This document shows positions 1 to 64,000 of a stretch of DNA of 64,000 bases, piece by piece. Position numbers and translations under genes: made by a program. The stretch spans positions 224,001 to 288,000 of the forward strand of contig CAWFGO010000003.1 in the NCBI GenBank assembly GCA_963815455.1, read 5' to 3'. The number at the start of each line of letters is the position of its first letter. Position 1 is the first letter of the stretch. Source of the DNA: an uncultured Verrucomicrobiae bacterium. Its GTDB lineage: Bacteria > Verrucomicrobiota > Verrucomicrobiia > Chthoniobacterales > UBA10450. A model generated the notes under the pieces. It worked only from the letters and a program-made list of their open reading frames with translations, was not told where the DNA came from and ran no database searches.

Positions 1-72
1 GCGTGGGCGAGCCGATTTTGTTCGTGGGCTCGTTGCGAAATATTCGAGAGCTGCTTTGCGCGAAAAAGACAT
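1..72 (-). CDS. holB: DNA polymerase III delta' subunit, 5' end (runs off window)
   Basis: ATG at 72 directly after the tmk stop; reads MSFSRKAALEY and, with a 1-nt shift, LQRAHEQNRLAHA, the typical HolB N-terminus; tmk-holB order is conserved. Confidence 0.7.
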   Translation of the reverse strand, partial: MSFSRKAALEYFATSPRTKSARPR

Positions 73-738
73 TCAGAGGTTCGATGTTTGATGTTTGATG
101 TTCGATGTCAAAGATGGAAAGCCCGCGCCAAGCACATCCCAGATTTCGTTCTCGATTTTTTCGGGCGTTTGCGCGCCGTCGATGAGGACGATTCGTTTCG
201 GTTCACGCTTCGCCAGGTCTCGATAGGCTTCGCGAACTCGTTCGTAAAACTCGGCTGGCTGCTGTTCCATTCGGTCGGGCCGGCGCGGTGCTTTCATCCG
301 TGATCGAGCCGTCGCAGCATCGACATCGAGCACGAAAGTGATGTCCGGGAGACAATCGCCGACGGCGAACGCATTGAGTTGGGCGACAATTTGTCGATCC
401 AATTTGCGCGCCGCGCCCTGATAAACAGTGGTTGAATCAAAAAAACGATCGGCGATTACACAAACGCCGCGCTCGAGCGCCGGCTTGATGATTTCCCGAA
501 CGAGCTGACTCCGGCTCGCCTCGAACAAGAGCAGCTCGGTTGCCGGCGTCATGCTCGCATTGTGCGGCGCGAACTGGAGAAGGTCGCGAATCGTTTCACC
601 AATCGGCGTGCCGCCCGGTTCGCGGGTTACCAGAAATGGAACTCCCGATTTCTCGAGCCGCTCTGCCAACAGCTTCACCTGGGTCGATTTTCCGCAACCC
701 TCCGATCCTTCGAACGTGATGAATGGCAGACGCGGCAT
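73..738 (-). CDS. tmk: Thymidylate (dTMP) kinase
   Basis: FITFEGSEGCGKSTQ P-loop, TREPGGT, DRFFDSTTVYQG motifs. Confidence 0.97.
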   Translation of the reverse strand: MPRLPFITFEGSEGCGKSTQVKLLAERLEKSGVPFLVTREPGGTPIGETIRDLLQFAPHNASMTPATELLLFEASRSQLVREIIKPALERGVCVIADRFFDSTTVYQGAARKLDRQIVAQLNAFAVGDCLPDITFVLDVDAATARSRMKAPRRPDRMEQQPAEFYERVREAYRDLAKREPKRIVLIDGAQTPEKIENEIWDVLGAGFPSLTSNIKHQTSNL

Positions 739-828
739 GATGTCGATCTTCAAACAAAGCGGGGAGATTGCAAGGAAGTGCGGTACAGGTGCCGATAGCG
801 CGACGAACGAAAGCCCGCATATCATGCC

Positions 829-959
829 TGTCATCCTGAGCAAAGCGAAGGAACCCGCGAGTAGGGATAACATTCTTGAGCAGTCGTGCGACCATGCTTT
901 CAGGGTAGCTCGATCGGTGAAATGCGACCGTGAGGTCCCTCGCTACGCTCGGGATGACA
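829..959. repeat. GTCAT-type palindromic intergenic repeat (TGTCATCCTGAG...CTCGGGATGACA), copy 1
   Basis: Inverted ends; related copies at 7319, 15851, 17850, 20421, 49851, 53984. Confidence 0.85.
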
Positions 960-1043
960 GAGATTGATGCGCGCATATGGCCCCCACTTGGTTATTGATG
1001 ATTAGTTATTCCCTGGGTATTGGAGTTTGGGATTTGGAAACTT

Positions 1044-1484
1044 ATGAAATCATTCTGGCTGGTGAAACAGGAACCGGGCGCTTACTCGTGGGCGGATTTT
1101 GTGGCTGACGGCAAGACAGCCTGGACCGGTGTGCGTAATTACACGGCGCGAAACAATCTGCGCAAGATGGAAAAAGGCGACGAAGTCTTCTTTTATCACA
1201 GCGGCGGTCCGAGCCGGACTGGCAGTAGTGTCGAAGCAACCAAAGCGATCGTCGGCATCGCGAAGGTTGTGAAAACGGCTTACGCCGATCCAACCGCGAA
1301 GGAAGGCGATTGGAGCGCTGTCGATCTTGCGCCCGTCGAAGCGCTGCGCCGGCCGGTCACGTTGGGTGAGATCAAGGGCAACGCGCGACTCAAGAACATG
1401 CCGCTCATTCGGCAATCCCGGTTGTCCGTGATGCCGGTGAGCGCCGACGAATTTCGAACGATCGTGAAGATGGGGTCAGCGTAG
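1044..1484 (+). CDS. EVE domain protein
   Basis: WLVKQEP, WTGVRNYTARNNLR, FFYHS, RQSRLSVMPV motifs; extra segment GPSRTGSSVEAT after FYHSG. Confidence 0.93.
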   Translation: MKSFWLVKQEPGAYSWADFVADGKTAWTGVRNYTARNNLRKMEKGDEVFFYHSGGPSRTGSSVEATKAIVGIAKVVKTAYADPTAKEGDWSAVDLAPVEALRRPVTLGEIKGNARLKNMPLIRQSRLSVMPVSADEFRTIVKMGSA

Positions 1485-1568
1485 GTGGATCGGCCTCTCC
1501 GAGGGCGATGTTAAACGAATGCGCCTTCGGCGCCCAATTACCAACGCGCTCGGAGATCGCGTTCCACC
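1484..1568. repeat. REPIN (GGTGG-hairpin ... hairpin-CCACC) left of the RAYT
   Basis: GGTGGATCGGCCTCTCCGAGGGCGAT ... AACGCGCTCGGAGATCGCGTTCCACC with central GCGCCTTCGGCGC hairpin. Confidence 0.85.
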
Positions 1569-1621
1569 ACAGATGATCGGCGTCCCCCGCATTACTTGAC
1601 AGCAAGTGGTAACATCGGCCG

Positions 1622-2107
1622 GTGAAAAGCTATCGCGGTTTTCCAGAGCGCTTGCATCACGAAGTGCCCCCATGGATCGAGCCGGAAGCGCTGTTTCACA
1701 TTCGGATCGCGCTGGATCGACAACTGAATCAGCGTGAATTGAGTGACCCGATTCTAGGCCAGGCAATTCTTGATTCTGCCCGATTCTATGAGCGGACCCA
1801 GCACTGGCACCGCGCGCTGCTCGTCTTGATGCCCGATCATTTGCACGCACTGGTAGCATTCGCCCGCGAGAAATCGATGAGCGAGATCATTAGTCATTGG
1901 AAACGCTTTCACACTCGGAGGAATCGGGTCGAATGGCAGGAAGGATATTTCGATCATCGTTTGCGGGCTGATGAGCATGGCCAGCAGTTCGCGGCAAAGG
2001 TCAATTACATCCGGCGAAATCCGGTTATCGCTGGACTGTGCGAACGGGTCGAAGGATCTGGCCCTGGATTATCGATAAGTCTCAAGAAACCGAGTGATGC
2101 AGGCTAA
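1622..2107 (+). mobile_element. REP-associated tyrosine transposase (RAYT, HUH/Y1 family)
   Basis: MPDHLHALV (HUH), WQEGYFDHRLR, YIRRNPVIAGL; probable frameshift near 2053 (EDWPW-like end); flanked by REPINs. Confidence 0.92.
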
Positions 2108-2205
2108 GATCGGCCTCTGCAATATGCCAGTCCGGCTCGGACCGATGTTAAACAAATGCGCCTTCGGCGCCAAATTGCCAACGCGCTCGGAGATCGCGTT
2201 CCACC
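2108..2205. repeat. REPIN right of the RAYT; left arm disrupted by the 20-mer element
   Basis: Direct, near-identical copy of 1488-1568 apart from the inserted segment. Confidence 0.85.
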
Positions 2206-2270
2206 ACTCCGCTGATGGCGGAGCGCAGGCTTGCGACGGTCATCGACTCGCCGCTACAAAGGAGGGCACA

Positions 2271-3097
2271 ATGGAATCGGCAGCAGCAATGGAATTCTTG
2301 CCGGGGGTGGCAGCGCAGCCAGCGTCCCCCGCGATATCTTGGTCGTTTCGCTGCACGACGTCGCTCCTTCCAGTCGCGAGCCCGTGGCGGAAAAAATGAT
2401 AGCCGATCTGTCCCGGCTTGCGGTGTGCGGCTCTGTTCGCTGCTGGTCGTGCCGGATTATCATCATCAAGGTCTCGTCCACGAAGGATCGACAATTCGTT
2501 TCCTGGCTGCGCGAACTGGAAGCGCGCCGGACATGAAATCGTCATTCATGGATATTTTCACGAGCGCCAGCGCCGCGAAAACGAAACGGTGCGTGACAAA
2601 TTTCTTACCCGGATCTACACCGAGGACGAAGGCGAGTTTTACGATCTCGATTACGACGAAGCCTTTCGACGAATCACCGTGCGCGCGAAATGAATTTCGC
2701 GAGAGCGGTTTGAAGCCGATGGATTCGTCGCGCCGGCCTGGCTGCTGGGCGCCGAAGGCCGAACGCGCCGCGCGCGACGCTGAAATGGAATACACAACCC
2801 GGCTGCGCACGATGCGCGATCTGCGTTCAGGCGAAAGTTTTCGCGCCCGATCGATTGTTTACAGCGTCCGGAACAATTGGCGACGCGCCAGGTCAGCCGC
2901 GGCCTGGAACGCCGACGCTGTCCCGGCTGTTGAAGAACAATCCGCTCTTGCGCATAAGCGTTCATCCGCCCGATTATTCGCATCCGGCCATTTGGGGACA
3001 GATTGTCGATCTTGTCACCGAGCAAGCAGGCGAATCGCGAATGGCCACGACCTATCAGGACTGGGTCAGCCGAACAGAGACTGCGGCGACGACTTAA
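2271..3097 (+). CDS. Polysaccharide deacetylase-like protein (DUF2334), frameshifted
   Basis: GGAGG RBS; VVSLHDVAP, HEIVIHGYFH, EGEFYDL, LRISVHPPD spread over several frames. Confidence 0.75.
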
Positions 3098-3101
3098 GCC
3101 C

Positions 3102-5510
3102 ATGAGTAAGTGCGACCTGCATATTCACTCGCGCTACAGCGCGCGGTCGGAGGAATGGCTTTTCCGGCGGTTCGATTTCCCCGATAGCTACTCGGATCCG
3201 CGGAGCTGCATCGGCAATTGATCGAGCGCGGGATGGATTACGTCACGATCACCGACCACGACACGATCGAGGGCTGTCTCCAAATCGCGGATCTGCCTAA
3301 TACGTTCATTAGTGAGCAGGTTACGACGTATTTCCCGCAGGATCCGTGCAAGATTCATCTCCTGGTCTGGGGGATCACCGAGGCTCAGCACGCCGATATC
3401 GTGATTGTCCGCGACAACATTTTCGCTCTCCAACGCTACCTCCAGGCGGGCCAAATCGCCCACGCCGTGGCCCACCCGCTTTACAGCATCAACGGCAAGC
3501 TGGACGCATCGCATCTCGAACGGCTGATTCTGCTCTTCAAGCATTTCGAAGGAATCAACGGGCTGCGCGACGCCCTCCTGAGCGAGCTTGCCCAGAAGCT
3601 TTTCGGTTCGCTTACGCCGGAGAAGATCGACAAGGTTCGCCGACGAAACATGATCTCGCTCCGACCCACCCCGAGCCGTGGAAGAAGATCTTCGTCGGCG
3701 GCTCCGACGATCACGGCGGCAAGTTCATCGCTTCAGCGTTCACCGAAACGCCGGCTGCCGATTCGGCGCGGAAATTTCCTCGAACACGTTCGCGCCGGCA
3801 ATTGCACAGCGCGCGGCAAGGGCGGAACTCCCCTCGCCCTTTCCCACGGCTTTTACAACACGCTTGCTTGTTTCATTCAGGACCGGTTCCACGAAAAACT
3901 GGGACCGAGCGCCGGCTCTGGTCGAGCAAATGTTCTCGCGGTTCATGGAAGGGCGCGACCCGACCGAGTTTACGCTGGCGGAAAAAGCAAACTTCATCGC
4001 CCAAGGCGTTCTCTCGGGAAAAATCTTCGAACTGGCCAAGCCGGCAAATGTTTCGCTTTGGAAAGAGCTTTCCGGTTATTTCGCGCGTCCCGAAGTAAAA
4101 GCGAAGCTGGCCGAGCGATTGGACGCCGTGAGCGAGCCGGAGCGGCGCACGTTTCTCATGGCGAACATGGTGGCCGAGCAGCTCGCGTTTCGATTTTTCC
4201 AGAAATTCGTTCAGCAACTCAGCAGCGGCAACATGTCGAAGGCATGCAAGCGCTCAGCGCGATCGCGCCGATCCTGGTGATCCTTGACGCCTTACATTTA
4301 CGGATTTCACAGCCAGGCGCCGTCGCGGAAATGGCTGCGCGGAATTTTCAAGGAACTGACCGGCGAAATTCCGGCCGCGCTGCAAAATCAAAAGCGGGCC
4401 TGGTTCACCGACACGCTCGACGACGTCAACGGGGTCGCGACAACCATTCGCAAAATGGCCGCTGCCGGCGCGGCCGCGGGAAAGGAATTGATCGTGGTCG
4501 TCTCGCGCAACGAATTGCAAACGGACAACATTCCGATCAAGAATTTCAAACCGATCGGCGAATTCGAGCTGCCGGAATACGAACTGCAAAAGCTCAGTTT
4601 CCCGCCGATCCTCCAAATCCTCGATTACATCCAGCGGGAAAAGTTCACCGAGATCATCATCAGCACGCCCGGGCCGGTCGGGCTTGACCGCGCTGCTCGC
4701 GGCCAAAATGCTCAATCTGCAAACCAGCGGCATTTATCACACCGATTTCCCGCAATACATTCGCATTCTGACCGAGGACAGTTTTCTGGAAAGCGTGGCC
4801 TGGCGTTACATGCACTGGTTCTACGGCCAGCTCGATACCGTCTTCGTAAACTCGGAGGAATATCGCCAAAGCTGGATCAAACGCGGCCTCGATCCGGAAA
4901 AGTTGAAATTTTCCCGCGCGGCCTCGACACCGAACTTTTCCATCCGGCCCGACGCGATCCGGCGTTTTTCGAAAAATTCGGCGCGCAGAACGGCGAGGTC
5001 CGCCTGCTCTACGTCGGCCGCGTTTCGCGTGAGAAAGATCTCGATCTTCTAGCCACCGCTTATCCGACGTCTGCGCGACGAAGGATTGCCGATCGCAACT
5101 TTTTATCGTTGGTCACGGCCCCTATTCGGAGGAACTGGCCAAATCGTTGCCGGAAGCGTTTTTCACCGGCTATCTCACCGGAAAGGATCTGGCCGCGGCC
5201 TACGCTTCGGCCGACATTTTTGTTTTCCCGAGCACGACCGACACTTTTGGCAACGTGATCATCGAAGCGCAGGCCTCGGGGATGCCAGTGATCGTTTCCG
5301 ATGCCGGCGGCCCAAAAGAACTGGTGCATGACAACGAGAACGGCCTCATCACCAAATCGCACGATGCCGACGATCTCGCGCGCGCGATTCGATGCGCTGG
5401 TTGTCGATCCCGCATTGCGCCAGCGAATGGCCAATCGCGCCCGGGAAAGCGTCATCGATCGCACCTGGCCGGCCGCGTTCCGCAAATTTTGGTCGATCAC
5501 CGAAGTTTAG
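3102..5510 (+). CDS. PHP-domain / GT4 glycosyltransferase fusion, frameshifted
   Basis: DLHIHS, ITDHD, GGSDDH (PHP); FTDTLDDVNGVA, YHTDFP, YVGRVSREK, FPSTTDTFGNVIIEAQASG (GT4). Confidence 0.85.
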
Positions 5511-5511
5511 A

Positions 5512-6453
5512 TCAACCCTGCATCGGCGGAGGAATCGGCGGTGGCTGAGACACTGGCTCCGCCTGCGGTATTGCCTGCCACACGTCGTAGTCCGGACCGA
5601 ACTGCCGGAAAAAGCATAATCCAAATGCGCGCAAGCAAACACAGATCGGCAATAGAATGACTGTGCCGACGTACGGGATTGCAGCCAGACAACACGTGAT
5701 GCAAGTCGCGATTGCGCCGATCACGGTCATGGCCAGAAGCAAAACAAACGCGAACAGGCAAAACAGAACAAATACGCCCACGTTGCTGCTGACCAGGCGC
5801 AGCACCTGGCGAAACGCTTCGACCGCGAGACACTTTTGCCGGTACATCACGAACGGCATGAAATACGTCACCAGACTGATGCCGATTGCCAGGGCAATCC
5901 AAAACAGGAAAAGAAAAATCAAGAGAGCGATCAGTCCAGGTCCAATCGATTCGGCATGTCCATGAGACAGCAAGCCCAAGGCTGCGGCGACGGCGCAAAG
6001 CAATCCAAATAGGAAAATCGAGCAGAACATCAACGCCAGCTGGAAGAGGAAATAGCTGTTTCCTTCCTTGCGATACTCACGCCATGGCGCGGCGATCGCG
6101 CCGCGATTTCGAACTATGCAGTCCGTGAAAATAAAATTCCCGCGCGCCTTTACCCAGGTCAGCACCAAAACCAACGCCAAAACCACAACCACGAATACCG
6201 GGATGATGATTGGCAGCCACGGCTTCCACTGGTCGAAATTCGGCGGACTGATGCTCTGGCTGGTCGCAGTACGTCCGCCCCAGTTAGAAGGAAACCCGAC
6301 TCCGCCACCGCCGAAATGCCCGGCTAGAAAAGCGGCAAACCCGATGACGAACCATTTCTTAATGTCGAAGGGCTGAAAAAGAATTTTCTTCATCAGCTCA
6401 AAGGCTTCGCCAAAGGGGCGGAAGATTTCGATTTTCGATTCGGTTCCGTTCAT
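5512..6453 (-). CDS. Multi-pass membrane protein of unknown function
   Basis: 313 aa ORF with several hydrophobic helices and a Pro-rich tail. Confidence 0.75.
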   Translation of the reverse strand: MNGTESKIEIFRPFGEAFELMKKILFQPFDIKKWFVIGFAAFLAGHFGGGGVGFPSNWGGRTATSQSISPPNFDQWKPWLPIIIPVFVVVVLALVLVLTWVKARGNFIFTDCIVRNRGAIAAPWREYRKEGNSYFLFQLALMFCSIFLFGLLCAVAAALGLLSHGHAESIGPGLIALLIFLFLFWIALAIGISLVTYFMPFVMYRQKCLAVEAFRQVLRLVSSNVGVFVLFCLFAFVLLLAMTVIGAIATCITCCLAAIPYVGTVILLPICVCLRAFGLCFFRQFGPDYDVWQAIPQAEPVSQPPPIPPPMQG

Positions 6454-6499
6454 GTGCGCATTTCACTGCTTCCGCATACGCCAATCAAGCACGCAATGT

Positions 6500-6559
6500 T
6501 GTAGCCGCCCCGCTCTATCGGGGCGCCTAAAGGCACGGCGGCAGAGCGCCGTGGCTACA
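6500..6559. repeat. GTAG-type REP doublet
   Basis: TGTAG-hairpin ... hairpin-CTACA; related copies near 33604, 52587, 57666. Confidence 0.7.
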
Positions 6560-6565
6560 TCGATC

Positions 6566-7204
6566 CTAACCGGTGCCGAAATAGCGGTCGCCCGCGTCGC
6601 CCAGGCCGGGAACAATATAGCCGGATTTATCCAGTTCGGGATCGACGGCGGCGGTAAAGATCGCCACGTCCGGATGCGACGATTGCAGTTGGTCGATGCC
6701 CGGCTGACACGCAACCAGACAAATAAACTGAATCCATTTCGCGCCCTTTGCTTTCAACGCCGTGACTGCTTCGCAAGCGCTGTTGCCGGTTGCCAGCATG
6801 GGATCGAGCAGAACGACCTGCGCTTCGCTCAAGTTGGCCGGCAATCGGCAGAAATACGTCACAGGGCGCAGCGTTTTCTCATCACGATAAATGCCGATGT
6901 GTCCAACGTTCGCCTCCGGAACAATGCGCATCATTCCTTCGAGCATGCCAAGACCGGCCCGCAAAATCGGCACCAGAGCGATTGGTCTCGATAGAAAGTA
7001 ACCCGCGCATTTTTTCAGCGGCGTTTCAATTTCGATCGGCGACACTGACCAGGTGCGGGAAGCTTCGCCCAGCAACAAGATCGAGATCTCCTGCACGTTC
7101 TGGCGGAATTGTTCCGGCGTGGTCGCCTTGGCCCGCAAGATCGACAGCTTCGCTGCGCCGACCGGATGGTCGATCACGCTTACTGCTCCGTTATTTCGCT
7201 CCAT
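6566..7204 (-). CDS. upp: Uracil phosphoribosyltransferase
   Basis: VPILRAGLGM, LDPMLATGNS, YIVPGLGDAGDRYFGT. Confidence 0.97.
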   Translation of the reverse strand: MERNNGAVSVIDHPVGAAKLSILRAKATTPEQFRQNVQEISILLLGEASRTWSVSPIEIETPLKKCAGYFLSRPIALVPILRAGLGMLEGMMRIVPEANVGHIGIYRDEKTLRPVTYFCRLPANLSEAQVVLLDPMLATGNSACEAVTALKAKGAKWIQFICLVACQPGIDQLQSSHPDVAIFTAAVDPELDKSGYIVPGLGDAGDRYFGTG

Positions 7205-7318
7205 ATTGTAGCCGAGGGTACTGACGCCGGCCGAACCCGATTTAGCAGAACGAAGAAACAGAGCACAGACAAAATGCCCGGGGCTTAGCGAGCGCCGGTT
7301 AGAAACGCACAAGTCCAC

Positions 7319-7475
7319 TGTCATTCTGAGCCAAGCAGAGCGGAGTCGCCTGCCACGCCGAAGCCTTTGGCGAAGGCGGGAAGAATCCCGTGGTAGAACT
7401 CCTAGGTAACGTGACGGGATCCCTCCCGCCTTCGCATTGAGCTACGGCGCGGCAGGCGACTTCGCTCGGGATAAC
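7319..7475. repeat. GTCAT-type palindrome, copy 2, with a 32-bp element in each arm
   Basis: Inserts at 7349-7380 and 7425-7456. Confidence 0.8.
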
Positions 7476-7508
7476 CGGTGGATAGTTGTCTAGTCAACAT
7501 CCATCGCC

Positions 7509-9454
7509 ATGTTGAGGAATCACGTGAACAACCTGGCGAAACGCAAATATCCCATCGGAGCCGAATTGATCGGGCCGGGCGAAACGCATTTTCGCGTTTG
7601 GGCGCCAAAGGCGGAACGGGTCGATCTTGTTTTGGAAGCAAGTGCATCCAAGGAAGCGAAGCGCACGTTTCATCCGTTGCAGCCTGAGCAAGGCGGATAT
7701 TTTTCCGGCTCAGCCAATGTTGTCGCCGGCGGCGGCTATAGGTTTCGCGTTGACGACGCGAAACATTATTCATCCCGATCCCGCGTCTCGCTTTCAGCCT
7801 GATGGGCCGCACGGTTCGTCGTGCGTTGTTGATCCCGCGCATTTCCAATGGACCGATGCAAAATGGCATGGCCTAAAACTTAAGGGCCAGGTCATCTACG
7901 AAATGCACGTCGGCACATTCACAACGGAAGGCACATGGCGGGCCGCTGCGGAACAGCTACCAGAGCTGGCTCGCATCGGGATCACCGTGATTGAAATGAT
8001 GCCGATCGCGGATTTCCCGGGAAATTTCGGCTGGGGTTATGACGGGGTCGATCTTTTCGCGCCGACGCGGTTGTATGGAAGGCCCGAACGATTTGCGGGC
8101 CTTTATCGACCGGGCGCACGCGCTGAATCTCAGGTGTGATTCTTGATGTCGTGTACAACCACTTCGGCCCAGACGGAAACTATCTACATGTCTACTCCGA
8201 CAATTATCTGCGGCATGGAAAGACAACCGATTGGGGCGACTCCATCAACTTCGACGGCCCGAACTCGGGACCAGTGCGAGAATTTTTTATCACCAACGGG
8301 CGTTACTGGATTGAGGAGTTTCATTTTGATGGATTTCGCTTTGATGCCACGGAAAGCATTCATGACGACTCGGAAGAGCACATCCTCGCGACTGTTGCCC
8401 AGACCGCGCGTAGTGCAGCGGGCGACCGTTCGATCATTCTGGTGGCCGAAAACGAACGGCAGGACATCAAATTGATCCGGCCGCGGAGCGAAGGTGGCTA
8501 CGATCTGGATGGCGTCTGGAATGATGATTTTCATCACAGCGCGAGCGTCGCGCTGGTGGGTCAGCGCGGAGCGTATTATACAGATTACCTCGGTGCGCCG
8601 CAGGAATTTATTTCCGCGGCCAAGCACGGTTATCTTTTTCAAGGACAAGCGTATTCCTGGCAGGAAGCGCCCCGCGGGAGCCTGGCTTTTGGCGCGCCGC
8701 CGGAAGCGTTCATCGCCTTTATCGAAAATCACGATCAAGTTTCCAATGCCGCCGGGGGCCAACGCATCCGATTAGAAACTTCTCCCGGCCGTTATCGCGC
8801 CATGAGTGCTTTGCTCCTGCTCGGTCCGTGGACGCCGCTTCTCTTTCAAGGCCAGGAATTCGGATCCTCGAAGCCGTTCCTTTTTTTCAGCGACGTCGGC
8901 GATGAGAGCATTCGGGAAGCGATTCGCAAAGGCCGTTTCGCATTTCCTGGCCCAATTTCCTTCGCTGGCAACCCCGGACGCGCAAAAACAACTGCCGCGA
9001 CCTTCAGATCCGGCTACCTTTGCCCGGTGCAAGCTGGATGTTTCGGAGCGCGCTAAAAACAAACCAGATCTACGATCTCCATGTCGACCTGATAAAATTA
9101 CGCCACGAGGACGCGCGTTTTCGCGAACAAATCGTCGGTGGCGTGGATGGCGCTGTGTTGGGGGCAAGGAGCTTTGTGTTTCGCTATTTTTCGGATGGAA
9201 ATGACGATCGTTTGTTGCTTGTTAATCTAGGCAAGCCTCAATTGCTCAAGCCCATGCCGGAACCACTTCTTGCCGCCCCGCCTGGGTTTGAATGGGCCAC
9301 GCTTTGGTCGAGTGATTCCGAGCAGTATGGCGGACCAGGAGAGAACCAGGTCGCAAACCAAAATGACAGTTGGGTGTTGCCCGGCGAAGCGACCGTCGCG
9401 CTGAGACTTGTTCCGCGAGAAAACTCCGCGCCGGCCGCCAAAGTGGCGCGATAG
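7509..9454 (+). CDS. treZ: Malto-oligosyltrehalose trehalohydrolase (GH13), frameshifted
   Basis: FRVWAP, YEMHVGTFT, WGYDGV, DVVYNHFGPDGNYL, DGFRFDA, ENHDQV, LFQGQEF. Confidence 0.92.
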
Positions 9455-9466
9455 AACATCCGGATC

Positions 9467-11552
9467 GTGCACAATTGGACGAACAAAAAGGGTGAGATCG
9501 GTGGAGTCGTCGTGCGTACGATGCCGTGGGACGGCGCCCAAATGTCGCGCGAGCTTCTGCTCCATCGTGAGTGGATCGTGACAAACGGCCTTGGCGGTTA
9601 TGCGTCCGGCACCGTTTCGGGCGCGATCACGCGGCGTTATCATGGGTTGCTCATCGCGGCTTTGCCCGCACCACATGGCCGCATTGTCATGTGGAGCCAC
9701 GTCTCGGAGTTTCTGCGCTTCGGCGACAAGGATGTCATTTCGTTAGGCGGAGAAGAACGGGCCGGTGGCCGGCTGGATTTACAAGGCGCCGATTACTTGC
9801 ATGAGTTTCGACTCGAAGATGGTCTCCCCGTCTGGACTTATCACGTGCGCGATCTCGTTCTGGAGAAGCGAGTGTTGCTTCCGCATTTGCAGAACACGGT
9901 CCATATCAATTACCGAATTCTTCAAGGCACGGAGCGTCCGCGCCTGGAGTTACGACCCGCGTTTCATTTTCGACATCACGAAACGCCGGTGAACGAAGGC
10001 CCCACCGCTCCCTACAAACTAGCCGCTGTCGAAGGCCGATATGAAATCACTTCGTCCCGCGGCCGTCTTCCCCCGTTGCGGATGAAACTTTATGACTGCG
10101 AATCGGCTTTTACCATCGCCGCCGCCAATATTCACCAGGTCATCTACCGCACCGAACAGAGCCGCGGGTACGCCCACGAAGGCAACTTGTGGAGCCCGGG
10201 CTATTTCCATGTCGATCTTCGCGAGCATCGATCGCGCCACCCTGGTCGGTTCGACCGAGAAATGGGACATCATCGAAGTGCTCGGACCGGAAGCGGCCCT
10301 GGGTCTGGAACGGGAACGCCGCGCCCGCTTGTTGCAAAATGCCATGCCCGAAATACGCGAAGGGTTTGCTGCCGAATTGGTTTTTGCAGCCGATCAGTTC
10401 ATCATTACTCCAGCGGGCCGGTTTGAAGAAGCGGCGCGCGCCCACGCCGCCGGAGACGAGGTGCGCACCGTCATAGCCGGTTATCACTGGTTCACCGATT
10501 GGGGACGCGACACGATGATCAGTCTCGAAGGTCTGGCCCTGATCACCGGGCGCTCACTCGAAGCGGGGTATATCCTGAGAACTTTCGCCGATTATGTCCG
10601 TGACGGATTGATCCCAAACATGTTTCCGGACCGCGAGACAGAAGGCCTTTATAATACAGCCGACGCGACCCTTTGGTTTTTCCATGCCTTGTATCGTTAT
10701 CTGGAACGCACCCAGGATTGGACAACGCTCAAGCTTTTGCTGCCGACTTTGATCGACATCGTCGAACATCACCTGCGGGGCACAAAGTTTAATATTCATG
10801 TCGATCCTGTGGATGGATTGCTGGTGCAAGGCCAGGACGGCTATCAACTCACCTGGATGGATGCGAAGACGGGCGACTGGGTCGTCACGCCCCGCCGTGG
10901 CAAAGCCGTCGAGATCAACGCGCTTTGGTACAATGCACTCGCTTTACTCTCAGGATGGCTGCGGCGAATGGATGAATCCGCCGCGGCCGAGCGCTACGAC
11001 GAACATGCTAAACGCGCGCGCGATTCATTCAACCAGCGCTTCTGGTTCGCCGAGGGCGGCTACCTCTACGACGTCGTCGATTGCAATGGCCAACCGGGAA
11101 CTTACGATGTCTCCTGTCGCCCAAACCAGATTTTCGCGATCTCCCTCGATCATCCCGTTCTCGATAAAGAGCGCTGGAGCGCCGTTGTCGATCTTGTCCA
11201 GAGAAAGCTGCTTACACCGGTTGGGCTTCGATCGCTCTCGCCGGACGATCCCGAATACAAACCAGTCTATGGCGGCGATCTGCGGGCCCGCGACGGCGCC
11301 TATCATCAAGGCACAGTCTGGGCCTGGCTCATTGGCCCATTTATCGACGCCTGGATGAAAGTTCACCCGGACGACAAGAAGAGCGCGCGGAAATTCCTTG
11401 AGGTCTTCCCCGTTCACCTCAGTGACAACGGGATCGGCACGATCGGTGAAGTATTCGACGCCCGCGAGCCGCACATGTCTGGCGGCTGCATCGCGCAAGC
11501 GTGGAGCGTGGCGGAGGTGCTGCGTTCCTGGGTAAAGACGGCGGAGCAATGA
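9467..11552 (+). CDS. Glycogen debranching enzyme (amylo-alpha-1,6-glucosidase), frameshift near 10225
   Basis: EWIVTNGLGGYASG, IAGYHWFTDWGRDTMISLEG, LTWMDAK, YHQGTVW, AQAWSVAE. Confidence 0.92.
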
Positions 11553-11640
11553 CGAAGCGCGAATGCCCAATGACGAAATAATGACAAAGCGCGGACTTTT
11601 CTCCAAATTGACATTCGTGCTTCCTTCGTAATTCGTCATT
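11548..11640. repeat. Inverted heptamer-array element (AATGACG type)
   Basis: AATGACGAA units facing TTCGTCATT units; similar element at 48707-48818. Confidence 0.65.
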
Positions 11641-11696
11641 TGGCTCAAGAACTGCATGGCAAGGCACAGCGTTTTGAAGAAATTCACAGCAACCTA

Positions 11697-13145
11697 ATGA
11701 AAAGATTGCTCGTTCTGCTTTCTCTCCTGATGGTTGCAACCTGTTTTGCGGCCAAGCCCAAGCCCACACCTACGCCGACCCCAACACCTAAGCCCAAGGT
11801 TACAACAAAAGCTCAGGCCAAGTCGAAGACCAAGTCAAAGACCACCACCAAACCCGCCCCCACGCCCACGCCGAAATCAAAAGCCAGCGCCAAACCCGCG
11901 GCTACGCCCAGACCAAAGTCGGCGCCCACCCCAAAACCCACGTTGGGACGCAAGCCAAAGGCCACACCCAAGCTGACCCCGAAACCCACACCGAAGCCGA
12001 CGCCCAAACCGAAGGCCACCCCGAAGCCAAAGGCAACTCCAAAACACGCCGAAACCAACTCCAAAGCCAAAAGCGACACCAAAACAGAAACCAACGCCCA
12101 GTCCAACGCCAACGCCAACGCCAACCCCACTCCCAAGCCAAGGGCAAGAGCCATAGGGTTCCCGTTCTTCAGACCACGAGCGACGCCCACTTCTGTGGAA
12201 GTCGCGCCGGCTTTGCCCGTGATGCCGCCGGCACCGACTCCGATCCCCACGCCGGAGATCATCGCGGCGTTGCCTAACTACGACGAAGAAACCTCCACCC
12301 GGCTGCAAATTTTTCTGGATAACCACAATTTCGGGCCCGGCAAGATCGACGGCAAAATGGGCGAGTTCTTCCGCAAGGCGCTCATTTCCTATAAGCACGC
12401 CCACGGGATGCGCGAAACCGGCGCTGTCGATCCTTCAATGCTGAATGAAGTGCCGGAGACGTTCACCACCTACACCATCAGGCCGGAGGACCTGAATTTT
12501 GTCGGCGAACTTCCGGAGAGCCACGAAGAACAAGCGAAATTGAAATTGCTTCCCTACACGTCGTTGCTCGAGTTTGTGGCGGAGCGTTACCATTCGGCCG
12601 AGGCTTACATTCAAGAACTGAATCCCGGCAAAGATTGGGAGCATCTCCAGCCCGGCGAGGTTTTGAAGGTGCCCAACGTGATTCCGTTTGAGATCGAAAA
12701 ATTTGTGGAAGGGAATGTGCCGGCCAATCCGGCCTTGGCGGGGCGCAAAGTTTATGTCGATACGAAGGAACACCTTCTGGAGGTTTTCGAAAACGATACG
12801 TTGGTCTGCGTTTATCCGATTACACCCGGATCGACCGAGCTGCCTGCGCCCGTTGGGACATGGAAAATTGTGGGCATCGCGGTGTGGCCCTGGTTCCGTT
12901 ACGACGAAGGGATGCTCAATTACGGCGTGCGCACGGAGGAATTTTTCAATCTCCCGCCCGGCCCGAACAATCTCGTCGGCGTTCTCTGGATGGGCCTGGA
13001 CAAACCCGGGATCGGTATTCACGGGACTAACAATCCCGAGACAATAGGCCGCGCCTCCAGTCACGGCTGCATCCGCCTGGCCAACTGGGATGCCGCGCGG
13101 GTGAAAAACTTCGTGACCGTGGGGAACACGGTCATTATTTTTTGA
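11697..13145 (+). CDS. L,D-transpeptidase (YkuD) with signal peptide, Pro/Lys/Thr-rich linker and peptidoglycan-binding module
   Basis: GIHGT...SHGCIRL catalytic motif; LQIFLD..GKIDG; PKPTP repeats. Confidence 0.92.
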   Translation: MKRLLVLLSLLMVATCFAAKPKPTPTPTPTPKPKVTTKAQAKSKTKSKTTTKPAPTPTPKSKASAKPAATPRPKSAPTPKPTLGRKPKATPKLTPKPTPKPTPKPKATPKPKATPKHAETNSKAKSDTKTETNAQSNANANANPTPKPRARAIGFPFFRPRATPTSVEVAPALPVMPPAPTPIPTPEIIAALPNYDEETSTRLQIFLDNHNFGPGKIDGKMGEFFRKALISYKHAHGMRETGAVDPSMLNEVPETFTTYTIRPEDLNFVGELPESHEEQAKLKLLPYTSLLEFVAERYHSAEAYIQELNPGKDWEHLQPGEVLKVPNVIPFEIEKFVEGNVPANPALAGRKVYVDTKEHLLEVFENDTLVCVYPITPGSTELPAPVGTWKIVGIAVWPWFRYDEGMLNYGVRTEEFFNLPPGPNNLVGVLWMGLDKPGIGIHGTNNPETIGRASSHGCIRLANWDAARVKNFVTVGNTVIIF

Positions 13146-13147
13146 TT

Positions 13148-13196
13148 GTGGCATCGGCATCCTGCCGATGGGACATGGGCCGGAAGCCCATGCCAC
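13148..13196. repeat. GTGG-type REP doublet
   Basis: GTGGCATCGGCATCCTGCCGATG / CATGGGCCGGAAGCCCATGCCAC; related inverted copy at 32800-32848. Confidence 0.7.
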
Positions 13197-13252
13197 GTCA
13201 AAATATTTCGCGCGGAATCGCGCCCTCAAGCGTCTAGGCTTTAGATCGACCA

Positions 13253-13825
13253 ATGGAAGCCAGCGAACGCGAGCAATATCAAGCGGCCATCAAAGGCGAT
13301 CGGGACGCATTTGAAATGATCATCCGCACTCATAGCCGAACCCTCTTCGCCATCGCTTACGGCATTCTGCAAAACCGCGAGGAATCCGAGGATGTCGTTC
13401 AGGATTCGCTGATTAAGGCTTGGAAAACCCGGGGGCGGGTGCGCGACCCCGAAAAATTTCCCGCTTGGCTCGCGACCATTGCTCGTCATCGCGCCCACGA
13501 CATTTTCCGAAAGCGCCGCACTGTGCCTCTTGCCCACGAAACACACGAAATAACCGAAAAAGAAACGCCTGATACGACTGAACTGGACCGGCAATCCCGA
13601 AATTATCGGGACTCGCGAACTCTTTCGGAGTTGCATTCCGCGCTCGCGACGTTGCCGGAGCTCCACCGGGCCGCGCTGACCCTGCGTTATTTCGAAGACA
13701 TGGATTACCGCACAATCGAAAACACGCTTGGACTGAGCAACGGCGCGCTTCGCGGAATTCTCGGCCGCGCCCTCGCCTCGATGCGCAAAGAACTTCGCCC
13801 TGCCCTCACCGCTTTGGAATCATGA
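13253..13825 (+). CDS. ECF RNA polymerase sigma factor
   Basis: SEDVVQD..KAW, FPAWLATIARH, LPELHRAALTLRYF region 4. Confidence 0.93.
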   Translation: MEASEREQYQAAIKGDRDAFEMIIRTHSRTLFAIAYGILQNREESEDVVQDSLIKAWKTRGRVRDPEKFPAWLATIARHRAHDIFRKRRTVPLAHETHEITEKETPDTTELDRQSRNYRDSRTLSELHSALATLPELHRAALTLRYFEDMDYRTIENTLGLSNGALRGILGRALASMRKELRPALTALES

Positions 13826-15840
13826 CTATTCACGAAAACATCGACAATTTACTCGCCGCCGATCTGCACGGCGACCTTTCGGAAGACGAACGCAGCGCGC
13901 TTCACACTCATCTCGTGGAATGCGCCGTTTGCCGAAAAGCTCATCAGGAAACTAAAATCATGAACACAATCATCGAAGAAACTCTCGAACAGGAAAAGCC
14001 CGATCCGACTTTTGAACAGCGGATGCTGGCTGGATTTCGAAACTCCGCGCCGCACCGAAACGGAATCATTAAGTCGATTGTCGATTTGCTTCGATTGCGC
14101 CCAATTCAAATCACGGCCGTCGCAGCCGGGCTGCTCGCCCTGGTTCAAATCGGACGAATGATCACAGGCGAAAGTCCAAATGCATTTTCGCGGCAACAGT
14201 ATGCCGGAGCCCGGTTCGTCGCTGCGAAATCTGCCCAAACGCCACCGCCCGCGTCTGAATTTCGCGGGGCATTGGATAAATCCGCCGATCTTCGCCACAA
14301 CGAAGCCGACCAACTCAATGCGGCAACAGTTTTGCCCATTGCCCAGGCCGCTGCAGCGCCAGCGCCAGCGCCGCTGCGCGAAACGAAAGATGAGGCGAGG
14401 GACGTAGGTAAAGTCGAACGGGTAGTGGTCACGGGATCAAATATTCCCGCCGCGGAAGAAATCGGGCCGAATACTGTGGAAGCGATGAACCCGGCGTTGG
14501 CGAATCGCAAATTGATTCGCAACGCGACGGTCGAACTCGAGATCGTCAGTTTCGATGACGCAGTCCAGAAAATTACTGCTCTGGCAAGTGAGGAAAAAGG
14601 TTACGTCGCCACAACCAGTTCGGAGAAGCAAGCGAACGGAAAGCTGAAAGGCGAGATCGTCGTCAAAGTTTTGCCGGAGAATCTGGATCGGTTTCTCCAG
14701 AAGGTTCGCGGCATTGGGGAGTTGAAGAACCAGACCCTTGGCACTGAGGATGTGACCAAGGCCTATCTCGATACCGATGCGCGATTGAAAAACGCGCGGG
14801 TTATGGAGCAGCGCTTGATCGACATGTTGAAGACGAAGACCGGGAAGGTTGCGGATCTGCTTCAGGTTGAGAAGGAACTCGGGCGGGTCCGGGAAGAGAT
14901 CGAGAAGATGCAGGGCGAACTGAAGTATTGGGATGCGCAGGTGCAGTTCGCCACCGTAATGATCTCGCTCGCGGAAAAGGACCTGGAAGAGCCGGCCGCG
15001 TTCTTGCTGAAGGAACGCGCACAGCTCGCACTTTACACAGCGGAAGTCGAGAAGACCTACAACGACATCAAAGCGCTCGCATCACCGAAAGTTCAAATCA
15101 CAAACGCACAGCTTGATCGGGATTATTCCGGGCGCGTTTCCGCGCGATTGTCGATGTTGATCGCGCCTGAGGAAAGTGACGCGGTGATCAGCAAAGTTAA
15201 AGGCTTCGGTCGCGTAGAGAATTTCCAAGTCCAGACCGAGCGGGTTGCGCAGAGCGGCAGCGGGATGTCGGAGAATGCCAAGACCAAGCGTGACAAGGTT
15301 GAATTGAACATCGTCATCTCGCGAGACGAACAGGAGCAGGCGTTCCAGCAAACCAGCCTGGGCATTCGGACAACGGATATCGACGCGAAGACCAAGGAAC
15401 TTCGCACGTTGACCGAGAAACAAAACGGGCGTGTTCGCAGTTCCTCGTTCAGTCGCGATCCGGACGGACGCGAAGTGGCGAATATTTCAGTGCGGGTGCC
15501 GATGAAAAATTACAACGCGCTCATGCAATCGTTGAACGGGCTTGGCAAAGTTGAGAACGTGAGCGTGCAGCGCCAGGACCGCACCGGCGCGCAGATCGAC
15601 GAAGCCAATGCGCCGGCTGATCTCTCGATCGTGGTTTACAGCCAGGGCAACATTGTTTCGCGGGAGAGCGGCTTGTGGGCAACGTTGCGAAATACCCTGG
15701 CTCAAAGCGCCGCGGCAATCATGTGGAGCTTGCGAATGATCGGCGTGGCGCTGGCGTTTCTGGCGCCGTGGGTAGTCGCGCTCGTCGCGATCGTCTGGCT
15801 GGCAAAACGCATCGCGCAGGGGCGCCGACCGAAATCGTAA
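13822..15840 (+). CDS. Zinc-finger (HxxxCxxC) anti-sigma factor with DUF4349-like repeats
   Basis: HLVECAVC; TM helix; KLIRNATVELE, EDVTKAYLDTDAR; C-terminal TM; overlaps the sigma stop codon. Confidence 0.85.
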   Translation: MTIHENIDNLLAADLHGDLSEDERSALHTHLVECAVCRKAHQETKIMNTIIEETLEQEKPDPTFEQRMLAGFRNSAPHRNGIIKSIVDLLRLRPIQITAVAAGLLALVQIGRMITGESPNAFSRQQYAGARFVAAKSAQTPPPASEFRGALDKSADLRHNEADQLNAATVLPIAQAAAAPAPAPLRETKDEARDVGKVERVVVTGSNIPAAEEIGPNTVEAMNPALANRKLIRNATVELEIVSFDDAVQKITALASEEKGYVATTSSEKQANGKLKGEIVVKVLPENLDRFLQKVRGIGELKNQTLGTEDVTKAYLDTDARLKNARVMEQRLIDMLKTKTGKVADLLQVEKELGRVREEIEKMQGELKYWDAQVQFATVMISLAEKDLEEPAAFLLKERAQLALYTAEVEKTYNDIKALASPKVQITNAQLDRDYSGRVSARLSMLIAPEESDAVISKVKGFGRVENFQVQTERVAQSGSGMSENAKTKRDKVELNIVISRDEQEQAFQQTSLGIRTTDIDAKTKELRTLTEKQNGRVRSSSFSRDPDGREVANISVRVPMKNYNALMQSLNGLGKVENVSVQRQDRTGAQIDEANAPADLSIVVYSQGNIVSRESGLWATLRNTLAQSAAAIMWSLRMIGVALAFLAPWVVALVAIVWLAKRIAQGRRPKS

Positions 15841-15850
15841 CGTCGCGCGC

Positions 15851-15965
15851 TGTCATCCTGAGCCGCGTAGACGGCGAAGGACCTCGCGCAACTGCTGCAC
15901 CGCACAAGCATACCCGCCAGGTGAATGTACAACTGTGGGGGTCCCTCGCTTCGCTCGGAATGACA
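15851..15965. repeat. GTCAT-type palindrome, copy 3
   Basis: TGTCATCCTGAG...CTCGGAATGACA. Confidence 0.8.
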
Positions 15966-16036
15966 AGCAGGAAACTGCCCCTGGAATCAGCCTTGCCCGG
16001 TCCCCGAACGAGTCGTACTCTATTATCACCCGGAGC

Positions 16037-17842
16037 ATGTCGATGAACACTACCAGCGGTATCAGTCTGAACAACGCGGCCGTGGCCGCGACGCCGAAGC
16101 ATCTTCTCCAGTTCGCCGTCGATCAGCGCTATGACGATTACACGCCAGTCGATCACGCCGTTTGGCGGTTCATCATGCGCCAAAACATTTTTTTCCTGAA
16201 GGAGTACGCCCACAAAGTTTATTTTCAGGGTTTGCTCGAGACCGGCATTTCTTTCGAACGCATTCCACGCATTCAAGAGATGAACGATATCCTGGGCAAG
16301 ATCGGCTGGGGCGCGGTGGCGGTGGATGGATTCATTCCGCCGGCGGCGTTCATGGAATTTCAAGCTTATAAAGTGCTCGTGATCGCCTGCGACATGCGCC
16401 AGATCCATCACATCGAATACACGCCGGCGCCGGACATTGTTCATGAAGCCGCAGGGCACGCGCCGATTATTGTCGATCGCGAATACTCAAATTATTTGCA
16501 GCGATTCGGCGAAATCGGCGCCAAAGCGATGTCGTCGAAGAAAGACTTCGAACTTTATCAAGCGATCCGGCACCTCTCGATCTTGAAGGAGCAGCCGAAC
16601 AGCGATCCCAAGGAAGTCGAGGAAGCAACCAAGCTGGTCGCGCATGGCCAAAAAAATCTGGGCGAACCGTCCGAGATGGCGCTGCTCTCGCGGTTGCATT
16701 GGTGGACGGTGGAATACGGTCTCATTGGCACGATGGAGAATCCGAAGATTTACGGCGCCGGATTGCTTTCTTCGATCGGCGAATCGGTCTCGTGCCTGGA
16801 ACCGGGCGTGAGGAAAATCCCCTACTCCATCGACGCGGCCAACCAGCCGTTCGACATCACAACCAAACAGCCACAGTTGTTTGTCTGCCGCGACTTCAAA
16901 CATCTCTCCGACGTGCTTGAGGAATTCGCCAGCAAGATGGCGTTTATGGTCGGCGGGCTCGAAGGCATTAACAAGGCGATCGAGTGCAAGAACGTTACGA
17001 CTTGTGAATATTCATCCGGGTTGCAAGTCAGCGGCGTCTTTACCGAAGTGATCACTCAAGATGAAGCGACGATCTACCTGCGCACAACCGGACCGACTGC
17101 GCTGGCTTATGCCAATAAGGAATTGCCCGGTCACGGCATCGATTATCATAAGGACGGGTTCGGCGCGCCGATTGGCGAATGGAAAACGGTGACCAAATGG
17201 CCACACGATCTGACCGATGAAGATCTGCGCGGCCACGGAATCGAGATTGGGAAAAGAGCGACGATCACATTTATCAGCGGCGTCACCGTCGATGGTAAGA
17301 TCGACAAGATCACAAGACGCGATGGCAAACTGATTCTGATCAGCTTTTCCGAATGCACTGTGAAGTATAAGGACCGCGTATTGTTCGAGCCGTCGTGGGG
17401 CACTTACGATATGGCAGTCGGCGCACGGATCAGTTCGGTGTTCAACGGCGCAGCCGATAAAGACGCATACAATCAGGTCGCGCTCGTTCCGAAAGAGCGC
17501 ACCATCAAAGTGCCGTCGGATGCCAAGCGCAAGCGTCTGGAGAACCTCTACGCCCAAGTACGAAAGATCCGGAAAGGCAAGACCGGATACGAACGGCTGG
17601 GCGAGATTTGGGAAACGCAGCAAGCCGAACACTTGGGCGACTGGCTGTTGTCGATGGAAATTTTCGAAATCCTCGACACGACAGAGCAGCAGCCGGAGTT
17701 GAAAGTGAAGATCGAGAAGTTCCTTAACGAGAAGAAGGCAAAAACCAAGGACCTCTCGACGCTGATCAGCTGGGGCTTCCGGCTGGTCGAGTATCACAAA
17801 AAGCCGGAATACCAGGCCGCGCTGCACGCCTCGCCGAAATAG
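16037..17842 (+). CDS. phhA: Pterin-dependent aromatic amino acid (phenylalanine) hydroxylase, long form
   Basis: YTPAPDIVHEAAGHAP iron motif, RLHWWTVEYGL, YGAGLLSSIGE. Confidence 0.93.
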   Translation: MSMNTTSGISLNNAAVAATPKHLLQFAVDQRYDDYTPVDHAVWRFIMRQNIFFLKEYAHKVYFQGLLETGISFERIPRIQEMNDILGKIGWGAVAVDGFIPPAAFMEFQAYKVLVIACDMRQIHHIEYTPAPDIVHEAAGHAPIIVDREYSNYLQRFGEIGAKAMSSKKDFELYQAIRHLSILKEQPNSDPKEVEEATKLVAHGQKNLGEPSEMALLSRLHWWTVEYGLIGTMENPKIYGAGLLSSIGESVSCLEPGVRKIPYSIDAANQPFDITTKQPQLFVCRDFKHLSDVLEEFASKMAFMVGGLEGINKAIECKNVTTCEYSSGLQVSGVFTEVITQDEATIYLRTTGPTALAYANKELPGHGIDYHKDGFGAPIGEWKTVTKWPHDLTDEDLRGHGIEIGKRATITFISGVTVDGKIDKITRRDGKLILISFSECTVKYKDRVLFEPSWGTYDMAVGARISSVFNGAADKDAYNQVALVPKERTIKVPSDAKRKRLENLYAQVRKIRKGKTGYERLGEIWETQQAEHLGDWLLSMEIFEILDTTEQQPELKVKIEKFLNEKKAKTKDLSTLISWGFRLVEYHKKPEYQAALHASPK

Positions 17843-17849
17843 TCGGTCT

Positions 17850-17974
17850 TGTCATTCCGAGCGGAGTCGCCTGCCGCGCCGTAGCTCCATGCGAAGGCGG
17901 GAAGATCCCGCGTTGCAACCTTTAAGGCGCTACTTCGGGATTCTTCGACTTCGCTCCGCTTCGCTCAGAATGAC
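17850..17974. repeat. GTCAT-type palindrome, copy 4, with the 32-bp element in the left arm
   Basis: Insert at 17870-17901; right arm unoccupied. Confidence 0.8.
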
Positions 17975-17993
17975 GGGCGTTTAAGGCCGAGCG

Positions 17994-18287
17994 TCAGATC
18001 GTCTCGTCCTTGAAATGGCGCTTTCCTTTCAGCGCCCTGGCGTATTCGTCTTTGCTGAGAATGAGAAAGTAATGCATGCCAAGCCGAAAATCCTTCAGGC
18101 TGAACTCGCCGAAGTTCTCGCGAGTGACCGTAAACGGATAGAAATCGTATTCCTCCAAGTTACGGCCGAATTTGCGCCGGCGTTCCTTGTATTTCCCCCA
18201 GAGAAAACCGATCGCCAGGAAAACGACCGAGACAATGATCGAGGCAATGACATTGATTCCGAGTTCGCTTTGCAGAGCTTTGATCAT
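17994..18287 (-). CDS. Small membrane-anchored hypothetical protein, possibly truncated
   Basis: N-terminal TM helix followed by a basic stretch; last gene of the minus-strand run. Confidence 0.5.
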   Translation of the reverse strand: MIKALQSELGINVIASIIVSVVFLAIGFLWGKYKERRRKFGRNLEEYDFYPFTVTRENFGEFSLKDFRLGMHYFLILSKDEYARALKGKRHFKDETI

Positions 18288-18329
18288 ACGCGGGGTCCCG
18301 TTGTCAAAACCGACAATATTCGGGGTCGA

Positions 18330-19022
18330 TCAAAGATTTCCACTCAGGCCCGCCAAGGTGATGTTTTCGAGCGCGACATTGTCTGGTCGGGAGAGCGCAT
18401 AGGCGACAGCGCCAGCGACTTCATCGGGCGACATCATTTTCTTGCGCGGCCAATCACCTTCAATGTTGTTCCAAATATCGGTGGAGGTCGCCGCGGGATA
18501 AATGTTGATCACCCGAACCTTATGATCGCGCAGCTCCTCCCGGACGGATTGCGAAAAACCTTCCAGGGCGAACTTACTCATGCAATAGGCGCTCCAATTC
18601 GGAAAACCTGTTTTGGCCGCGACGGAAAGAATGTTGACGATGCTCGAGCCCGGCGGCATGTGGGGAGCAAAATGCTGCGTCAACATGAACGGCGCGGTGA
18701 TGTTGACGCCGACAGTCTGTTCCCATTCGATCGGCGTGATTTCACAGAACGGTTTTACAACCGCGACGCCGGCATTGTTCACCAGTAAATCGAGCGGTTC
18801 ATTGCCAGCGTCGGCAATCAGATCGGCAACGCCCGCGGGCTTGGCCAGATCGTGCGTTAGCAAAACAACTTTCGCACAATTCGATTGGACCGCTTTGCGC
18901 GTTTCGCCGAGCGCAACGCTATCGCGCCCGTGCAACAACAGAGTGACATCCTCAGCCGCGAGTTTCTCGGCGATGGCTCGCCCGATTCCGCGACTGGCGC
19001 CGGTAATCAAAACACGTTTCAT
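18330..19022 (-). CDS. SDR oxidoreductase (candidate sepiapterin reductase)
   Basis: TGASRGIG, NNAG, YCMSK; adjacent to PTPS and folE. Confidence 0.88.
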   Translation of the reverse strand: MKRVLITGASRGIGRAIAEKLAAEDVTLLLHGRDSVALGETRKAVQSNCAKVVLLTHDLAKPAGVADLIADAGNEPLDLLVNNAGVAVVKPFCEITPIEWEQTVGVNITAPFMLTQHFAPHMPPGSSIVNILSVAAKTGFPNWSAYCMSKFALEGFSQSVREELRDHKVRVINIYPAATSTDIWNNIEGDWPRKKMMSPDEVAGAVAYALSRPDNVALENITLAGLSGNL

Positions 19023-19106
19023 CCAGATTTGGACAACGTTCAATGTTCAACCCGTCTTCGCAAGACGACAATGAAGCACACGTCCAATTCTTGGTGCGAA
19101 AAATCC

Positions 19107-19155
19107 GGAGGGACGCGCTTCTGCGCGTCCAGGACATGCGGAAGCATGTCCCTCC
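19107..19155. repeat. GGAG-type REP doublet
   Basis: GGAGGGACGCGCTTCTGCGCGTCC / GGACATGCGGAAGCATGTCCCTCC. Confidence 0.7.
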
Positions 19156-19163
19156 GAAAGTCA

Positions 19164-20375
19164 TCACACTCGCCGCAGGGTAAAACGATTATTCGGCGTC
19201 TCCCACAAGCGCAATCGCACCAGTTGCTGGTTGAGACGGCTGTCGATCTTGGGCCAAAGGGCGCGCACAATATTCTCTCCGGTAGAGGGAACTTCGCGAA
19301 AATCGTCCGTTTCCAGATCAAGATGTCGATCCTGCCACGGCGCGAGCGCTTCCCCGATCGCGTTTTTGAGTTCCAGAAAATTGTAGAGGGTACCGGAACG
19401 TTTGTCGTACTCACCGCCAACGGTTGTCTCGGTAACGTAGCGATGGCCGTGCCCCAACGGATTATTGCATTTGCCGTAACGCTTTACATTCTCGGCATCG
19501 GACAACGCGGCGGCATGGAGCCGATGAGCGGCGTTGAATGCCAGCTGCATTCCAAGAGAAACCGTTTCGTCATCCCAAACTTCGGCAAAGAAATCTTCGC
19601 GTTCGTGCAAGCGGACGCGATACAGCCGGGGCAAGGCAGCGCTCATCCGCTCGAAAATATATCCGGCCAAACTCTCGGTCGTGATCGGGCGGTCCTTAAG
19701 ATTGCTGTCGTCGTTGAGATAACGATGATCCAACTCGGATCGCAACGAGCCGATCGCGCGTTCGACCTGGTCGTGACGGACAACCGGCGCTTCGCCGTTG
19801 ACCTTGTCGGCTTGAAAGGTGAGCCGGGCGCGATAATGATGACCGTGCGGCGAGAGCGCCTCGCCAAATAATTTGCGATTCTCCGCTTCGCTCAAATGCG
19901 GCGACATCGTCCGGCGCGCCGAGGAAAAATCGAACCAGTAATTTCCTTCGCAGGCGCCACTTGAGAAAAAAGTCGCGCTCCGCTCGGGCGATTCGGTGAG
20001 GTGACAGGCGCACAATTTTGCATCGACATCGGAAAAAAGCGGCGCAACATCGACATATAACGCCCGGGCAACGTTCTCTGCGGTGGGTGGCAGATTAGCG
20101 AATGTTGAATTTTGCTCGTTCAGGAATTTGTGGTCGAACCTTTGCTGCACAATCCGGCCGGCACGTTCCTTGATTTCGCTGATATTGATCAGCATGCCGG
20201 TAGTTGGATCGACCGGTCCGGTAAAAACAAAATAGGCTACGTAATTGCGGCCGGTGCCGTAACGAGCTGCGCTCTCGGGGCCGAACGCGATCAGGTTTTC
20301 GGCTTCAGTCCAGTCTCGAACGAATAACCGGCGCGAAGCTGAAAATTCGAGGCGTTTGCTGACCGTCAGGAGCAT
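19164..20375 (-). CDS. 6-pyruvoyl-tetrahydropterin synthase-like protein with three tandem T-fold domains
   Basis: Three repeats starting FSASRRL / FSSARRT / FNAAHRL; third has CNNPLGHGHRY, STGENI, LWETPNN. Confidence 0.88.
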   Translation of the reverse strand: MLLTVSKRLEFSASRRLFVRDWTEAENLIAFGPESAARYGTGRNYVAYFVFTGPVDPTTGMLINISEIKERAGRIVQQRFDHKFLNEQNSTFANLPPTAENVARALYVDVAPLFSDVDAKLCACHLTESPERSATFFSSGACEGNYWFDFSSARRTMSPHLSEAENRKLFGEALSPHGHHYRARLTFQADKVNGEAPVVRHDQVERAIGSLRSELDHRYLNDDSNLKDRPITTESLAGYIFERMSAALPRLYRVRLHEREDFFAEVWDDETVSLGMQLAFNAAHRLHAAALSDAENVKRYGKCNNPLGHGHRYVTETTVGGEYDKRSGTLYNFLELKNAIGEALAPWQDRHLDLETDDFREVPSTGENIVRALWPKIDSRLNQQLVRLRLWETPNNRFTLRRV

Positions 20376-20420
20376 GATTCAGCAAACACGCTGCGGCTGA
20401 TCTCGCAAGTAACAGCGCCA

Positions 20421-20511
20421 TCATCCTGAGCGAAGTCGAAGGATCCCGTTTTGGAACCTCATGGTAGCGCCACGGGATTCCTCGACTCCGCTGCGCTCCG
20501 CTCGGAATGAC
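20421..20511. repeat. GTCAT-type palindrome, copy 5 (uninterrupted)
   Basis: TCATCCTGAGCGAAGTCGAAGGATCCC...GGGATTCCTCGAC...CTCGGAATGAC. Confidence 0.85.
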
Positions 20512-20520
20512 GAGACTATA

Positions 20521-21156
20521 TCATTCCTTCAGCAACGAGAGAAATTCCGAGCGCGTCCGGGCATCCTCCTTGAACGAGCCGAGCAGGCACGAAGTCTTCA
20601 TGACGGAATTTTGCTTCTCGACGCCACGCATCATCATGCAGAGATGCTTGGCTTCCACCACCACTGCGACTCCGGACGGATGAAGACACTCCATCAATGA
20701 TTCGGCAATTTGCGTGGTGAGATTCTCCTGGATCTGCAATCGGCGCGCGAAGACATCCACGATGCGCGCGACCTTGGATAGACCAATTACTTTGCCGCTC
20801 GGGATGTAGGCGACATGCGCCCGGCCGATAAAGGGCAACAAGTGATGTTCGCACATCGAGTAAAGCTCGATGTCCTTGACCAGAATGATCTCGCTTGCTT
20901 CGGAATCGAAAATGGCCCCGTTCACCACAGCGGCCACGCTTTGCCGATAGCCTTGAGTGAGAAACTCAAATGCGCGGGCGGCGCGGGCCGGCGTTTTCGC
21001 CAGCCCCTGACGCTCCGGATCTTCGCCAATCGCTTCGAGCAACTCATGAAACGCTTGCTCCAGAACCTCGAGCTTATCCTCCTCGAGACGATTTGCGTCG
21101 CGGGTGAGCCGCTCGCTTCTTTCCAGAATAGAATTTTGTGTGCGCAAGATCGGCAA
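20521..21156 (-). CDS. folE: GTP cyclohydrolase I
   Basis: [33 protein letters not shown]. Confidence 0.97.
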
Positions 21157-21160
21157 CCGG

Positions 21161-22345
21161 CTAATCGAGCCAGCTCAACGGATATTTGTCGTCGTCCAGT
21201 TTGAGCGCTTCTTCTGTGAGCTCGAGTGTGTGCTCGGTATCGAACATGACCGCGAGCTCTTCCGTACGCGTGGCATCCTTGCTCGCCATAATTGTGCCCG
21301 GATGCGGCCCGTGCGGAATGCCGCGCGGGTGCAAGGTAATCGAACCGCTCTCGATTCCGCGACGCGAACCGAAATTTCCGCGCACATAAAACAGGACTTC
21401 GTCGGCTTCGACGTTATCGTGGACCCACGGAATTTTCACCGCTTCAGGGTGATAATCGAGCAGGCGCGGCGCGAACGTGCATACGACGTAACCGCGAATC
21501 TCGAAAGTTTGATGAATCGGCGGCGGCTGATGCACAGTCCCGGTGATTGGCTCGAAATCCTGCGCGTTGAAAGTGAACGGATACAAATAACCATCCCAAC
21601 CGACCGCATCGAACGGATGATGCGCCAGTGTCACCCGCGTAAATCGTCCGCCATCTTTCACCAGAACATCGACATCCTCCTCCTTGTCGATGGTGATGAT
21701 CTCGGTCGGCGCATGAAGATCACGCTCCGAATAAGGCGCACCCATCTTGATCTGGCCTTCGTGATTGAGATAGCGCGCCGGAATCCGGACTGGCCCGACC
21801 GATTCGAGAATAAGATAATCTTCCTCTTCAACCTTGTTGGGAACGAGCCGGTAAGTGATCCCGCGGGGAATAACGATGTAATCCTCGGCGCGATACGATA
21901 GCTTGCCGAAAACGGTCTCCACAATGCCACCGCCTTTGAAGACGAAGATGATTTCGTCCGCGCCGCCATTCTTGTAATACTCAAACTTGTCGTAGGCTTT
22001 GGCCGGACGCGCGCGGTAAGCGATCATGTCCTGATTGAACAACATCGGGATACGGCTGGTATAGAGATCGCCGCGACGTGGAATGTCCGCCGTCTTCAAA
22101 TGATGATGGCGCAATGGGCTGTCGGTGACTTTCTTCGGCTCCCAATGTTTGATCAACTCGACGTTGCGCACCCGCGTGGGCGGACGCAGGTGATACATGA
22201 TCGAATACGCCTCATCGAATCCCTGGGTAGTGAAGACGTGCTCGTAAGCGATGCCTTCGTTCTTGTAGGTCGGCGCGGCGCCATTACGATGGAACCAGAT
22301 GTGATGCTTCCGCGGAATTTTCCCCAGCTTTTGATAATATGGCAT
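21161..22345 (-). CDS. hmgA: Homogentisate 1,2-dioxygenase
   Basis: [39 protein letters not shown]. Confidence 0.93.
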
Positions 22346-22382
22346 GTCGATCTACCTCCTTTAAGTTGGCACCCGATTCTTA

Positions 22383-22470
22383 GCCCACGAAAAACACAAA
22401 ACGATTCTAAAGTTGGGAAGATCGGCTGGCAGCCTCCAATGGTTTCGTGTCATTCGTGTGTTTCGTGGGC
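22383..22470. repeat. Inverted ~9-bp-unit array (CACGAAAAA / TTCGTGT type)
   Basis: GCCCACGAAAAACACAAAA ... TTCGTGTCATTCGTGTGTTTCGTGGGC. Confidence 0.6.
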
Positions 22471-22473
22471 CAA

Positions 22474-23609
<1,136 letters not shown>

Positions 23610-23837
23610 GGATTGGGGCCTCCTAATTACGCGCTCTAATATAGGATCGACAATCACTGGCCGCAAGGCTTCCGCTCAGTGCCGGCCTTACTGCAAGTCG
23701 TCATTATTGTGCGATGTCGCGCAATTTCGCGACGACCCCGGTTGCGAGGAGTATACTTACCGCAAATGAATGCGAAGCACTTGGAAGTCGAGACTACTAC
23801 CAGTACCCCGCGCTCGTCTGAATTCTTAGTTTCGCTT

Positions 23838-24437
23838 CTAAGCTCTTTGCCTTCGCAGTTGGACAAAGCCGATCATCAAAGCCATCGGCAAAGCCAGCCA
23901 CAAAGTGGAGAAGGTCTCGGGCACCCCGAACACCGTTACATCGTCGAGATGAAAGAAGCCAGTATCGTTCTGAAAACCGAATTGCAGATCAGTGGTTGAA
24001 CCAGTCGCGAGCAGGCTGTTAAAGCTAAATTGGGTATAGGAACCTGGCGGAGTGAAGGTCTCAAAAATGAGTGCTCCATTCCAGAAAACTTGAAAGTCGA
24101 TGGTTCCGGGCGGATTGGGGCCCGGAGACATCGTGCCGTCGGCGTGCATGAAGAAGCTCAAATCGTAGGTAGCACCGGCAACGGTATCTAGAGATTGGGT
24201 CAGGAAGCCAAGCGAACCGACTGGACCGGCGAATGCTCCGAAGCTTCCTGAGAACGCGGAGGTGCCGTTGACACCCGTGTTACTAGTATTGCCGCTCTGG
24301 ATCCAATCGGTGAAGTCACCTTGCTCAAAACCCCCGTTTTTTACGATGTTGGTATGGGGAATAGCTAACACGCGAGAGGCCAGGCAGAGCGCCGCCACAG
24401 TCACCAATCTCAACATGACCTTTGACTGTTTTTTCAC
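23838..24437 (-). CDS. Exported protein with carbohydrate-binding-like domain and PEP-CTERM-like tail (VPETFS-TM-RR)
   Basis: Signal peptide; NGGFEQGDF; LDDVTV; C-terminal VPET, hydrophobic helix, basic tail. Confidence 0.8.
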   Translation of the reverse strand: MKKQSKVMLRLVTVAALCLASRVLAIPHTNIVKNGGFEQGDFTDWIQSGNTSNTGVNGTSAFSGSFGAFAGPVGSLGFLTQSLDTVAGATYDLSFFMHADGTMSPGPNPPGTIDFQVFWNGALIFETFTPPGSYTQFSFNSLLATGSTTDLQFGFQNDTGFFHLDDVTVFGVPETFSTLWLALPMALMIGFVQLRRQRA

Positions 24438-24562
24438 AGCTTATTTCTAGTTGTTCATCTTGTGACCTTTTGCGCGACCGAAGTCAATCTCCAATTTCTG
24501 AGAAAAATGGGGCGACTGTTGATAGGCGAGCAAATGATCAGGATTCGCGCTCACCGCTCGTG

Positions 24563-26815
24563 CTACTTCTTCGCGGGTTTTGGCGCGAGCGAAGAGACGA
24601 TTCTCTCGAAACGCGGATCGCCCCGGAGCGAATCCCATTGCGGCTGGAGCTTGAGAAAACCGTAGCTGAGGTAGTTCGGGACGCGCTCCACAGCGACAAT
24701 CTGGTCGATCGCGAGATCTTTCTCGCCGCTCCACGCGTAGATTTGCGCCAGATTAACCGCGAGGCAGACCCCGTCGACAGCGTCCTTGGAGATGGGCAAC
24801 AATTCGCATGCACGCCGGCCTTCGCGCAATGCCTCTTCCTTCCGTCCAAGACCTGCGTCGATCATACCCAGAAGGCTAAGAGCACCGGCGAAGTCGGGTT
24901 GTTTCTCCACGATTTTCTCCACCTTTGCGCGCGCGGCAGTAAACGCCACTTGTGCTTTCCCTAGGTCGCCCTGCCAACGAGCCACGACGCCTTCCCAATA
25001 GGCATGGGGATAGTTCACCTTGTGGTTCTCCACGCCATCGCGCGGATGATTCCTTAAAACCCGAGCAGCTGCAACGGCGGTTCGTTCGCAGAGGGCGTAG
25101 AAGGGGTCATCGGCTTCGGGCGCAACGCTCGGATCTTCGGCGAGCAATACGGCCAGCATAATCTCATAGGGCTTGATGTCCGCCTGCCAGTTAAGAGCAA
25201 CCTGCGCACGGTACATACGGGTCATGGGATCGCCGGGCACGACCTTCAGCATTCGCCCGTAGATACGCACTTCGTCGGCGTAGCGGCGCTGCCATTGGTA
25301 GGCCAGCGCCATGTTCAGAAGAGTAAAGTAGTTGCCTGGGTCCAGTTCCAGGAACCGTTCAAAGTTGTGCGTAGCTTCTTCCCAACGGCCCTGGCGGCGG
25401 TCAATGTAGCCGGTGTATTCGAATAGCCGAGTGCTATTGGGCAGTGTGCGCTTGGCGTTAGCTAACTCAGCGCGAGCATGCTCGTAATCGCTGACAACGT
25501 GATAGTAATAATCAGCTAGGGCAAGATGGGCTTCGCCCGAATCGGGCTGGAGGCGCAGAGCTGATTGCACGGCCGTATTAGCGAGATCAAAACGAGCGGG
25601 CGTGCGCTCGTAGCCGTCGTTATAAATATTGCCGTGCACTCGCGCCAGCAGACACCAGGCCTGAAAAAAGCGCGGATCGCGAACGACAGCTTCATCGAGA
25701 AAGCTAGCGGCCTGGGTCAAATTCGCCCTGCCTTGGATTGGGTTTGAGCTAGCGGCGAAAAGGGCTTGGGCGCGCAGGTAGAGGTCGTAGGCGGCGAGAT
25801 CGGTTGTGGCCGGCTTTTCGATCGCTGCCTTTTCGCTCGGGGAAAGCTTGGCTTGAAGTTGATCGGCAATTGCCTTGGCAATCTCGCTCTGGATGGCGAA
25901 GACGTCGCCGAGCGGACGATCGTATTCTTCCGCCCATGAATGCGCATCGGTCCGAGCGTCAATCAGCTGCGCACTCACCCGCACTTTCCCGCCGGTCCGT
26001 TGCACACTGCCTTCCAGGATGTGGGCAACGCCAAGTTGCCTGGCGATCTCAGGCAGGTTTTCAGGCGCGCTCTTGTAATGCTGCGTGGATGTGCGGGAGA
26101 TGACCTTCAGATCGGCGATCTTCGATAAACGCGTCAGAATCTCGTCCTGGATGCCGTCAGCAAAATAGGCGTTAGCTCTGTCTTCGCTCCGGTTTTCGAA
26201 CGGCAAGACGGCGATCGATTTTTCCAGCGCGAAAGCAGAAGATGCAGTTCGCCAGCCAAACCGAGGTGAGAAAATGTAAAGTCCTGTGGCGGTCGCGACC
26301 GCAACAAGGACAAGCGTGGCGATCAAAGCGCGTGATCGTCGAACCGGTTTCGCATTGGATACCGCAATCGCCGGAGCGGCGCCACCCGAAAGCAATCGCT
26401 TCACGCGTTCGGCAAACGCCGCACTCGTCTCGCCGCCCACGAGGCGCGACCATTGTCGCTCGCGGAACCGGTCCGGCACGCGGGCTAACCCTTCAGAAGT
26501 TTCATCGATCACCACCGGCAGCAGGAATGCCTGGTCATCGGCCATAAGGTGTGAGCGATCGATCGCGAGTTTCCATTCCAGTCGGAAATAACCTTCACTG
26601 CGCGCGTTCGTGTTCGCAGAGATCACCGGCACGAACAAGGCGCACTCCTTTATCTGCTTGCGAATTGACGCATCCCAGGCGTCGCCGCCGCGCAACTCGC
26701 TTCGGTCGAACCACACGTCAAGCCCCGCCAAGCGCAACGCATCGCAAATGCGCTGCACAGCTTCCGCGTCCTGCGACGCATAGCTAAGGAAAACAGCTTT
26801 GGTAGGTTCACTCAT
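24563..26815 (-). CDS. TIR domain - TM - TolB_N/FlgO-like - TPR protein
   Basis: VFLSYASQD, VWFD, GDAW, FRLEW (TIR); SIAVLPFENRS, FADGIQDEIL; TPR-like helices; DSLRGDPRF end. Confidence 0.9.
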   Translation of the reverse strand: MSEPTKAVFLSYASQDAEAVQRICDALRLAGLDVWFDRSELRGGDAWDASIRKQIKECALFVPVISANTNARSEGYFRLEWKLAIDRSHLMADDQAFLLPVVIDETSEGLARVPDRFRERQWSRLVGGETSAAFAERVKRLLSGGAAPAIAVSNAKPVRRSRALIATLVLVAVATATGLYIFSPRFGWRTASSAFALEKSIAVLPFENRSEDRANAYFADGIQDEILTRLSKIADLKVISRTSTQHYKSAPENLPEIARQLGVAHILEGSVQRTGGKVRVSAQLIDARTDAHSWAEEYDRPLGDVFAIQSEIAKAIADQLQAKLSPSEKAAIEKPATTDLAAYDLYLRAQALFAASSNPIQGRANLTQAASFLDEAVVRDPRFFQAWCLLARVHGNIYNDGYERTPARFDLANTAVQSALRLQPDSGEAHLALADYYYHVVSDYEHARAELANAKRTLPNSTRLFEYTGYIDRRQGRWEEATHNFERFLELDPGNYFTLLNMALAYQWQRRYADEVRIYGRMLKVVPGDPMTRMYRAQVALNWQADIKPYEIMLAVLLAEDPSVAPEADDPFYALCERTAVAAARVLRNHPRDGVENHKVNYPHAYWEGVVARWQGDLGKAQVAFTAARAKVEKIVEKQPDFAGALSLLGMIDAGLGRKEEALREGRRACELLPISKDAVDGVCLAVNLAQIYAWSGEKDLAIDQIVAVERVPNYLSYGFLKLQPQWDSLRGDPRFERIVSSLAPKPAKK

Positions 26816-27043
26816 GGATACATCTGCCCGGCCCGCAATGCACCGGTGCGATCTTGATCGATCGCCCTGCGACTTGCACGTCTTAAAACTGCTCTGACGT
26901 GCGAACGGCTTGAGTCAGTTCATCAAGCGCCGCGCGCTATTCGTTAATCAGAAGCTTGGAGCAACCAACGAGATCGATGAACAAGACATAGGCGATCTCG
27001 AGTTGGATTTCTCTCTTGATCGGGCCGGCCATCTCAGAGGCTA

Positions 27044-27958
27044 CTAAAAATTGGGAATTTTCACGATACTGCCATTTGCCTTCGGGTCCCTTGGATCCTT
27101 CACCACGGTCACGAACAATTCTTTCTCGCCTTCGCCGAAGGCGACGTTGGTCGTGCCATCACCCGCTCCGATCTCGAAGACGTGCAGAAGTTTTCCCTCG
27201 GGAGATATTTTCAAAATTTTGCCGCCGAACCATTGAGCGACGTACAGGTTGCCCTTCCTGTCGATCTTCATGCTGTCGGGCCCGAGCCACCAGGACTTCT
27301 TCTTATCTTTCACGAGAACAGTGAGCAGAGCGAAATTCGATCGGTGGCTCAACGTGCCGTCGTCATTGATCGTGAACTTCAGGACGCAATTCCCAACGGT
27401 TTCGCTGACGTAGAGAGTTTTTTGGTCGGGTGAGACGCCGATTCCATTGGCGTAATTCAGATCGTTCGCGACCTCGACCCATTGCTGACTGTCCGGCGCA
27501 AGATACAGGATTTTTCCCACTACGAAGGTGGGCAGGTCGGCGTAGGGGCCAAAAACCGTGGCATACGCAGCACCGTTTGGCGCTACCACAATGTCATTGA
27601 TACCGCCATCAAATGGCTGGCCGTTCTTGTCGGCGTCCCACCGGCGCAATTGCTTGCCGGTCATGTCGAGTTCCAGGATCGCCCCATGCTCGTCGGTGCA
27701 AGCGAGTAGGAATGTCTTTTGTTTCGTGAGCGCCAACCCGTTATGGCCGCAACCCTCGGTGTGATTTAGTACGGTCGCCGTCTTGCCATCCCACTTCGAA
27801 AGCGTGTTTGAGACCCAGCCCACGTAGTAAAGGTTGCCGTCGATGTGCAGCGGGCCTTCCGGTCCAAGGACATTGCTCACGATGGTGGTCTCCCCGGCCC
27901 ACGCCGGCGCAACCAACATCACGCCGAGCACGAAGCAGATAACTTTGTTTGTTCTCAT
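27044..27958 (-). CDS. SMP-30/gluconolactonase family beta-propeller, exported
   Basis: GPEGP, INDIVV, ANGIGVSPD, PDSMKIDRKGNLYVA. Confidence 0.9.
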   Translation of the reverse strand: MRTNKVICFVLGVMLVAPAWAGETTIVSNVLGPEGPLHIDGNLYYVGWVSNTLSKWDGKTATVLNHTEGCGHNGLALTKQKTFLLACTDEHGAILELDMTGKQLRRWDADKNGQPFDGGINDIVVAPNGAAYATVFGPYADLPTFVVGKILYLAPDSQQWVEVANDLNYANGIGVSPDQKTLYVSETVGNCVLKFTINDDGTLSHRSNFALLTVLVKDKKKSWWLGPDSMKIDRKGNLYVAQWFGGKILKISPEGKLLHVFEIGAGDGTTNVAFGEGEKELFVTVVKDPRDPKANGSIVKIPNF

Positions 27959-28295
27959 TCTTGATTTCTTTGGTGGGCAGAATGCAGTCGCAGCCTCTTC
28001 CGTCGAGCGCGATTGATTTCCGCCCCTGTTTGGCTGGCAGGCGCGGGATGATCGCAGCGCAGAGCGCGAACGAATCTTTTCCCGCACGCGATTCTGGTCT
28101 CTCTCTGGCTCGATAGTCCAGCGAAACAAATTGACTTACCAGTGCAGACGCACTATCGCAGTCTAACGCAATAAAGCGAAAACCCGGTTTCTCAACCGGT
28201 TTGGCGACAACAGCTAATAATTGTCGTCCGCCGCGACCTAAACATTGAGTGTGGTCGGCTCAACCATAACGGGGGTTTCCCGGAGGAAGATAGAA

Positions 28296-28784
28296 ATGAA
28301 AAAATTAATGTTGGTATTAATCGCGTCGGCCTGTTGCTCGGCTTTGACGATGAACGCTTCGGCTCAGCAAGCCGATCAGGCAATAGCCGATGCCGTCATT
28401 GCCATGACGAAGGCGCAATGGGCGGCTGGAATGAAAGATCCGACGAATGTTACCGAACAGTCGAAGGACATGTCGGATGACTACACCGAGTTCAACGGCC
28501 AGTTTGCTACCCGCCTCGACGGGAAAGCAATGAATTCGCGACTGGCCGAGGCTCTCGGAAAAGACTCTGCCAAGGGTATCGCGGCGGAAATGGCTAATCC
28601 CAAGGTCCAGGTATACAACGGCAATACTGCCATCCTGACCTACAACTATGTCGGGCTTACCCAGGACAAGGACGGCAAGACGACACCGGACCGCGCAAAA
28701 TCAACGCGCGTTTTTGTGAAGAAGGGCGACAAATGGATGTTGGTCCACGCAAATTTTGCGTCGGATCCGCTGCCAAAACAATAA
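28296..28784 (+). CDS. NTF2-like (DUF4440-type) exported protein
   Basis: Signal peptide; KVQVYNGNTAIL, STRVFVKKGDKWMLVH. Confidence 0.8.
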   Translation: MKKLMLVLIASACCSALTMNASAQQADQAIADAVIAMTKAQWAAGMKDPTNVTEQSKDMSDDYTEFNGQFATRLDGKAMNSRLAEALGKDSAKGIAAEMANPKVQVYNGNTAILTYNYVGLTQDKDGKTTPDRAKSTRVFVKKGDKWMLVHANFASDPLPKQ

Positions 28785-28805
28785 GACCCAGGAAAATCTG
28801 AGAAG

Positions 28806-28843
28806 GGGCCGCCCGTGCGCGTTAGCGTTCTGGCGGCCCTTTT
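28806..28843 (+). terminator. Probable intrinsic terminator
   Basis: GGGCCGCC...GGCGGCCC stem followed by TTTT just after the stop codon. Confidence 0.5.
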
Positions 28844-28905
28844 CCTGTACTCGCGCCGACTTCCCTTTCGCCGCGGCACGGAGCCTCGAGCGCAACACAG
28901 CGCTG

Positions 28906-29838
28906 CTACAACCGTGGTAGCAAATGAATCGTAGCGATCATGCAGCGGGCACTCCCGCCGGCAAGTTCGATGGTAGGGAGTTCAAGCGAGACGAGTCGCG
29001 CATAACGGCTCAACTTTTCGCGTTGTTCGTTACTCAATTCTCGAGCGGCGCGGCTGGAAAGCACTAGCTGTTTCACTCCATCGTTATTGTGTAGTTCAAT
29101 GGCATTGCCGGCGAAGTTTTCGATCTGATCGGCCGATAATTCCACGATCTCTTTTCCGGTGTTCTCCAAATGGGTCCGCACTTCTTGTCGCTCGGCTTTG
29201 TTCCGAATCATCTCCAGACCAACCAACGCAAAGTCGGTTCCGATGCACATCATCACGTTGGTGTGATAGATCGGCTCGCCGTTGGAACCGATGCTGGTGA
29301 AGGTCACCGGTTCGTAGCCGAAATCGTCGGCAAAGCGTTGGATCATTTTCGAATTCGAGCGATTCGAGAGCGAGACGTAGGCAATTTTGTTCAAGTGATC
29401 GAGCACAAGACTGCCCGTGCCTTCCAGGCAGCAACCGTCGTCCTCGAAGGGCGAGTAATCGATTACCTCGGTTACTCGATAGCGCCTGCGCAGTTCGTCG
29501 ATGATGTCCTGCCGACGCTCGCGTCGCCGCAGGGCTGAATACATGGGGAAAAGCGCGATCCGTCCATCATGATGGGTCGAGATCCAGTTGTTTGGAAAAA
29601 CCGCGTCCGGTTTTTCCGGCTCGGCTGTGTCGTCGAAGACATGCACGTTTACGCCGGCCGCGCGCAGCGTTTGCACGGCTGCGTCGAATTCGTTTCTCGC
29701 GGCGACCGTCAACGCATTCACATTGCCATGGGCATCGCGTTGGAACGCGTTATCTGCCGCCGTTTCCGGATTGGGGTAAAACCGGCAGGGACGGATCATC
29801 AACACCGAATCGGTGCTTTGTGCATGCGCTCGTCCCAT
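28906..29838 (-). CDS. Amidinotransferase-family hydrolase (arginine deiminase-related / CtlX-like)
   Basis: PDAVFPNNW, LEGTGS, IYHTNVMM, GGSARCM. Confidence 0.9.
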   Translation of the reverse strand: MGRAHAQSTDSVLMIRPCRFYPNPETAADNAFQRDAHGNVNALTVAARNEFDAAVQTLRAAGVNVHVFDDTAEPEKPDAVFPNNWISTHHDGRIALFPMYSALRRRERRQDIIDELRRRYRVTEVIDYSPFEDDGCCLEGTGSLVLDHLNKIAYVSLSNRSNSKMIQRFADDFGYEPVTFTSIGSNGEPIYHTNVMMCIGTDFALVGLEMIRNKAERQEVRTHLENTGKEIVELSADQIENFAGNAIELHNNDGVKQLVLSSRAARELSNEQREKLSRYARLVSLELPTIELAGGSARCMIATIHLLPRL

Positions 29839-29928
29839 CACACAAAGGACACCAAGGTAACCACGGTCGCCACGTTGAAACCTAATTTTTCGCAGTGCCC
29901 TTTGCGATCCGTTGTGATCGTGGTGTGA
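29838..29928. repeat. Inverted ~9-bp-unit array (CACAAAGG type)
   Basis: TCACACAAAGGACACCAAGG ... CCTTTGCGATCCGTTGTGATCGTGGTGTGA. Confidence 0.5.
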
Positions 29929-29934
29929 GATCCC

Positions 29935-31011
29935 CTAGTCGCCGAAAGAAATGTCCACATCTCGCGCGGTCTGGACCAGCTCGCCATTGGGCGGAACGAG
30001 GCGAAGGCGATTGACGGCATCGGCGATCGGTACGTGGCGGACTTGATAATTCTGGTAGCTGACCATCGAGCCGAAGTGGCCTTCGTTGGCCAGCTGGACG
30101 GCTTTGACCCCGAAACGCGTCGCCAGAATCCGATCCAGCACAGTCGGCGCGCCGCCCCGCTGCAAGTGGCCAAGCACGCAGCAGCGCGTCTCTTTGCCAG
30201 TGCGTTTCGCAATCTCGTGCGACACAATCTCGCCGATCCCGCCCAGTCGAAATTCGCCGCCTTCGACTTCGTGTTTCACTTGTTGACCATGCCGGGGCCG
30301 CGCTCCTTCGGCGACGACCATGACCGTCCCCAAATAGCCGGCCATATCGCGGGCTTTGATTACATCGGCAATTTTTTCGTAATCGAATGGGATTTCCGGA
30401 ATCAAAATAATATCGGCGCCGCCGGCGATGCCGCCGTGGAGCGCGATCCAACCCGCGTGCCGTCCCATTGCTTCGACGACCATCACGCGCTTATGACTGG
30501 TGGCCGTGGTGTGCAGCCGATCCAGCGCGTCCATGACAACATCGACAGCAGAGTCGAATCCGAACGTTGTCGCTGTAGCTTCGAGATCGTTGTCGATCGT
30601 TTTCGGGACCCCGATGCAATCGATCCCGGCTTCCTGCAATTGCTGGGCCGTCGCCATGGATCCGTCGCCGCCGACGATGATCAGCGCTTTGACCTTCAGA
30701 TCATGCAGAATCCTCTTCGCGCCCGCGATCACGTTCGCAGGTACAATCGTCCGATCCCCCGCGCCGACTTTGGCGACGAAGTGGCCGCGATTGGTCGTCC
30801 CGATGATCGTGCCGCCCAGGGCCATGATTCCGCTCGTGTTTTTGTGATCGAGAACCATGTGATCGCCCGGCGGGATGAGACCTTCAAACCCATCGCGAAA
30901 ACCGATCACTTCCCAACCGAGCTTTTCCGCGGCAAGGACGACGCCGCGCAACACCGCGTTGAGCCCCGGGCAATCGCCACCGCTGGTTAAAACACCAATC
31001 CGTGGCCTCAT
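29935..31011 (-). CDS. pfkA: 6-phosphofructokinase
   Basis: TSGGDCPGLN, GGDGS, PKTIDND, MGRHAG, LGHLQRGG. Confidence 0.96.
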   Translation of the reverse strand: MRPRIGVLTSGGDCPGLNAVLRGVVLAAEKLGWEVIGFRDGFEGLIPPGDHMVLDHKNTSGIMALGGTIIGTTNRGHFVAKVGAGDRTIVPANVIAGAKRILHDLKVKALIIVGGDGSMATAQQLQEAGIDCIGVPKTIDNDLEATATTFGFDSAVDVVMDALDRLHTTATSHKRVMVVEAMGRHAGWIALHGGIAGGADIILIPEIPFDYEKIADVIKARDMAGYLGTVMVVAEGARPRHGQQVKHEVEGGEFRLGGIGEIVSHEIAKRTGKETRCCVLGHLQRGGAPTVLDRILATRFGVKAVQLANEGHFGSMVSYQNYQVRHVPIADAVNRLRLVPPNGELVQTARDVDISFGD

Positions 31012-31026
31012 ATTATTAAGAATGAT

Positions 31027-31977
31027 TCAGAGCAACTTGTTGGGATCGACCTGGCGACCGGCTGCGGCCCATTGATCGTAAAGCTGCCAACCGCGTTCAA
31101 CCAGCCCGGCGCCTTCGCCAAACCGATTCGGACTGCCCAGCAAGACCACAATGATTCGTCGCGGGAATACCGTTGCGCTATTCTCGCTGTGCTTGATTAC
31201 TTCCGATTCCTGGACCGAAGAGAGAATCAGGCAATCGCCAGCTCGAGCCGTCCGCCCGGTCTTAACGCCGTCGATCCCGCGGGTCCCGAGCAGCTCGTTG
31301 GTGTTGCGTAGAAGGTAATTCACTTTGCGGCCGCCCCGTTGAAACGAGATTTGCCGCTCCTTCTGCGAAACATAAAAGCGGAAGCTCGCCTTGCTCATCG
31401 CATAACGGGCCAGCCGCGCCATGTCTTCTGCGGTCGTGTAAGGCAGCGGCCGCACCTTGTCGTCGATGCCATGGGGATTGACAAAACGAGTGCGCTCCAT
31501 TTTCAATGTCTTGGCCAGCGCATTCATTTGACCAACAAAAATGTCCACCGGTGTCGCCTTCGCATCCTGCCCCGCTGGGGCCGGAATGGTCGATCCCACG
31601 TAGCTGGCCAGCGTGTAGGCGGCGATGTTATCCGATTGAACGAGCGCGGCATAAATCAAATCGCGCAGCTCGATGGCATCGCCCGGCTGAAACCCAATAT
31701 TGTTCTCGCCAGTGCCGACAAATGCTGACGAGGGAATCGTCACGGCCTGGCTGAGATTTGCGCCCTTCCGTTCCGCCCAATCCAGGATCACCATCGCGGT
31801 GGCGACCTTGGTCAGGCTGCCAACCTGGCGCTTTTGCCGCGGCTCCTGGGATTGCAAGATCGAGCCCGTCTGTGCATCGACAATAATGAACGCCTGGGCG
31901 CCAGCAGCCGAGCGAAGGCTGCCCGCGAGAGCCAGAACCGAAGTTAAAAGGATAAGAGAGTGGCGTGAAATCCTCAC
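31027..31977 (-). CDS. D-alanyl-D-alanine carboxypeptidase (peptidase S11)
   Basis: SLTK, SDN, KTG motifs; NPHG. Confidence 0.9.
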   Translation of the reverse strand: MRISRHSLILLTSVLALAGSLRSAAGAQAFIIVDAQTGSILQSQEPRQKRQVGSLTKVATAMVILDWAERKGANLSQAVTIPSSAFVGTGENNIGFQPGDAIELRDLIYAALVQSDNIAAYTLASYVGSTIPAPAGQDAKATPVDIFVGQMNALAKTLKMERTRFVNPHGIDDKVRPLPYTTAEDMARLARYAMSKASFRFYVSQKERQISFQRGGRKVNYLLRNTNELLGTRGIDGVKTGRTARAGDCLILSSVQESEVIKHSENSATVFPRRIIVVLLGSPNRFGEGAGLVERGWQLYDQWAAAGRQVDPNKLL

Positions 31978-32041
31978 GGAGGCGCACCTTAATCAGTGCG
32001 GCCGGATTGGCAACCGAAACAAGAACCTTGCTGTAGCGCGA

Positions 32042-32722
32042 TTATTGCAGTGCTGGTGCCGTCCGAGCAGCATAACGGCCCGGATTCGTGCTCAAGGTCA
32101 GATAGACTCGCTCTGCGGCGTTGCGCAGATCGAAATGAGCCGCCTTGCCCAAACCACTGGCGCGCAGGGTGCCAAGCTTGCCCTGGTATCCGCTGCCCCC
32201 GGCCATATCGAATTCGTAAACCACCGTATGCCGTTCGACGTCCGTCACTTTCACGTGAATCGCAAGATACGAGCGGCCTGCTCCGAAATTTCCAAAGAAG
32301 AATCGCCCCACCGGACTCCCACCGTCTACCGCCGTGAAATTACCTTCTATCAGCCAGCCTACCCGCGGTGATTCGTTGTCCTTGAGGATTCGCACCGGAG
32401 CGATGCGCTCCAGCTCTTCCTTCATGTCTTCAGCAAGCTCGACCGGGGTCAACGCTTTGCGGATCGGCATTTCGCCATCGGAAGCGGCCAAGTCCCCCTG
32501 GAAAACAGCGTTGTCGATGCAAAATGGCCGGATATAAATCGCCGCCGGATTGCTCGCGCCCACGCCGCAATTGGTGGTCATGTAGATGCCTTTTGAGAAG
32601 TCTTTGCCATCGGTGGGAGCGGATGCACCGCCGCCCGGGGTAGCCACATCGGTTTTGGTGACAACCATGTTTGCGCAAGAGCAGAGGAACACGCTGGAGA
32701 CGATGACGATAAACGATTTCAT
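32042..32722 (-). CDS. Lipoprotein, DUF4410-like
   Basis: Lipobox-like LCSC; IYIRPF; DGGS..RFF..FGAGRS. Confidence 0.7.
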   Translation of the reverse strand: MKSFIVIVSSVFLCSCANMVVTKTDVATPGGGASAPTDGKDFSKGIYMTTNCGVGASNPAAIYIRPFCIDNAVFQGDLAASDGEMPIRKALTPVELAEDMKEELERIAPVRILKDNESPRVGWLIEGNFTAVDGGSPVGRFFFGNFGAGRSYLAIHVKVTDVERHTVVYEFDMAGGSGYQGKLGTLRASGLGKAAHFDLRNAAERVYLTLSTNPGRYAARTAPALQ

Positions 32723-32799
32723 AATTAGGGAGCGATAAACGATTCGCGACCGCTGTCTGATGCAACTCTCGTGCCGTCCACGAGGGAAAAACGCTCCCC

Positions 32800-32848
32800 G
32801 CGGCATGGGCTTCCGGCCCAGGTCCCATCGGCTGGAAGCCGATGCCAC
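32800..32848. repeat. GTGG-type REP doublet (relative of 13148-13196)
   Basis: GGCATGGGCTTCCGGCCCA / CATCGGCTGGAAGCCGATGCCAC. Confidence 0.65.
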
Positions 32849-32880
32849 CTCTGGAGGGGAAGCTGACAGCTTCCCGCCGA

Positions 32881-33393
32881 TCAGTCCGCTTTATCTGCCG
32901 TCTGCGACCGGCCGACCAGGAGCCGCATCAAAAAGTAAACGATCAGCGCTGAAGGAACCGCCAGGAAAACCGATCCGACCAGGGTGGGCCAGATCACTCC
33001 CGCGAATGCATGCCAGTGGAGATATTCGTGCAGCGGAAAATGTTTGAAATGAATTCGCTCGGGTAAGTGTCCATGCAACATCCAGTAGCCGATTTTATAC
33101 TCCGACCAGTAAATCGCCGGCATGAATGGCAGGATGATGTCGTGCAAGGTCACTGCGATGGCCGCTGCGATCTTGTTGCAGCGCGAAACCCACGCGACCC
33201 CGATGGAAAGCAGCGTCTTCAAACTCCAGAGCGGCGTGAATCCGAAAAAAATCCCAATGGCCGATCCCAGCGCAATCGAATGCGGCGTGTCGGCAATCGC
33301 CATCAGCGTCATGTGATGTTCGCTCAGCCAGCGCTTTCTTCGGGCAAAAAAATCCGGGAGTCGCGGCCCGTAGTTTTGCTGCTGCTTTTCCAC
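32881..33393 (-). CDS. DUF2062 membrane protein
   Basis: TPHSIALGSAIGIFFGFTP; TLVGS. Confidence 0.85.
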   Translation of the reverse strand: MEKQQQNYGPRLPDFFARRKRWLSEHHMTLMAIADTPHSIALGSAIGIFFGFTPLWSLKTLLSIGVAWVSRCNKIAAAIAVTLHDIILPFMPAIYWSEYKIGYWMLHGHLPERIHFKHFPLHEYLHWHAFAGVIWPTLVGSVFLAVPSALIVYFLMRLLVGRSQTADKAD

Positions 33394-33426
33394 CCAACAA
33401 CCTAGGCTAAAATAACTCCGCTGTCT

Positions 33427-33643
33427 GGTGGATCGGCCGCTCCGCGGGCGATGCTACAAGTATGGCGGCCTTCGGCCGCGTAGAGTTTATCATCGTCTTC
33501 GGAGAAGCCGATCCACCTTATTCCTGCAACGCGTGTGAGAGGTGGAACGCGTTGTCCCGAACGCGCTGGTAAGATAAAGCGGCTCTGCCGCCATTATTTG
33601 GCTGTAGGGCGTCTGTGTCAGACGCCGACATTCTCGATCCACC
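33427..33643. repeat. Composite REP cluster: GGTGG REPIN (33427-33517), partial GGTGG copy (33541), GTAG REP (33604)
   Basis: Arms match the RAYT-flanking REPINs, the 55653 copy and the 57666 copy. Confidence 0.8.
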
Positions 33644-33645
33644 TT

Positions 33646-34590
33646 TCAAAATAGCTCCGGGGTCTCCGGAACCGGCGTAACCATCTGGCCGAGCGCCGCC
33701 CGCAAACGCGCCGCGGCCCGGGGCGCATAATCCAACGCGTTATTATTAAAGACGACGTGAACCTCTCGCGCTGCGCGAGCCAACCGCCGGCTGCGGTCCG
33801 CGACTTCGGCAATTTCTTCATCGCTGTAATCGTAATGAAAACGGGCAGCCACGGTTTTTCCGGTGAGATATGCCCGGGCATTGCGTCCGTGAAGCCGCAA
33901 GTAAGCCAGCCGCGGGTTCGTGACTTCATCGAGGCCTGACGGCATGATCGTGAAATGATCCGCCGCCGGAGCATCGATATTCACAAACGAAACGTTGCGT
34001 TCCCGCAGAAAATCAATTGTCGATCCTAGCTGATCGCCAATCGCCCAATTGCGATTTCGAAACTCAATGGCCAGCTGATAATCACGCAACGCGCCGATCA
34101 ACGGTTCAAGCTCGCCAAGTTGATGTTTCCCCGGCGAAAACGCCGGCGAAAGCTGCAACAGAAGAGCGCCCAGTTTTCCGGCGCTCAGCAAGATCGACAT
34201 CGACGGCAGAAAAGCTTCGATCATCGCCTCTTCCAGCTCCGGCGTGAGCACCGCTTTCCCCTTTCCATCGATCTCCGCTCGCTTCTGCAAATCCGGCGGC
34301 AACAACTTCACCGGCGCCGAATGACGCGATAGCAACTGATGCAGCTTCACGTCGAACGTGAAACCCTCCGGGGTGTTCCGGCACCATCGCTCGACCAGAC
34401 GCGGATCGGGCGCCGAATAAAAAGTCGAGTTCACCTCGACCATCTCGAACTGCTGCGCGTACCACCCGAGCCGATCCCCCGCCCGCATCCTCTTCGGATA
34501 CCAATGCTCGACAAAGCCTGGGTCCGACCAGCTGGCGGTCCCGACAAGAATCTTGCCGGCCTCTTTCGTGTCTGGGGATTCACGCACCAC
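33646..34590 (-). CDS. DUF72 (YecE-like) protein
   Basis: VGTASW, VEVNSTFY, LLQLSP, IEFRN, YLRLHGRN, FNN. Confidence 0.92.
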   Translation of the reverse strand: MVRESPDTKEAGKILVGTASWSDPGFVEHWYPKRMRAGDRLGWYAQQFEMVEVNSTFYSAPDPRLVERWCRNTPEGFTFDVKLHQLLSRHSAPVKLLPPDLQKRAEIDGKGKAVLTPELEEAMIEAFLPSMSILLSAGKLGALLLQLSPAFSPGKHQLGELEPLIGALRDYQLAIEFRNRNWAIGDQLGSTIDFLRERNVSFVNIDAPAADHFTIMPSGLDEVTNPRLAYLRLHGRNARAYLTGKTVAARFHYDYSDEEIAEVADRSRRLARAAREVHVVFNNNALDYAPRAAARLRAALGQMVTPVPETPELF

Positions 34591-34679
34591 ACGTCAACGA
34601 AGTCGGGCGAAAACCAAACGCAAACGACATTCACCTGTTTTTCGGTTTGCGGAGACTCGACATCCCCGTATGATGAACG

Positions 34680-34756
34680 CGCGGGGTGGAGCAGCCTGGT
34701 AGCTCGTCAGGCTCATAACCTGAAGGCCGCGGGTTCAAATCCCGCCCCCGCAACCA
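34680..34756 (+). tRNA. tRNA-fMet (CAT)
   Basis: CGCGGGGTGGAGCAG...CTCATAA...CCCGCAACCA with C1:A72 mismatch. Confidence 0.95.
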
Positions 34757-34822
34757 ATTTACTTGCCGCGCCGACTCGGCTGCGCAAAGTTCACGCCGCC
34801 CATCGGGCGGCAAAAGGAACGA

Positions 34823-34897
34823 TCCAGAGTAGCTCAGTGGTAGAGCGGTCGGCTGTTAACCGATTGGTCGTAGGTTCGAATCCTACCTCTGGAGCCA
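34823..34897 (+). tRNA. tRNA-Asn (GTT)
   Basis: Full cloverleaf, CTGTTAA anticodon loop, GTTCGAA, CCA end. Confidence 0.96.
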
Positions 34898-35040
34898 GTT
34901 CGCAGTGCAGCTCTTGCCTGGATGAATCTGAAAAGTCCAAAGCGCGTGAGTCTAATCGTTGAAACCGGGGCAGCCTTCGCGTGGATCAATTGTTCTTTCA
35001 ACGCGACTTACGTGGCATGGACCAAGCTAGTCGTTAGCGC

Positions 35041-35781
35041 ATGCGCTTCTCCACGAGCCGGCGTTTCTCCTGCAACCCGGGGAAATTTACTCTATTGCTC
35101 CTGGTTTTGGCAGGCCTCACACCCGCAACTCTGCCCGCTCAAAATCTTCTCATCAACGGGGACTTCGAGCAGAACGATCTCACCACTTACCCCTCGTATA
35201 ATTCGTCCGGCGATTTCTCTAATCTACCGACCGGGCAACCCCTGCCCGGCTGGACATTCTATAATGTCGATCTTTACGGCCCGACCCAGCTTCCGCAGAA
35301 CGGGACTCAGTTCCTCGATCTGGTTGGTTACGGTCCGCTCACGGCGACGTTCTCGCTCGAGCAGACCTTTGCCACAGTGATCGGTATGGTCTACCGCCTC
35401 AATTTCTTTTACGGGAACAACGAACAGTTCGCTGACGAGGGCGGCATGGCCAGTTTTACCGCCTCGCTGATCGGTTCAGGAATACTTTGGAGTAGCGGCT
35501 TTACGCACGGCGGCGATACCCAGATGAACCGCGACTGGACCGAGTACACAATCGACTTCGTAGCAGACTCCTCCACCACGACCTTGATGTTCGTCGACAC
35601 GAGCCTGCTCCCGGCAACCTTCGACCCCAATGCCACGGTGGCTGGCGCAACTCTCGACAATATCAGCGTGATCGCGCTCCTGCCGGAGACCGGCGGGCGT
35701 CCTGCTATGTTCGTAATTTTGGGGGTTTGCCTGGCGGCGATTCTCGTCTCAAAACGCGCCGCTGGAATTCCGCGACCGTAG
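35041..35781 (+). CDS. Exported DUF642/CBM-like protein with LPETG-TM-KR C-terminal sorting signal
   Basis: Signal peptide; NGDFEQ, FLDL, QTFAT, LDNISV; PEP-CTERM-like tail. Confidence 0.8.
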   Translation: MRFSTSRRFSCNPGKFTLLLLVLAGLTPATLPAQNLLINGDFEQNDLTTYPSYNSSGDFSNLPTGQPLPGWTFYNVDLYGPTQLPQNGTQFLDLVGYGPLTATFSLEQTFATVIGMVYRLNFFYGNNEQFADEGGMASFTASLIGSGILWSSGFTHGGDTQMNRDWTEYTIDFVADSSTTTLMFVDTSLLPATFDPNATVAGATLDNISVIALLPETGGRPAMFVILGVCLAAILVSKRAAGIPRP

Positions 35782-35904
35782 CCGTTCTTTCGCGCGGCTT
35801 CAGAACATGCAAAGTGCGCTTTGCCGTATCAAACGGGATTACTGATTGGCCCTTGCCCGCGGCTGGGGACTAGGCAAGTATACGCCACTTGATTCCTAAA
35901 AGAA

Positions 35905-35978
35905 TCCAGAATTGCTCAGCGATAGAGTCCCGACCGAACCGGAATCGGTCGTAGGGTCGAACCCTACGTCCGGAGCCA
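35905..35978 (+). pseudogene. Degenerate tRNA-Asn copy 1
   Basis: TCCAGAATTGCTCAGCGATAGAG...GGTCGTAGGGTCGAACCCTACGTCCGGAGCCA aligns with 34823-34897; anticodon arm lost. Confidence 0.8.
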
Positions 35979-36088
35979 TTTTTTTAAGCACCTCACAGCG
36001 AGGAGCTTCTCCAGCTGGCAGGTCCGCTCGATTGCGCTACCGCCGAGCCTGACCGGGAAAAAAGCTCAGCCACGCGCTGTAGCTACCA

Positions 36089-37411
36089 CTACAATTCATT
36101 TTCATCATCCGGCTGCACAATTACCCGCTGATAAACTCGTGATTGCCGTTGACCATCTGCTGTGATGACAGTGAATCGATCGTTGATGATGTTTGATCCT
36201 GCTTCGCTCCACGTTCCATAGGCTAAATGGTCGAGCCAATGCGGTGATAGTTCCTCGTTCTTTTTCTCAACGAATTCTTTGGCAACGGCTTCACTTCCGT
36301 CTTCGTTAAACACCAAGTCTATCGAGCTATCCCCGGTACGACGCGCTAACACATAAAATCGTGGAGTTCCCTTCAATCCGAACTGTTGCCAGACGTGATT
36401 CATCTTGTTTTCAGTTCCCTTAAACATTGCATGAGAACGATCGCCTTTAACCCGCAACTCGACGGAGCGTCCATGCTGTTGGCTCTTCCAATCGGACAGC
36501 CACTTTTCACGCGATATAACTTCGCTGGCTTGTCTGAACTCCTGATCGAAAGCGTTCCACGTCTGGGCCGGTTTTCCCTCTTCTAAGTCAATGGCCCACG
36601 TCGCAGAATCCAGGAGATCGGGACGTTTCGAGCGCACATTGATCTGAAGCTCCTGGGAACCCTTCCAGAGGTTGATGCTTGCAAATGGAGCTGAGTATTT
36701 GGAACGCGCTTCGGTCCATCCGGGCATTTGATGCGCCATTCTCGACGCTCGAACGATGCTTATCAGTTCTTTGCGCTGCCAGATGGCAAGAAGAATTCCC
36801 AAAACTAAGACTGCAGCGACCAGAACCAATATCCCTCGTTTGAATGCGCCCCGGTATTTTGTTGTCTCGCCGAATGCCTCTAAATGTCCGCGACGTACAA
36901 ACAATACCAGAGCGATCGGCAAACAGACCATTGCAAGGCCAGCGACCCTGCAAAGCCACTCCAACCACGGGTGCGTCCACATCATTCCATCCAGTGCCGC
37001 CAGCTTCGTGTAGCTGCCAAACGCATTTAAACCGAGGACGATGGCGGAACCAACGGAGCCAACGAGCAGCAGCAACGTTGGCGCACTTCGGTGCTTCCGA
37101 AATAGCAAAACACAGCCAACGCTGGCGAGGACCCAGACAGTGAAATGGAACTGAGACGAGGAGACTAGATCATTAGCATGAATCGACAGACTAAAACCGA
37201 CGAGGGCGAGAACAGTAAGGCTGGGCCACGACGGCCAGCCCAGTAACGCAAAGAAAATCGTTAGAAGGTACCATGCAATGAGAGCCCAGAATTGAAAATC
37301 GACCTCGGGCCCGCGGTCAGGTAAGACGAACAACCATCCTCCCGAATAGACGAGAAGCGCCACAACGCCGTATGTCCACCGGGGCGGTCGCCACTGAAAC
37401 AGGGTGTTCAT
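36089..37411 (-). CDS. Hypothetical membrane protein with soluble C-terminal domain
   Basis: Long ORF with about 7 hydrophobic segments; lies between two tRNA relics. Confidence 0.6.
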   Translation of the reverse strand: MNTLFQWRPPRWTYGVVALLVYSGGWLFVLPDRGPEVDFQFWALIAWYLLTIFFALLGWPSWPSLTVLALVGFSLSIHANDLVSSSQFHFTVWVLASVGCVLLFRKHRSAPTLLLLVGSVGSAIVLGLNAFGSYTKLAALDGMMWTHPWLEWLCRVAGLAMVCLPIALVLFVRRGHLEAFGETTKYRGAFKRGILVLVAAVLVLGILLAIWQRKELISIVRASRMAHQMPGWTEARSKYSAPFASINLWKGSQELQINVRSKRPDLLDSATWAIDLEEGKPAQTWNAFDQEFRQASEVISREKWLSDWKSQQHGRSVELRVKGDRSHAMFKGTENKMNHVWQQFGLKGTPRFYVLARRTGDSSIDLVFNEDGSEAVAKEFVEKKNEELSPHWLDHLAYGTWSEAGSNIINDRFTVITADGQRQSRVYQRVIVQPDDENEL

Positions 37412-37878
37412 CGTGGAACGAGATGCATCCACCAAGTGTAACCAGAATCATCGACCACTAGAAAGACAGCAATTCCATTTCCATTTCGGACGTGTACACC
37501 AATCCGCCCGGGCCAAACCCAGGCCGCCAATCATTTTCGATCGTAAGGATCATCCTCTGTCGAAAAAGCGCCATGCGCTCGAAAAATTGTCCTTTTCCTG
37601 TCCATCCCTTCCATTCTTTGCAGGTTCGGTAGACTCGGCTGAAAAGCGTGTGTCGAATTGCGTCTGTGACCTTCGTCCATTCCCACCCCGCGCCGAAACC
37701 CGCCCAGAGACGCCAACGCTTCAAACACTCGGGACGCTCCTTGGACAAATACTTCCCTACCTATCCCGCATGTTCGCTAGGCATTCGCGTGACATGAATT
37801 CGACCCCATCCTGCCCGCGTTGCCAACTCCCGCGCCCGATTGATTTCGAATTCGGTTGCTTGGGTTGCAAAACCTTGC

Positions 37879-37948
37879 CAGTGGTAGAGTCCCGACAAAC
37901 ATCGGGATTGACCGATTGGTCGTAGGGTCGAATCCTACGTCCGAAGCC
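37879..37948 (+). pseudogene. Degenerate tRNA-Asn copy 2 with palindromic insert
   Basis: CAGTGGTAGAG-[TCCCGACAAACATCGGGA]-TTGACCGATTGGTCGTAGGGTCGAATCCTACGTCCGAAGCC. Confidence 0.8.
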
Positions 37949-38003
37949 GCTTTTGCAAACCTTGCCGAATAAAAGTCCCTTCGTTTCCTTCTAAGAAGTG
38001 CCG

Positions 38004-39659
38004 ATGAGTCATCAAAAATTCTCCCGCCTGCCGCTCACCGGCCGAATTGCTCGGCGGGTCTTGCTTGGCCTCTTTATTGGAGCGCTCGTGCTGGGCGGGA
38101 TTCAGCTGCGGCAGTGGACCTGGCAGGAAACGGAGCACGTTCGTTTTCAGGGCGATCTGGTGAACGGTTTTTTCTGGGGCAGCCAAACACTGATCGAAGC
38201 GCGCAAGTTATCGCCCGATCCGGTCTTGGCCGATTCCTGGCCGGCGTTTTTCCAAGGCTACTTCGCGCTGTACGATCGCGTAAAGAGCGAGGCTTATGCC
38301 GATCAATACCATCTCGATTATCCGCCGTTGCGCCTGCTGGCGATGTCGATCTGGGCCAAGCAAGTACGCAAGGAATATCCCGGCGTGGATGATGGTCACC
38401 CGGATTACGTCGAACCGCTTCTGGCGGTAAATTTGGTTTGCGAACTCATTTCTGCAGCGGCGATTTTCTTGCTGGTGCGTCTTTGGGTGAACCGGGCGTC
38501 GGGCACCACTGGCTCCCGTTTTCTCCACCGATTGCCGGCAGAACATCGAGGATGGATTTGCGGTTTGGCGGCGGCAACTGTCGCCTGGTTCGAGCCATCA
38601 ACGATCCTCGACGCGCATGGCTGGCCTCAATGGGACGTTTGGATCGTGCCGTTTTACTTGCTGGCCGCTCTCGCCGCTTCGACAAAGCGGTGGTTTTGGT
38701 GCGGCTGCCTGCTCGCTGCAGGGGCGATGCTCAAGGGACAGTTGCTTCTGGTCGCGCCTTTTTTTGTTTTCTGGCCGCTGTGGCAAAAACGATGGGCTCA
38801 TGCGTTGCGCCTCCTCGCCGGTTTTGCCACAACGACTGCCGTGGTGGTTTCGCCATGGCTTCTGCGCACTCCAGAAGCGTGGAGTGCCGTTTTTCTGGCA
38901 GGCGTCGTTAGCGCCCTGGTTTTTCTCAAGCTCGGATCGCGAAATGCCGGTGCGTGGATTGCCGGCGCGGCAGCCCTGGCGGCGTTTGGCGTGGGGGTGT
39001 TTGCCGGTGGCAGTTTTGCCTGGCTTCAAATCGGTTTCCTCTATGGCAGCGAGCATTATCCATTTCTTTTCATCAGCTCATGTTACAACCTGCCTTCTCT
39101 TCTCGACGGTTTGGGCTGGTCGCTTAAATCCCCTTTGTGGTCGTATGAGTTTGGTTCTCGATATGTCAGCGTGACACCGCAATGGACGTTGCGCGTTCTT
39201 TATCTGGGGGCTCTGGCGCTGAGCGCACTCGGAGCTGCCCGACATGTTCGCCGACGCGACTCGCGTGTGCTCATCGCCATGGTCATGCCCTGGCTTTTGA
39301 TGTTCGCGTTGCTGGGCCAGATGCACGAACGCTACCTGATGTGGGGAGCGATCATCAGCGCCGTGGCGCTCGGTGTAAGCGTAAGACTCAGCCTGCTGCA
39401 CTTCATTATTTCCGCCGCTAGCACGACCATGATTGTGCACGTCATGTTGATCGATAAGAAACTTGATCCCACGCTGGGAGTAATCGATGCGCTTTACGGC
39501 GTGCGACCTTATGCGTCGATAATTGTGCTGGCATGCGTGGCCGCTTGTTTGTGGGATGTCCTCTCAACGCGTGCTCCCACGTTCCAACAGCGGCTCCGGC
39601 GATCGCGCGCAGCGGAGATGCCTGCGCTATCGCTTGGCCCGACGCCAGAGGAAGTCTAG
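38004..39659 (+). CDS. Polytopic membrane protein, GT-C glycosyltransferase-like
   Basis: DYPP, WPQWD, MHERY motifs and many TM helices. Confidence 0.7.
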   Translation: MSHQKFSRLPLTGRIARRVLLGLFIGALVLGGIQLRQWTWQETEHVRFQGDLVNGFFWGSQTLIEARKLSPDPVLADSWPAFFQGYFALYDRVKSEAYADQYHLDYPPLRLLAMSIWAKQVRKEYPGVDDGHPDYVEPLLAVNLVCELISAAAIFLLVRLWVNRASGTTGSRFLHRLPAEHRGWICGLAAATVAWFEPSTILDAHGWPQWDVWIVPFYLLAALAASTKRWFWCGCLLAAGAMLKGQLLLVAPFFVFWPLWQKRWAHALRLLAGFATTTAVVVSPWLLRTPEAWSAVFLAGVVSALVFLKLGSRNAGAWIAGAAALAAFGVGVFAGGSFAWLQIGFLYGSEHYPFLFISSCYNLPSLLDGLGWSLKSPLWSYEFGSRYVSVTPQWTLRVLYLGALALSALGAARHVRRRDSRVLIAMVMPWLLMFALLGQMHERYLMWGAIISAVALGVSVRLSLLHFIISAASTTMIVHVMLIDKKLDPTLGVIDALYGVRPYASIIVLACVAACLWDVLSTRAPTFQQRLRRSRAAEMPALSLGPTPEEV

Positions 39660-39691
39660 ATTGGCTGCGGGCGCGGACTAGACGCGTCGTC

Positions 39692-40273
39692 ATGTACCGC
39701 TTTCATCGCAAACATTACCTTTGGCTTCGCTACATTCCGCGAAAGAAGCATCTCGCCGGCGGACGTCTTCACTGGCTGCTCGGTGAAAAGCTTTTTGCCG
39801 CCGATTTGTGGAAGCCGACCCGGCGCGGGATCGCCGGCGGTCTCGCCCTCGGTCTGCTGATCGGGCTCACTCCGACAATGGGAGTTCAATTGCTGATCGC
39901 CGGAGTCTGCGCTTACGCGTTCAAAGTGAACATTCCACTCGCTCTGGCTGGCACCTTTATCACGAATCCGGTGACGGCTGCGTTCATTTACCCGCTCGAA
40001 TATCAACTCGGGCTCCGGCTGGCTGGCGCACCGGAGCCATCCGAGTTTGCCAGCTACTCGGATATGTTGCGCAGCTTCGCGAGTCACGCCAAGCCGCTTT
40101 GGGTGGGGAGTCTTGTGGCCGGTGGCCTGATCGCGGCAACTGCATATGGCCTGGTTTCTCTTCTCTGGATCGAAGCGCGCCACCTGCACGAGGCGATCCA
40201 GAAACATTCCGATGAGCCCGGTCGTCGACCGGTTACCGAGGCGACTTCGACAAAGCGGTCCGATCCAAAGTAA
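39692..40273 (+). CDS. DUF2062 membrane protein
   Basis: GGLALGLLIGLTPTMG, TFITNPVT, LWVGS. Confidence 0.85.
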   Translation: MYRFHRKHYLWLRYIPRKKHLAGGRLHWLLGEKLFAADLWKPTRRGIAGGLALGLLIGLTPTMGVQLLIAGVCAYAFKVNIPLALAGTFITNPVTAAFIYPLEYQLGLRLAGAPEPSEFASYSDMLRSFASHAKPLWVGSLVAGGLIAATAYGLVSLLWIEARHLHEAIQKHSDEPGRRPVTEATSTKRSDPK

Positions 40274-40276
40274 TCA

Positions 40277-41986
40277 TTATTCCGCAATCAGACTCGTAAG
40301 TTTCAGATCGACCGCATCAACCAATCCCTGATCGGTCAATTTCAATTCCGGAATGGGTGACAAACTCAAAAACGATAGCGTCATGAACGGCGCATGGAGC
40401 GGCGATCCGAGCCCTGCCGCCGCGGCATTCAATTCTGTAATTTTCTGAATTACCGTCTCCAAAGGTTGATCTGAAACCAGACCCGCAATCGGTAACGGCA
40501 GCGATGCAATAGCCTTGCCATCGACCACGGCGACCTGCCCGCCGCGCATCTTTTCCAGCGCTTCGATTGCGGCGATCATGTCGCCATCATTCGTGCCCAC
40601 CACGACCACGTTGTGGGCATCGTGGGCGACTGTCGATCCAAGCGCCCCGCGCTTTAGCTGAAAACCGCGGACGAAACCGACTCCGACATTGCCGGTCGCT
40701 CGATGCCGTTCAACAACCACTAGTTTCAAAATATCGCGACCGATATCGGATACGATTTGTCCGTTGTCGATCTTCGGACGCTCGGTGATCGATTTCGTGA
40801 CGATCTGGTGCGGCACGATCTCGATAACCCGAATGCTGTTCGCCCCGGCGGCCGGTACGACGAGATCGTTCTCGCGGTAGCTCAGGTTCATTGTGCTGCG
40901 CGGCTGGTCTATCTTGCGACTCTCCTTTTCGAGATAATTCCTGTTCTCCGCGATTAGTTTCCCTTTCTTGTAAACCTGCCGGATCTCGAATTTCTCAAGA
41001 TCGTCCACCACAATGAAGTCCGCCCAATAACGGGGGGCGATCGCGCCGTGATTTTTAAGCCGGTAATATCGCGCCGTGTTAATCGTGCCCATTTGAACGG
41101 CCGTGATCGGCTTCACACCCAGCTTGATCGCCTTACGGACGGAATGATCAATATGCCCTTCGCTAACCAAATCGCCCGGCAATTTGTCATCCGTGGCGAA
41201 CGAGCAGTTCGCTGAGTTCTCCGGCGTGACCAGTGAGATGATGTGTTCCAGATTGCGTTCGGTACTGCCTTCGCGAACAAGCAAATGCATTCCGAGCCGC
41301 AATTTTTCACGCGCTTCTTCCAGTTCAGTGCTCTCGTGATCGGAACGAACACCGGCTAGGGCATAGGCATTCAAGTTTTTCCCGCCCAGACCGGGCGCGT
41401 GCCCATCGATCGCTTTTCCTTTGCCCGCGCGGATTTTCGCCAGCTCGCTTTCCGTTCCCAGGAAAACGCCGGGATAGTTCATAAGCTCAGCGATTCCGGC
41501 AATGCGATCGTCGGCGATCATCAAGGCCAGGTCATCCGCCGTAAAACTCGCCCCGGCCGTTTCCAGATGCGTCGCCGGAACGCACGACGGCAGCATGATG
41601 AAAAAATCAATCGGCAGGTTCCTGCTCGATTCCAAAACATAACGAATCCCATCCATCCCAAGGACATTGGCGTATTCGTGAGGATCGATCACCATCGCGC
41701 CGGTACCGTGCGGAGCGACCGCGCGCACCAGCTCCGGAATCGTGACCATGGTGCTTTCGACGTGAAAATGTCCCTCGATCAAACTCGGGGCCAGATACGC
41801 GCCGCCGAGATCGATGACATCTTTTGCCTCGTAATCACCGAAACCGACCACCCGCCCGTCGTCCACCGCCACGTTCGCGGCGTGAATCTCACCGCTAAAC
41901 ACATTGACGACTTGCGCGTTCGCGAAAAGCGTTTGCGCCGGTCGTTCGCCCCGCGCCACCGCGAGTTTGTGCTCGATCTCTCTCAT
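40277..41986 (-). CDS. ade: Adenine deaminase
   Basis: GHFHVES, DPHEYANV, IDGHAP, SDHE, REGS, ATDD, AHDAHN. Confidence 0.95.
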   Translation of the reverse strand: MREIEHKLAVARGERPAQTLFANAQVVNVFSGEIHAANVAVDDGRVVGFGDYEAKDVIDLGGAYLAPSLIEGHFHVESTMVTIPELVRAVAPHGTGAMVIDPHEYANVLGMDGIRYVLESSRNLPIDFFIMLPSCVPATHLETAGASFTADDLALMIADDRIAGIAELMNYPGVFLGTESELAKIRAGKGKAIDGHAPGLGGKNLNAYALAGVRSDHESTELEEAREKLRLGMHLLVREGSTERNLEHIISLVTPENSANCSFATDDKLPGDLVSEGHIDHSVRKAIKLGVKPITAVQMGTINTARYYRLKNHGAIAPRYWADFIVVDDLEKFEIRQVYKKGKLIAENRNYLEKESRKIDQPRSTMNLSYRENDLVVPAAGANSIRVIEIVPHQIVTKSITERPKIDNGQIVSDIGRDILKLVVVERHRATGNVGVGFVRGFQLKRGALGSTVAHDAHNVVVVGTNDGDMIAAIEALEKMRGGQVAVVDGKAIASLPLPIAGLVSDQPLETVIQKITELNAAAAGLGSPLHAPFMTLSFLSLSPIPELKLTDQGLVDAVDLKLTSLIAE

Positions 41987-44900
41987 CCCACGGGCACCAC
42001 CGCCGATTTTTTCGGCGCGGCACGCCGTTGTTCGATCGCCATAAAAGTCGCCTCCGGCGTTGCTGGGGACGGCAATGAAACTTGTCCGCCCAGCTCACCG
42101 AATGCCGCAATGGCATCCCGAATCGCTTCCCGCACCGATATGGCAAGCATCAAGGGCGGTTCACCTACAGCTTTGCTTCCGTGAATCACATTCCGCTGCG
42201 CAGCCTCGGATAAAAATTCGACGTTAAACATTCTCGGGGTATCGCCAACTGCTGGGATCTTGTAGGTATCGGGTGAATGCGTGAGCAGTTTGCCCTGCTC
42301 GTCCCAAATTAGTTCCTCCGCAGTCAGCCAGCCCATTCCCTGAATGAACCCGCCTTCGACCTGGCCGCGCGCAACTCCGGCATTAATCACGTGTCCGGCG
42401 TCGTGCAAAATATCCACCCGCTCGACCTGCATCATCCCGCTGAACCCGTCCACTTCCACTTCCGAGACCGCGGCGCCGACGGCAAAATAATGAAACGGTT
42501 TCCCCTGCCCCGTGTCGCGATTGAAAAAAATATCGGGCGTTTTGTAATAACCGGTCGCGCTCAAACTGGTCCGCGCGAAATAAGCGCGCTGGACCAGCTC
42601 GGCGAACCCAAGCGTCACCTTGGGAAGATCGACATCGAAGAATTGATTGTCTGCGAAACTAATTCTGTTTTCCCTCGGTGCGCGCCCATTTTTTTCACCG
42701 AGCATTTCCATCGCGAAGGGCAACAGTCGCGTCCGTAATGTTTCACAGGCGTTCTTAACGGCCGCACCGTTGAGATCGGTGCCGCACGACGCTGCCGTGG
42801 CCGACGTATTTGGAATCTTGTCGGTTTGAGTCGGCATCACCCGCACGCGATCGGCCGAGAGCCCGAGTTCCTTGGCCGCGACTGCCGCAATGTTGGTATG
42901 CACCCCCTGCCCCATCTCCGTCCCGCCATGGTTCACTTGCGCCGTGCCATCCTGATACAGCAGAACCAGCGCACCCGCTTGATTTAAGTGTGTCGTGGTA
43001 AAGGAAATCCCAAATTTGACAGGCGTAATGGCCAGCCCGCGTTTGCGATGCGGATTCTCCGCGTTCCACTTCCTGAGCGCTTCGCGGCGCGATTCGAAAT
43101 CGCTCTTTTCCATCAATTCATGCCAGATGCGCTGCAGTCGATTGTCTTCAATCTCCTGTCCGTAATGGGTCGTGTTGGTTTCGCCCGTCCCGCGATACAA
43201 ATTCCGCGCCCGAACAATTTCGGGCGCAAGCCCAAGCTGCCGAGAAACACGATCGAGAATCTCCTCGATGGTGAGCATTCCCTGCGGTCCCCCGAATCCG
43301 CGAAACGCCGTGTTGGAAGCGAGATTGGTTTTCGTGACGAACCCTTTGAATTCGACGTTGGGTATGTAGTAACCGTTGTCGAGATGGAACACTGCGCGAT
43401 CGGTCACGGCCCGGGAGAGATCGAGCGTCCACCCGCCGTTGGAATAGATGTCGATCTTGGCAGCTTGTAGATAACCTTCCTGATCGTAACCGACGCGAAA
43501 CTTCGCCAGGAATGGATGCCGCTTGCCAGTGATCATCATGTCCTGGTCGCGGTTGAAGCGAACCCGCACCTTGCGTCCGGTTTTCGTCGCCGCCAGAGCA
43601 GCCAGGCTGGCGAGGATCGCGGCCTGCGTTTCTTTTCCGCCGAATCCTCCGCCCATTCGCGGACATTGCACCACCACGCTGTGCATCGGCAACGCGAGCA
43701 GGTGCGCCACGATGTGCTGCACTTCCGAGGGATGCTGCGTCGATGAACTGACAAAGATCGTCCCGTCCTCGCCCGCGCTCCGCCCAGGCTGCGTTGGTCT
43801 CAAGATAGAAATGGTCTTGACCGCCGATCGCGAATTCACCTTCCAGTCTGAATGGCGAGTCGTCGTATGCGCGCGCAAAATCGCCGCGCTCGGTGTGATT
43901 CGCTTCGGTGTGAAAGCTCTTTTGCGTCGATCGCCTCTTGAATTGTAAAAATCGGCGGCAATGCTTCGTAATCGACGGTCACTTTTTCTGCCGCCGCACG
44001 ACAGGCCTCCTGCGTTTCGCCCACGACCAGGGCCACGATCTGCCCGTGATAAAACACTTCCTTGTCCGCGAGCAGAATTTCATCGTGACGCACCGCACCG
44101 ACATCATTCAATCCGGGGACATCTTCGGCCAATAACACAGCAGAGATTCCCGGCATTGTTTTCGCGGCCGACGCATCGCGTCGCAGAATCCTGGCGTGCG
44201 CATGCGGCGAACAGACCAGCCAGACTTCAAGCATTTCCTGGCCAACGGTCGCGTCGTCCACATAAATGGCTTCGCCGGTGACATGTTTGTGTCCGCTCTC
44301 ATGCGGCGCGGGTCTCCCATTAACACCGGGCTTTAGCCCGGTGACTATCGCGTCACCAGGAGTCGAAACCGTTTCAACGGTTTTCTGCACACCTAAAGCC
44401 GTTGAAACGGCTAACGACTCGTTATTGCTATCTGTCACCGGACTAAAGCCCGCTGTTAAGTCGAAAAAGAATTTTTCGAACAGGCTGGTGACCAGACGGG
44501 CACGATATGATTTGCTTCCACGCACATCGGAGATCGGCGTGAATTCCCGCTCGAGCGTCGGCAGGATCGACATCAGCGTTTTCGAATTCCATGGCTTTCC
44601 AATGAGGGCCTTCTCAGTTTTAGGAGCGCGAACCGGTGTCGGAGCGACGCCGCCATAGGCGAATCGCGCATGCTTGACGACACTCTTGTCATCCAACTCG
44701 ACCGTGAAACATCCAGCCACCGTGCTGATATCCATCTCCCGGCGTTTGGTGACTTTGTAGAATTTCGTCCGGCGCTTCTCTCTCTTTCGAGGCACGATGA
44801 TCATTTTAAGCACTTCGCCGGGCTCAATGGCGGTTTTGCGGTAGGCCACAAAGAACTTCTCAATCGGCAAGGTTCGTTCACCCGCGGCCGAAGCCAGCAC

Positions 44901-45851
44901 AACCGCCGCGTCGAGCGCAAGCAGAACAGGCGCCGAATCGCCAATCGGCGATGCCGTCACCAGATTGCCACCCATGGTTGCGCGATTTCTGATTTGTCGC
45001 GAGCCGAATAAATACAGCATGTCCGCGATCGCCGGATATTCCGCGCCGAGTTTTTCCTGGATCGCAGTGAGCGTTGCCGCGCCGCCCACACGCCATTCTT
45101 TTTCCGTGCTGCTGATTTGCGTCAGCTCAGGAACCGCCTCCAGGGAAATGAAAATACCGAACTTTTGAAAACGCTTCGAAATGTCGAGACCCAGTTCGGT
45201 CGCGCCGGCAATCAATCGCGCCTTGGGGTGATCGGCCATGAATTTGAAGAGCTCGGCCATCGAAGTCGGCCTCAGAAATTTCTCGCCGTTGCTGCCGTAC
45301 TGCACCGACTTGAGATCGAGACGCCCACTCTTCAGCACAGCCTCAAACGGATCATTGTCGATCTTACAAGCGAACGCTTCGACCGCGGCGTCGTTGATCG
45401 GTCTGTATCCTGTGCACCGGCACAAATTTCCTGCGACTTGTTCGTCAAGTTGCGCGCGCGTGATCAAATTCTTCCGGTAATAGCCTTCAAAGAGCGACAT
45501 AATGAACCCGGGAGTGCAATAACCGCATTGCGACCCGTGATTTTCGACCATGGCCTGCTGCACCGGATGCAAGCTTTCTCCCCGGGCGACGCCTTCCACG
45601 GTCACGATGTCGCGGCCGGCCATTAACACCAGCGGGACCAAACAACTGTTGATGGCGCGATAACGACGCTCCCCGTTCGTATTAAGATCGACAATCGCCA
45701 CCGAACACGCGCCGCAATCACCCTCCGCGCATCCTTCCTTCGATCCGGTCAAGCCGCTGGCCCGTAACCAGTCGAGCAAAGTCGTGTTCGGCGAAATCGA
45801 ATCCAGACGGATGGAATTCCCGTTCAACCGAAACTCAATCGCGTCAGTCAT
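41983..45851 (-). CDS. xdhB: Xanthine dehydrogenase, fused 2Fe-2S/FAD (XdhA) and molybdopterin (XdhB) chain, frameshifted around 43780-43920
   Basis: GCAEGDCGAC, QCGYCTPG, NLCRCTGY, QIRNRAT in frame with HVTGEAIYVDD; then RMGGGFGGKE, AFRGFGGPQ, SKAVGEPP. Confidence 0.92.
44320..44459. repeat. 140-bp palindromic element translated within xdh
   Basis: TTAACACCGGGCTTTAGCCCGGTGA ... TCACCGGACTAAAGCCCGCTGTTAA with inner AACCGTTTCAACGGTT / AGCCGTTGAAACGGCT. Confidence 0.8.
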
Positions 45852-45870
45852 AACGTGATTCGCATGAAAT

Positions 45871-46011
45871 CTGGGGAGCACAGGCCGCTGGCCTGTAGTT
45901 CGCGGCAGCTTGCCGCGAAACCTTCTTCAAGCTGGTTCTCATTGTATGAGGGCCGAAGATGCATTCGGCAAGGCTGCCGAATGCTGCAGGCTAGCAGCCT
46001 GCGCTCCCCAG
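45871..46011. repeat. GGGAGCAC-type multi-hairpin REPIN, copy 1
   Basis: CTGGGGAGCACAGGC...GCCTGCGCTCCCCAG; copies at 58805 and 59814. Confidence 0.8.
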
Positions 46012-46035
46012 AAGAGACCCATTCGATCGCACGAT

Positions 46036-47403
46036 TCATTTCTTAGCTCTTCGCCCTTCGAGAATCTTGAAAAACGAACGCGAACGAATTCATCGAGGGT
46101 CAGGCCGGTGGCGAGCGCTTCCTCTTCGGTAATTGCGCCGCAGGCGATCCCGCGCAGGAAAAAATTGAGAAGTCCCTGCCCGGTCGCGGCGTCGTCGAAC
46201 ACGTCGCCGAAAAGAGAAGCCAGCGCCGCCTTTTCGACAAAGGTCTTCAGACGATTCGACGCCGGTTCCAGCCCTTCCATGAAGAAAGAATAGACCGCAG
46301 CATAACGAGTCACTAATTGCGCCGGATGAAGGTCCCATCCTTGATAGAACCCGGTTCGCAGTGAATGCAGATTATCGTTAAATCCCAGACGCCATGCTTG
46401 ATGCACCGCCGTCCGATTCTCTTCGATCTGCATTTTCGTTAGAGGCCGATTTGCCGTAGCCCGATGCGGTCCGACGGGCAAAATGTTCGTCGCGCCGTCA
46501 GAGAGATGAATGCCCGTCCCGGCCAGCGAGACCAGCATGACCTGCCGCGCGAAATCGCAAGCCGGATGTCCCATCGTTTGATAGGCCGCGGTGATGCTGC
46601 ACGATGCCGTGTAATCGTAAACGCCAAAGTGCACGCTGCCGCAACGACCTTCGGCAGCGGCGACCAATGACATCAGCGCCGATTCACCGCGCTCGTTAAG
46701 AATGGCCTGCGGAGTTTCGATCATCGGTTCAATTTTCAGCGAACCGGACGGCAACCCGTTTTTGTTTTCTAGAATTTCAAACAGGCGCGCCGCGGCCGTC
46801 ACGTGCGCCGGCAGCTGGACCTTCGGCACGGTGATCACAAAATTGTCCGGCAACTTTCCACCAGTTTCCTTCAGCAAGGTGGTCACGAAGATGTCGAGGG
46901 TGCGGATGCTTCGTGCCCGCAGATCTTCGTTCAACGGTTTGATGCGAATTCCAACGAACGGCGGCAAACTCCTGGCCGTAATCCCCCTCGCAACTTCGAG
47001 CGCGCTAGATACGGCATGGCCGTCCTCTTCCGCGTCGGCTCGGTTGCCATAACCGTCCTCGAAGTCGAGCCGAAAATCTTCCACCGGCTCGCGCCGAAGC
47101 TTTTCGACCACACGATCGTAAACTCGTTGCGCCAATTGCTGGTCGCCGGTCATTCCAACAGCCTGAGCCAGGGTTGCGGCGTCGGGCGCATATTCCTCCA
47201 GCGAACGCAACGCGACTGCGCCCAGTTTTTCGGCAGAATCGGTTTTGAAAAGATGCGCGCCGCCATAAACCGTATGCACTGCCTGCCGCCGATTCGATTC
47301 GCCGGGGTAACGCTGCATGAAATCTTTGTTCGCCTTACTGAGAGCAGCAACGATTTCCTGAACCTTGTCTGGGTCGAAGCGTCGTATGGAACTTTGGAGT
47401 CAC
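46036..47403 (-). CDS. HpcH/HpaI aldolase / citrate-lyase-beta-like protein (DUF6986-like), frameshifts near both ends
   Basis: VHTVYGGA, DFRLDFEDGYG, VPKV, MIETP, HFGVYDY, SDGATN, YQGWDLHPAQ. Confidence 0.8.
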
Positions 47404-48700
47404 GTGGTAGGCCGAATAAATTTTCCTGAAGGCAAACCGGTGATTTTACCACGGGCAAACACGGTTTGTCCGCGCAAAACTGTGCGCACGATCCGGCCCC
47501 GCAGACGACGGCCGACATAGGGACTGTGCTGATGCCGATAGAGCAGCGATTTGGCGGTGACGACTTCTTCGGCTGCAGGATCGACAATGGTAATATCGGC
47601 ATCTTGGCCGATTGCGATTTCGCCTTTTTCCGCCAAACGAAACCGTTTCGCAACTTGCCGGCTGGTTAGATCGACAATCCGTTTCAAGGGAACATCTCTG
47701 TCGAGCAATATTGTTAGCAAATGCTGACAACCTGAAATTCCGCCCCACACCTCAAAGAAATTCCGTCGATCCTTCATCGCCCACGGTGACGGCGAGTGAT
47801 CGGAGCCGATTGTCGTCACCTGATCGAGCCGATTGCACAGATCGCGATGTTCAAGGAAATCGCGAAAAGGAGGCGCACACTTTGCCCCGGCCCCGATTTT
47901 TTTCATGTCGGCCGCCTGAAACATCAAGTAGTGGGGACAGGTCTCACAGGTCACGTCCACACCTTCTCTCGCGCGCCGAGAACGAGCCCGACGCCTCGAC
48001 CACAACTGACATGCACGATGTGCAGGCGGCAGCCTGTTTCTTCCGCGAGATCGATCGACTTGCGAATGGCATCCAGCTCCGCTTCGACCGAGCGGGATTC
48101 GAGATAATCAGCAATCTTGGTTTTTTTCGCCGCGATCTTTTCTCTGGTCAGGCGACTTACCATCTCCTGCGATTCCGCATGCACGGCGACCAGAAGATCG
48201 AGATCGGCCGCGCGTTTCATCCCCTCGCGCAGGATCGACATCGTCACACTAGGAAAATCATCGATGCCGCTGTCACACATGAATGCCTTTAAACCGACAA
48301 CGCCTCGATCGTGGAGCGTAGAGAGATCCTTGAGATTATCAGAGACAAGACCACCCCACAGCCCGAAATCGACAAACGATTTCTTTTCTGCAGCCGACCT
48401 TTTTAAATCGAAGCTGGCACCATCAAGAGTCGGCGGATGGGCATTAAGCGGCATGTCGAAAACGGTCGTGGTGCCTCCAGCAGCAGCGGCCTGCGAACCG
48501 GTTTCAAATCCTTCCCATTCGGTGCGGCCGGGCTCATTGAAATGAACGTGTGAATCGATCACGCCGGGAAGGATCGACAAGTTTGTCGCGTCGATTTCTT
48601 CTCGAGAGGTTCCGGCCAGATTTTTGCCAATCGCCGCGAATTTGCCCTCCACGATGCCCAGATCACGTTCGGCGCGGACAATCAAGTCGAAGTCAGCCAT
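47400..48700 (-). CDS. allB: Allantoinase, frameshift near 47960
   Basis: DSHVHFNEPGRTEWEG, DMPLN, HAES, HIVHVS, ETCPHYL, KCAPP, SDHSP. Confidence 0.93.
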
Positions 48701-48706
48701 GAGGAG

Positions 48707-48818
48707 AATGACGAAATCCGAATGACGAATTACGAATTAAATCCAAATGACAAAGTCCGAAATTCGTCATTCGTGCTGTCGGCATTCCTTTTTCATTCGT
48801 CATTCGTGCTTCGACATT
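48707..48818. repeat. Inverted heptamer-array element (AATGACG type) overlapping the alc 3' end
   Basis: AATGACGAA units versus TTCGTCATT units. Confidence 0.65.
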
Positions 48819-49837
48819 TTCCCCGGCATTCCCCACATGCGCAATCGGCTCACGCCGCCATCGGGGTAAATATTCAACCGGATGTGGCTGCACTTGCCGA
48901 TCGCGCAAAGCTCCTTTTCGAAGAAATGCCTCGTGTCGGCGCTCAATTTTGTTTTGGGAAGGATCTCACTCCAGCGAGTATTTGGTTTGGTGAGTTCGTC
49001 GGTCGATACGTCTGACTCTGCGGCGCATCCCTCGATCGAGCACATATCAGGGTAGTTCCCTTTAAAGTGATTGGTGTCGACTTCGATTTTCTTGATCGAG
49101 CCGGTTCGCCCCAGCTTCACCACAATCCAGTCGTGACCGGGACCGCGCCGGCGTTTTGTTTCCCACCCGTCCCCCATGTTCTCCGCGCGACCTGGCATGA
49201 TGAGATTGTTCATTGAGCTGAAAAACATATCGCTACAAGCCAGTGCAACTCCCCCATTCTCGATGGCGGCAAGATCGACAAGTTCTCCGTCCTTAACCTT
49301 GCTCCAATCAGGAACGACGATCCCGTAAACGCGGAGCCGCGCAACCCCGCCATCCGGGAAAATATTCAGGCGCACATGCGCCCACGTCTTGTCGGTCGTA
49401 ATGCCAAACAGATTCTGGGACCCGGGGTTCAATGGAGATTTCTCCAACACTGGAACCCAGGAAAGCTTTTCCACGCCGGCAATGCTGCCAGGAAATCCAT
49501 TCCCCAGGTCGATGGCATCCAGCGACGCGAACGAAGGATGATTTCCGAGAAAGTGGTTCGTATCGATGTCGATCTGCCTTATGACGCCGCGCAATCCTAA
49601 TTGAATGACGCACCAGTCATTCCCAGGAGTGCGGCGCCGGCGTGTTTCCCATCCGTCCATCCATTTACCGCGTTCGGTATACTTATCCGGAATGAAGATT
49701 CCACGGCCGGGCTTGAGAAGATTCTCTTTCTCCGCAAAAAACTCGTCGTTCGCTATTACCGCGACGCCACCGACGCGTTCGGAGGCAAGGTCGATAAGGC
49801 CAGCGGGCGCGGGCGACGTTGAATCAGCGGCATTCAT
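48800..49837 (-). CDS. alc: Allantoicase
   Basis: Two repeats of DGWET(R/K)RRR, DTNHF.GN, NI(F/Y)PDGGV.RLR. Confidence 0.96.
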   Translation of the reverse strand: MNAADSTSPAPAGLIDLASERVGGVAVIANDEFFAEKENLLKPGRGIFIPDKYTERGKWMDGWETRRRRTPGNDWCVIQLGLRGVIRQIDIDTNHFLGNHPSFASLDAIDLGNGFPGSIAGVEKLSWVPVLEKSPLNPGSQNLFGITTDKTWAHVRLNIFPDGGVARLRVYGIVVPDWSKVKDGELVDLAAIENGGVALACSDMFFSSMNNLIMPGRAENMGDGWETKRRRGPGHDWIVVKLGRTGSIKKIEVDTNHFKGNYPDMCSIEGCAAESDVSTDELTKPNTRWSEILPKTKLSADTRHFFEKELCAIGKCSHIRLNIYPDGGVSRLRMWGMPGKMSKHE

Positions 49838-49850
49838 CTGCCTTGTCTTC

Positions 49851-49939
49851 TGTCATGTTGAGCGGAGCGAAACATCTCGGCAACTGGTTTGACATAGACT
49901 GTTCGCCAAGAGAGATCCTTCGCTTGGCTCAGGATGACA
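49851..49939. repeat. GTCAT-type palindrome, copy 6
   Basis: TGTCATGTTGAGCG...CTCAGGATGACA. Confidence 0.75.
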
Positions 49940-49986
49940 ACCGATAGTGCTGCGATGTAACCATTAATCGGGCAATTTACAAATCT

Positions 49987-50319
49987 TCAGCTGCCACGAT
50001 AGGTGCTGTAAGACCATGGCGAGACCAGCAATGGCACATGATATTTCGCCGCCGGATCGGAAATGATGAAACGAACCGGCACTTGATCGAGAAACTTTCG
50101 CTCTCCAAAATAATCGCCGACGAAAAAGACCAGCTCGTAAGCTCCCGCAACCATCTCGGCGTCGCTGAGCATTGGCGCGTCGGTGCGGCCGTCGGCATTG
50201 GTGCGGGCCATCTTAACGAGCTTGCGCGCGTCGCCAGCGACCGACCATAGTTCGATTTGCATTCCGGCAGCCGGGCATCCGCGCATTGTGTCCAGAACGT
50301 GAGTGGTCAGCGTGCTCAT
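49987..50319 (-). CDS. uraH: 5-hydroxyisourate hydrolase
   Basis: LTTHVLD, YHVPLL, STYRGS. Confidence 0.97.
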
Positions 50320-50810
50320 TCGACGATTTCCTGCAAGCGTAATTCGGCAATCTTAAAAATTTCGTTCAATGCCGTCTCCTTTTCTTGTTCGACAGAATTT
50401 TTCAAACGATCTGAAAAGGCGGCGAGAATCGCTTCCTTCTTGTTAAGCCGCGCGCAAACAACGAACGGGAATCCGAATTTGTTTCGATATTGGCGATTAT
50501 GGTCTTCGAACGTGGCGAATTCTTCTTCGGATAATCCATCGAGTCCGGCGCTTTCTTGCTCGCCATGCGATGCTTTAGTGAGCACCGCGCGTCCGGCTAA
50601 ATCGGGATGCGCGCGAATCAGTCCCAGTTTGGCCGGCTCATCAGCGGTGGCTACGGTTCGACAGAGGGCCCCATGCAACTGCTCTCTGCTTTCAAACGGC
50701 CGCTGCGCCCACGTCTTCTCGGCAATCCAGGCGGAATGCTCAAAAACAGGTCCGATCACCTGTGTGAATTCCTCTCGATCCAGCTCATTCAATTCCCGGA
50801 GATTTAGCAT
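50316..50810 (-). CDS. uraD: OHCU decarboxylase
   Basis: FEHS, HPDL, EQ..AGL, KFGFPF, IAELRL. Confidence 0.95.
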
Positions 50811-50850
50811 CGCCTAATCGTCTTAAGTCAATTACTCATATTGTTCAATT

Positions 50851-51687
50851 ATGAGGCTCCAGAGCCATCGATACGGGAAAGCGCGGGTCCGCATAGCCAA
50901 GGTTTTGCGCAGCGACAAAACGCACACGATCAAGGAGATCAACGCGGCAGCGATTCTGGAGGGCGACTTTGGCTCATCCTACACCGCGGGCGATAACACG
51001 AAGGTTGTCCCGACTGATACGATTAAAAATACGATCAATGTTCTCGCCAAGGACCAGCTCGGCGAAGAGATCGAACCGTTCGCCGTTGCCCTGGGCGAGC
51101 ATTTCCTAAAGCGCTACCAACAGGTGCGCGCAGCCAGGATCGACATCGACGAACGCGATTGGCGGCGAATGGAGATCGACGGAAAACCGCACCCGCATTC
51201 GTTTATCGCCGGCAGTGATGCAAAACGATTTACCCGCGTCGTCTGCACTCGCGATTTACAGACTATCGAGTCCGGCATTCGCAATTTGGTGATTCTAAAA
51301 TCAACCGGATCGGGCTTTGAGAATTATCCGAAAGACGAATTCACCACGCTGCCGGAAACCGCGGACCGGATTCTCGCGACATCGTTCAGCGCTACCTGGG
51401 CCTACGCAGGGAAACCGACGAGCTATCGTGACCGCAACGAGAAGATTCTTTCGGCCATGGTGAAAGTTTTCGCGAACAATTATAGTCCATCCGCGCAGGC
51501 GACATTGTTTGAGATGGGCACCGCGGCGCTCGAGACTTGTCCCGAGATTTCGCGCATTGAATTGGCCATGCCAAACAAACATTACTTACTGATCAATCTC
51601 TCCCCCTTCGGTCGCGAGAACAAAAACGAGGTGTTTACGCCAACGGATGAACCGCACGGCCAGATCGAAGCGATCATCACAAGATGA
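50851..51687 (+). CDS. pucL: Urate oxidase (factor-independent)
   Basis: YGK, VPTDTIKNT, LKSTGSGF, TTLPE..DRIL, SAQ, MPNKH. Confidence 0.96.
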   Translation: MRLQSHRYGKARVRIAKVLRSDKTHTIKEINAAAILEGDFGSSYTAGDNTKVVPTDTIKNTINVLAKDQLGEEIEPFAVALGEHFLKRYQQVRAARIDIDERDWRRMEIDGKPHPHSFIAGSDAKRFTRVVCTRDLQTIESGIRNLVILKSTGSGFENYPKDEFTTLPETADRILATSFSATWAYAGKPTSYRDRNEKILSAMVKVFANNYSPSAQATLFEMGTAALETCPEISRIELAMPNKHYLLINLSPFGRENKNEVFTPTDEPHGQIEAIITR

Positions 51688-51782
51688 AGCACCGAATCCC
51701 AAGCACCAAGCATCAGGGAAATCCCAAATTCCAATATTCAATCGAGCGACCGTGTAATCTTGGAGCTTGGGTATTGGAGCTT
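51687..51782. repeat. Inverted heptamer-like array (AAGCACC / TTGGAGC type)
   Basis: AAGCACC..AAGCACCAAGC ... TTGGAGCTTGGGTATTGGAGCTT. Confidence 0.55.
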
Positions 51783-51790
51783 TCGCGGCG

Positions 51791-52591
51791 ATGAATGATC
51801 ACCTGCTTGAAGAATTATTACGGGCTCGCCAAACCCGAACCCTTTGCGCGCTCGCCACCGTCGCCGCGACCACCGGTTCCGTCCCGCGGCAGACCGGATC
51901 AAAAATGCTTGTTTATGGCGACGGGAAGATTTCCGGCACCGTCGGGGGAGGAAAATTCGAGGCGCTCGTAGTCAAAGATTGTCTAAAGAGCATCGCGCAG
52001 AAAGAGCCAGTGCTGAAATCATATCCATTGCGCGAAGACAGGCCCGACTCGTTTGGAGCCATCTGCGGCGGCGAGGTCACTGTCATGATCGAGCCTCAAA
52101 ATCTGAGCACGGCGATTTTTCTGGTGGGCAGCGGACATTGCTCGCTGGCGGTGGCCAAACTCGCTCTCGATTGCGGGATGCATGTCACGGTGATTGACGA
52201 TCGGGCTGATCTCCTGGAAAATTTTCCGCCGCTGGCTCATCGCGTTACAACCGATGCTGCCAAATTCATCTCGAAGAGGAAATGGCATAAAGATGAGGCC
52301 TTGGTCCTCATCAGCCGCAATTACGAACTGGACAGAGACGCGCTGGGCGCCGCTCTCAAAACAAAAGGCGCCGGGTATATCGGGATGATCGGCAGCCGCC
52401 GCAAGGTACTGCGCGTTTTTGATGAACTAAGGAAAGAAGGCGTTAGTCCAAGGCGTCTCAAGGAAATCTACGCGCCGATCGGACTCGACATCGGCGCGGA
52501 TTCGCCTGCGGAGATTGCCGTGAGCGTCATCGCCGAAATTCTCAAAGTGCAACGCAAGCGAAAAGGCGATCACATGAGACTGACGTTGTAG
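51791..52591 (+). CDS. xdhC: XdhC/CoxI molybdoenzyme maturation factor
   Basis: GSVPR, GTVGGG, ICGG, YIGMIGS, PIGLDIGA..P.EIAVS. Confidence 0.93.
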   Translation: MNDHLLEELLRARQTRTLCALATVAATTGSVPRQTGSKMLVYGDGKISGTVGGGKFEALVVKDCLKSIAQKEPVLKSYPLREDRPDSFGAICGGEVTVMIEPQNLSTAIFLVGSGHCSLAVAKLALDCGMHVTVIDDRADLLENFPPLAHRVTTDAAKFISKRKWHKDEALVLISRNYELDRDALGAALKTKGAGYIGMIGSRRKVLRVFDELRKEGVSPRRLKEIYAPIGLDIGADSPAEIAVSVIAEILKVQRKRKGDHMRLTL

Positions 52592-52639
52592 CCGGGGTCG
52601 GTGACCCCGGCCGGACCGGCATCAGCGATGCCGGCTACA
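52587..52639. repeat. GTAG-type REP doublet supplying the stop codons of both convergent genes
   Basis: TGTAGCCGGGGTCGGTGACCCCGGC / CCGGCATCAGCGATGCCGGCTACA. Confidence 0.75.
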
Positions 52640-53975
52640 GCTCGCCAAACGCGCGGTCCAGAACCTCGAGGAGAAAATCGGCGTCCTGTTCGTTAACGCA
52701 CATCGGCGGCGAAAAACGGATGGTTTGTCCCCATAGGCCACCCTTGCCCAGAAGCAGGCCCATCTCCTTGCAGTTTTCCAAAACCTGCGCGCATTCCTCC
52801 TTGGCCGGTTCCTTTGATTGTCGATCCTTGACCAGCTCGATGCCGAGCATGAGGCCTTTGCCGCGGACGTCGCCGATGAGATTGTGTTTTGCCTTCAGCT
52901 TGTTCAGGCCGGCCAGAAGTCGATTACCGATCTTAAGCGAGTTAGCCTGGAGTTTTTCGCGATCGATCACTTCCAGAACAGCTTTCCCCTGCGCGGACAC
53001 GACCGGATTGCCGCCGAACGTATTGAAATGGATGCGTTGCGCGAGCGCCGCCGCAATCTTCGGTGTAGTCACGACCGCGCCTAACGGACAACCATTGCCG
53101 ATCCCTTTCGCCATGGTCACAATGTCCGGAATCACATCCTGGGTTTCGAATCCCCAGTAATGCGTGCCGGTGCGGCCGAAGCCGGCCTGGACTTCGTCGG
53201 CGATGCACAAGCCACCCGCGCCCCGCACATGCTCGTAGACGTGCTTGAGATAACCGTCCGGAAACACGACGCAGCCACCGACGCCTTGGATTGACTCGGC
53301 AATAAACGCCGCGACCTGACCAGAGGTGGCGAAATCGAGAACATCCTTCACGTCTTTGGCGTATTTCTTCCCGGCCTCGGGATCGTCTCGGCCCCAGGCG
53401 CCGCGATACGGATCAGCGGCGATGGCGTGATGAACGCCGAAACTGTGCGGCACGTTAAACTTCCAGGTGCGATGCGCGGTCAGGCCCATCGTGGCCGCGT
53501 TGCCCCCATGATAGGCATTTCGCAACGCGATGACATCGTAGTTGCCGGTGTAGGCGCGCGCCATCAGCAATGCCAGATCGTTTGCCTCCGAACCCGAATT
53601 AACGAAATAGCAGACCTTCAAATCGCCGGGCATTTTCTCCGCCAGCGCCTGGGCATACTCGGCAACATTCGGATGCAGATAGATCGTGGTGGAATGCTGC
53701 AGCGTTTCGTTTTGCTTGTTTGCAGCAGCGGCAACATGGGGATGACAATGGCCGACGCTTACCGTCACGATTCCGCCAAGCGCATCCAGGTAGCGGCGGC
53801 CTTTCTCGTCCCAGAGGTACTGCATCTTTCCCTCCACGAACATGATCGGCTTCTTGTAATAGAGAAAAATTCCCGGATTCAGGAATTCCTTACGCAACCG
53901 CAACACCTCGTCGGCCGACGGGCCGGTATACTTCTGCGGTTGATGGTCGAACGGTGGAAGGTCAGGTGTTTTCAT
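52635..53975 (-). CDS. Class III aminotransferase (AGXT2/PYD4-like; beta-alanine or alanine-glyoxylate)
   Basis: [50 protein letters not shown]. Confidence 0.9.
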
Positions 53976-53983
53976 TTCTTTGT

Positions 53984-54096
53984 TGTCATCCCGGCGAAAA
54001 TGCCAGTCCGGCTCGGACCGAGGGATCCCGTTGCGAAACCGGTCAGCTAGCTTTCACGGGATCCTTCAACTCCGCTTCGCTTCGCTCAGGATGACA
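53984..54096. repeat. GTCAT-type palindrome, copy 7, carrying the 20-mer element
   Basis: Insert at 54001-54020; right arm provides the NCS1 C-terminus (DVILSEAKRS). Confidence 0.8.
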
Positions 54097-55586
54097 TCTT
54101 TTGCGGAAGTTTGCGAACCGATCATGACGTGCAGACCAAGATAAATAACAAATGCCACGGCAAACCCCACAAACCAGGCGTAACTGTACAAGCTCATCCA
54201 AAAAGCGCCGATCGATTCGGCATTGAGCACTTTAATTGTTCCTAAAAATCCGGGGACGCAGGGCGCGATACCGAATACCAGAGCAATGATGGCAGCAATA
54301 TTGAATCCCCCGAAGTATGTGTACTCGCCGCGCGTCTGATACAGACCGGCGAGATTCAGCCGGGTTCGCCGGATGACGAAGTAATCGCAAATCAAGATGC
54401 CGCCGATTGGACCGAGCAGGGCGGAATAACCAATCAGCCAGGTGAAAATGTAGCCGGTCGGGTCCGCCACCAGTTTCCACGGCATCATCACGATGCCGAT
54501 GATTCCGGTGATGAGTCCCCCAGTGCGACGGCTAATGTGACGCGGGGCGAGATTGGAAAAGGAGATCGCAGGCGAAACGACATTGGCTGCCAGGTTCGTT
54601 GTCAGCGTAGCCAGTGTTAAGGCAAACATCGAGATCAGCATTAACACCACGCTATCGAACCTCGACATCAATTCGATCGGGTCCCAAATCGTTTCGCCGA
54701 AGATCACCACGGTCGCGCTCGTCACTGCGACTCCGATGAACGCGTAAAACGGCATCGTCGTATTTAATCCAAGGGCCTGGCCGAGAATCTGATCTTTCTG
54801 ACTGCGGGCCAGCCGCGTGAAGTCCGGAATATTTAATGAAAGCGTTGCCCAGAACCCAACCATGCCGGTCAAACCGGGCACAAAAAATTTCCAGAACTCG
54901 CCGGCGGTTTTGAACTTGGACGGCTGGCTGAGCATCGGCCCGAATCCGTTTGCTTTCAGGTAGGCCCAGATCAGCAGCGCAATGCCGATAAGGATCAGCA
55001 ACGGCGCGCCCCAGTCTTCGACCACGCGAATGCTTTCCATGCCACGCCAGAAGATCCAGACATTGAGCGCCCAAAAAAGCATGAAGCAAATGAACTGGGC
55101 AAGATTAATCCCGAGAAAACCAAGCATCGGCGTATCAGCCAGCGCGGGCATGGCTACGAGTCCCAGTTTGTAAACAGCCCAGCCGCCGATCCACGTTTGG
55201 ATTCCAAACCAGCCGCAGGCAACAATTGCACGCAGAATTGCCGGGATGTTCGCGCCTAAAGTACCGAACGACGCGCGCGCGAAAACAGGAAAGGAAATTC
55301 CGTACTCGGTACCGGCATGGGCGTTTAGGATCATCGGGATCAGCACGATCAAATTCCCCAGAAAAACGGTTAGGATTGCTTCCCACCAATTCATGCCACC
55401 GCTGATCAGACTCGACGCCAGCATGTAAGTGGGAATGCAAACACTCATCCCGATCCAAAGCGCGGCGATGTTCCACGTTGTCCAGGTCCGTTTGTCCGCC
55501 GGGATTGGCGCAAGATCAGCATTATAGAGTTGACCCTGCTCCAGGCCCGACAACGCGGCAGCATCGACATCGGGCGCGGCGTTCAT
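54066..55586 (-). CDS. NCS1 nucleobase:cation symporter
   Basis: YNADLAP, FPVFARASFG, ACGWFGIQTW, LNIPDFTR, NLAAN. Confidence 0.95.
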   Translation of the reverse strand: MNAAPDVDAAALSGLEQGQLYNADLAPIPADKRTWTTWNIAALWIGMSVCIPTYMLASSLISGGMNWWEAILTVFLGNLIVLIPMILNAHAGTEYGISFPVFARASFGTLGANIPAILRAIVACGWFGIQTWIGGWAVYKLGLVAMPALADTPMLGFLGINLAQFICFMLFWALNVWIFWRGMESIRVVEDWGAPLLILIGIALLIWAYLKANGFGPMLSQPSKFKTAGEFWKFFVPGLTGMVGFWATLSLNIPDFTRLARSQKDQILGQALGLNTTMPFYAFIGVAVTSATVVIFGETIWDPIELMSRFDSVVLMLISMFALTLATLTTNLAANVVSPAISFSNLAPRHISRRTGGLITGIIGIVMMPWKLVADPTGYIFTWLIGYSALLGPIGGILICDYFVIRRTRLNLAGLYQTRGEYTYFGGFNIAAIIALVFGIAPCVPGFLGTIKVLNAESIGAFWMSLYSYAWFVGFAVAFVIYLGLHVMIGSQTSAKDVILSEAKRS

Positions 55587-55652
55587 CAGGCGTTGATCGT
55601 GCCCCGCCCGATCCCAGTGCGCAATATCAAAGCGTCCCACGGGCCCGCGCCA

Positions 55653-55738
55653 GGTGGATCGAGCAATCCCTTGCTCGATGTTATTCTGGCGGCGAAGCCG
55701 CATTCGTTTAGCATCGCCCGCGGAGCGGCCGATCCACC
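55653..55738. repeat. GGTGG REPIN (RAYT family)
   Basis: Right arm is the reverse complement of GGTGGATCGGCCGCTCCGCGGGCGATGCT at 33427. Confidence 0.8.
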
Positions 55739-55801
55739 TTCAAGAGTGCGCGAGCGCAAAGCGTCTTGTCACATCGGCGCAACTTCGATCAAATCAACGC
55801 C

Positions 55802-57046
55802 GTGCCGTTGCAATTGATCAGCGCGGTCGGACTGGTGTCGATGATTGCCATTGCCTGGGCGATTTCCTCGAGCCGAAAATGCTTTCCCTGGCGCACCGTC
55901 ACCTGGGGTCTGGGCCTGCAGCTGGCCTTTGCCCTGTTCATATTGAAAACTCCATTCGGTCTCGCCCTGTTTGCAGCGGCTCAGCGCCTCATCGATAAGC
56001 TCAACATTTTCGCCATGGAGGGCGCACAGATGGTTTTCGGCCCGCTGGCCAAGGGCGACCTTCTTAAGATCACCTTCGGCGAAGGCCACAATTACATCTT
56101 CGCTGTCTCGATTTCCGCGACCATCATCGTCATCTCCGCTCTTTCGGCGCTGTTTTATCATTGGGGAATCCTCCAGCGCATCGTGCACGCGATGGCCTGG
56201 GTGATGCGGAAAGCGATGCGCACCAGCGGCAGCGAAAGTCTCGGCGCGGCCGGCAATATTTTTCTTGGTCAGACCGAGGCCGCGCTGCTCATCCGGCCGT
56301 ATCTCCCGCGAATGACCATGAGCGAATTGATGGCGCTGATGACAACCGGGATGGCCACCATCGCCAGCGGCGTGATGATCGTTTACGCACAACTCGGCGT
56401 GGATGCCGGGCATTTGCTGACCGCATCGGTGTTGAGCGCGCCCGCCGGTTTGTTGATTGGCAAGATCATGTTTCCCGAGACCGAAGTGAGCGAAACGCGC
56501 AGCAGCGCCTCGGCCGACGTGAAGAAAACCACGGTGAACAGCATCGACGCCCTTTGTCGCGGCGCCGGTGAAGGGATCTGGCTCGCGATCAATGTGCTTG
56601 GAATGTTGATCGCATTCGTGGCCACGGTCGCGCTGGCCAATTATGTCGTCACGAAATTGCAGAACCTGTTTGGCATCACCCAGCCGGTCACGATCCAAAA
56701 CCTGCTCGGGTATCTGAATTGGCCATTCGCGTGGCTGATGGGTATTGCAGCCAGCGACTGCCAGGTCGTTGGACAGGTCCTGGGCGAACGCGTCGTCCTG
56801 AACGAGTTCATCGGTTATCTCTCGCTCTCGCAACAAAAGGCGCAGCTCGATCCGCGGAGCTTTACCATAGCGACCTATGCCCTCTGCGGGTTCGCCAATT
56901 TTTCCAGCATCGCCATTCAAATCGGCGGCATCGGCGCCCTGGCGCCTGAGCGACGCAGCGATCTCGCCCGGCTCGGGCTTCGGGCCATGGTCGGTGGTGT
57001 TCTGGCCTGTTACCTCACCGCGACCGTGGTTGGGATTTTGATTTAG
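55802..57046 (+). CDS. Concentrative nucleoside transporter (CNT, NupC family)
   Basis: NIFLGQTEA, MATIAS, NEFIGY, YALCGFANFSSIAI. Confidence 0.95.
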   Translation: MPLQLISAVGLVSMIAIAWAISSSRKCFPWRTVTWGLGLQLAFALFILKTPFGLALFAAAQRLIDKLNIFAMEGAQMVFGPLAKGDLLKITFGEGHNYIFAVSISATIIVISALSALFYHWGILQRIVHAMAWVMRKAMRTSGSESLGAAGNIFLGQTEAALLIRPYLPRMTMSELMALMTTGMATIASGVMIVYAQLGVDAGHLLTASVLSAPAGLLIGKIMFPETEVSETRSSASADVKKTTVNSIDALCRGAGEGIWLAINVLGMLIAFVATVALANYVVTKLQNLFGITQPVTIQNLLGYLNWPFAWLMGIAASDCQVVGQVLGERVVLNEFIGYLSLSQQKAQLDPRSFTIATYALCGFANFSSIAIQIGGIGALAPERRSDLARLGLRAMVGGVLACYLTATVVGILI

Positions 57047-57058
57047 AGCGGTTGGGCC

Positions 57059-57346
57059 ATGCACGTCATCACCAGAAAGCGACTGAACGAGTTTGCCGAG
57101 AAACATCCGGAAGTCACATCATCTCTGGCTCGTTGGTATGCGATAATGCGAAAAGGCCAATTCTCGAACCTCGTGCATTTGCGCGAGACCTTCCCTCACG
57201 CCGATCAAGTCGGTAGGTTCACCGTCTTCAACATCGCTGGTAACAAAGTTCGACTGATTGCCGCGGTGCATTATAATAGGAACAAGATTTACATCCGCCA
57301 CGTGTTGACTCACACGGAGTACGACACCGGCAACTGGAAGAAATAA
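57059..57346 (+). CDS. higB: HigB-family toxin
   Basis: MHVIT, VFNIAGNKVRLI, YIRHVLTHTEYD. Confidence 0.93.
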   Translation: MHVITRKRLNEFAEKHPEVTSSLARWYAIMRKGQFSNLVHLRETFPHADQVGRFTVFNIAGNKVRLIAAVHYNRNKIYIRHVLTHTEYDTGNWKK

Positions 57347-57571
57347 ATGTCTGTCGCAGAACTTAAGAAAGTGACAAAGGCCTGGCCACCCATTTCTCGG
57401 GCGGTGCGCGTGCCTCGCAACGAAGAGGATTACAATGGACTTGTGGAATTGCTCGATTCCGTCACCGACGAGGTCGGCGAAGATGAAAATCATCCGCTCG
57501 CTTCTCTCATGGATGTGCTTGGCGTTCTGATTGAGAAATACGAGGACGAGCGAGTTCCGGAGTTGCAGTAA
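57347..57571 (+). CDS. higA: HigA-type antitoxin, short, apparently without HTH
   Basis: RNEEDY..L, HPLASLMDVLGVLIEKYE; abuts higB. Confidence 0.75.
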   Translation: MSVAELKKVTKAWPPISRAVRVPRNEEDYNGLVELLDSVTDEVGEDENHPLASLMDVLGVLIEKYEDERVPELQ

Positions 57572-57665
57572 TAGGAGCGCCACGCAAATCGGCGGGCCGC
57601 TCGCCTGCTATCTTACAGGAACGGTTATTGGGGTGCTCATCTAGAATGTTCTGTCCGCCAGCAAT

Positions 57666-57755
57666 TGTAGGGCGTCTGTGTCAGACGCCATTCGCTCAAA
57701 AGCCGTCTCACCCACCTTCGTCTGGCTACGGCGCGGCAGGCAGAGACGGCCTACA
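57666..57755. repeat. GTAG-type REP doublet with a 30-bp element in the right hairpin loop
   Basis: Left arm identical to the 33604 copy; insert at 57711-57740. Confidence 0.8.
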
Positions 57756-57773
57756 ATTTTTTCGCGAGACGCC

Positions 57774-58802
57774 ATGAAAGCTGTTCGCCTTGTTCAACCC
57801 GGACGCCCGCTTGAATTGCAGGATATCCCATTGCCACACACGGGAGATGAAGACGTGTTGGTGCGAATCGCTGCCGCCGGCATCTGTCATTCGGACGCCC
57901 ATTATCGCGCTGGAAAAGCGCGCGTTCATCCCCTGCCGCTGACACTCGGACATGAGGTCGCAGGCATCGTAGAAACCGTCGGTCGGGATGTGAAACACTT
58001 TTGCGTGGGAGATCGGGTTTGTCTCCATTATATGGTCACCTGCGGGAAGTGCGCCTGGTGCGCCAAAGGGAACGATCAATTCTGCGAGACCGGCGCCATG
58101 ATCGGCAAATCGCGCGACGGCGGTTACGCCGAGTTCATCGTTATTCCAGCGCGCAGCGTGTTCGAATTGCCTGATGAAATTCCGTTCGAACACGGAGGGG
58201 TCATGATGTGCTCATCGGCCACGTCATTGCATGCCTTGAAACAGGCAAGGTTGAAGGCAGGCGAATCGGTCGCGGTATTCGGGACCGGCGGACTGGGCCT
58301 ATCCGCCATCCAACTCGCGAAGGCATTGGGTGGCGGTGAAGTCTTCGCCATCGATATCAAAACTAACAAACTCGAGCTGGCGCGATCGTTGGGCGCGGTG
58401 TCTATCGATGCTCGTGCCAACGACCCTGTAAAACTGATCCGCGATCGCACGGACGGACGAGGAGTGGACGTCGCTTTGGAGCTCGTTGGACTCCCTCTAA
58501 CGATGCAACAGGCGGTTCGCTCGCTCGCCATTCACGGGCGCGCCGCGCTGGTCGGCATCACCGACAGAAATTTTGAAGTTTCCCCCTATCACGAGCTGAT
58601 TAATCGTGAAACGGAAATCATTGGAGTGTCCGATCATTTGGCGAGCGAAATTCCGTCGCTACTCGAATTCGCCCGCACCGGAAAACTGGATCTCTCGGGC
58701 GTAGTAACCCATACCATTCCCCTTCAACCGCAAGTCATCAACGACGTGCTCGATCGGCTGGAACACTTTAGCGAGGACGTGCGCGTCGTGATTACGCCCT
58801 AA
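57774..58802 (+). CDS. Zinc-dependent alcohol dehydrogenase (MDR)
   Basis: GICHSD, LGHE, CGKCAWC..C, GTGGLG. Confidence 0.93.
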   Translation: MKAVRLVQPGRPLELQDIPLPHTGDEDVLVRIAAAGICHSDAHYRAGKARVHPLPLTLGHEVAGIVETVGRDVKHFCVGDRVCLHYMVTCGKCAWCAKGNDQFCETGAMIGKSRDGGYAEFIVIPARSVFELPDEIPFEHGGVMMCSSATSLHALKQARLKAGESVAVFGTGGLGLSAIQLAKALGGGEVFAIDIKTNKLELARSLGAVSIDARANDPVKLIRDRTDGRGVDVALELVGLPLTMQQAVRSLAIHGRAALVGITDRNFEVSPYHELINRETEIIGVSDHLASEIPSLLEFARTGKLDLSGVVTHTIPLQPQVINDVLDRLEHFSEDVRVVITP

Positions 58803-58804
58803 GT

Positions 58805-58974
58805 CTGGAGAGCACAGGCTGCTAACCTGTAGGTCTCGGCAGCTTGCCGAGACCATCTTTGCGCGCTTGGTTCGATCGACAAACGGACAGAATGTTGCCG
58901 GCAGGCTGCCGGCAACTGCAGGCTGGCAGCCTGCGCTCCCCGGAACGGGAGACTCAAAAATGAGTGGGCTCGCG
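58805..58974. repeat. GGGAGCAC REPIN copy 2 plus duplicated hydA 3' end
   Basis: Imperfect direct repeat of 59814-59984. Confidence 0.8.
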
Positions 58975-59056
58975 GTCGCTCGCCTGCTATCTCTTCGCCG
59001 CCGTTTCACCTCCGACATCGTTGACTCAGGCTGTGCAATGTGTCACAGTGAGTCAC

Positions 59057-59317
59057 ATGAAGCGGGTCTCGATTAGACAGTTACACGAAAAGACCGGGCA
59101 ATGGGTGCGTCTGGCGAAGATGCACGAGCAGATCATCATTACCGAGCGAGGGCGCCCGGTGGCGGCCCTTGCGCCTGTTCGGACGCCCGCCAAAGGGAAC
59201 CGGTTCGAGGCTCGAAAGCTTTTGCCCGCCTACAAAAAACTGCGGGGCAAACTCTCCGGCGGGACTGACAGCGGGACGATTCTATCCGAGGAACGTGATC
59301 GCAACATAGACCGGTGA
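59057..59317 (+). CDS. Phd/YefM-family antitoxin
   Basis: VSIRQLH, IIITERGRPVAAL; overlaps the toxin start. Confidence 0.9.
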   Translation: MKRVSIRQLHEKTGQWVRLAKMHEQIIITERGRPVAALAPVRTPAKGNRFEARKLLPAYKKLRGKLSGGTDSGTILSEERDRNIDR

Positions 59318-59742
59318 TTTACTTCGACGCCGCTTACATCGCGAAATTTTATCTCGATGAGCCAGACTCGGATCGGGTCCGGCAACGTGCGGAGAATGCC
59401 GGGGAAATCGCCTGCTGCATCCACGGGAAAGTTGAAGTGCTCACCGTTTTTCATCGGAAGCTTCGCGAGCGCGCTTTCAGTCCAAAGGCTTTTGAAGCGC
59501 TCTGCGAACAGTTCGAGGCCGACTGCGATTCCTCGCTCTGGGAATGGCTGCCGGTGAGCACCGCCTTGGTCGGAAATTTATCGCGGCAGATTCGCAGCCT
59601 TTCTGCTCGCGTTTTCATTCGCGCTTCCGATGCTCTTCATCTGGCATCCGCTGCCGAACAAGGATTTAGGGAAATTTACTCGAACGATCGCCGCCTGCTG
59701 GAAGCCGCGTCCCATTTTGGCCTTCGCGGGCTCAGCGTTTAA
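59314..59742 (+). CDS. vapC: VapC (PIN domain) toxin
   Basis: IYFDAAY, E, DALHLASA, SNDRRL acidic motifs. Confidence 0.92.
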   Translation: MIYFDAAYIAKFYLDEPDSDRVRQRAENAGEIACCIHGKVEVLTVFHRKLRERAFSPKAFEALCEQFEADCDSSLWEWLPVSTALVGNLSRQIRSLSARVFIRASDALHLASAAEQGFREIYSNDRRLLEAASHFGLRGLSV

Positions 59743-59813
59743 AAGCCAGCGCTCTTGAAGCGTTGATCTGCCAACGAGGCGAAGATGTGCGGGTTGTAAT
59801 TATGCCGTGAGTT

Positions 59814-59954
59814 TGGGGAGCACAGGCTGCCAGCCTGTTGATTTCGGCAGCTTGCCGAAATCATCTTTGTTTCACACCTGGCTCGATCAACAATTGGACA
59901 GAATGTTGCCGGCAAGCTGCCGGCAACTGCAGGCTAGCAGCCTGCGCTCCCCAG
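59814..59954. repeat. GGGAGCAC REPIN copy 3
   Basis: TGGGGAGCACAGGCTGCCAGCCTG...GCCTGCGCTCCCCAG. Confidence 0.8.
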
Positions 59955-59963
59955 AACGGGAAT

Positions 59964-61340
59964 TCAAAAATGAGTCGGCTCGCGCTTCAGAAATTTGCCG
60001 CGGCCGAATTCGCCGACAAATTTTCCATCACGCGCCGCTACTTTGCCGCGCACGGTGACGATGTGAGGTCGGCCTTCAATCTCGAATCCTTCAAACGAAT
60101 TGTAATCGAGATTCATCTGATGAGTCTTCGCTGAAATCTTTCCGCGATAACTTGGATCGTAAACGACAAGATCAGCGTCGCTGCCGATTTGAATCGCGCC
60201 TTTGCGCGGGAACAGTCCGAACAGTTTCGCAGCTTGCGTGCTCGCGGTATCAACGAAACGCTGGATGTCGATCTTCCCGGTTTTCACGCCGCGCGTGAAA
60301 TAGAGATTTACTCGATCTTCCAGAGATGGAATCCCGTTTGGGATTTTGGTGAAATCGTCTTTGCCCATTTGTTTTTGGGTAAAATCGAAAGGCGCGTGAT
60401 CGGTCGCCAGGGTCGAGACTGAACCGTCCGCCAGCGCTTTCCAAAATATTTCCTGGTTCTTCTTATCGCGCAGCGGCGGCGACATCACATTCTTTGCGCC
60501 TTCGAAATTCGGTTCGGCCGCGGTCCGATCGAGCAGCAGATATTGAATCAGGGTCTCGATCCAGACATTCACCCCACGCTCCCGGCCCCGGATCGCTTCG
60601 CGTAATGCCTCCTCGCAGCTGGTGTGCACGGTGTAAACATGAGCACCGGTCATTTCTGCGAACGTCATTAAGTGATGCACGCCTTCCGCCTCCACTACCG
60701 GCGGCCGGCTCCAATAATGAAATTCCGGGCCGGTTTTTCTCTCGGACAAAAGCTTCTTTTGTAGCTCCGCAACCAAGTCTGCGTTTTCACAATGGGCCGT
60801 GACAATAACGCCGAGCTTCTTTGCCAGCGTCAGGGTTGCATAAAGTTCTTCATCGGTTATGCCGAACGCGCCTTTGTAAGCGAGAAAGATTTTAAAGCTG
60901 CTATTCCCGCGGTGGACAATCTCTCGAAAATCTTGTTCGGCCTCGTTGTCATAGCGGGTCACGCCCATGTGAAACGTGAAATCGCAGGCACTTTTGCCTT
61001 CCGCTTTGCCCAGCCACAGCTCGAACGCTTCCAGCGGCTTCTCATTGCGGGCCGGGCAAACCATCTCAATAAAAGTTGTCGTTCCACCGACTAACGCGGC
61101 CCGGCTCGCCGTTTCGTGTGTGTCCTTGGCGTAGGTGCCCATGAACGGCAGATAGATGTGCACGTGCGGATCGACAAACCCCGGGAAAACAAATTTCCCT
61201 TTTGCATCGATCACTTCGTCGGCTTTGACGTTGTCGATTTTGGGCTCGATGCGCGTGATCGTTTCGTTCTCGCAGAAGATGTCGGCGACGTATTTTTCGT
61301 CCGACGTAATAATCTCACCATTCTTAATCAAAAGTGACAT
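59964..61340 (-). CDS. hydA: Dihydropyrimidinase
   Basis: DPHVH, GGTTT, SSFKIFLAY, HCEN, MSPPLR, TDHAPF, IPNG. Confidence 0.95.
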   Translation of the reverse strand: MSLLIKNGEIITSDEKYVADIFCENETITRIEPKIDNVKADEVIDAKGKFVFPGFVDPHVHIYLPFMGTYAKDTHETASRAALVGGTTTFIEMVCPARNEKPLEAFELWLGKAEGKSACDFTFHMGVTRYDNEAEQDFREIVHRGNSSFKIFLAYKGAFGITDEELYATLTLAKKLGVIVTAHCENADLVAELQKKLLSERKTGPEFHYWSRPPVVEAEGVHHLMTFAEMTGAHVYTVHTSCEEALREAIRGRERGVNVWIETLIQYLLLDRTAAEPNFEGAKNVMSPPLRDKKNQEIFWKALADGSVSTLATDHAPFDFTQKQMGKDDFTKIPNGIPSLEDRVNLYFTRGVKTGKIDIQRFVDTASTQAAKLFGLFPRKGAIQIGSDADLVVYDPSYRGKISAKTHQMNLDYNSFEGFEIEGRPHIVTVRGKVAARDGKFVGEFGRGKFLKREPTHF

Positions 61341-61347
61341 GAAAGAG

Positions 61348-61806
61348 AGTGCCCCGTGACCAGTGACAAGTGACCAGTTATTGACGGTCAGCTAGCTTGC
61401 GACGTAATGCGTTCAGCATTCGTCGGATTTCGTCGATAATTTCGTATGCCGCGATGACATTTTCTTTCGCGCAGAAGTTGAGTTCGACAGAGAGGATTAT
61501 CTGCGTGTCGAGTTCCGCCGTTGAGCCTTCGGCGTGAGAAATGAACTGAATGAATTCTCCCGTCGTGTGCCGCGCCTGGCCCTCCGCTATGTTCGATGGA
61601 ATCGATACGGCAGCGCGCCGCATCTGTGCAATTATCCCAAATTTTTCCTCTGACGGAAAGTTGGCAGTTAATTTGTAAATAAGCTTTGCCAGCTCGATGC
61701 CTTTTCTCCAAGCGACAAGATCTTTATAACTTTTGGTGTGCTGATTCATGCCGACGTTGTAGCGGGGGATTTCCAACTTGTCACTGGTCACTCGTCACTG
61801 GTCACT
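61348..61806. repeat. Inverted AGTGACN heptamer arrays (61348-61380, 61779-61806) flanking the four-helix-bundle gene
   Basis: (AGTGACC)n versus (GGTCACT)n. Confidence 0.85.
61378..61749 (-). CDS. Four helix bundle protein (23S rRNA IVP / Avd-like family)
   Basis: SYKDLVAW, FPSEEKFG..Q.RRAAVSIPSNIAEG, GS..ELDTQ. Confidence 0.95.
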   Translation of the reverse strand: MNQHTKSYKDLVAWRKGIELAKLIYKLTANFPSEEKFGIIAQMRRAAVSIPSNIAEGQARHTTGEFIQFISHAEGSTAELDTQIILSVELNFCAKENVIAAYEIIDEIRRMLNALRRKLADRQ

Positions 61807-61812
61807 TCCCAA

Positions 61813-63348
61813 TCACTTCTTCCAAACGTCGCCCACCCCTTCGCCGAACCAGCGCGTTGAGACCACCTTCTGCTGGGTGTAAAACTGCACCCCTTCCTTG
61901 CCCTGAATGTGCAGATCGCCGTAGAAGGATTCGTCCCAGCCGGTGAATGGGAACATCGCCATCGTCGCAGGCACACCGACGTTGATTCCGACCATGCCTG
62001 CTTTGACCCGGTGTTTGAATTCGCGCGCCGCTTTTCCTGAATTCGTGAAGATCGCGGCCCCATTCCCGTAGGACGATTTGTTTGCGACTTCGATGGCGTG
62101 ATCGAGGTCCTCCATGCGCATGACGTTCAGCACGGGGCCGAAAACTTCTTCGCGGGCGATTGTCATCCCGTCGCGAACTTGATCGACAATTGTCGCGCCC
62201 ATGAAAAATCCGTTAGGGGCATCCGCCACTTTAACGCCCCGGCCATCAGCAATGATTTTTGCGCCTTCTTTTTCGCCGCTTTCGACCAGACCGAAAACGC
62301 GATCGCGATGCTGGCCAGTGATGACCGGGCCCATGTCGGGCTGCGCTTTGCTGTCGGTCGGACCGACCTTAATCGCGCGAGCCGCTTCGATTAACGAAGG
62401 CAAAATGTGATCGGAGGCTTTGCCGACAGTGATGGCTGTTGATCCAGCCATGCAGCGTTCGCCGGCACAACCGAATGCCGCGGTGGAAAGGGCTTCGACG
62501 GTGCGCGCAACATCCGCGTCGGGCATCACCACGATGTAATTCTTCGCGCCGCCATTCGCCTGGACCCGTTTGGCATGGCGCGTCCCGGTTTCAAAAATGT
62601 GTTTCGCAACCGGGGACGAACCGACAAACGAGATCGCTTTCACTTTTGGATGAGTCAGCAGCGCATCGACCGATTCGCGTCCGCCAGGGACAACATTCAG
62701 GACGCCCTTCGGCAAACCGGCCTTTTCCAAAAGTTCAATGATGAGCAACGCAGTAAGCGGAACTTTCTCGCTCGGCTTGAGCACGAAGGTGTTTCCGCAA
62801 GCGAGCGCAACCGGGAACATCCACATCGGCACCATTGCCGGAAAATTAAAGGGCGTTATCCCTACGCAGACACCAAGCGGTTGATGCATCGTCTCGCAAT
62901 CGACTCCGCGGGCCAGATTTTCCAGGGTATCGCCCATGAGCAGCGTGGGAATGCCGCAGGCGTACTCGATATTCTCGATTCCACGATAAGCGCTGCCCCG
63001 CGCTTCGGCCAACGTTTTGCCGTGCTCGCGCGAAACACTTTCACAAATACGATCGAAATTTTCTTCGACTAGCTGGCGGTAACGAAAAAACAACCGGGCC
63101 CGCTCGACCGGCGGCGTGTCGCGCCAACTCGGGAACGCCTCGGCCGCTGCTTCGACCGCTTCATCGACATGCTCTTTTGTGCAAAGCGGCACTTCGGCGA
63201 TGACTTCGCCGCGCGACGGATTGTAAACCGGCGATTTCTCGACGCCGGAAATCTCGCGCCATTCGCCGCCGATGAATGCGGGACACGGGGAGAGTGATGA
63301 GTGACCAGTGACCAGTGACGAGCTAAGGGCGGTTGTCGATTTTGCCAT
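61813..63348 (-). CDS. mmsA: CoA-acylating (methyl)malonate-semialdehyde dehydrogenase
   Basis: ITPFNFPAM, LKPSE, SFVGS, GGAKN, AGERCMA, EEVFGP. Confidence 0.95.
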   Translation of the reverse strand: MAKSTTALSSSLVTGHSSLSPCPAFIGGEWREISGVEKSPVYNPSRGEVIAEVPLCTKEHVDEAVEAAAEAFPSWRDTPPVERARLFFRYRQLVEENFDRICESVSREHGKTLAEARGSAYRGIENIEYACGIPTLLMGDTLENLARGVDCETMHQPLGVCVGITPFNFPAMVPMWMFPVALACGNTFVLKPSEKVPLTALLIIELLEKAGLPKGVLNVVPGGRESVDALLTHPKVKAISFVGSSPVAKHIFETGTRHAKRVQANGGAKNYIVVMPDADVARTVEALSTAAFGCAGERCMAGSTAITVGKASDHILPSLIEAARAIKVGPTDSKAQPDMGPVITGQHRDRVFGLVESGEKEGAKIIADGRGVKVADAPNGFFMGATIVDQVRDGMTIAREEVFGPVLNVMRMEDLDHAIEVANKSSYGNGAAIFTNSGKAAREFKHRVKAGMVGINVGVPATMAMFPFTGWDESFYGDLHIQGKEGVQFYTQQKVVSTRWFGEGVGDVWKK

Positions 63349-63446
63349 TACGTAACGTAGTTCATCGCCTGCCAGCCGCAAAGCTCGCCAGCAAATGCAG
63401 AAATGATTTTGCAGCGCTTGTCACTCGTCACATGTCACTAGTCACT
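63293..63446. repeat. Inverted AGTGACN heptamer arrays without a cargo gene, enclosing the mmsA start
   Basis: Four units at 63293-63320 and four inverted units at 63419-63446. Confidence 0.85.
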
Positions 63447-63453
63447 TGTTTTG

Positions 63454-64000
63454 TCATCGCGCCAGCGCATCCGATTGCTTCACGAACTCATCCCCGCTCC
63501 ATTCGCTGTCGGCCTTGACCATTTTTTTGGCTTCGGCTGCGGCTTTATCTTTGTCTTTGCGCTCCCTTTGCATGCGCACGAGTTCGGCATGGGTGGTGAA
63601 GTAATCGAGACTCTTGCCTTTGAAGTCGTGCAGTGTTTCAAACTTGTGCTTCTCCATGAACGCGAGCAACTCGTCACACATCCGTTTCACGCATTCATAA
63701 CCGAATTTCATTACGCCGGTGCAGACTTGGGTCGTGTCGGCGCCGAGCAAGATGAATTGCGCCGCATCGCTGCCACTTTCGATCCCGCCGATTCCGGAAA
63801 GACTGCGTCCTGGAAATTCTCGCCGGATCATGGTGGCGATCTCCATCACCATACGCAGCGCGATCGGTCGAACCGCTTTGCACGAATAGCCGCCTGGCGT
63901 GGTATGGCCTTCGACACTCGGCTCGGGGCGCAACGTGTCGAGATTCACCCCCATGACGCTCCGAATGGTGTTAATTGCGCTCACCCCCTGGCAGCCCGCG
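63454..64000 (-). CDS. preA: Dihydropyrimidine dehydrogenase PreA-like subunit, 3' part
   Basis: SAINT, GGYS..AVRPIAL, SGIGGI, QVCTGVM. Confidence 0.9.
   Translation of the reverse strand, partial: AGCQGVSAINTIRSVMGVNLDTLRPEPSVEGHTTPGGYSCKAVRPIALRMVMEIATMIRREFPGRSLSGIGGIESGSDAAQFILLGADTTQVCTGVMKFGYECVKRMCDELLAFMEKHKFETLHDFKGKSLDYFTTHAELVRMQRERKDKDKAAAEAKKMVKADSEWSGDEFVKQSDALAR

Follow-up and report, generated by a model that had tools for sequence, protein, structure and literature searches.

An 18-nucleotide hairpin unit of Verrucomicrobiota that may be written into DNA in trans

The window, a 64,000-nucleotide stretch from an uncultured Verrucomicrobiae bacterium, holds three copies of an 18-nt, gene-less hairpin that is most likely a non-autonomous micro-element of the cyanobacterial small dispersed repeat (SDR) kind. 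An earlier note, made from the sequence of the window, had proposed that the element is mobile; filled and empty sites bear this out, as does the count across own and related genomes that it suggested, which gave 3,066 copies of the 17-nt core in 214 of 301 family genomes. The reading of this mobility that we tentatively prefer is that the unit is copied in trans as single-stranded DNA (ssDNA) by a hairpin-reading nuclease that would take donor flank with it, most plausibly a small Ssn-like GIY-YIG protein.

Table 1. Coordinates of the three copies, their leaders and their surroundings in the window
Feature	Position	Strand	Basis or remark
EVE-domain gene, host of copy 1	1044..1484	+	PF01878 match
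Copy 1 of the 18-nt unit (T-GCC-A-stem-GCT-stem)	1207..1224	-	antisense in EVE gene, read within GPSRTG
Foreign 17-nt 5′ leader of copy 1	1225..1241	-	ortholog comparison
Empty sister REPIN, upstream of RAYT-like gene	1481..1568	+	sister alignment
RAYT-like HUH transposase gene	1622..2107	+	NF047646, E 1.5e-16, 60.6 bits (below the 80-bit cut-off); no Pfam match
Downstream REPIN, host of copy 2	2108..2205	+	sister alignment
A-rich leader AATA of copy 2; sister REPIN reads GAGGG there	2121..2124	+	
Copy 2 of the 18-nt unit	2125..2142	+	
GTCAT-tagged (CGTC/SRM-type) palindromic repeat, host of copy 3	53985..54095	+	
Leader AA of copy 3, where empty sisters have GT	53999..54000	+	
Copy 3 of the 18-nt unit	54001..54018	+	

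A search of the window recovered the exact 20-mer of the earlier note at all three of its sites, 1205-1224 (−), 2125-2144 (+) and 54001-54020 (+), with no other match at up to three mismatches; the chance mean is 0.03 copies and 0 of 100 shuffles reached three. What had been described as a fixed 20-bp element is, though, an 18-nt unit, Y-GCC-N-GTCCG-GCT-CGGAC. The terminal CG of the 20-mer is target sequence, the base after the unit being C in 23 of 26 own-genome copies and the next being G in only 12 of 26. Nor is conservation perfect, as had been claimed: position −1 may be T, C or G, position 4 is any base and stem variants occur. The GCC tag, which lies unpaired 5′ of the stem, is near invariant across copies, and A16 is unchanged in 308 of 309. 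Folding predicts the small GTCCG-GCT-CGGAC hairpin, noted previously, in all three window copies, with z-scores of only −1.2 to −1.5 against shuffles, and an Rfam search of the window returned two tRNAs only. Gene frameshifts are numerous in the window, and single-base assembly errors may therefore play a part.

The element is present in 18 of 24 family genomes and in 0 of 16 other genomes of the order, and 73 of 80 titled GTDB matches belong to Verrucomicrobiota. All of the genomes are metagenome assemblies, which would suit a library adapter, primer or assembly artefact, but the taxonomic restriction across many assemblies, the shared and decayed copies at orthologous sites, the compensatory variants and the in-frame placements leave that explanation a negligible probability. 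In a genome of a distant family (G578) a compensatory stem variant has reached 185 copies, often in head-to-tail arrays, against 2-21 in its congeners; the stem is preserved by two-sided change in 92 of the 92 units read, and the loops differ. Some phage contigs are also dense in copies (nine in 40 kb), and on multi-copy viral contigs the share lying on one strand is 9/9, 3/3, 2/2, 4/4 and 3/4. Viral contigs yielded no tandem arrays, and matches there to a loose loop pattern proved mostly chance. The longer master copy envisaged earlier did not emerge: none with shared flanks occurs among the 351 sites compared, and neither a permuted template nor a long autonomous version was found in the own genome, where the longest form, of 39 nt, is a nesting of another element.

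Comparison of filled sites with empty sisters, most of which are sister repeats rather than true pre-insertion alleles, gave a net gain of 18 bp in 44 of 68 pairs and an exact right flank (the 3′ junction) in 50 of 68. On the left, the 44 net +18 pairs match the empty sister in 4 cases at −1, 5 at −2 and 27 at −3; every other position matches in 35-43. The unit is thus preceded by two, or in some cases three, foreign bases that stand in place of as many lost target bases, the two replacements being mostly A (30/44 and 32/44). The precise 3′ and ragged 5′ junction reported previously is upheld, as is the lack of target duplication, since left and right flanks share a 3-bp match at just 4-5 of 321 sites. 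The exact junction stands before a target pyrimidine, mostly C, which is also present in 37 of 44 empty targets; in genus g8, C follows 102 of 144 copies. The +18 register is fixed at non-coding sites as well, where frame is irrelevant. Few clean orthologous pairs were found in the ortholog search because spacers turn over fast, and reads of one DNA run (0.05 share) came from distant relatives only, with no empty allele; no RNA runs were listed.

The leader differs by lineage. At position −1, T prevails in own copies (17 of 26), C in those of genus g8 (90 of 144) and G in those on viral contigs (22 of 42); at position −2, A accounts for about half of the family copies and for 0 of 41 sites of G578. 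Such lineage-specific composition is better explained by inheritance of the leader than by generic untemplated addition; neighbouring copies share leaders no more than expected by chance (45 pairs, p 0.38).

The host of copy 1 is indeed an EVE gene, as recognised earlier from its translation, and its extra loop is an insertion, of a length other than that first given: the 18-mer and its foreign leader stand in place of five ortholog bases, making the loop 30 bp longer than in orthologs, not 20. The same-genus ortholog is empty (FYHSG-EE-KAVV), and the filled-versus-empty comparison that had been proposed for this gene found 25 of the 28 orthologs shown to be empty; in G051 this loop contains a related copy (+39 bp), and in G059 it is occupied by a different repeat (+30 bp). 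A GTAG on the + strand within the leader of copy 1 may be left over from a REP. Copies 2 and 3 are each net +17 against their best sister repeats, and at the leader position of copy 3 the repeat reads GT in 42 of 68 empty sisters and in 0 of 19 filled ones, with nine different leader strings.

In-frame copies are found in LeuRS, MetRS, TrpRS and EVE genes; a length divisible by three and the lack of a stop codon in all six frames would let insertions within genes survive. The unit also inserts into other repeats, REPIN and SRM-type palindromes among them, and 14 of 34 own copies abut another repeat compared with 4.6% of random sites. Strand bias relative to transcription was not significant, and the leading to lagging strand counts in the bacterial genome (12 to 17) indicate no orientation preference.

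This affinity for repeats, the A-rich foreign bases of the main family, the density in some phage contigs and the patchy congener bursts would also suit movement with no dedicated chromosomal enzyme. Polymerase template switching or end repair would then copy the hairpin at fragile sites rich in hairpins, or an annealing or nuclease protein encoded by a phage would do so, and the two foreign bases would be untemplated. A mobiliser was found in none of the gene classes tested, which is in keeping with such a process. We nonetheless think it rather unlikely: the leader is lineage-dependent and not A-rich in G578, the register is fixed even where nothing is encoded, Pfam searches of 147 ORFs beside viral copies revealed no nuclease or mobiliser in common, and the strict conservation of GCC outside the stem implies a sequence reader.

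One such reader could be an HUH tyrosine transposase supplied in trans, of the RAYT or IS200/IS91 type, which would join the 3′-OH of the unit to a 5′-phosphotyrosine target and leave host flap repair to produce the ragged 5′ junction. This chemistry yields an exact 3′ junction without duplication, and the cited passages on TnpA-REP describe fusion of an attacking oligonucleotide to the cleaved substrate and activity on 5-bp stems (PMC8266576). Of 151 family genomes, 139 have RAYT-like genes; 16 were counted in the own genome, and one lies between copies 1 and 2. The earlier note had pointed to this neighbour; the gene is RAYT-like, below the profile cut-off (Table 1), and its supposed special role falls away, for it has its own REPINs and the unit is a passenger inside one. 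The 17 own RAYT-like genes that were read are accompanied by other REPs or by none; G578 has one weak Y1 match; RAYT count is weakly correlated with copy density (rho 0.16, nominally significant in 1 of 11 genera); and the unit has no GTAG tag and N^C junctions, not CT/CA. Insertion of IS200/IS605 elements entails no loss of target bases and keeps a conserved target tetranucleotide 5′, whereas target bases are lost at unit sites. The HUH single-strand transfer suggested earlier is unlikely overall, the neighbouring RAYT being disfavoured and another HUH enzyme still conceivable.

The same note's second route, templated repair by a reverse transcriptase (RT), appears very unlikely. An RT of target-primed, R2-, retron- or DGR-like type would write a DNA copy of a short RNA template at a cut target, and mistakes or untemplated additions would arise at the far end. 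Target-primed reverse transcription leaves an exact 3′ end, a ragged 5′ end and target loss, a polarity that the junctions with their 2-bp loss resemble; the AAY leader and variable A4 recall adenine mutagenesis, and the stepwise arrays of G578 would also fit. The Pfam RVT_1 profile, which may miss divergent RTs, however matches in 12 of 151 family genomes, 2 of 28 high-copy genomes and nowhere in the own genome, no master locus or permuted template was found, and DGR-type adenine mutagenesis was rejected given the invariance of A16.

The favoured class of nuclease was sought directly. Within assemblies that are 76-95% complete, no GIY-YIG gene ending in or flanked by the unit was found at 8 own loci, at 17 loci of five high-copy genomes, at 15 loci of genus g157 or on 5 viral contigs. 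GIY-YIG count and copy density correlate across the family (rho 0.34) and in 0 of 11 genera. Small GIY-YIG genes examined as tracking the element were set aside, their cassettes carrying other hairpins; the two richest genomes, G115 and G578, have one such gene each, tied to another palindrome. A tRNA-arm cassette carrying the mobiliser was likewise discarded, no GIY-YIG or RAYT match being found at 71 T-arm-context loci (70 metagenome and one viral). Other candidates rejected were a GxxExxY nuclease (two in G578, none found in G115, two in a zero-copy genome), a four-helix-bundle protein (one sub-cut-off match in G578, six in a zero-copy genome) and a YajD-type HNH gene 70 bp from a G578 array, for which the own genome gave no homolog. 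No common mobiliser emerged from Pfam searches of 122 ORFs beside own copies or from 131 small ORFs in 926 kb of the 2.6-Mb G578.

In the mechanism that we prefer, the candidate enzyme would bind the YGCC-tagged hairpin in the donor strand and cut 2-3 nt upstream, within the donor flank. The hairpin end would then be joined to, or copied onto, the target strand at N^Y, the unit would form a loop and the 2-3 bases brought along would take the place of target bases in register, and replication would fix the new copy. The strand sharing on viral contigs, the preserved stem of G578 and the lineage-dependent leader speak for this mechanism; the lack of leader sharing between neighbouring copies and of orientation bias in the bacterial genome speaks against it. 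Insertion before the C of an older copy would give head-to-tail tandem arrays. A broader proposal, which is doubtful, is that this is an undescribed ssDNA write-in system, in which a trans enzyme belonging to none of the HUH, RT or DDE classes inserts a six-frame-open 18-nt hairpin in register, overwriting two target bases, preying on the hairpins of other selfish repeats, crossing distant Verrucomicrobiota families (perhaps on phages) and extending its own arrays unit by unit. Were it true, the unit would be among the smallest mobile DNAs known.

How repeats of ~20 nt move is a standing question for SDRs and REPs. Here the junction leaves a signature that can be measured (+18 in register, an N^C target and two overwritten bases) over thousands of events; stems and loops vary naturally, and a burst genome can be set against congeners that are nearly empty. 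Together these make an enzyme search and a donor-flank test direct. The family, one of soil Verrucomicrobiota, includes Candidatus Udaeobacter, which is among the commonest soil bacteria, and the unit adds six-residue loops to essential proteins there. As a tool, an enzyme able to place a short tag in frame with no duplication would also be useful.

SDRs were reportedly described by Elhai and colleagues in 2008 from Nostoc and its relatives. They are reported to be 21-27 nt long and to land in heptamer repeats, minitransposons and their own copies. Like them, the unit is very small, gene-less and hairpin-bearing, has filled and empty alleles, compensatory stem change and nesting in repeats and itself, and lacks a recognised enzyme; it differs in length (18 nt net, ~20 nt with leader) and phylum, and probably in sequence. 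SDR5, in the passages cited here, inserts precisely in HIP1 (PMC3116915, PMC4390886), whereas the unit replaces two target bases. With REP/REPIN-RAYT systems, as portrayed in excerpts of PMC8266576, PMC3116915 and PMC3733652, it shares a short tagged hairpin, the lack of target duplication, lineage-specific bursts and a presumed ssDNA intermediate; unlike them it has neither GTAG nor CGTC tag nor CT/CA cleavage sites, occurs singly or head-to-tail rather than as inverted doublets, is often intragenic and has no cognate RAYT among those found. A non-autonomous IS200/IS605 derivative would not have variable, replaced 5′ target bases, a DDE-type MITE would have terminal inverted repeats and a target-site duplication, which the unit with its unpaired 5′ tag does not show, and retrons, DGRs and target-primed systems differ in that an RT (Pfam RVT_1) was found in few carriers and a template locus in none. 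Rickettsia palindromic elements, on the cited part of PMC10969869, similarly insert in frame in unrelated housekeeping genes, at ~150 bp rather than 18 bp. An enzymatic parallel may lie in the NTS/SRM repeats with their Ssn GIY-YIG ssDNA nucleases. By the cited passages of Chenal et al. 2025 (PMC11893778), SsnA binds ssDNA only, depends on the C that follows the palindrome and on the three bases that precede it, and cleaves within variable flank a few bases further upstream; those passages demonstrate cutting by Ssn proteins and do not describe joining or inserting. The unit does not match the SRM consensus HGTCWY...RNCYNB as given there, its tag reading YGCCAG when compared by eye, and it is half the size, inserts into SRMs and has no flanked GIY-YIG gene at the loci searched. 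By the same source the two are alike in that the hairpin is directional and preceded by a short tag that is unpaired (YGTCA in SRM, YGCCA in the unit), C follows the palindrome, and the flank immediately upstream varies; the junction anatomy of the unit would fit cleavage a few nucleotides upstream.

The identical 20-mer that an earlier note had reported at three places in the window is present at all three (chance mean in the window, 0.03). In G000, the 3.62-Mb genome (90% complete) that the window comes from, there are 8 exact copies; the count rises to 17 when one mismatch is allowed and to 41 when three are. In position profiles the conserved core is GCC-N-GTCCG-GCT-CGGAC with a pyrimidine before it, an 18-nt hairpin unit with no stop codon in any of the six frames. 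The base following it (+1) is C in 23/26 own copies and the next (+2) is G in only 12/26, so the terminal CG, formerly counted as part of the 20-mer, is target sequence. The rare GTGCG-stem pair in mnmA (see the table) hints at local copying.

At one mismatch the 20-mer is found in 18/24 genomes of the window's family versus 0/16 from the order's other families. The 17-nt core (the unit minus its first pyrimidine) occurs 3,066 times in 214/301 family genomes, with a maximum of 133 in one genome, and the reversed-sequence control gives 2 matches; we consider the chance that the unit is an artefact to be negligible. Some genera of the family almost lack the core. A GTDB scan returned at least 120 stretches and, of the 80 titled among the matches listed, 73 are from Verrucomicrobiota, mainly Chthoniobacterales and Candidatus Udaeobacter; beyond the family, 4/249 phylum genomes have 1-2 matches each. 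A looser pattern revealed 185 copies in G578, a 2.6-Mb genome of a distant family, versus 2-21 in its four congeners. All 92 G578 units read carry a two-sided stem change, GTGCG/CGCAC, with varying loops, and at 23/41 sites 2-7 units stand head to tail, a single C forming 48/51 unit-unit joints. The unit is also found in 38 viral-contig stretches, and five multi-copy viral contigs have 9, 3, 2, 4 and 4 copies, 21/22 of them on the majority strand. These tallies take in the unpublished genomes G003, G008, G015, G151, G188, G259 and G273, and the EVE and LeuRS ortholog sets take in loci of the first three; no claim rests solely on the seven.

Among 321 filled sites examined, 68 had an empty counterpart alignable on both flanks, mostly a sister repeat and not a true ancestral allele. 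The net length change is +18 in 44 of these pairs, +17 in 10 and another value in 14, the right flank is identical from its first base on in 50/68, and the filled/empty comparison revealed no target duplication. In the 44 pairs at +18, the two target bases immediately 5' of the junction agree in only 5 and 4 pairs, the third in 27 and the remaining positions in 35-43; the two bases are mainly G in empties (29/44, 22/44) and mainly A in filled copies (30/44, 32/44). At a fixed repeat position, GT is found in 42/68 empty copies, with AA, TA or TG in 0/68, and is retained in 0/19 filled copies. Clean coding orthologs concur (MetRS, an ABC-F protein and two more, each +6 residues). G578 allowed only 7 pairs, 3 of them at +18, and base replacement is less clear there. 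Tandem pairs fit the same rule as single insertions, namely insertion before C.

Another repeat adjoins 14/34 own copies versus 4.6% of random sites. The repeats seen as hosts comprise palindromes with a GTCAT tag, RAYT REPINs and heptamer arrays, plus short tandem repeats in G578; open-frame hosts are LeuRS, TrpRS, NDH-2, SucC, PolX, Sir2, TrmB, OGG and MnmA. The comparison of filled and empty EVE orthologs proposed earlier shows 25 of the 28 orthologs listed to be empty, the same-genus ortholog among them, and at the same codon G000 has gained 30 bp, G051 39 bp with a related copy and G059 30 bp with a different repeat. A 21-nt hairpin element nested in the unit's loop gives a 39-nt form. 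LeuRS is filled in 3/14 orthologs and empty in 11/14, and its pattern across G000, G011 and G001 suggests allele exchange. The split genes within the window are probably long-read assembly errors.

Features and their positions
Feature	Position	Loci	Observation
20-mer	window 1205-1224(-), 2125-2144(+), 54001-54020(+)		exact
EVE loop after FYHSG	window 1200-1245	L132, L134	filled in three genera, two repeat types, always in frame
Split genes	window 2215-5550		several genes split by frameshifts
LeuRS insertion	G000:C1:929903	L746, L748	G000 and G011, of different genera, near identical; decayed in same-genus G001
GTGCG-stem pair	G000:C3:598033, 598522		489 bp apart within mnmA; two of four own copies with this stem
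21-nt hairpin element	G000:C1:1097049, C5:162891, C5:221254	L235, L304, L265	inserts precisely after G
Longer relative of 21-nt element	G000		3' hairpin in common; ~10 copies
Array	G532:C58:11233-11322		at least 6 units; 4-nt loop restores 18-nt period, linker base absent
Viral contigs	G590, G591, G592, G594	L175, L189, L187, L169	one strand per contig (9/9 in the Mu-like contig); density exceeds every genome seen
tRNA-linked small GIY-YIG cassettes	G000:C1:173914-174330, C3:553068, C3:490439		end in partial tRNA copies; palindromes (18-nt, 14-nt) differ from unit, scattered (10 and at least 12 places), replacing bases in repeats
Unit copy	G123:C5:107415	L415	within broken 3' end of tRNA-Pro-linked GIY-YIG gene
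T-arm loci		L328 and six similar metagenome loci	the unit's 13-nt hairpin, lacking the GCCA tag, directly before tRNA-like T-arm; no nuclease gene found nearby

The foreign leader bases 5' of the unit vary with lineage: position -1 is T in 17/26 own copies, C in 90/144 from genus g8, and G in 22/42 viral copies, and -2 is A in 0/41 G578 sites. These lineage differences lead us to infer a leader copied from a donor, as opposed to bases that a general repair polymerase adds; the 45 close copy pairs, which have no more leader in common than chance predicts (p 0.38), speak against this. As an unlikely alternative, the insertion would be the work of a phage protein or of host repair, and the foreign bases would be untemplated.

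The enzyme search was negative for every candidate class tried. Copying by a reverse transcriptase is highly improbable: RVT_1 is found in 12/151 family genomes, but in only 2/28 genomes with at least 20 copies and not in G000. Y1_Tnp is found in 139/151 and GIY-YIG, UvrC counted, in 151/151; copy density correlates weakly with both among kin that are not independent (rho 0.16 and 0.34), and within 11 genera the one nominal p is 0.037, for Y1 in g8. Each of the 17 own RAYT-like genes has either other REPs or no REP at all, and movement by an HUH transposase (PMC8266576) is rather doubtful. Among GIY-YIG loci, 40 were read, from G000, from five high-copy genomes and from genus g157; these likewise have other palindromes or none, and direct linkage of such a gene to the unit failed. 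G578 contains a single small GIY-YIG gene, which has another palindrome beside it, along with one weak Y1 match, two genes of the GxxExxY type and a sub-cut-off four-helix match; reading covered 926 kb of this 2.6-Mb genome.

The comparisons establish how far the unit extends, that its stem is required, the register, the replacement of bases, the C at the target and the preference for repeats. For its movement we tentatively favor a trans-acting, SsnA-like reader of a tagged ssDNA hairpin. Such a protein would cut the donor 2-3 nt upstream and join the hairpin end to the target at N^Y; the unit would then loop out and the carried donor bases displace target bases. SsnA behavior, as described in PMC11893778, is the best fit to this anatomy; insertion by Ssn is not among what the sections consulted demonstrate.

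The unit departs from the SRM consensus, and the features tested rule it out as a REP, SRM, IS200/IS605 derivative or MITE. In literature mainly outside subscription journals, we found no published description of the unit, either by its two stem sequences or among repeats of Udaeobacter or Chthoniobacterales. The unit works like the small dispersed repeats (SDRs) of cyanobacteria (Elhai 2008, cited in PMC3116915, PMC4390886 and PMC3733652), which are reportedly larger and alike in habits; it differs in its smaller size and in overwriting target bases. The unit is real and mobile, a member with new features of a kind already known and mechanistically unexplained.
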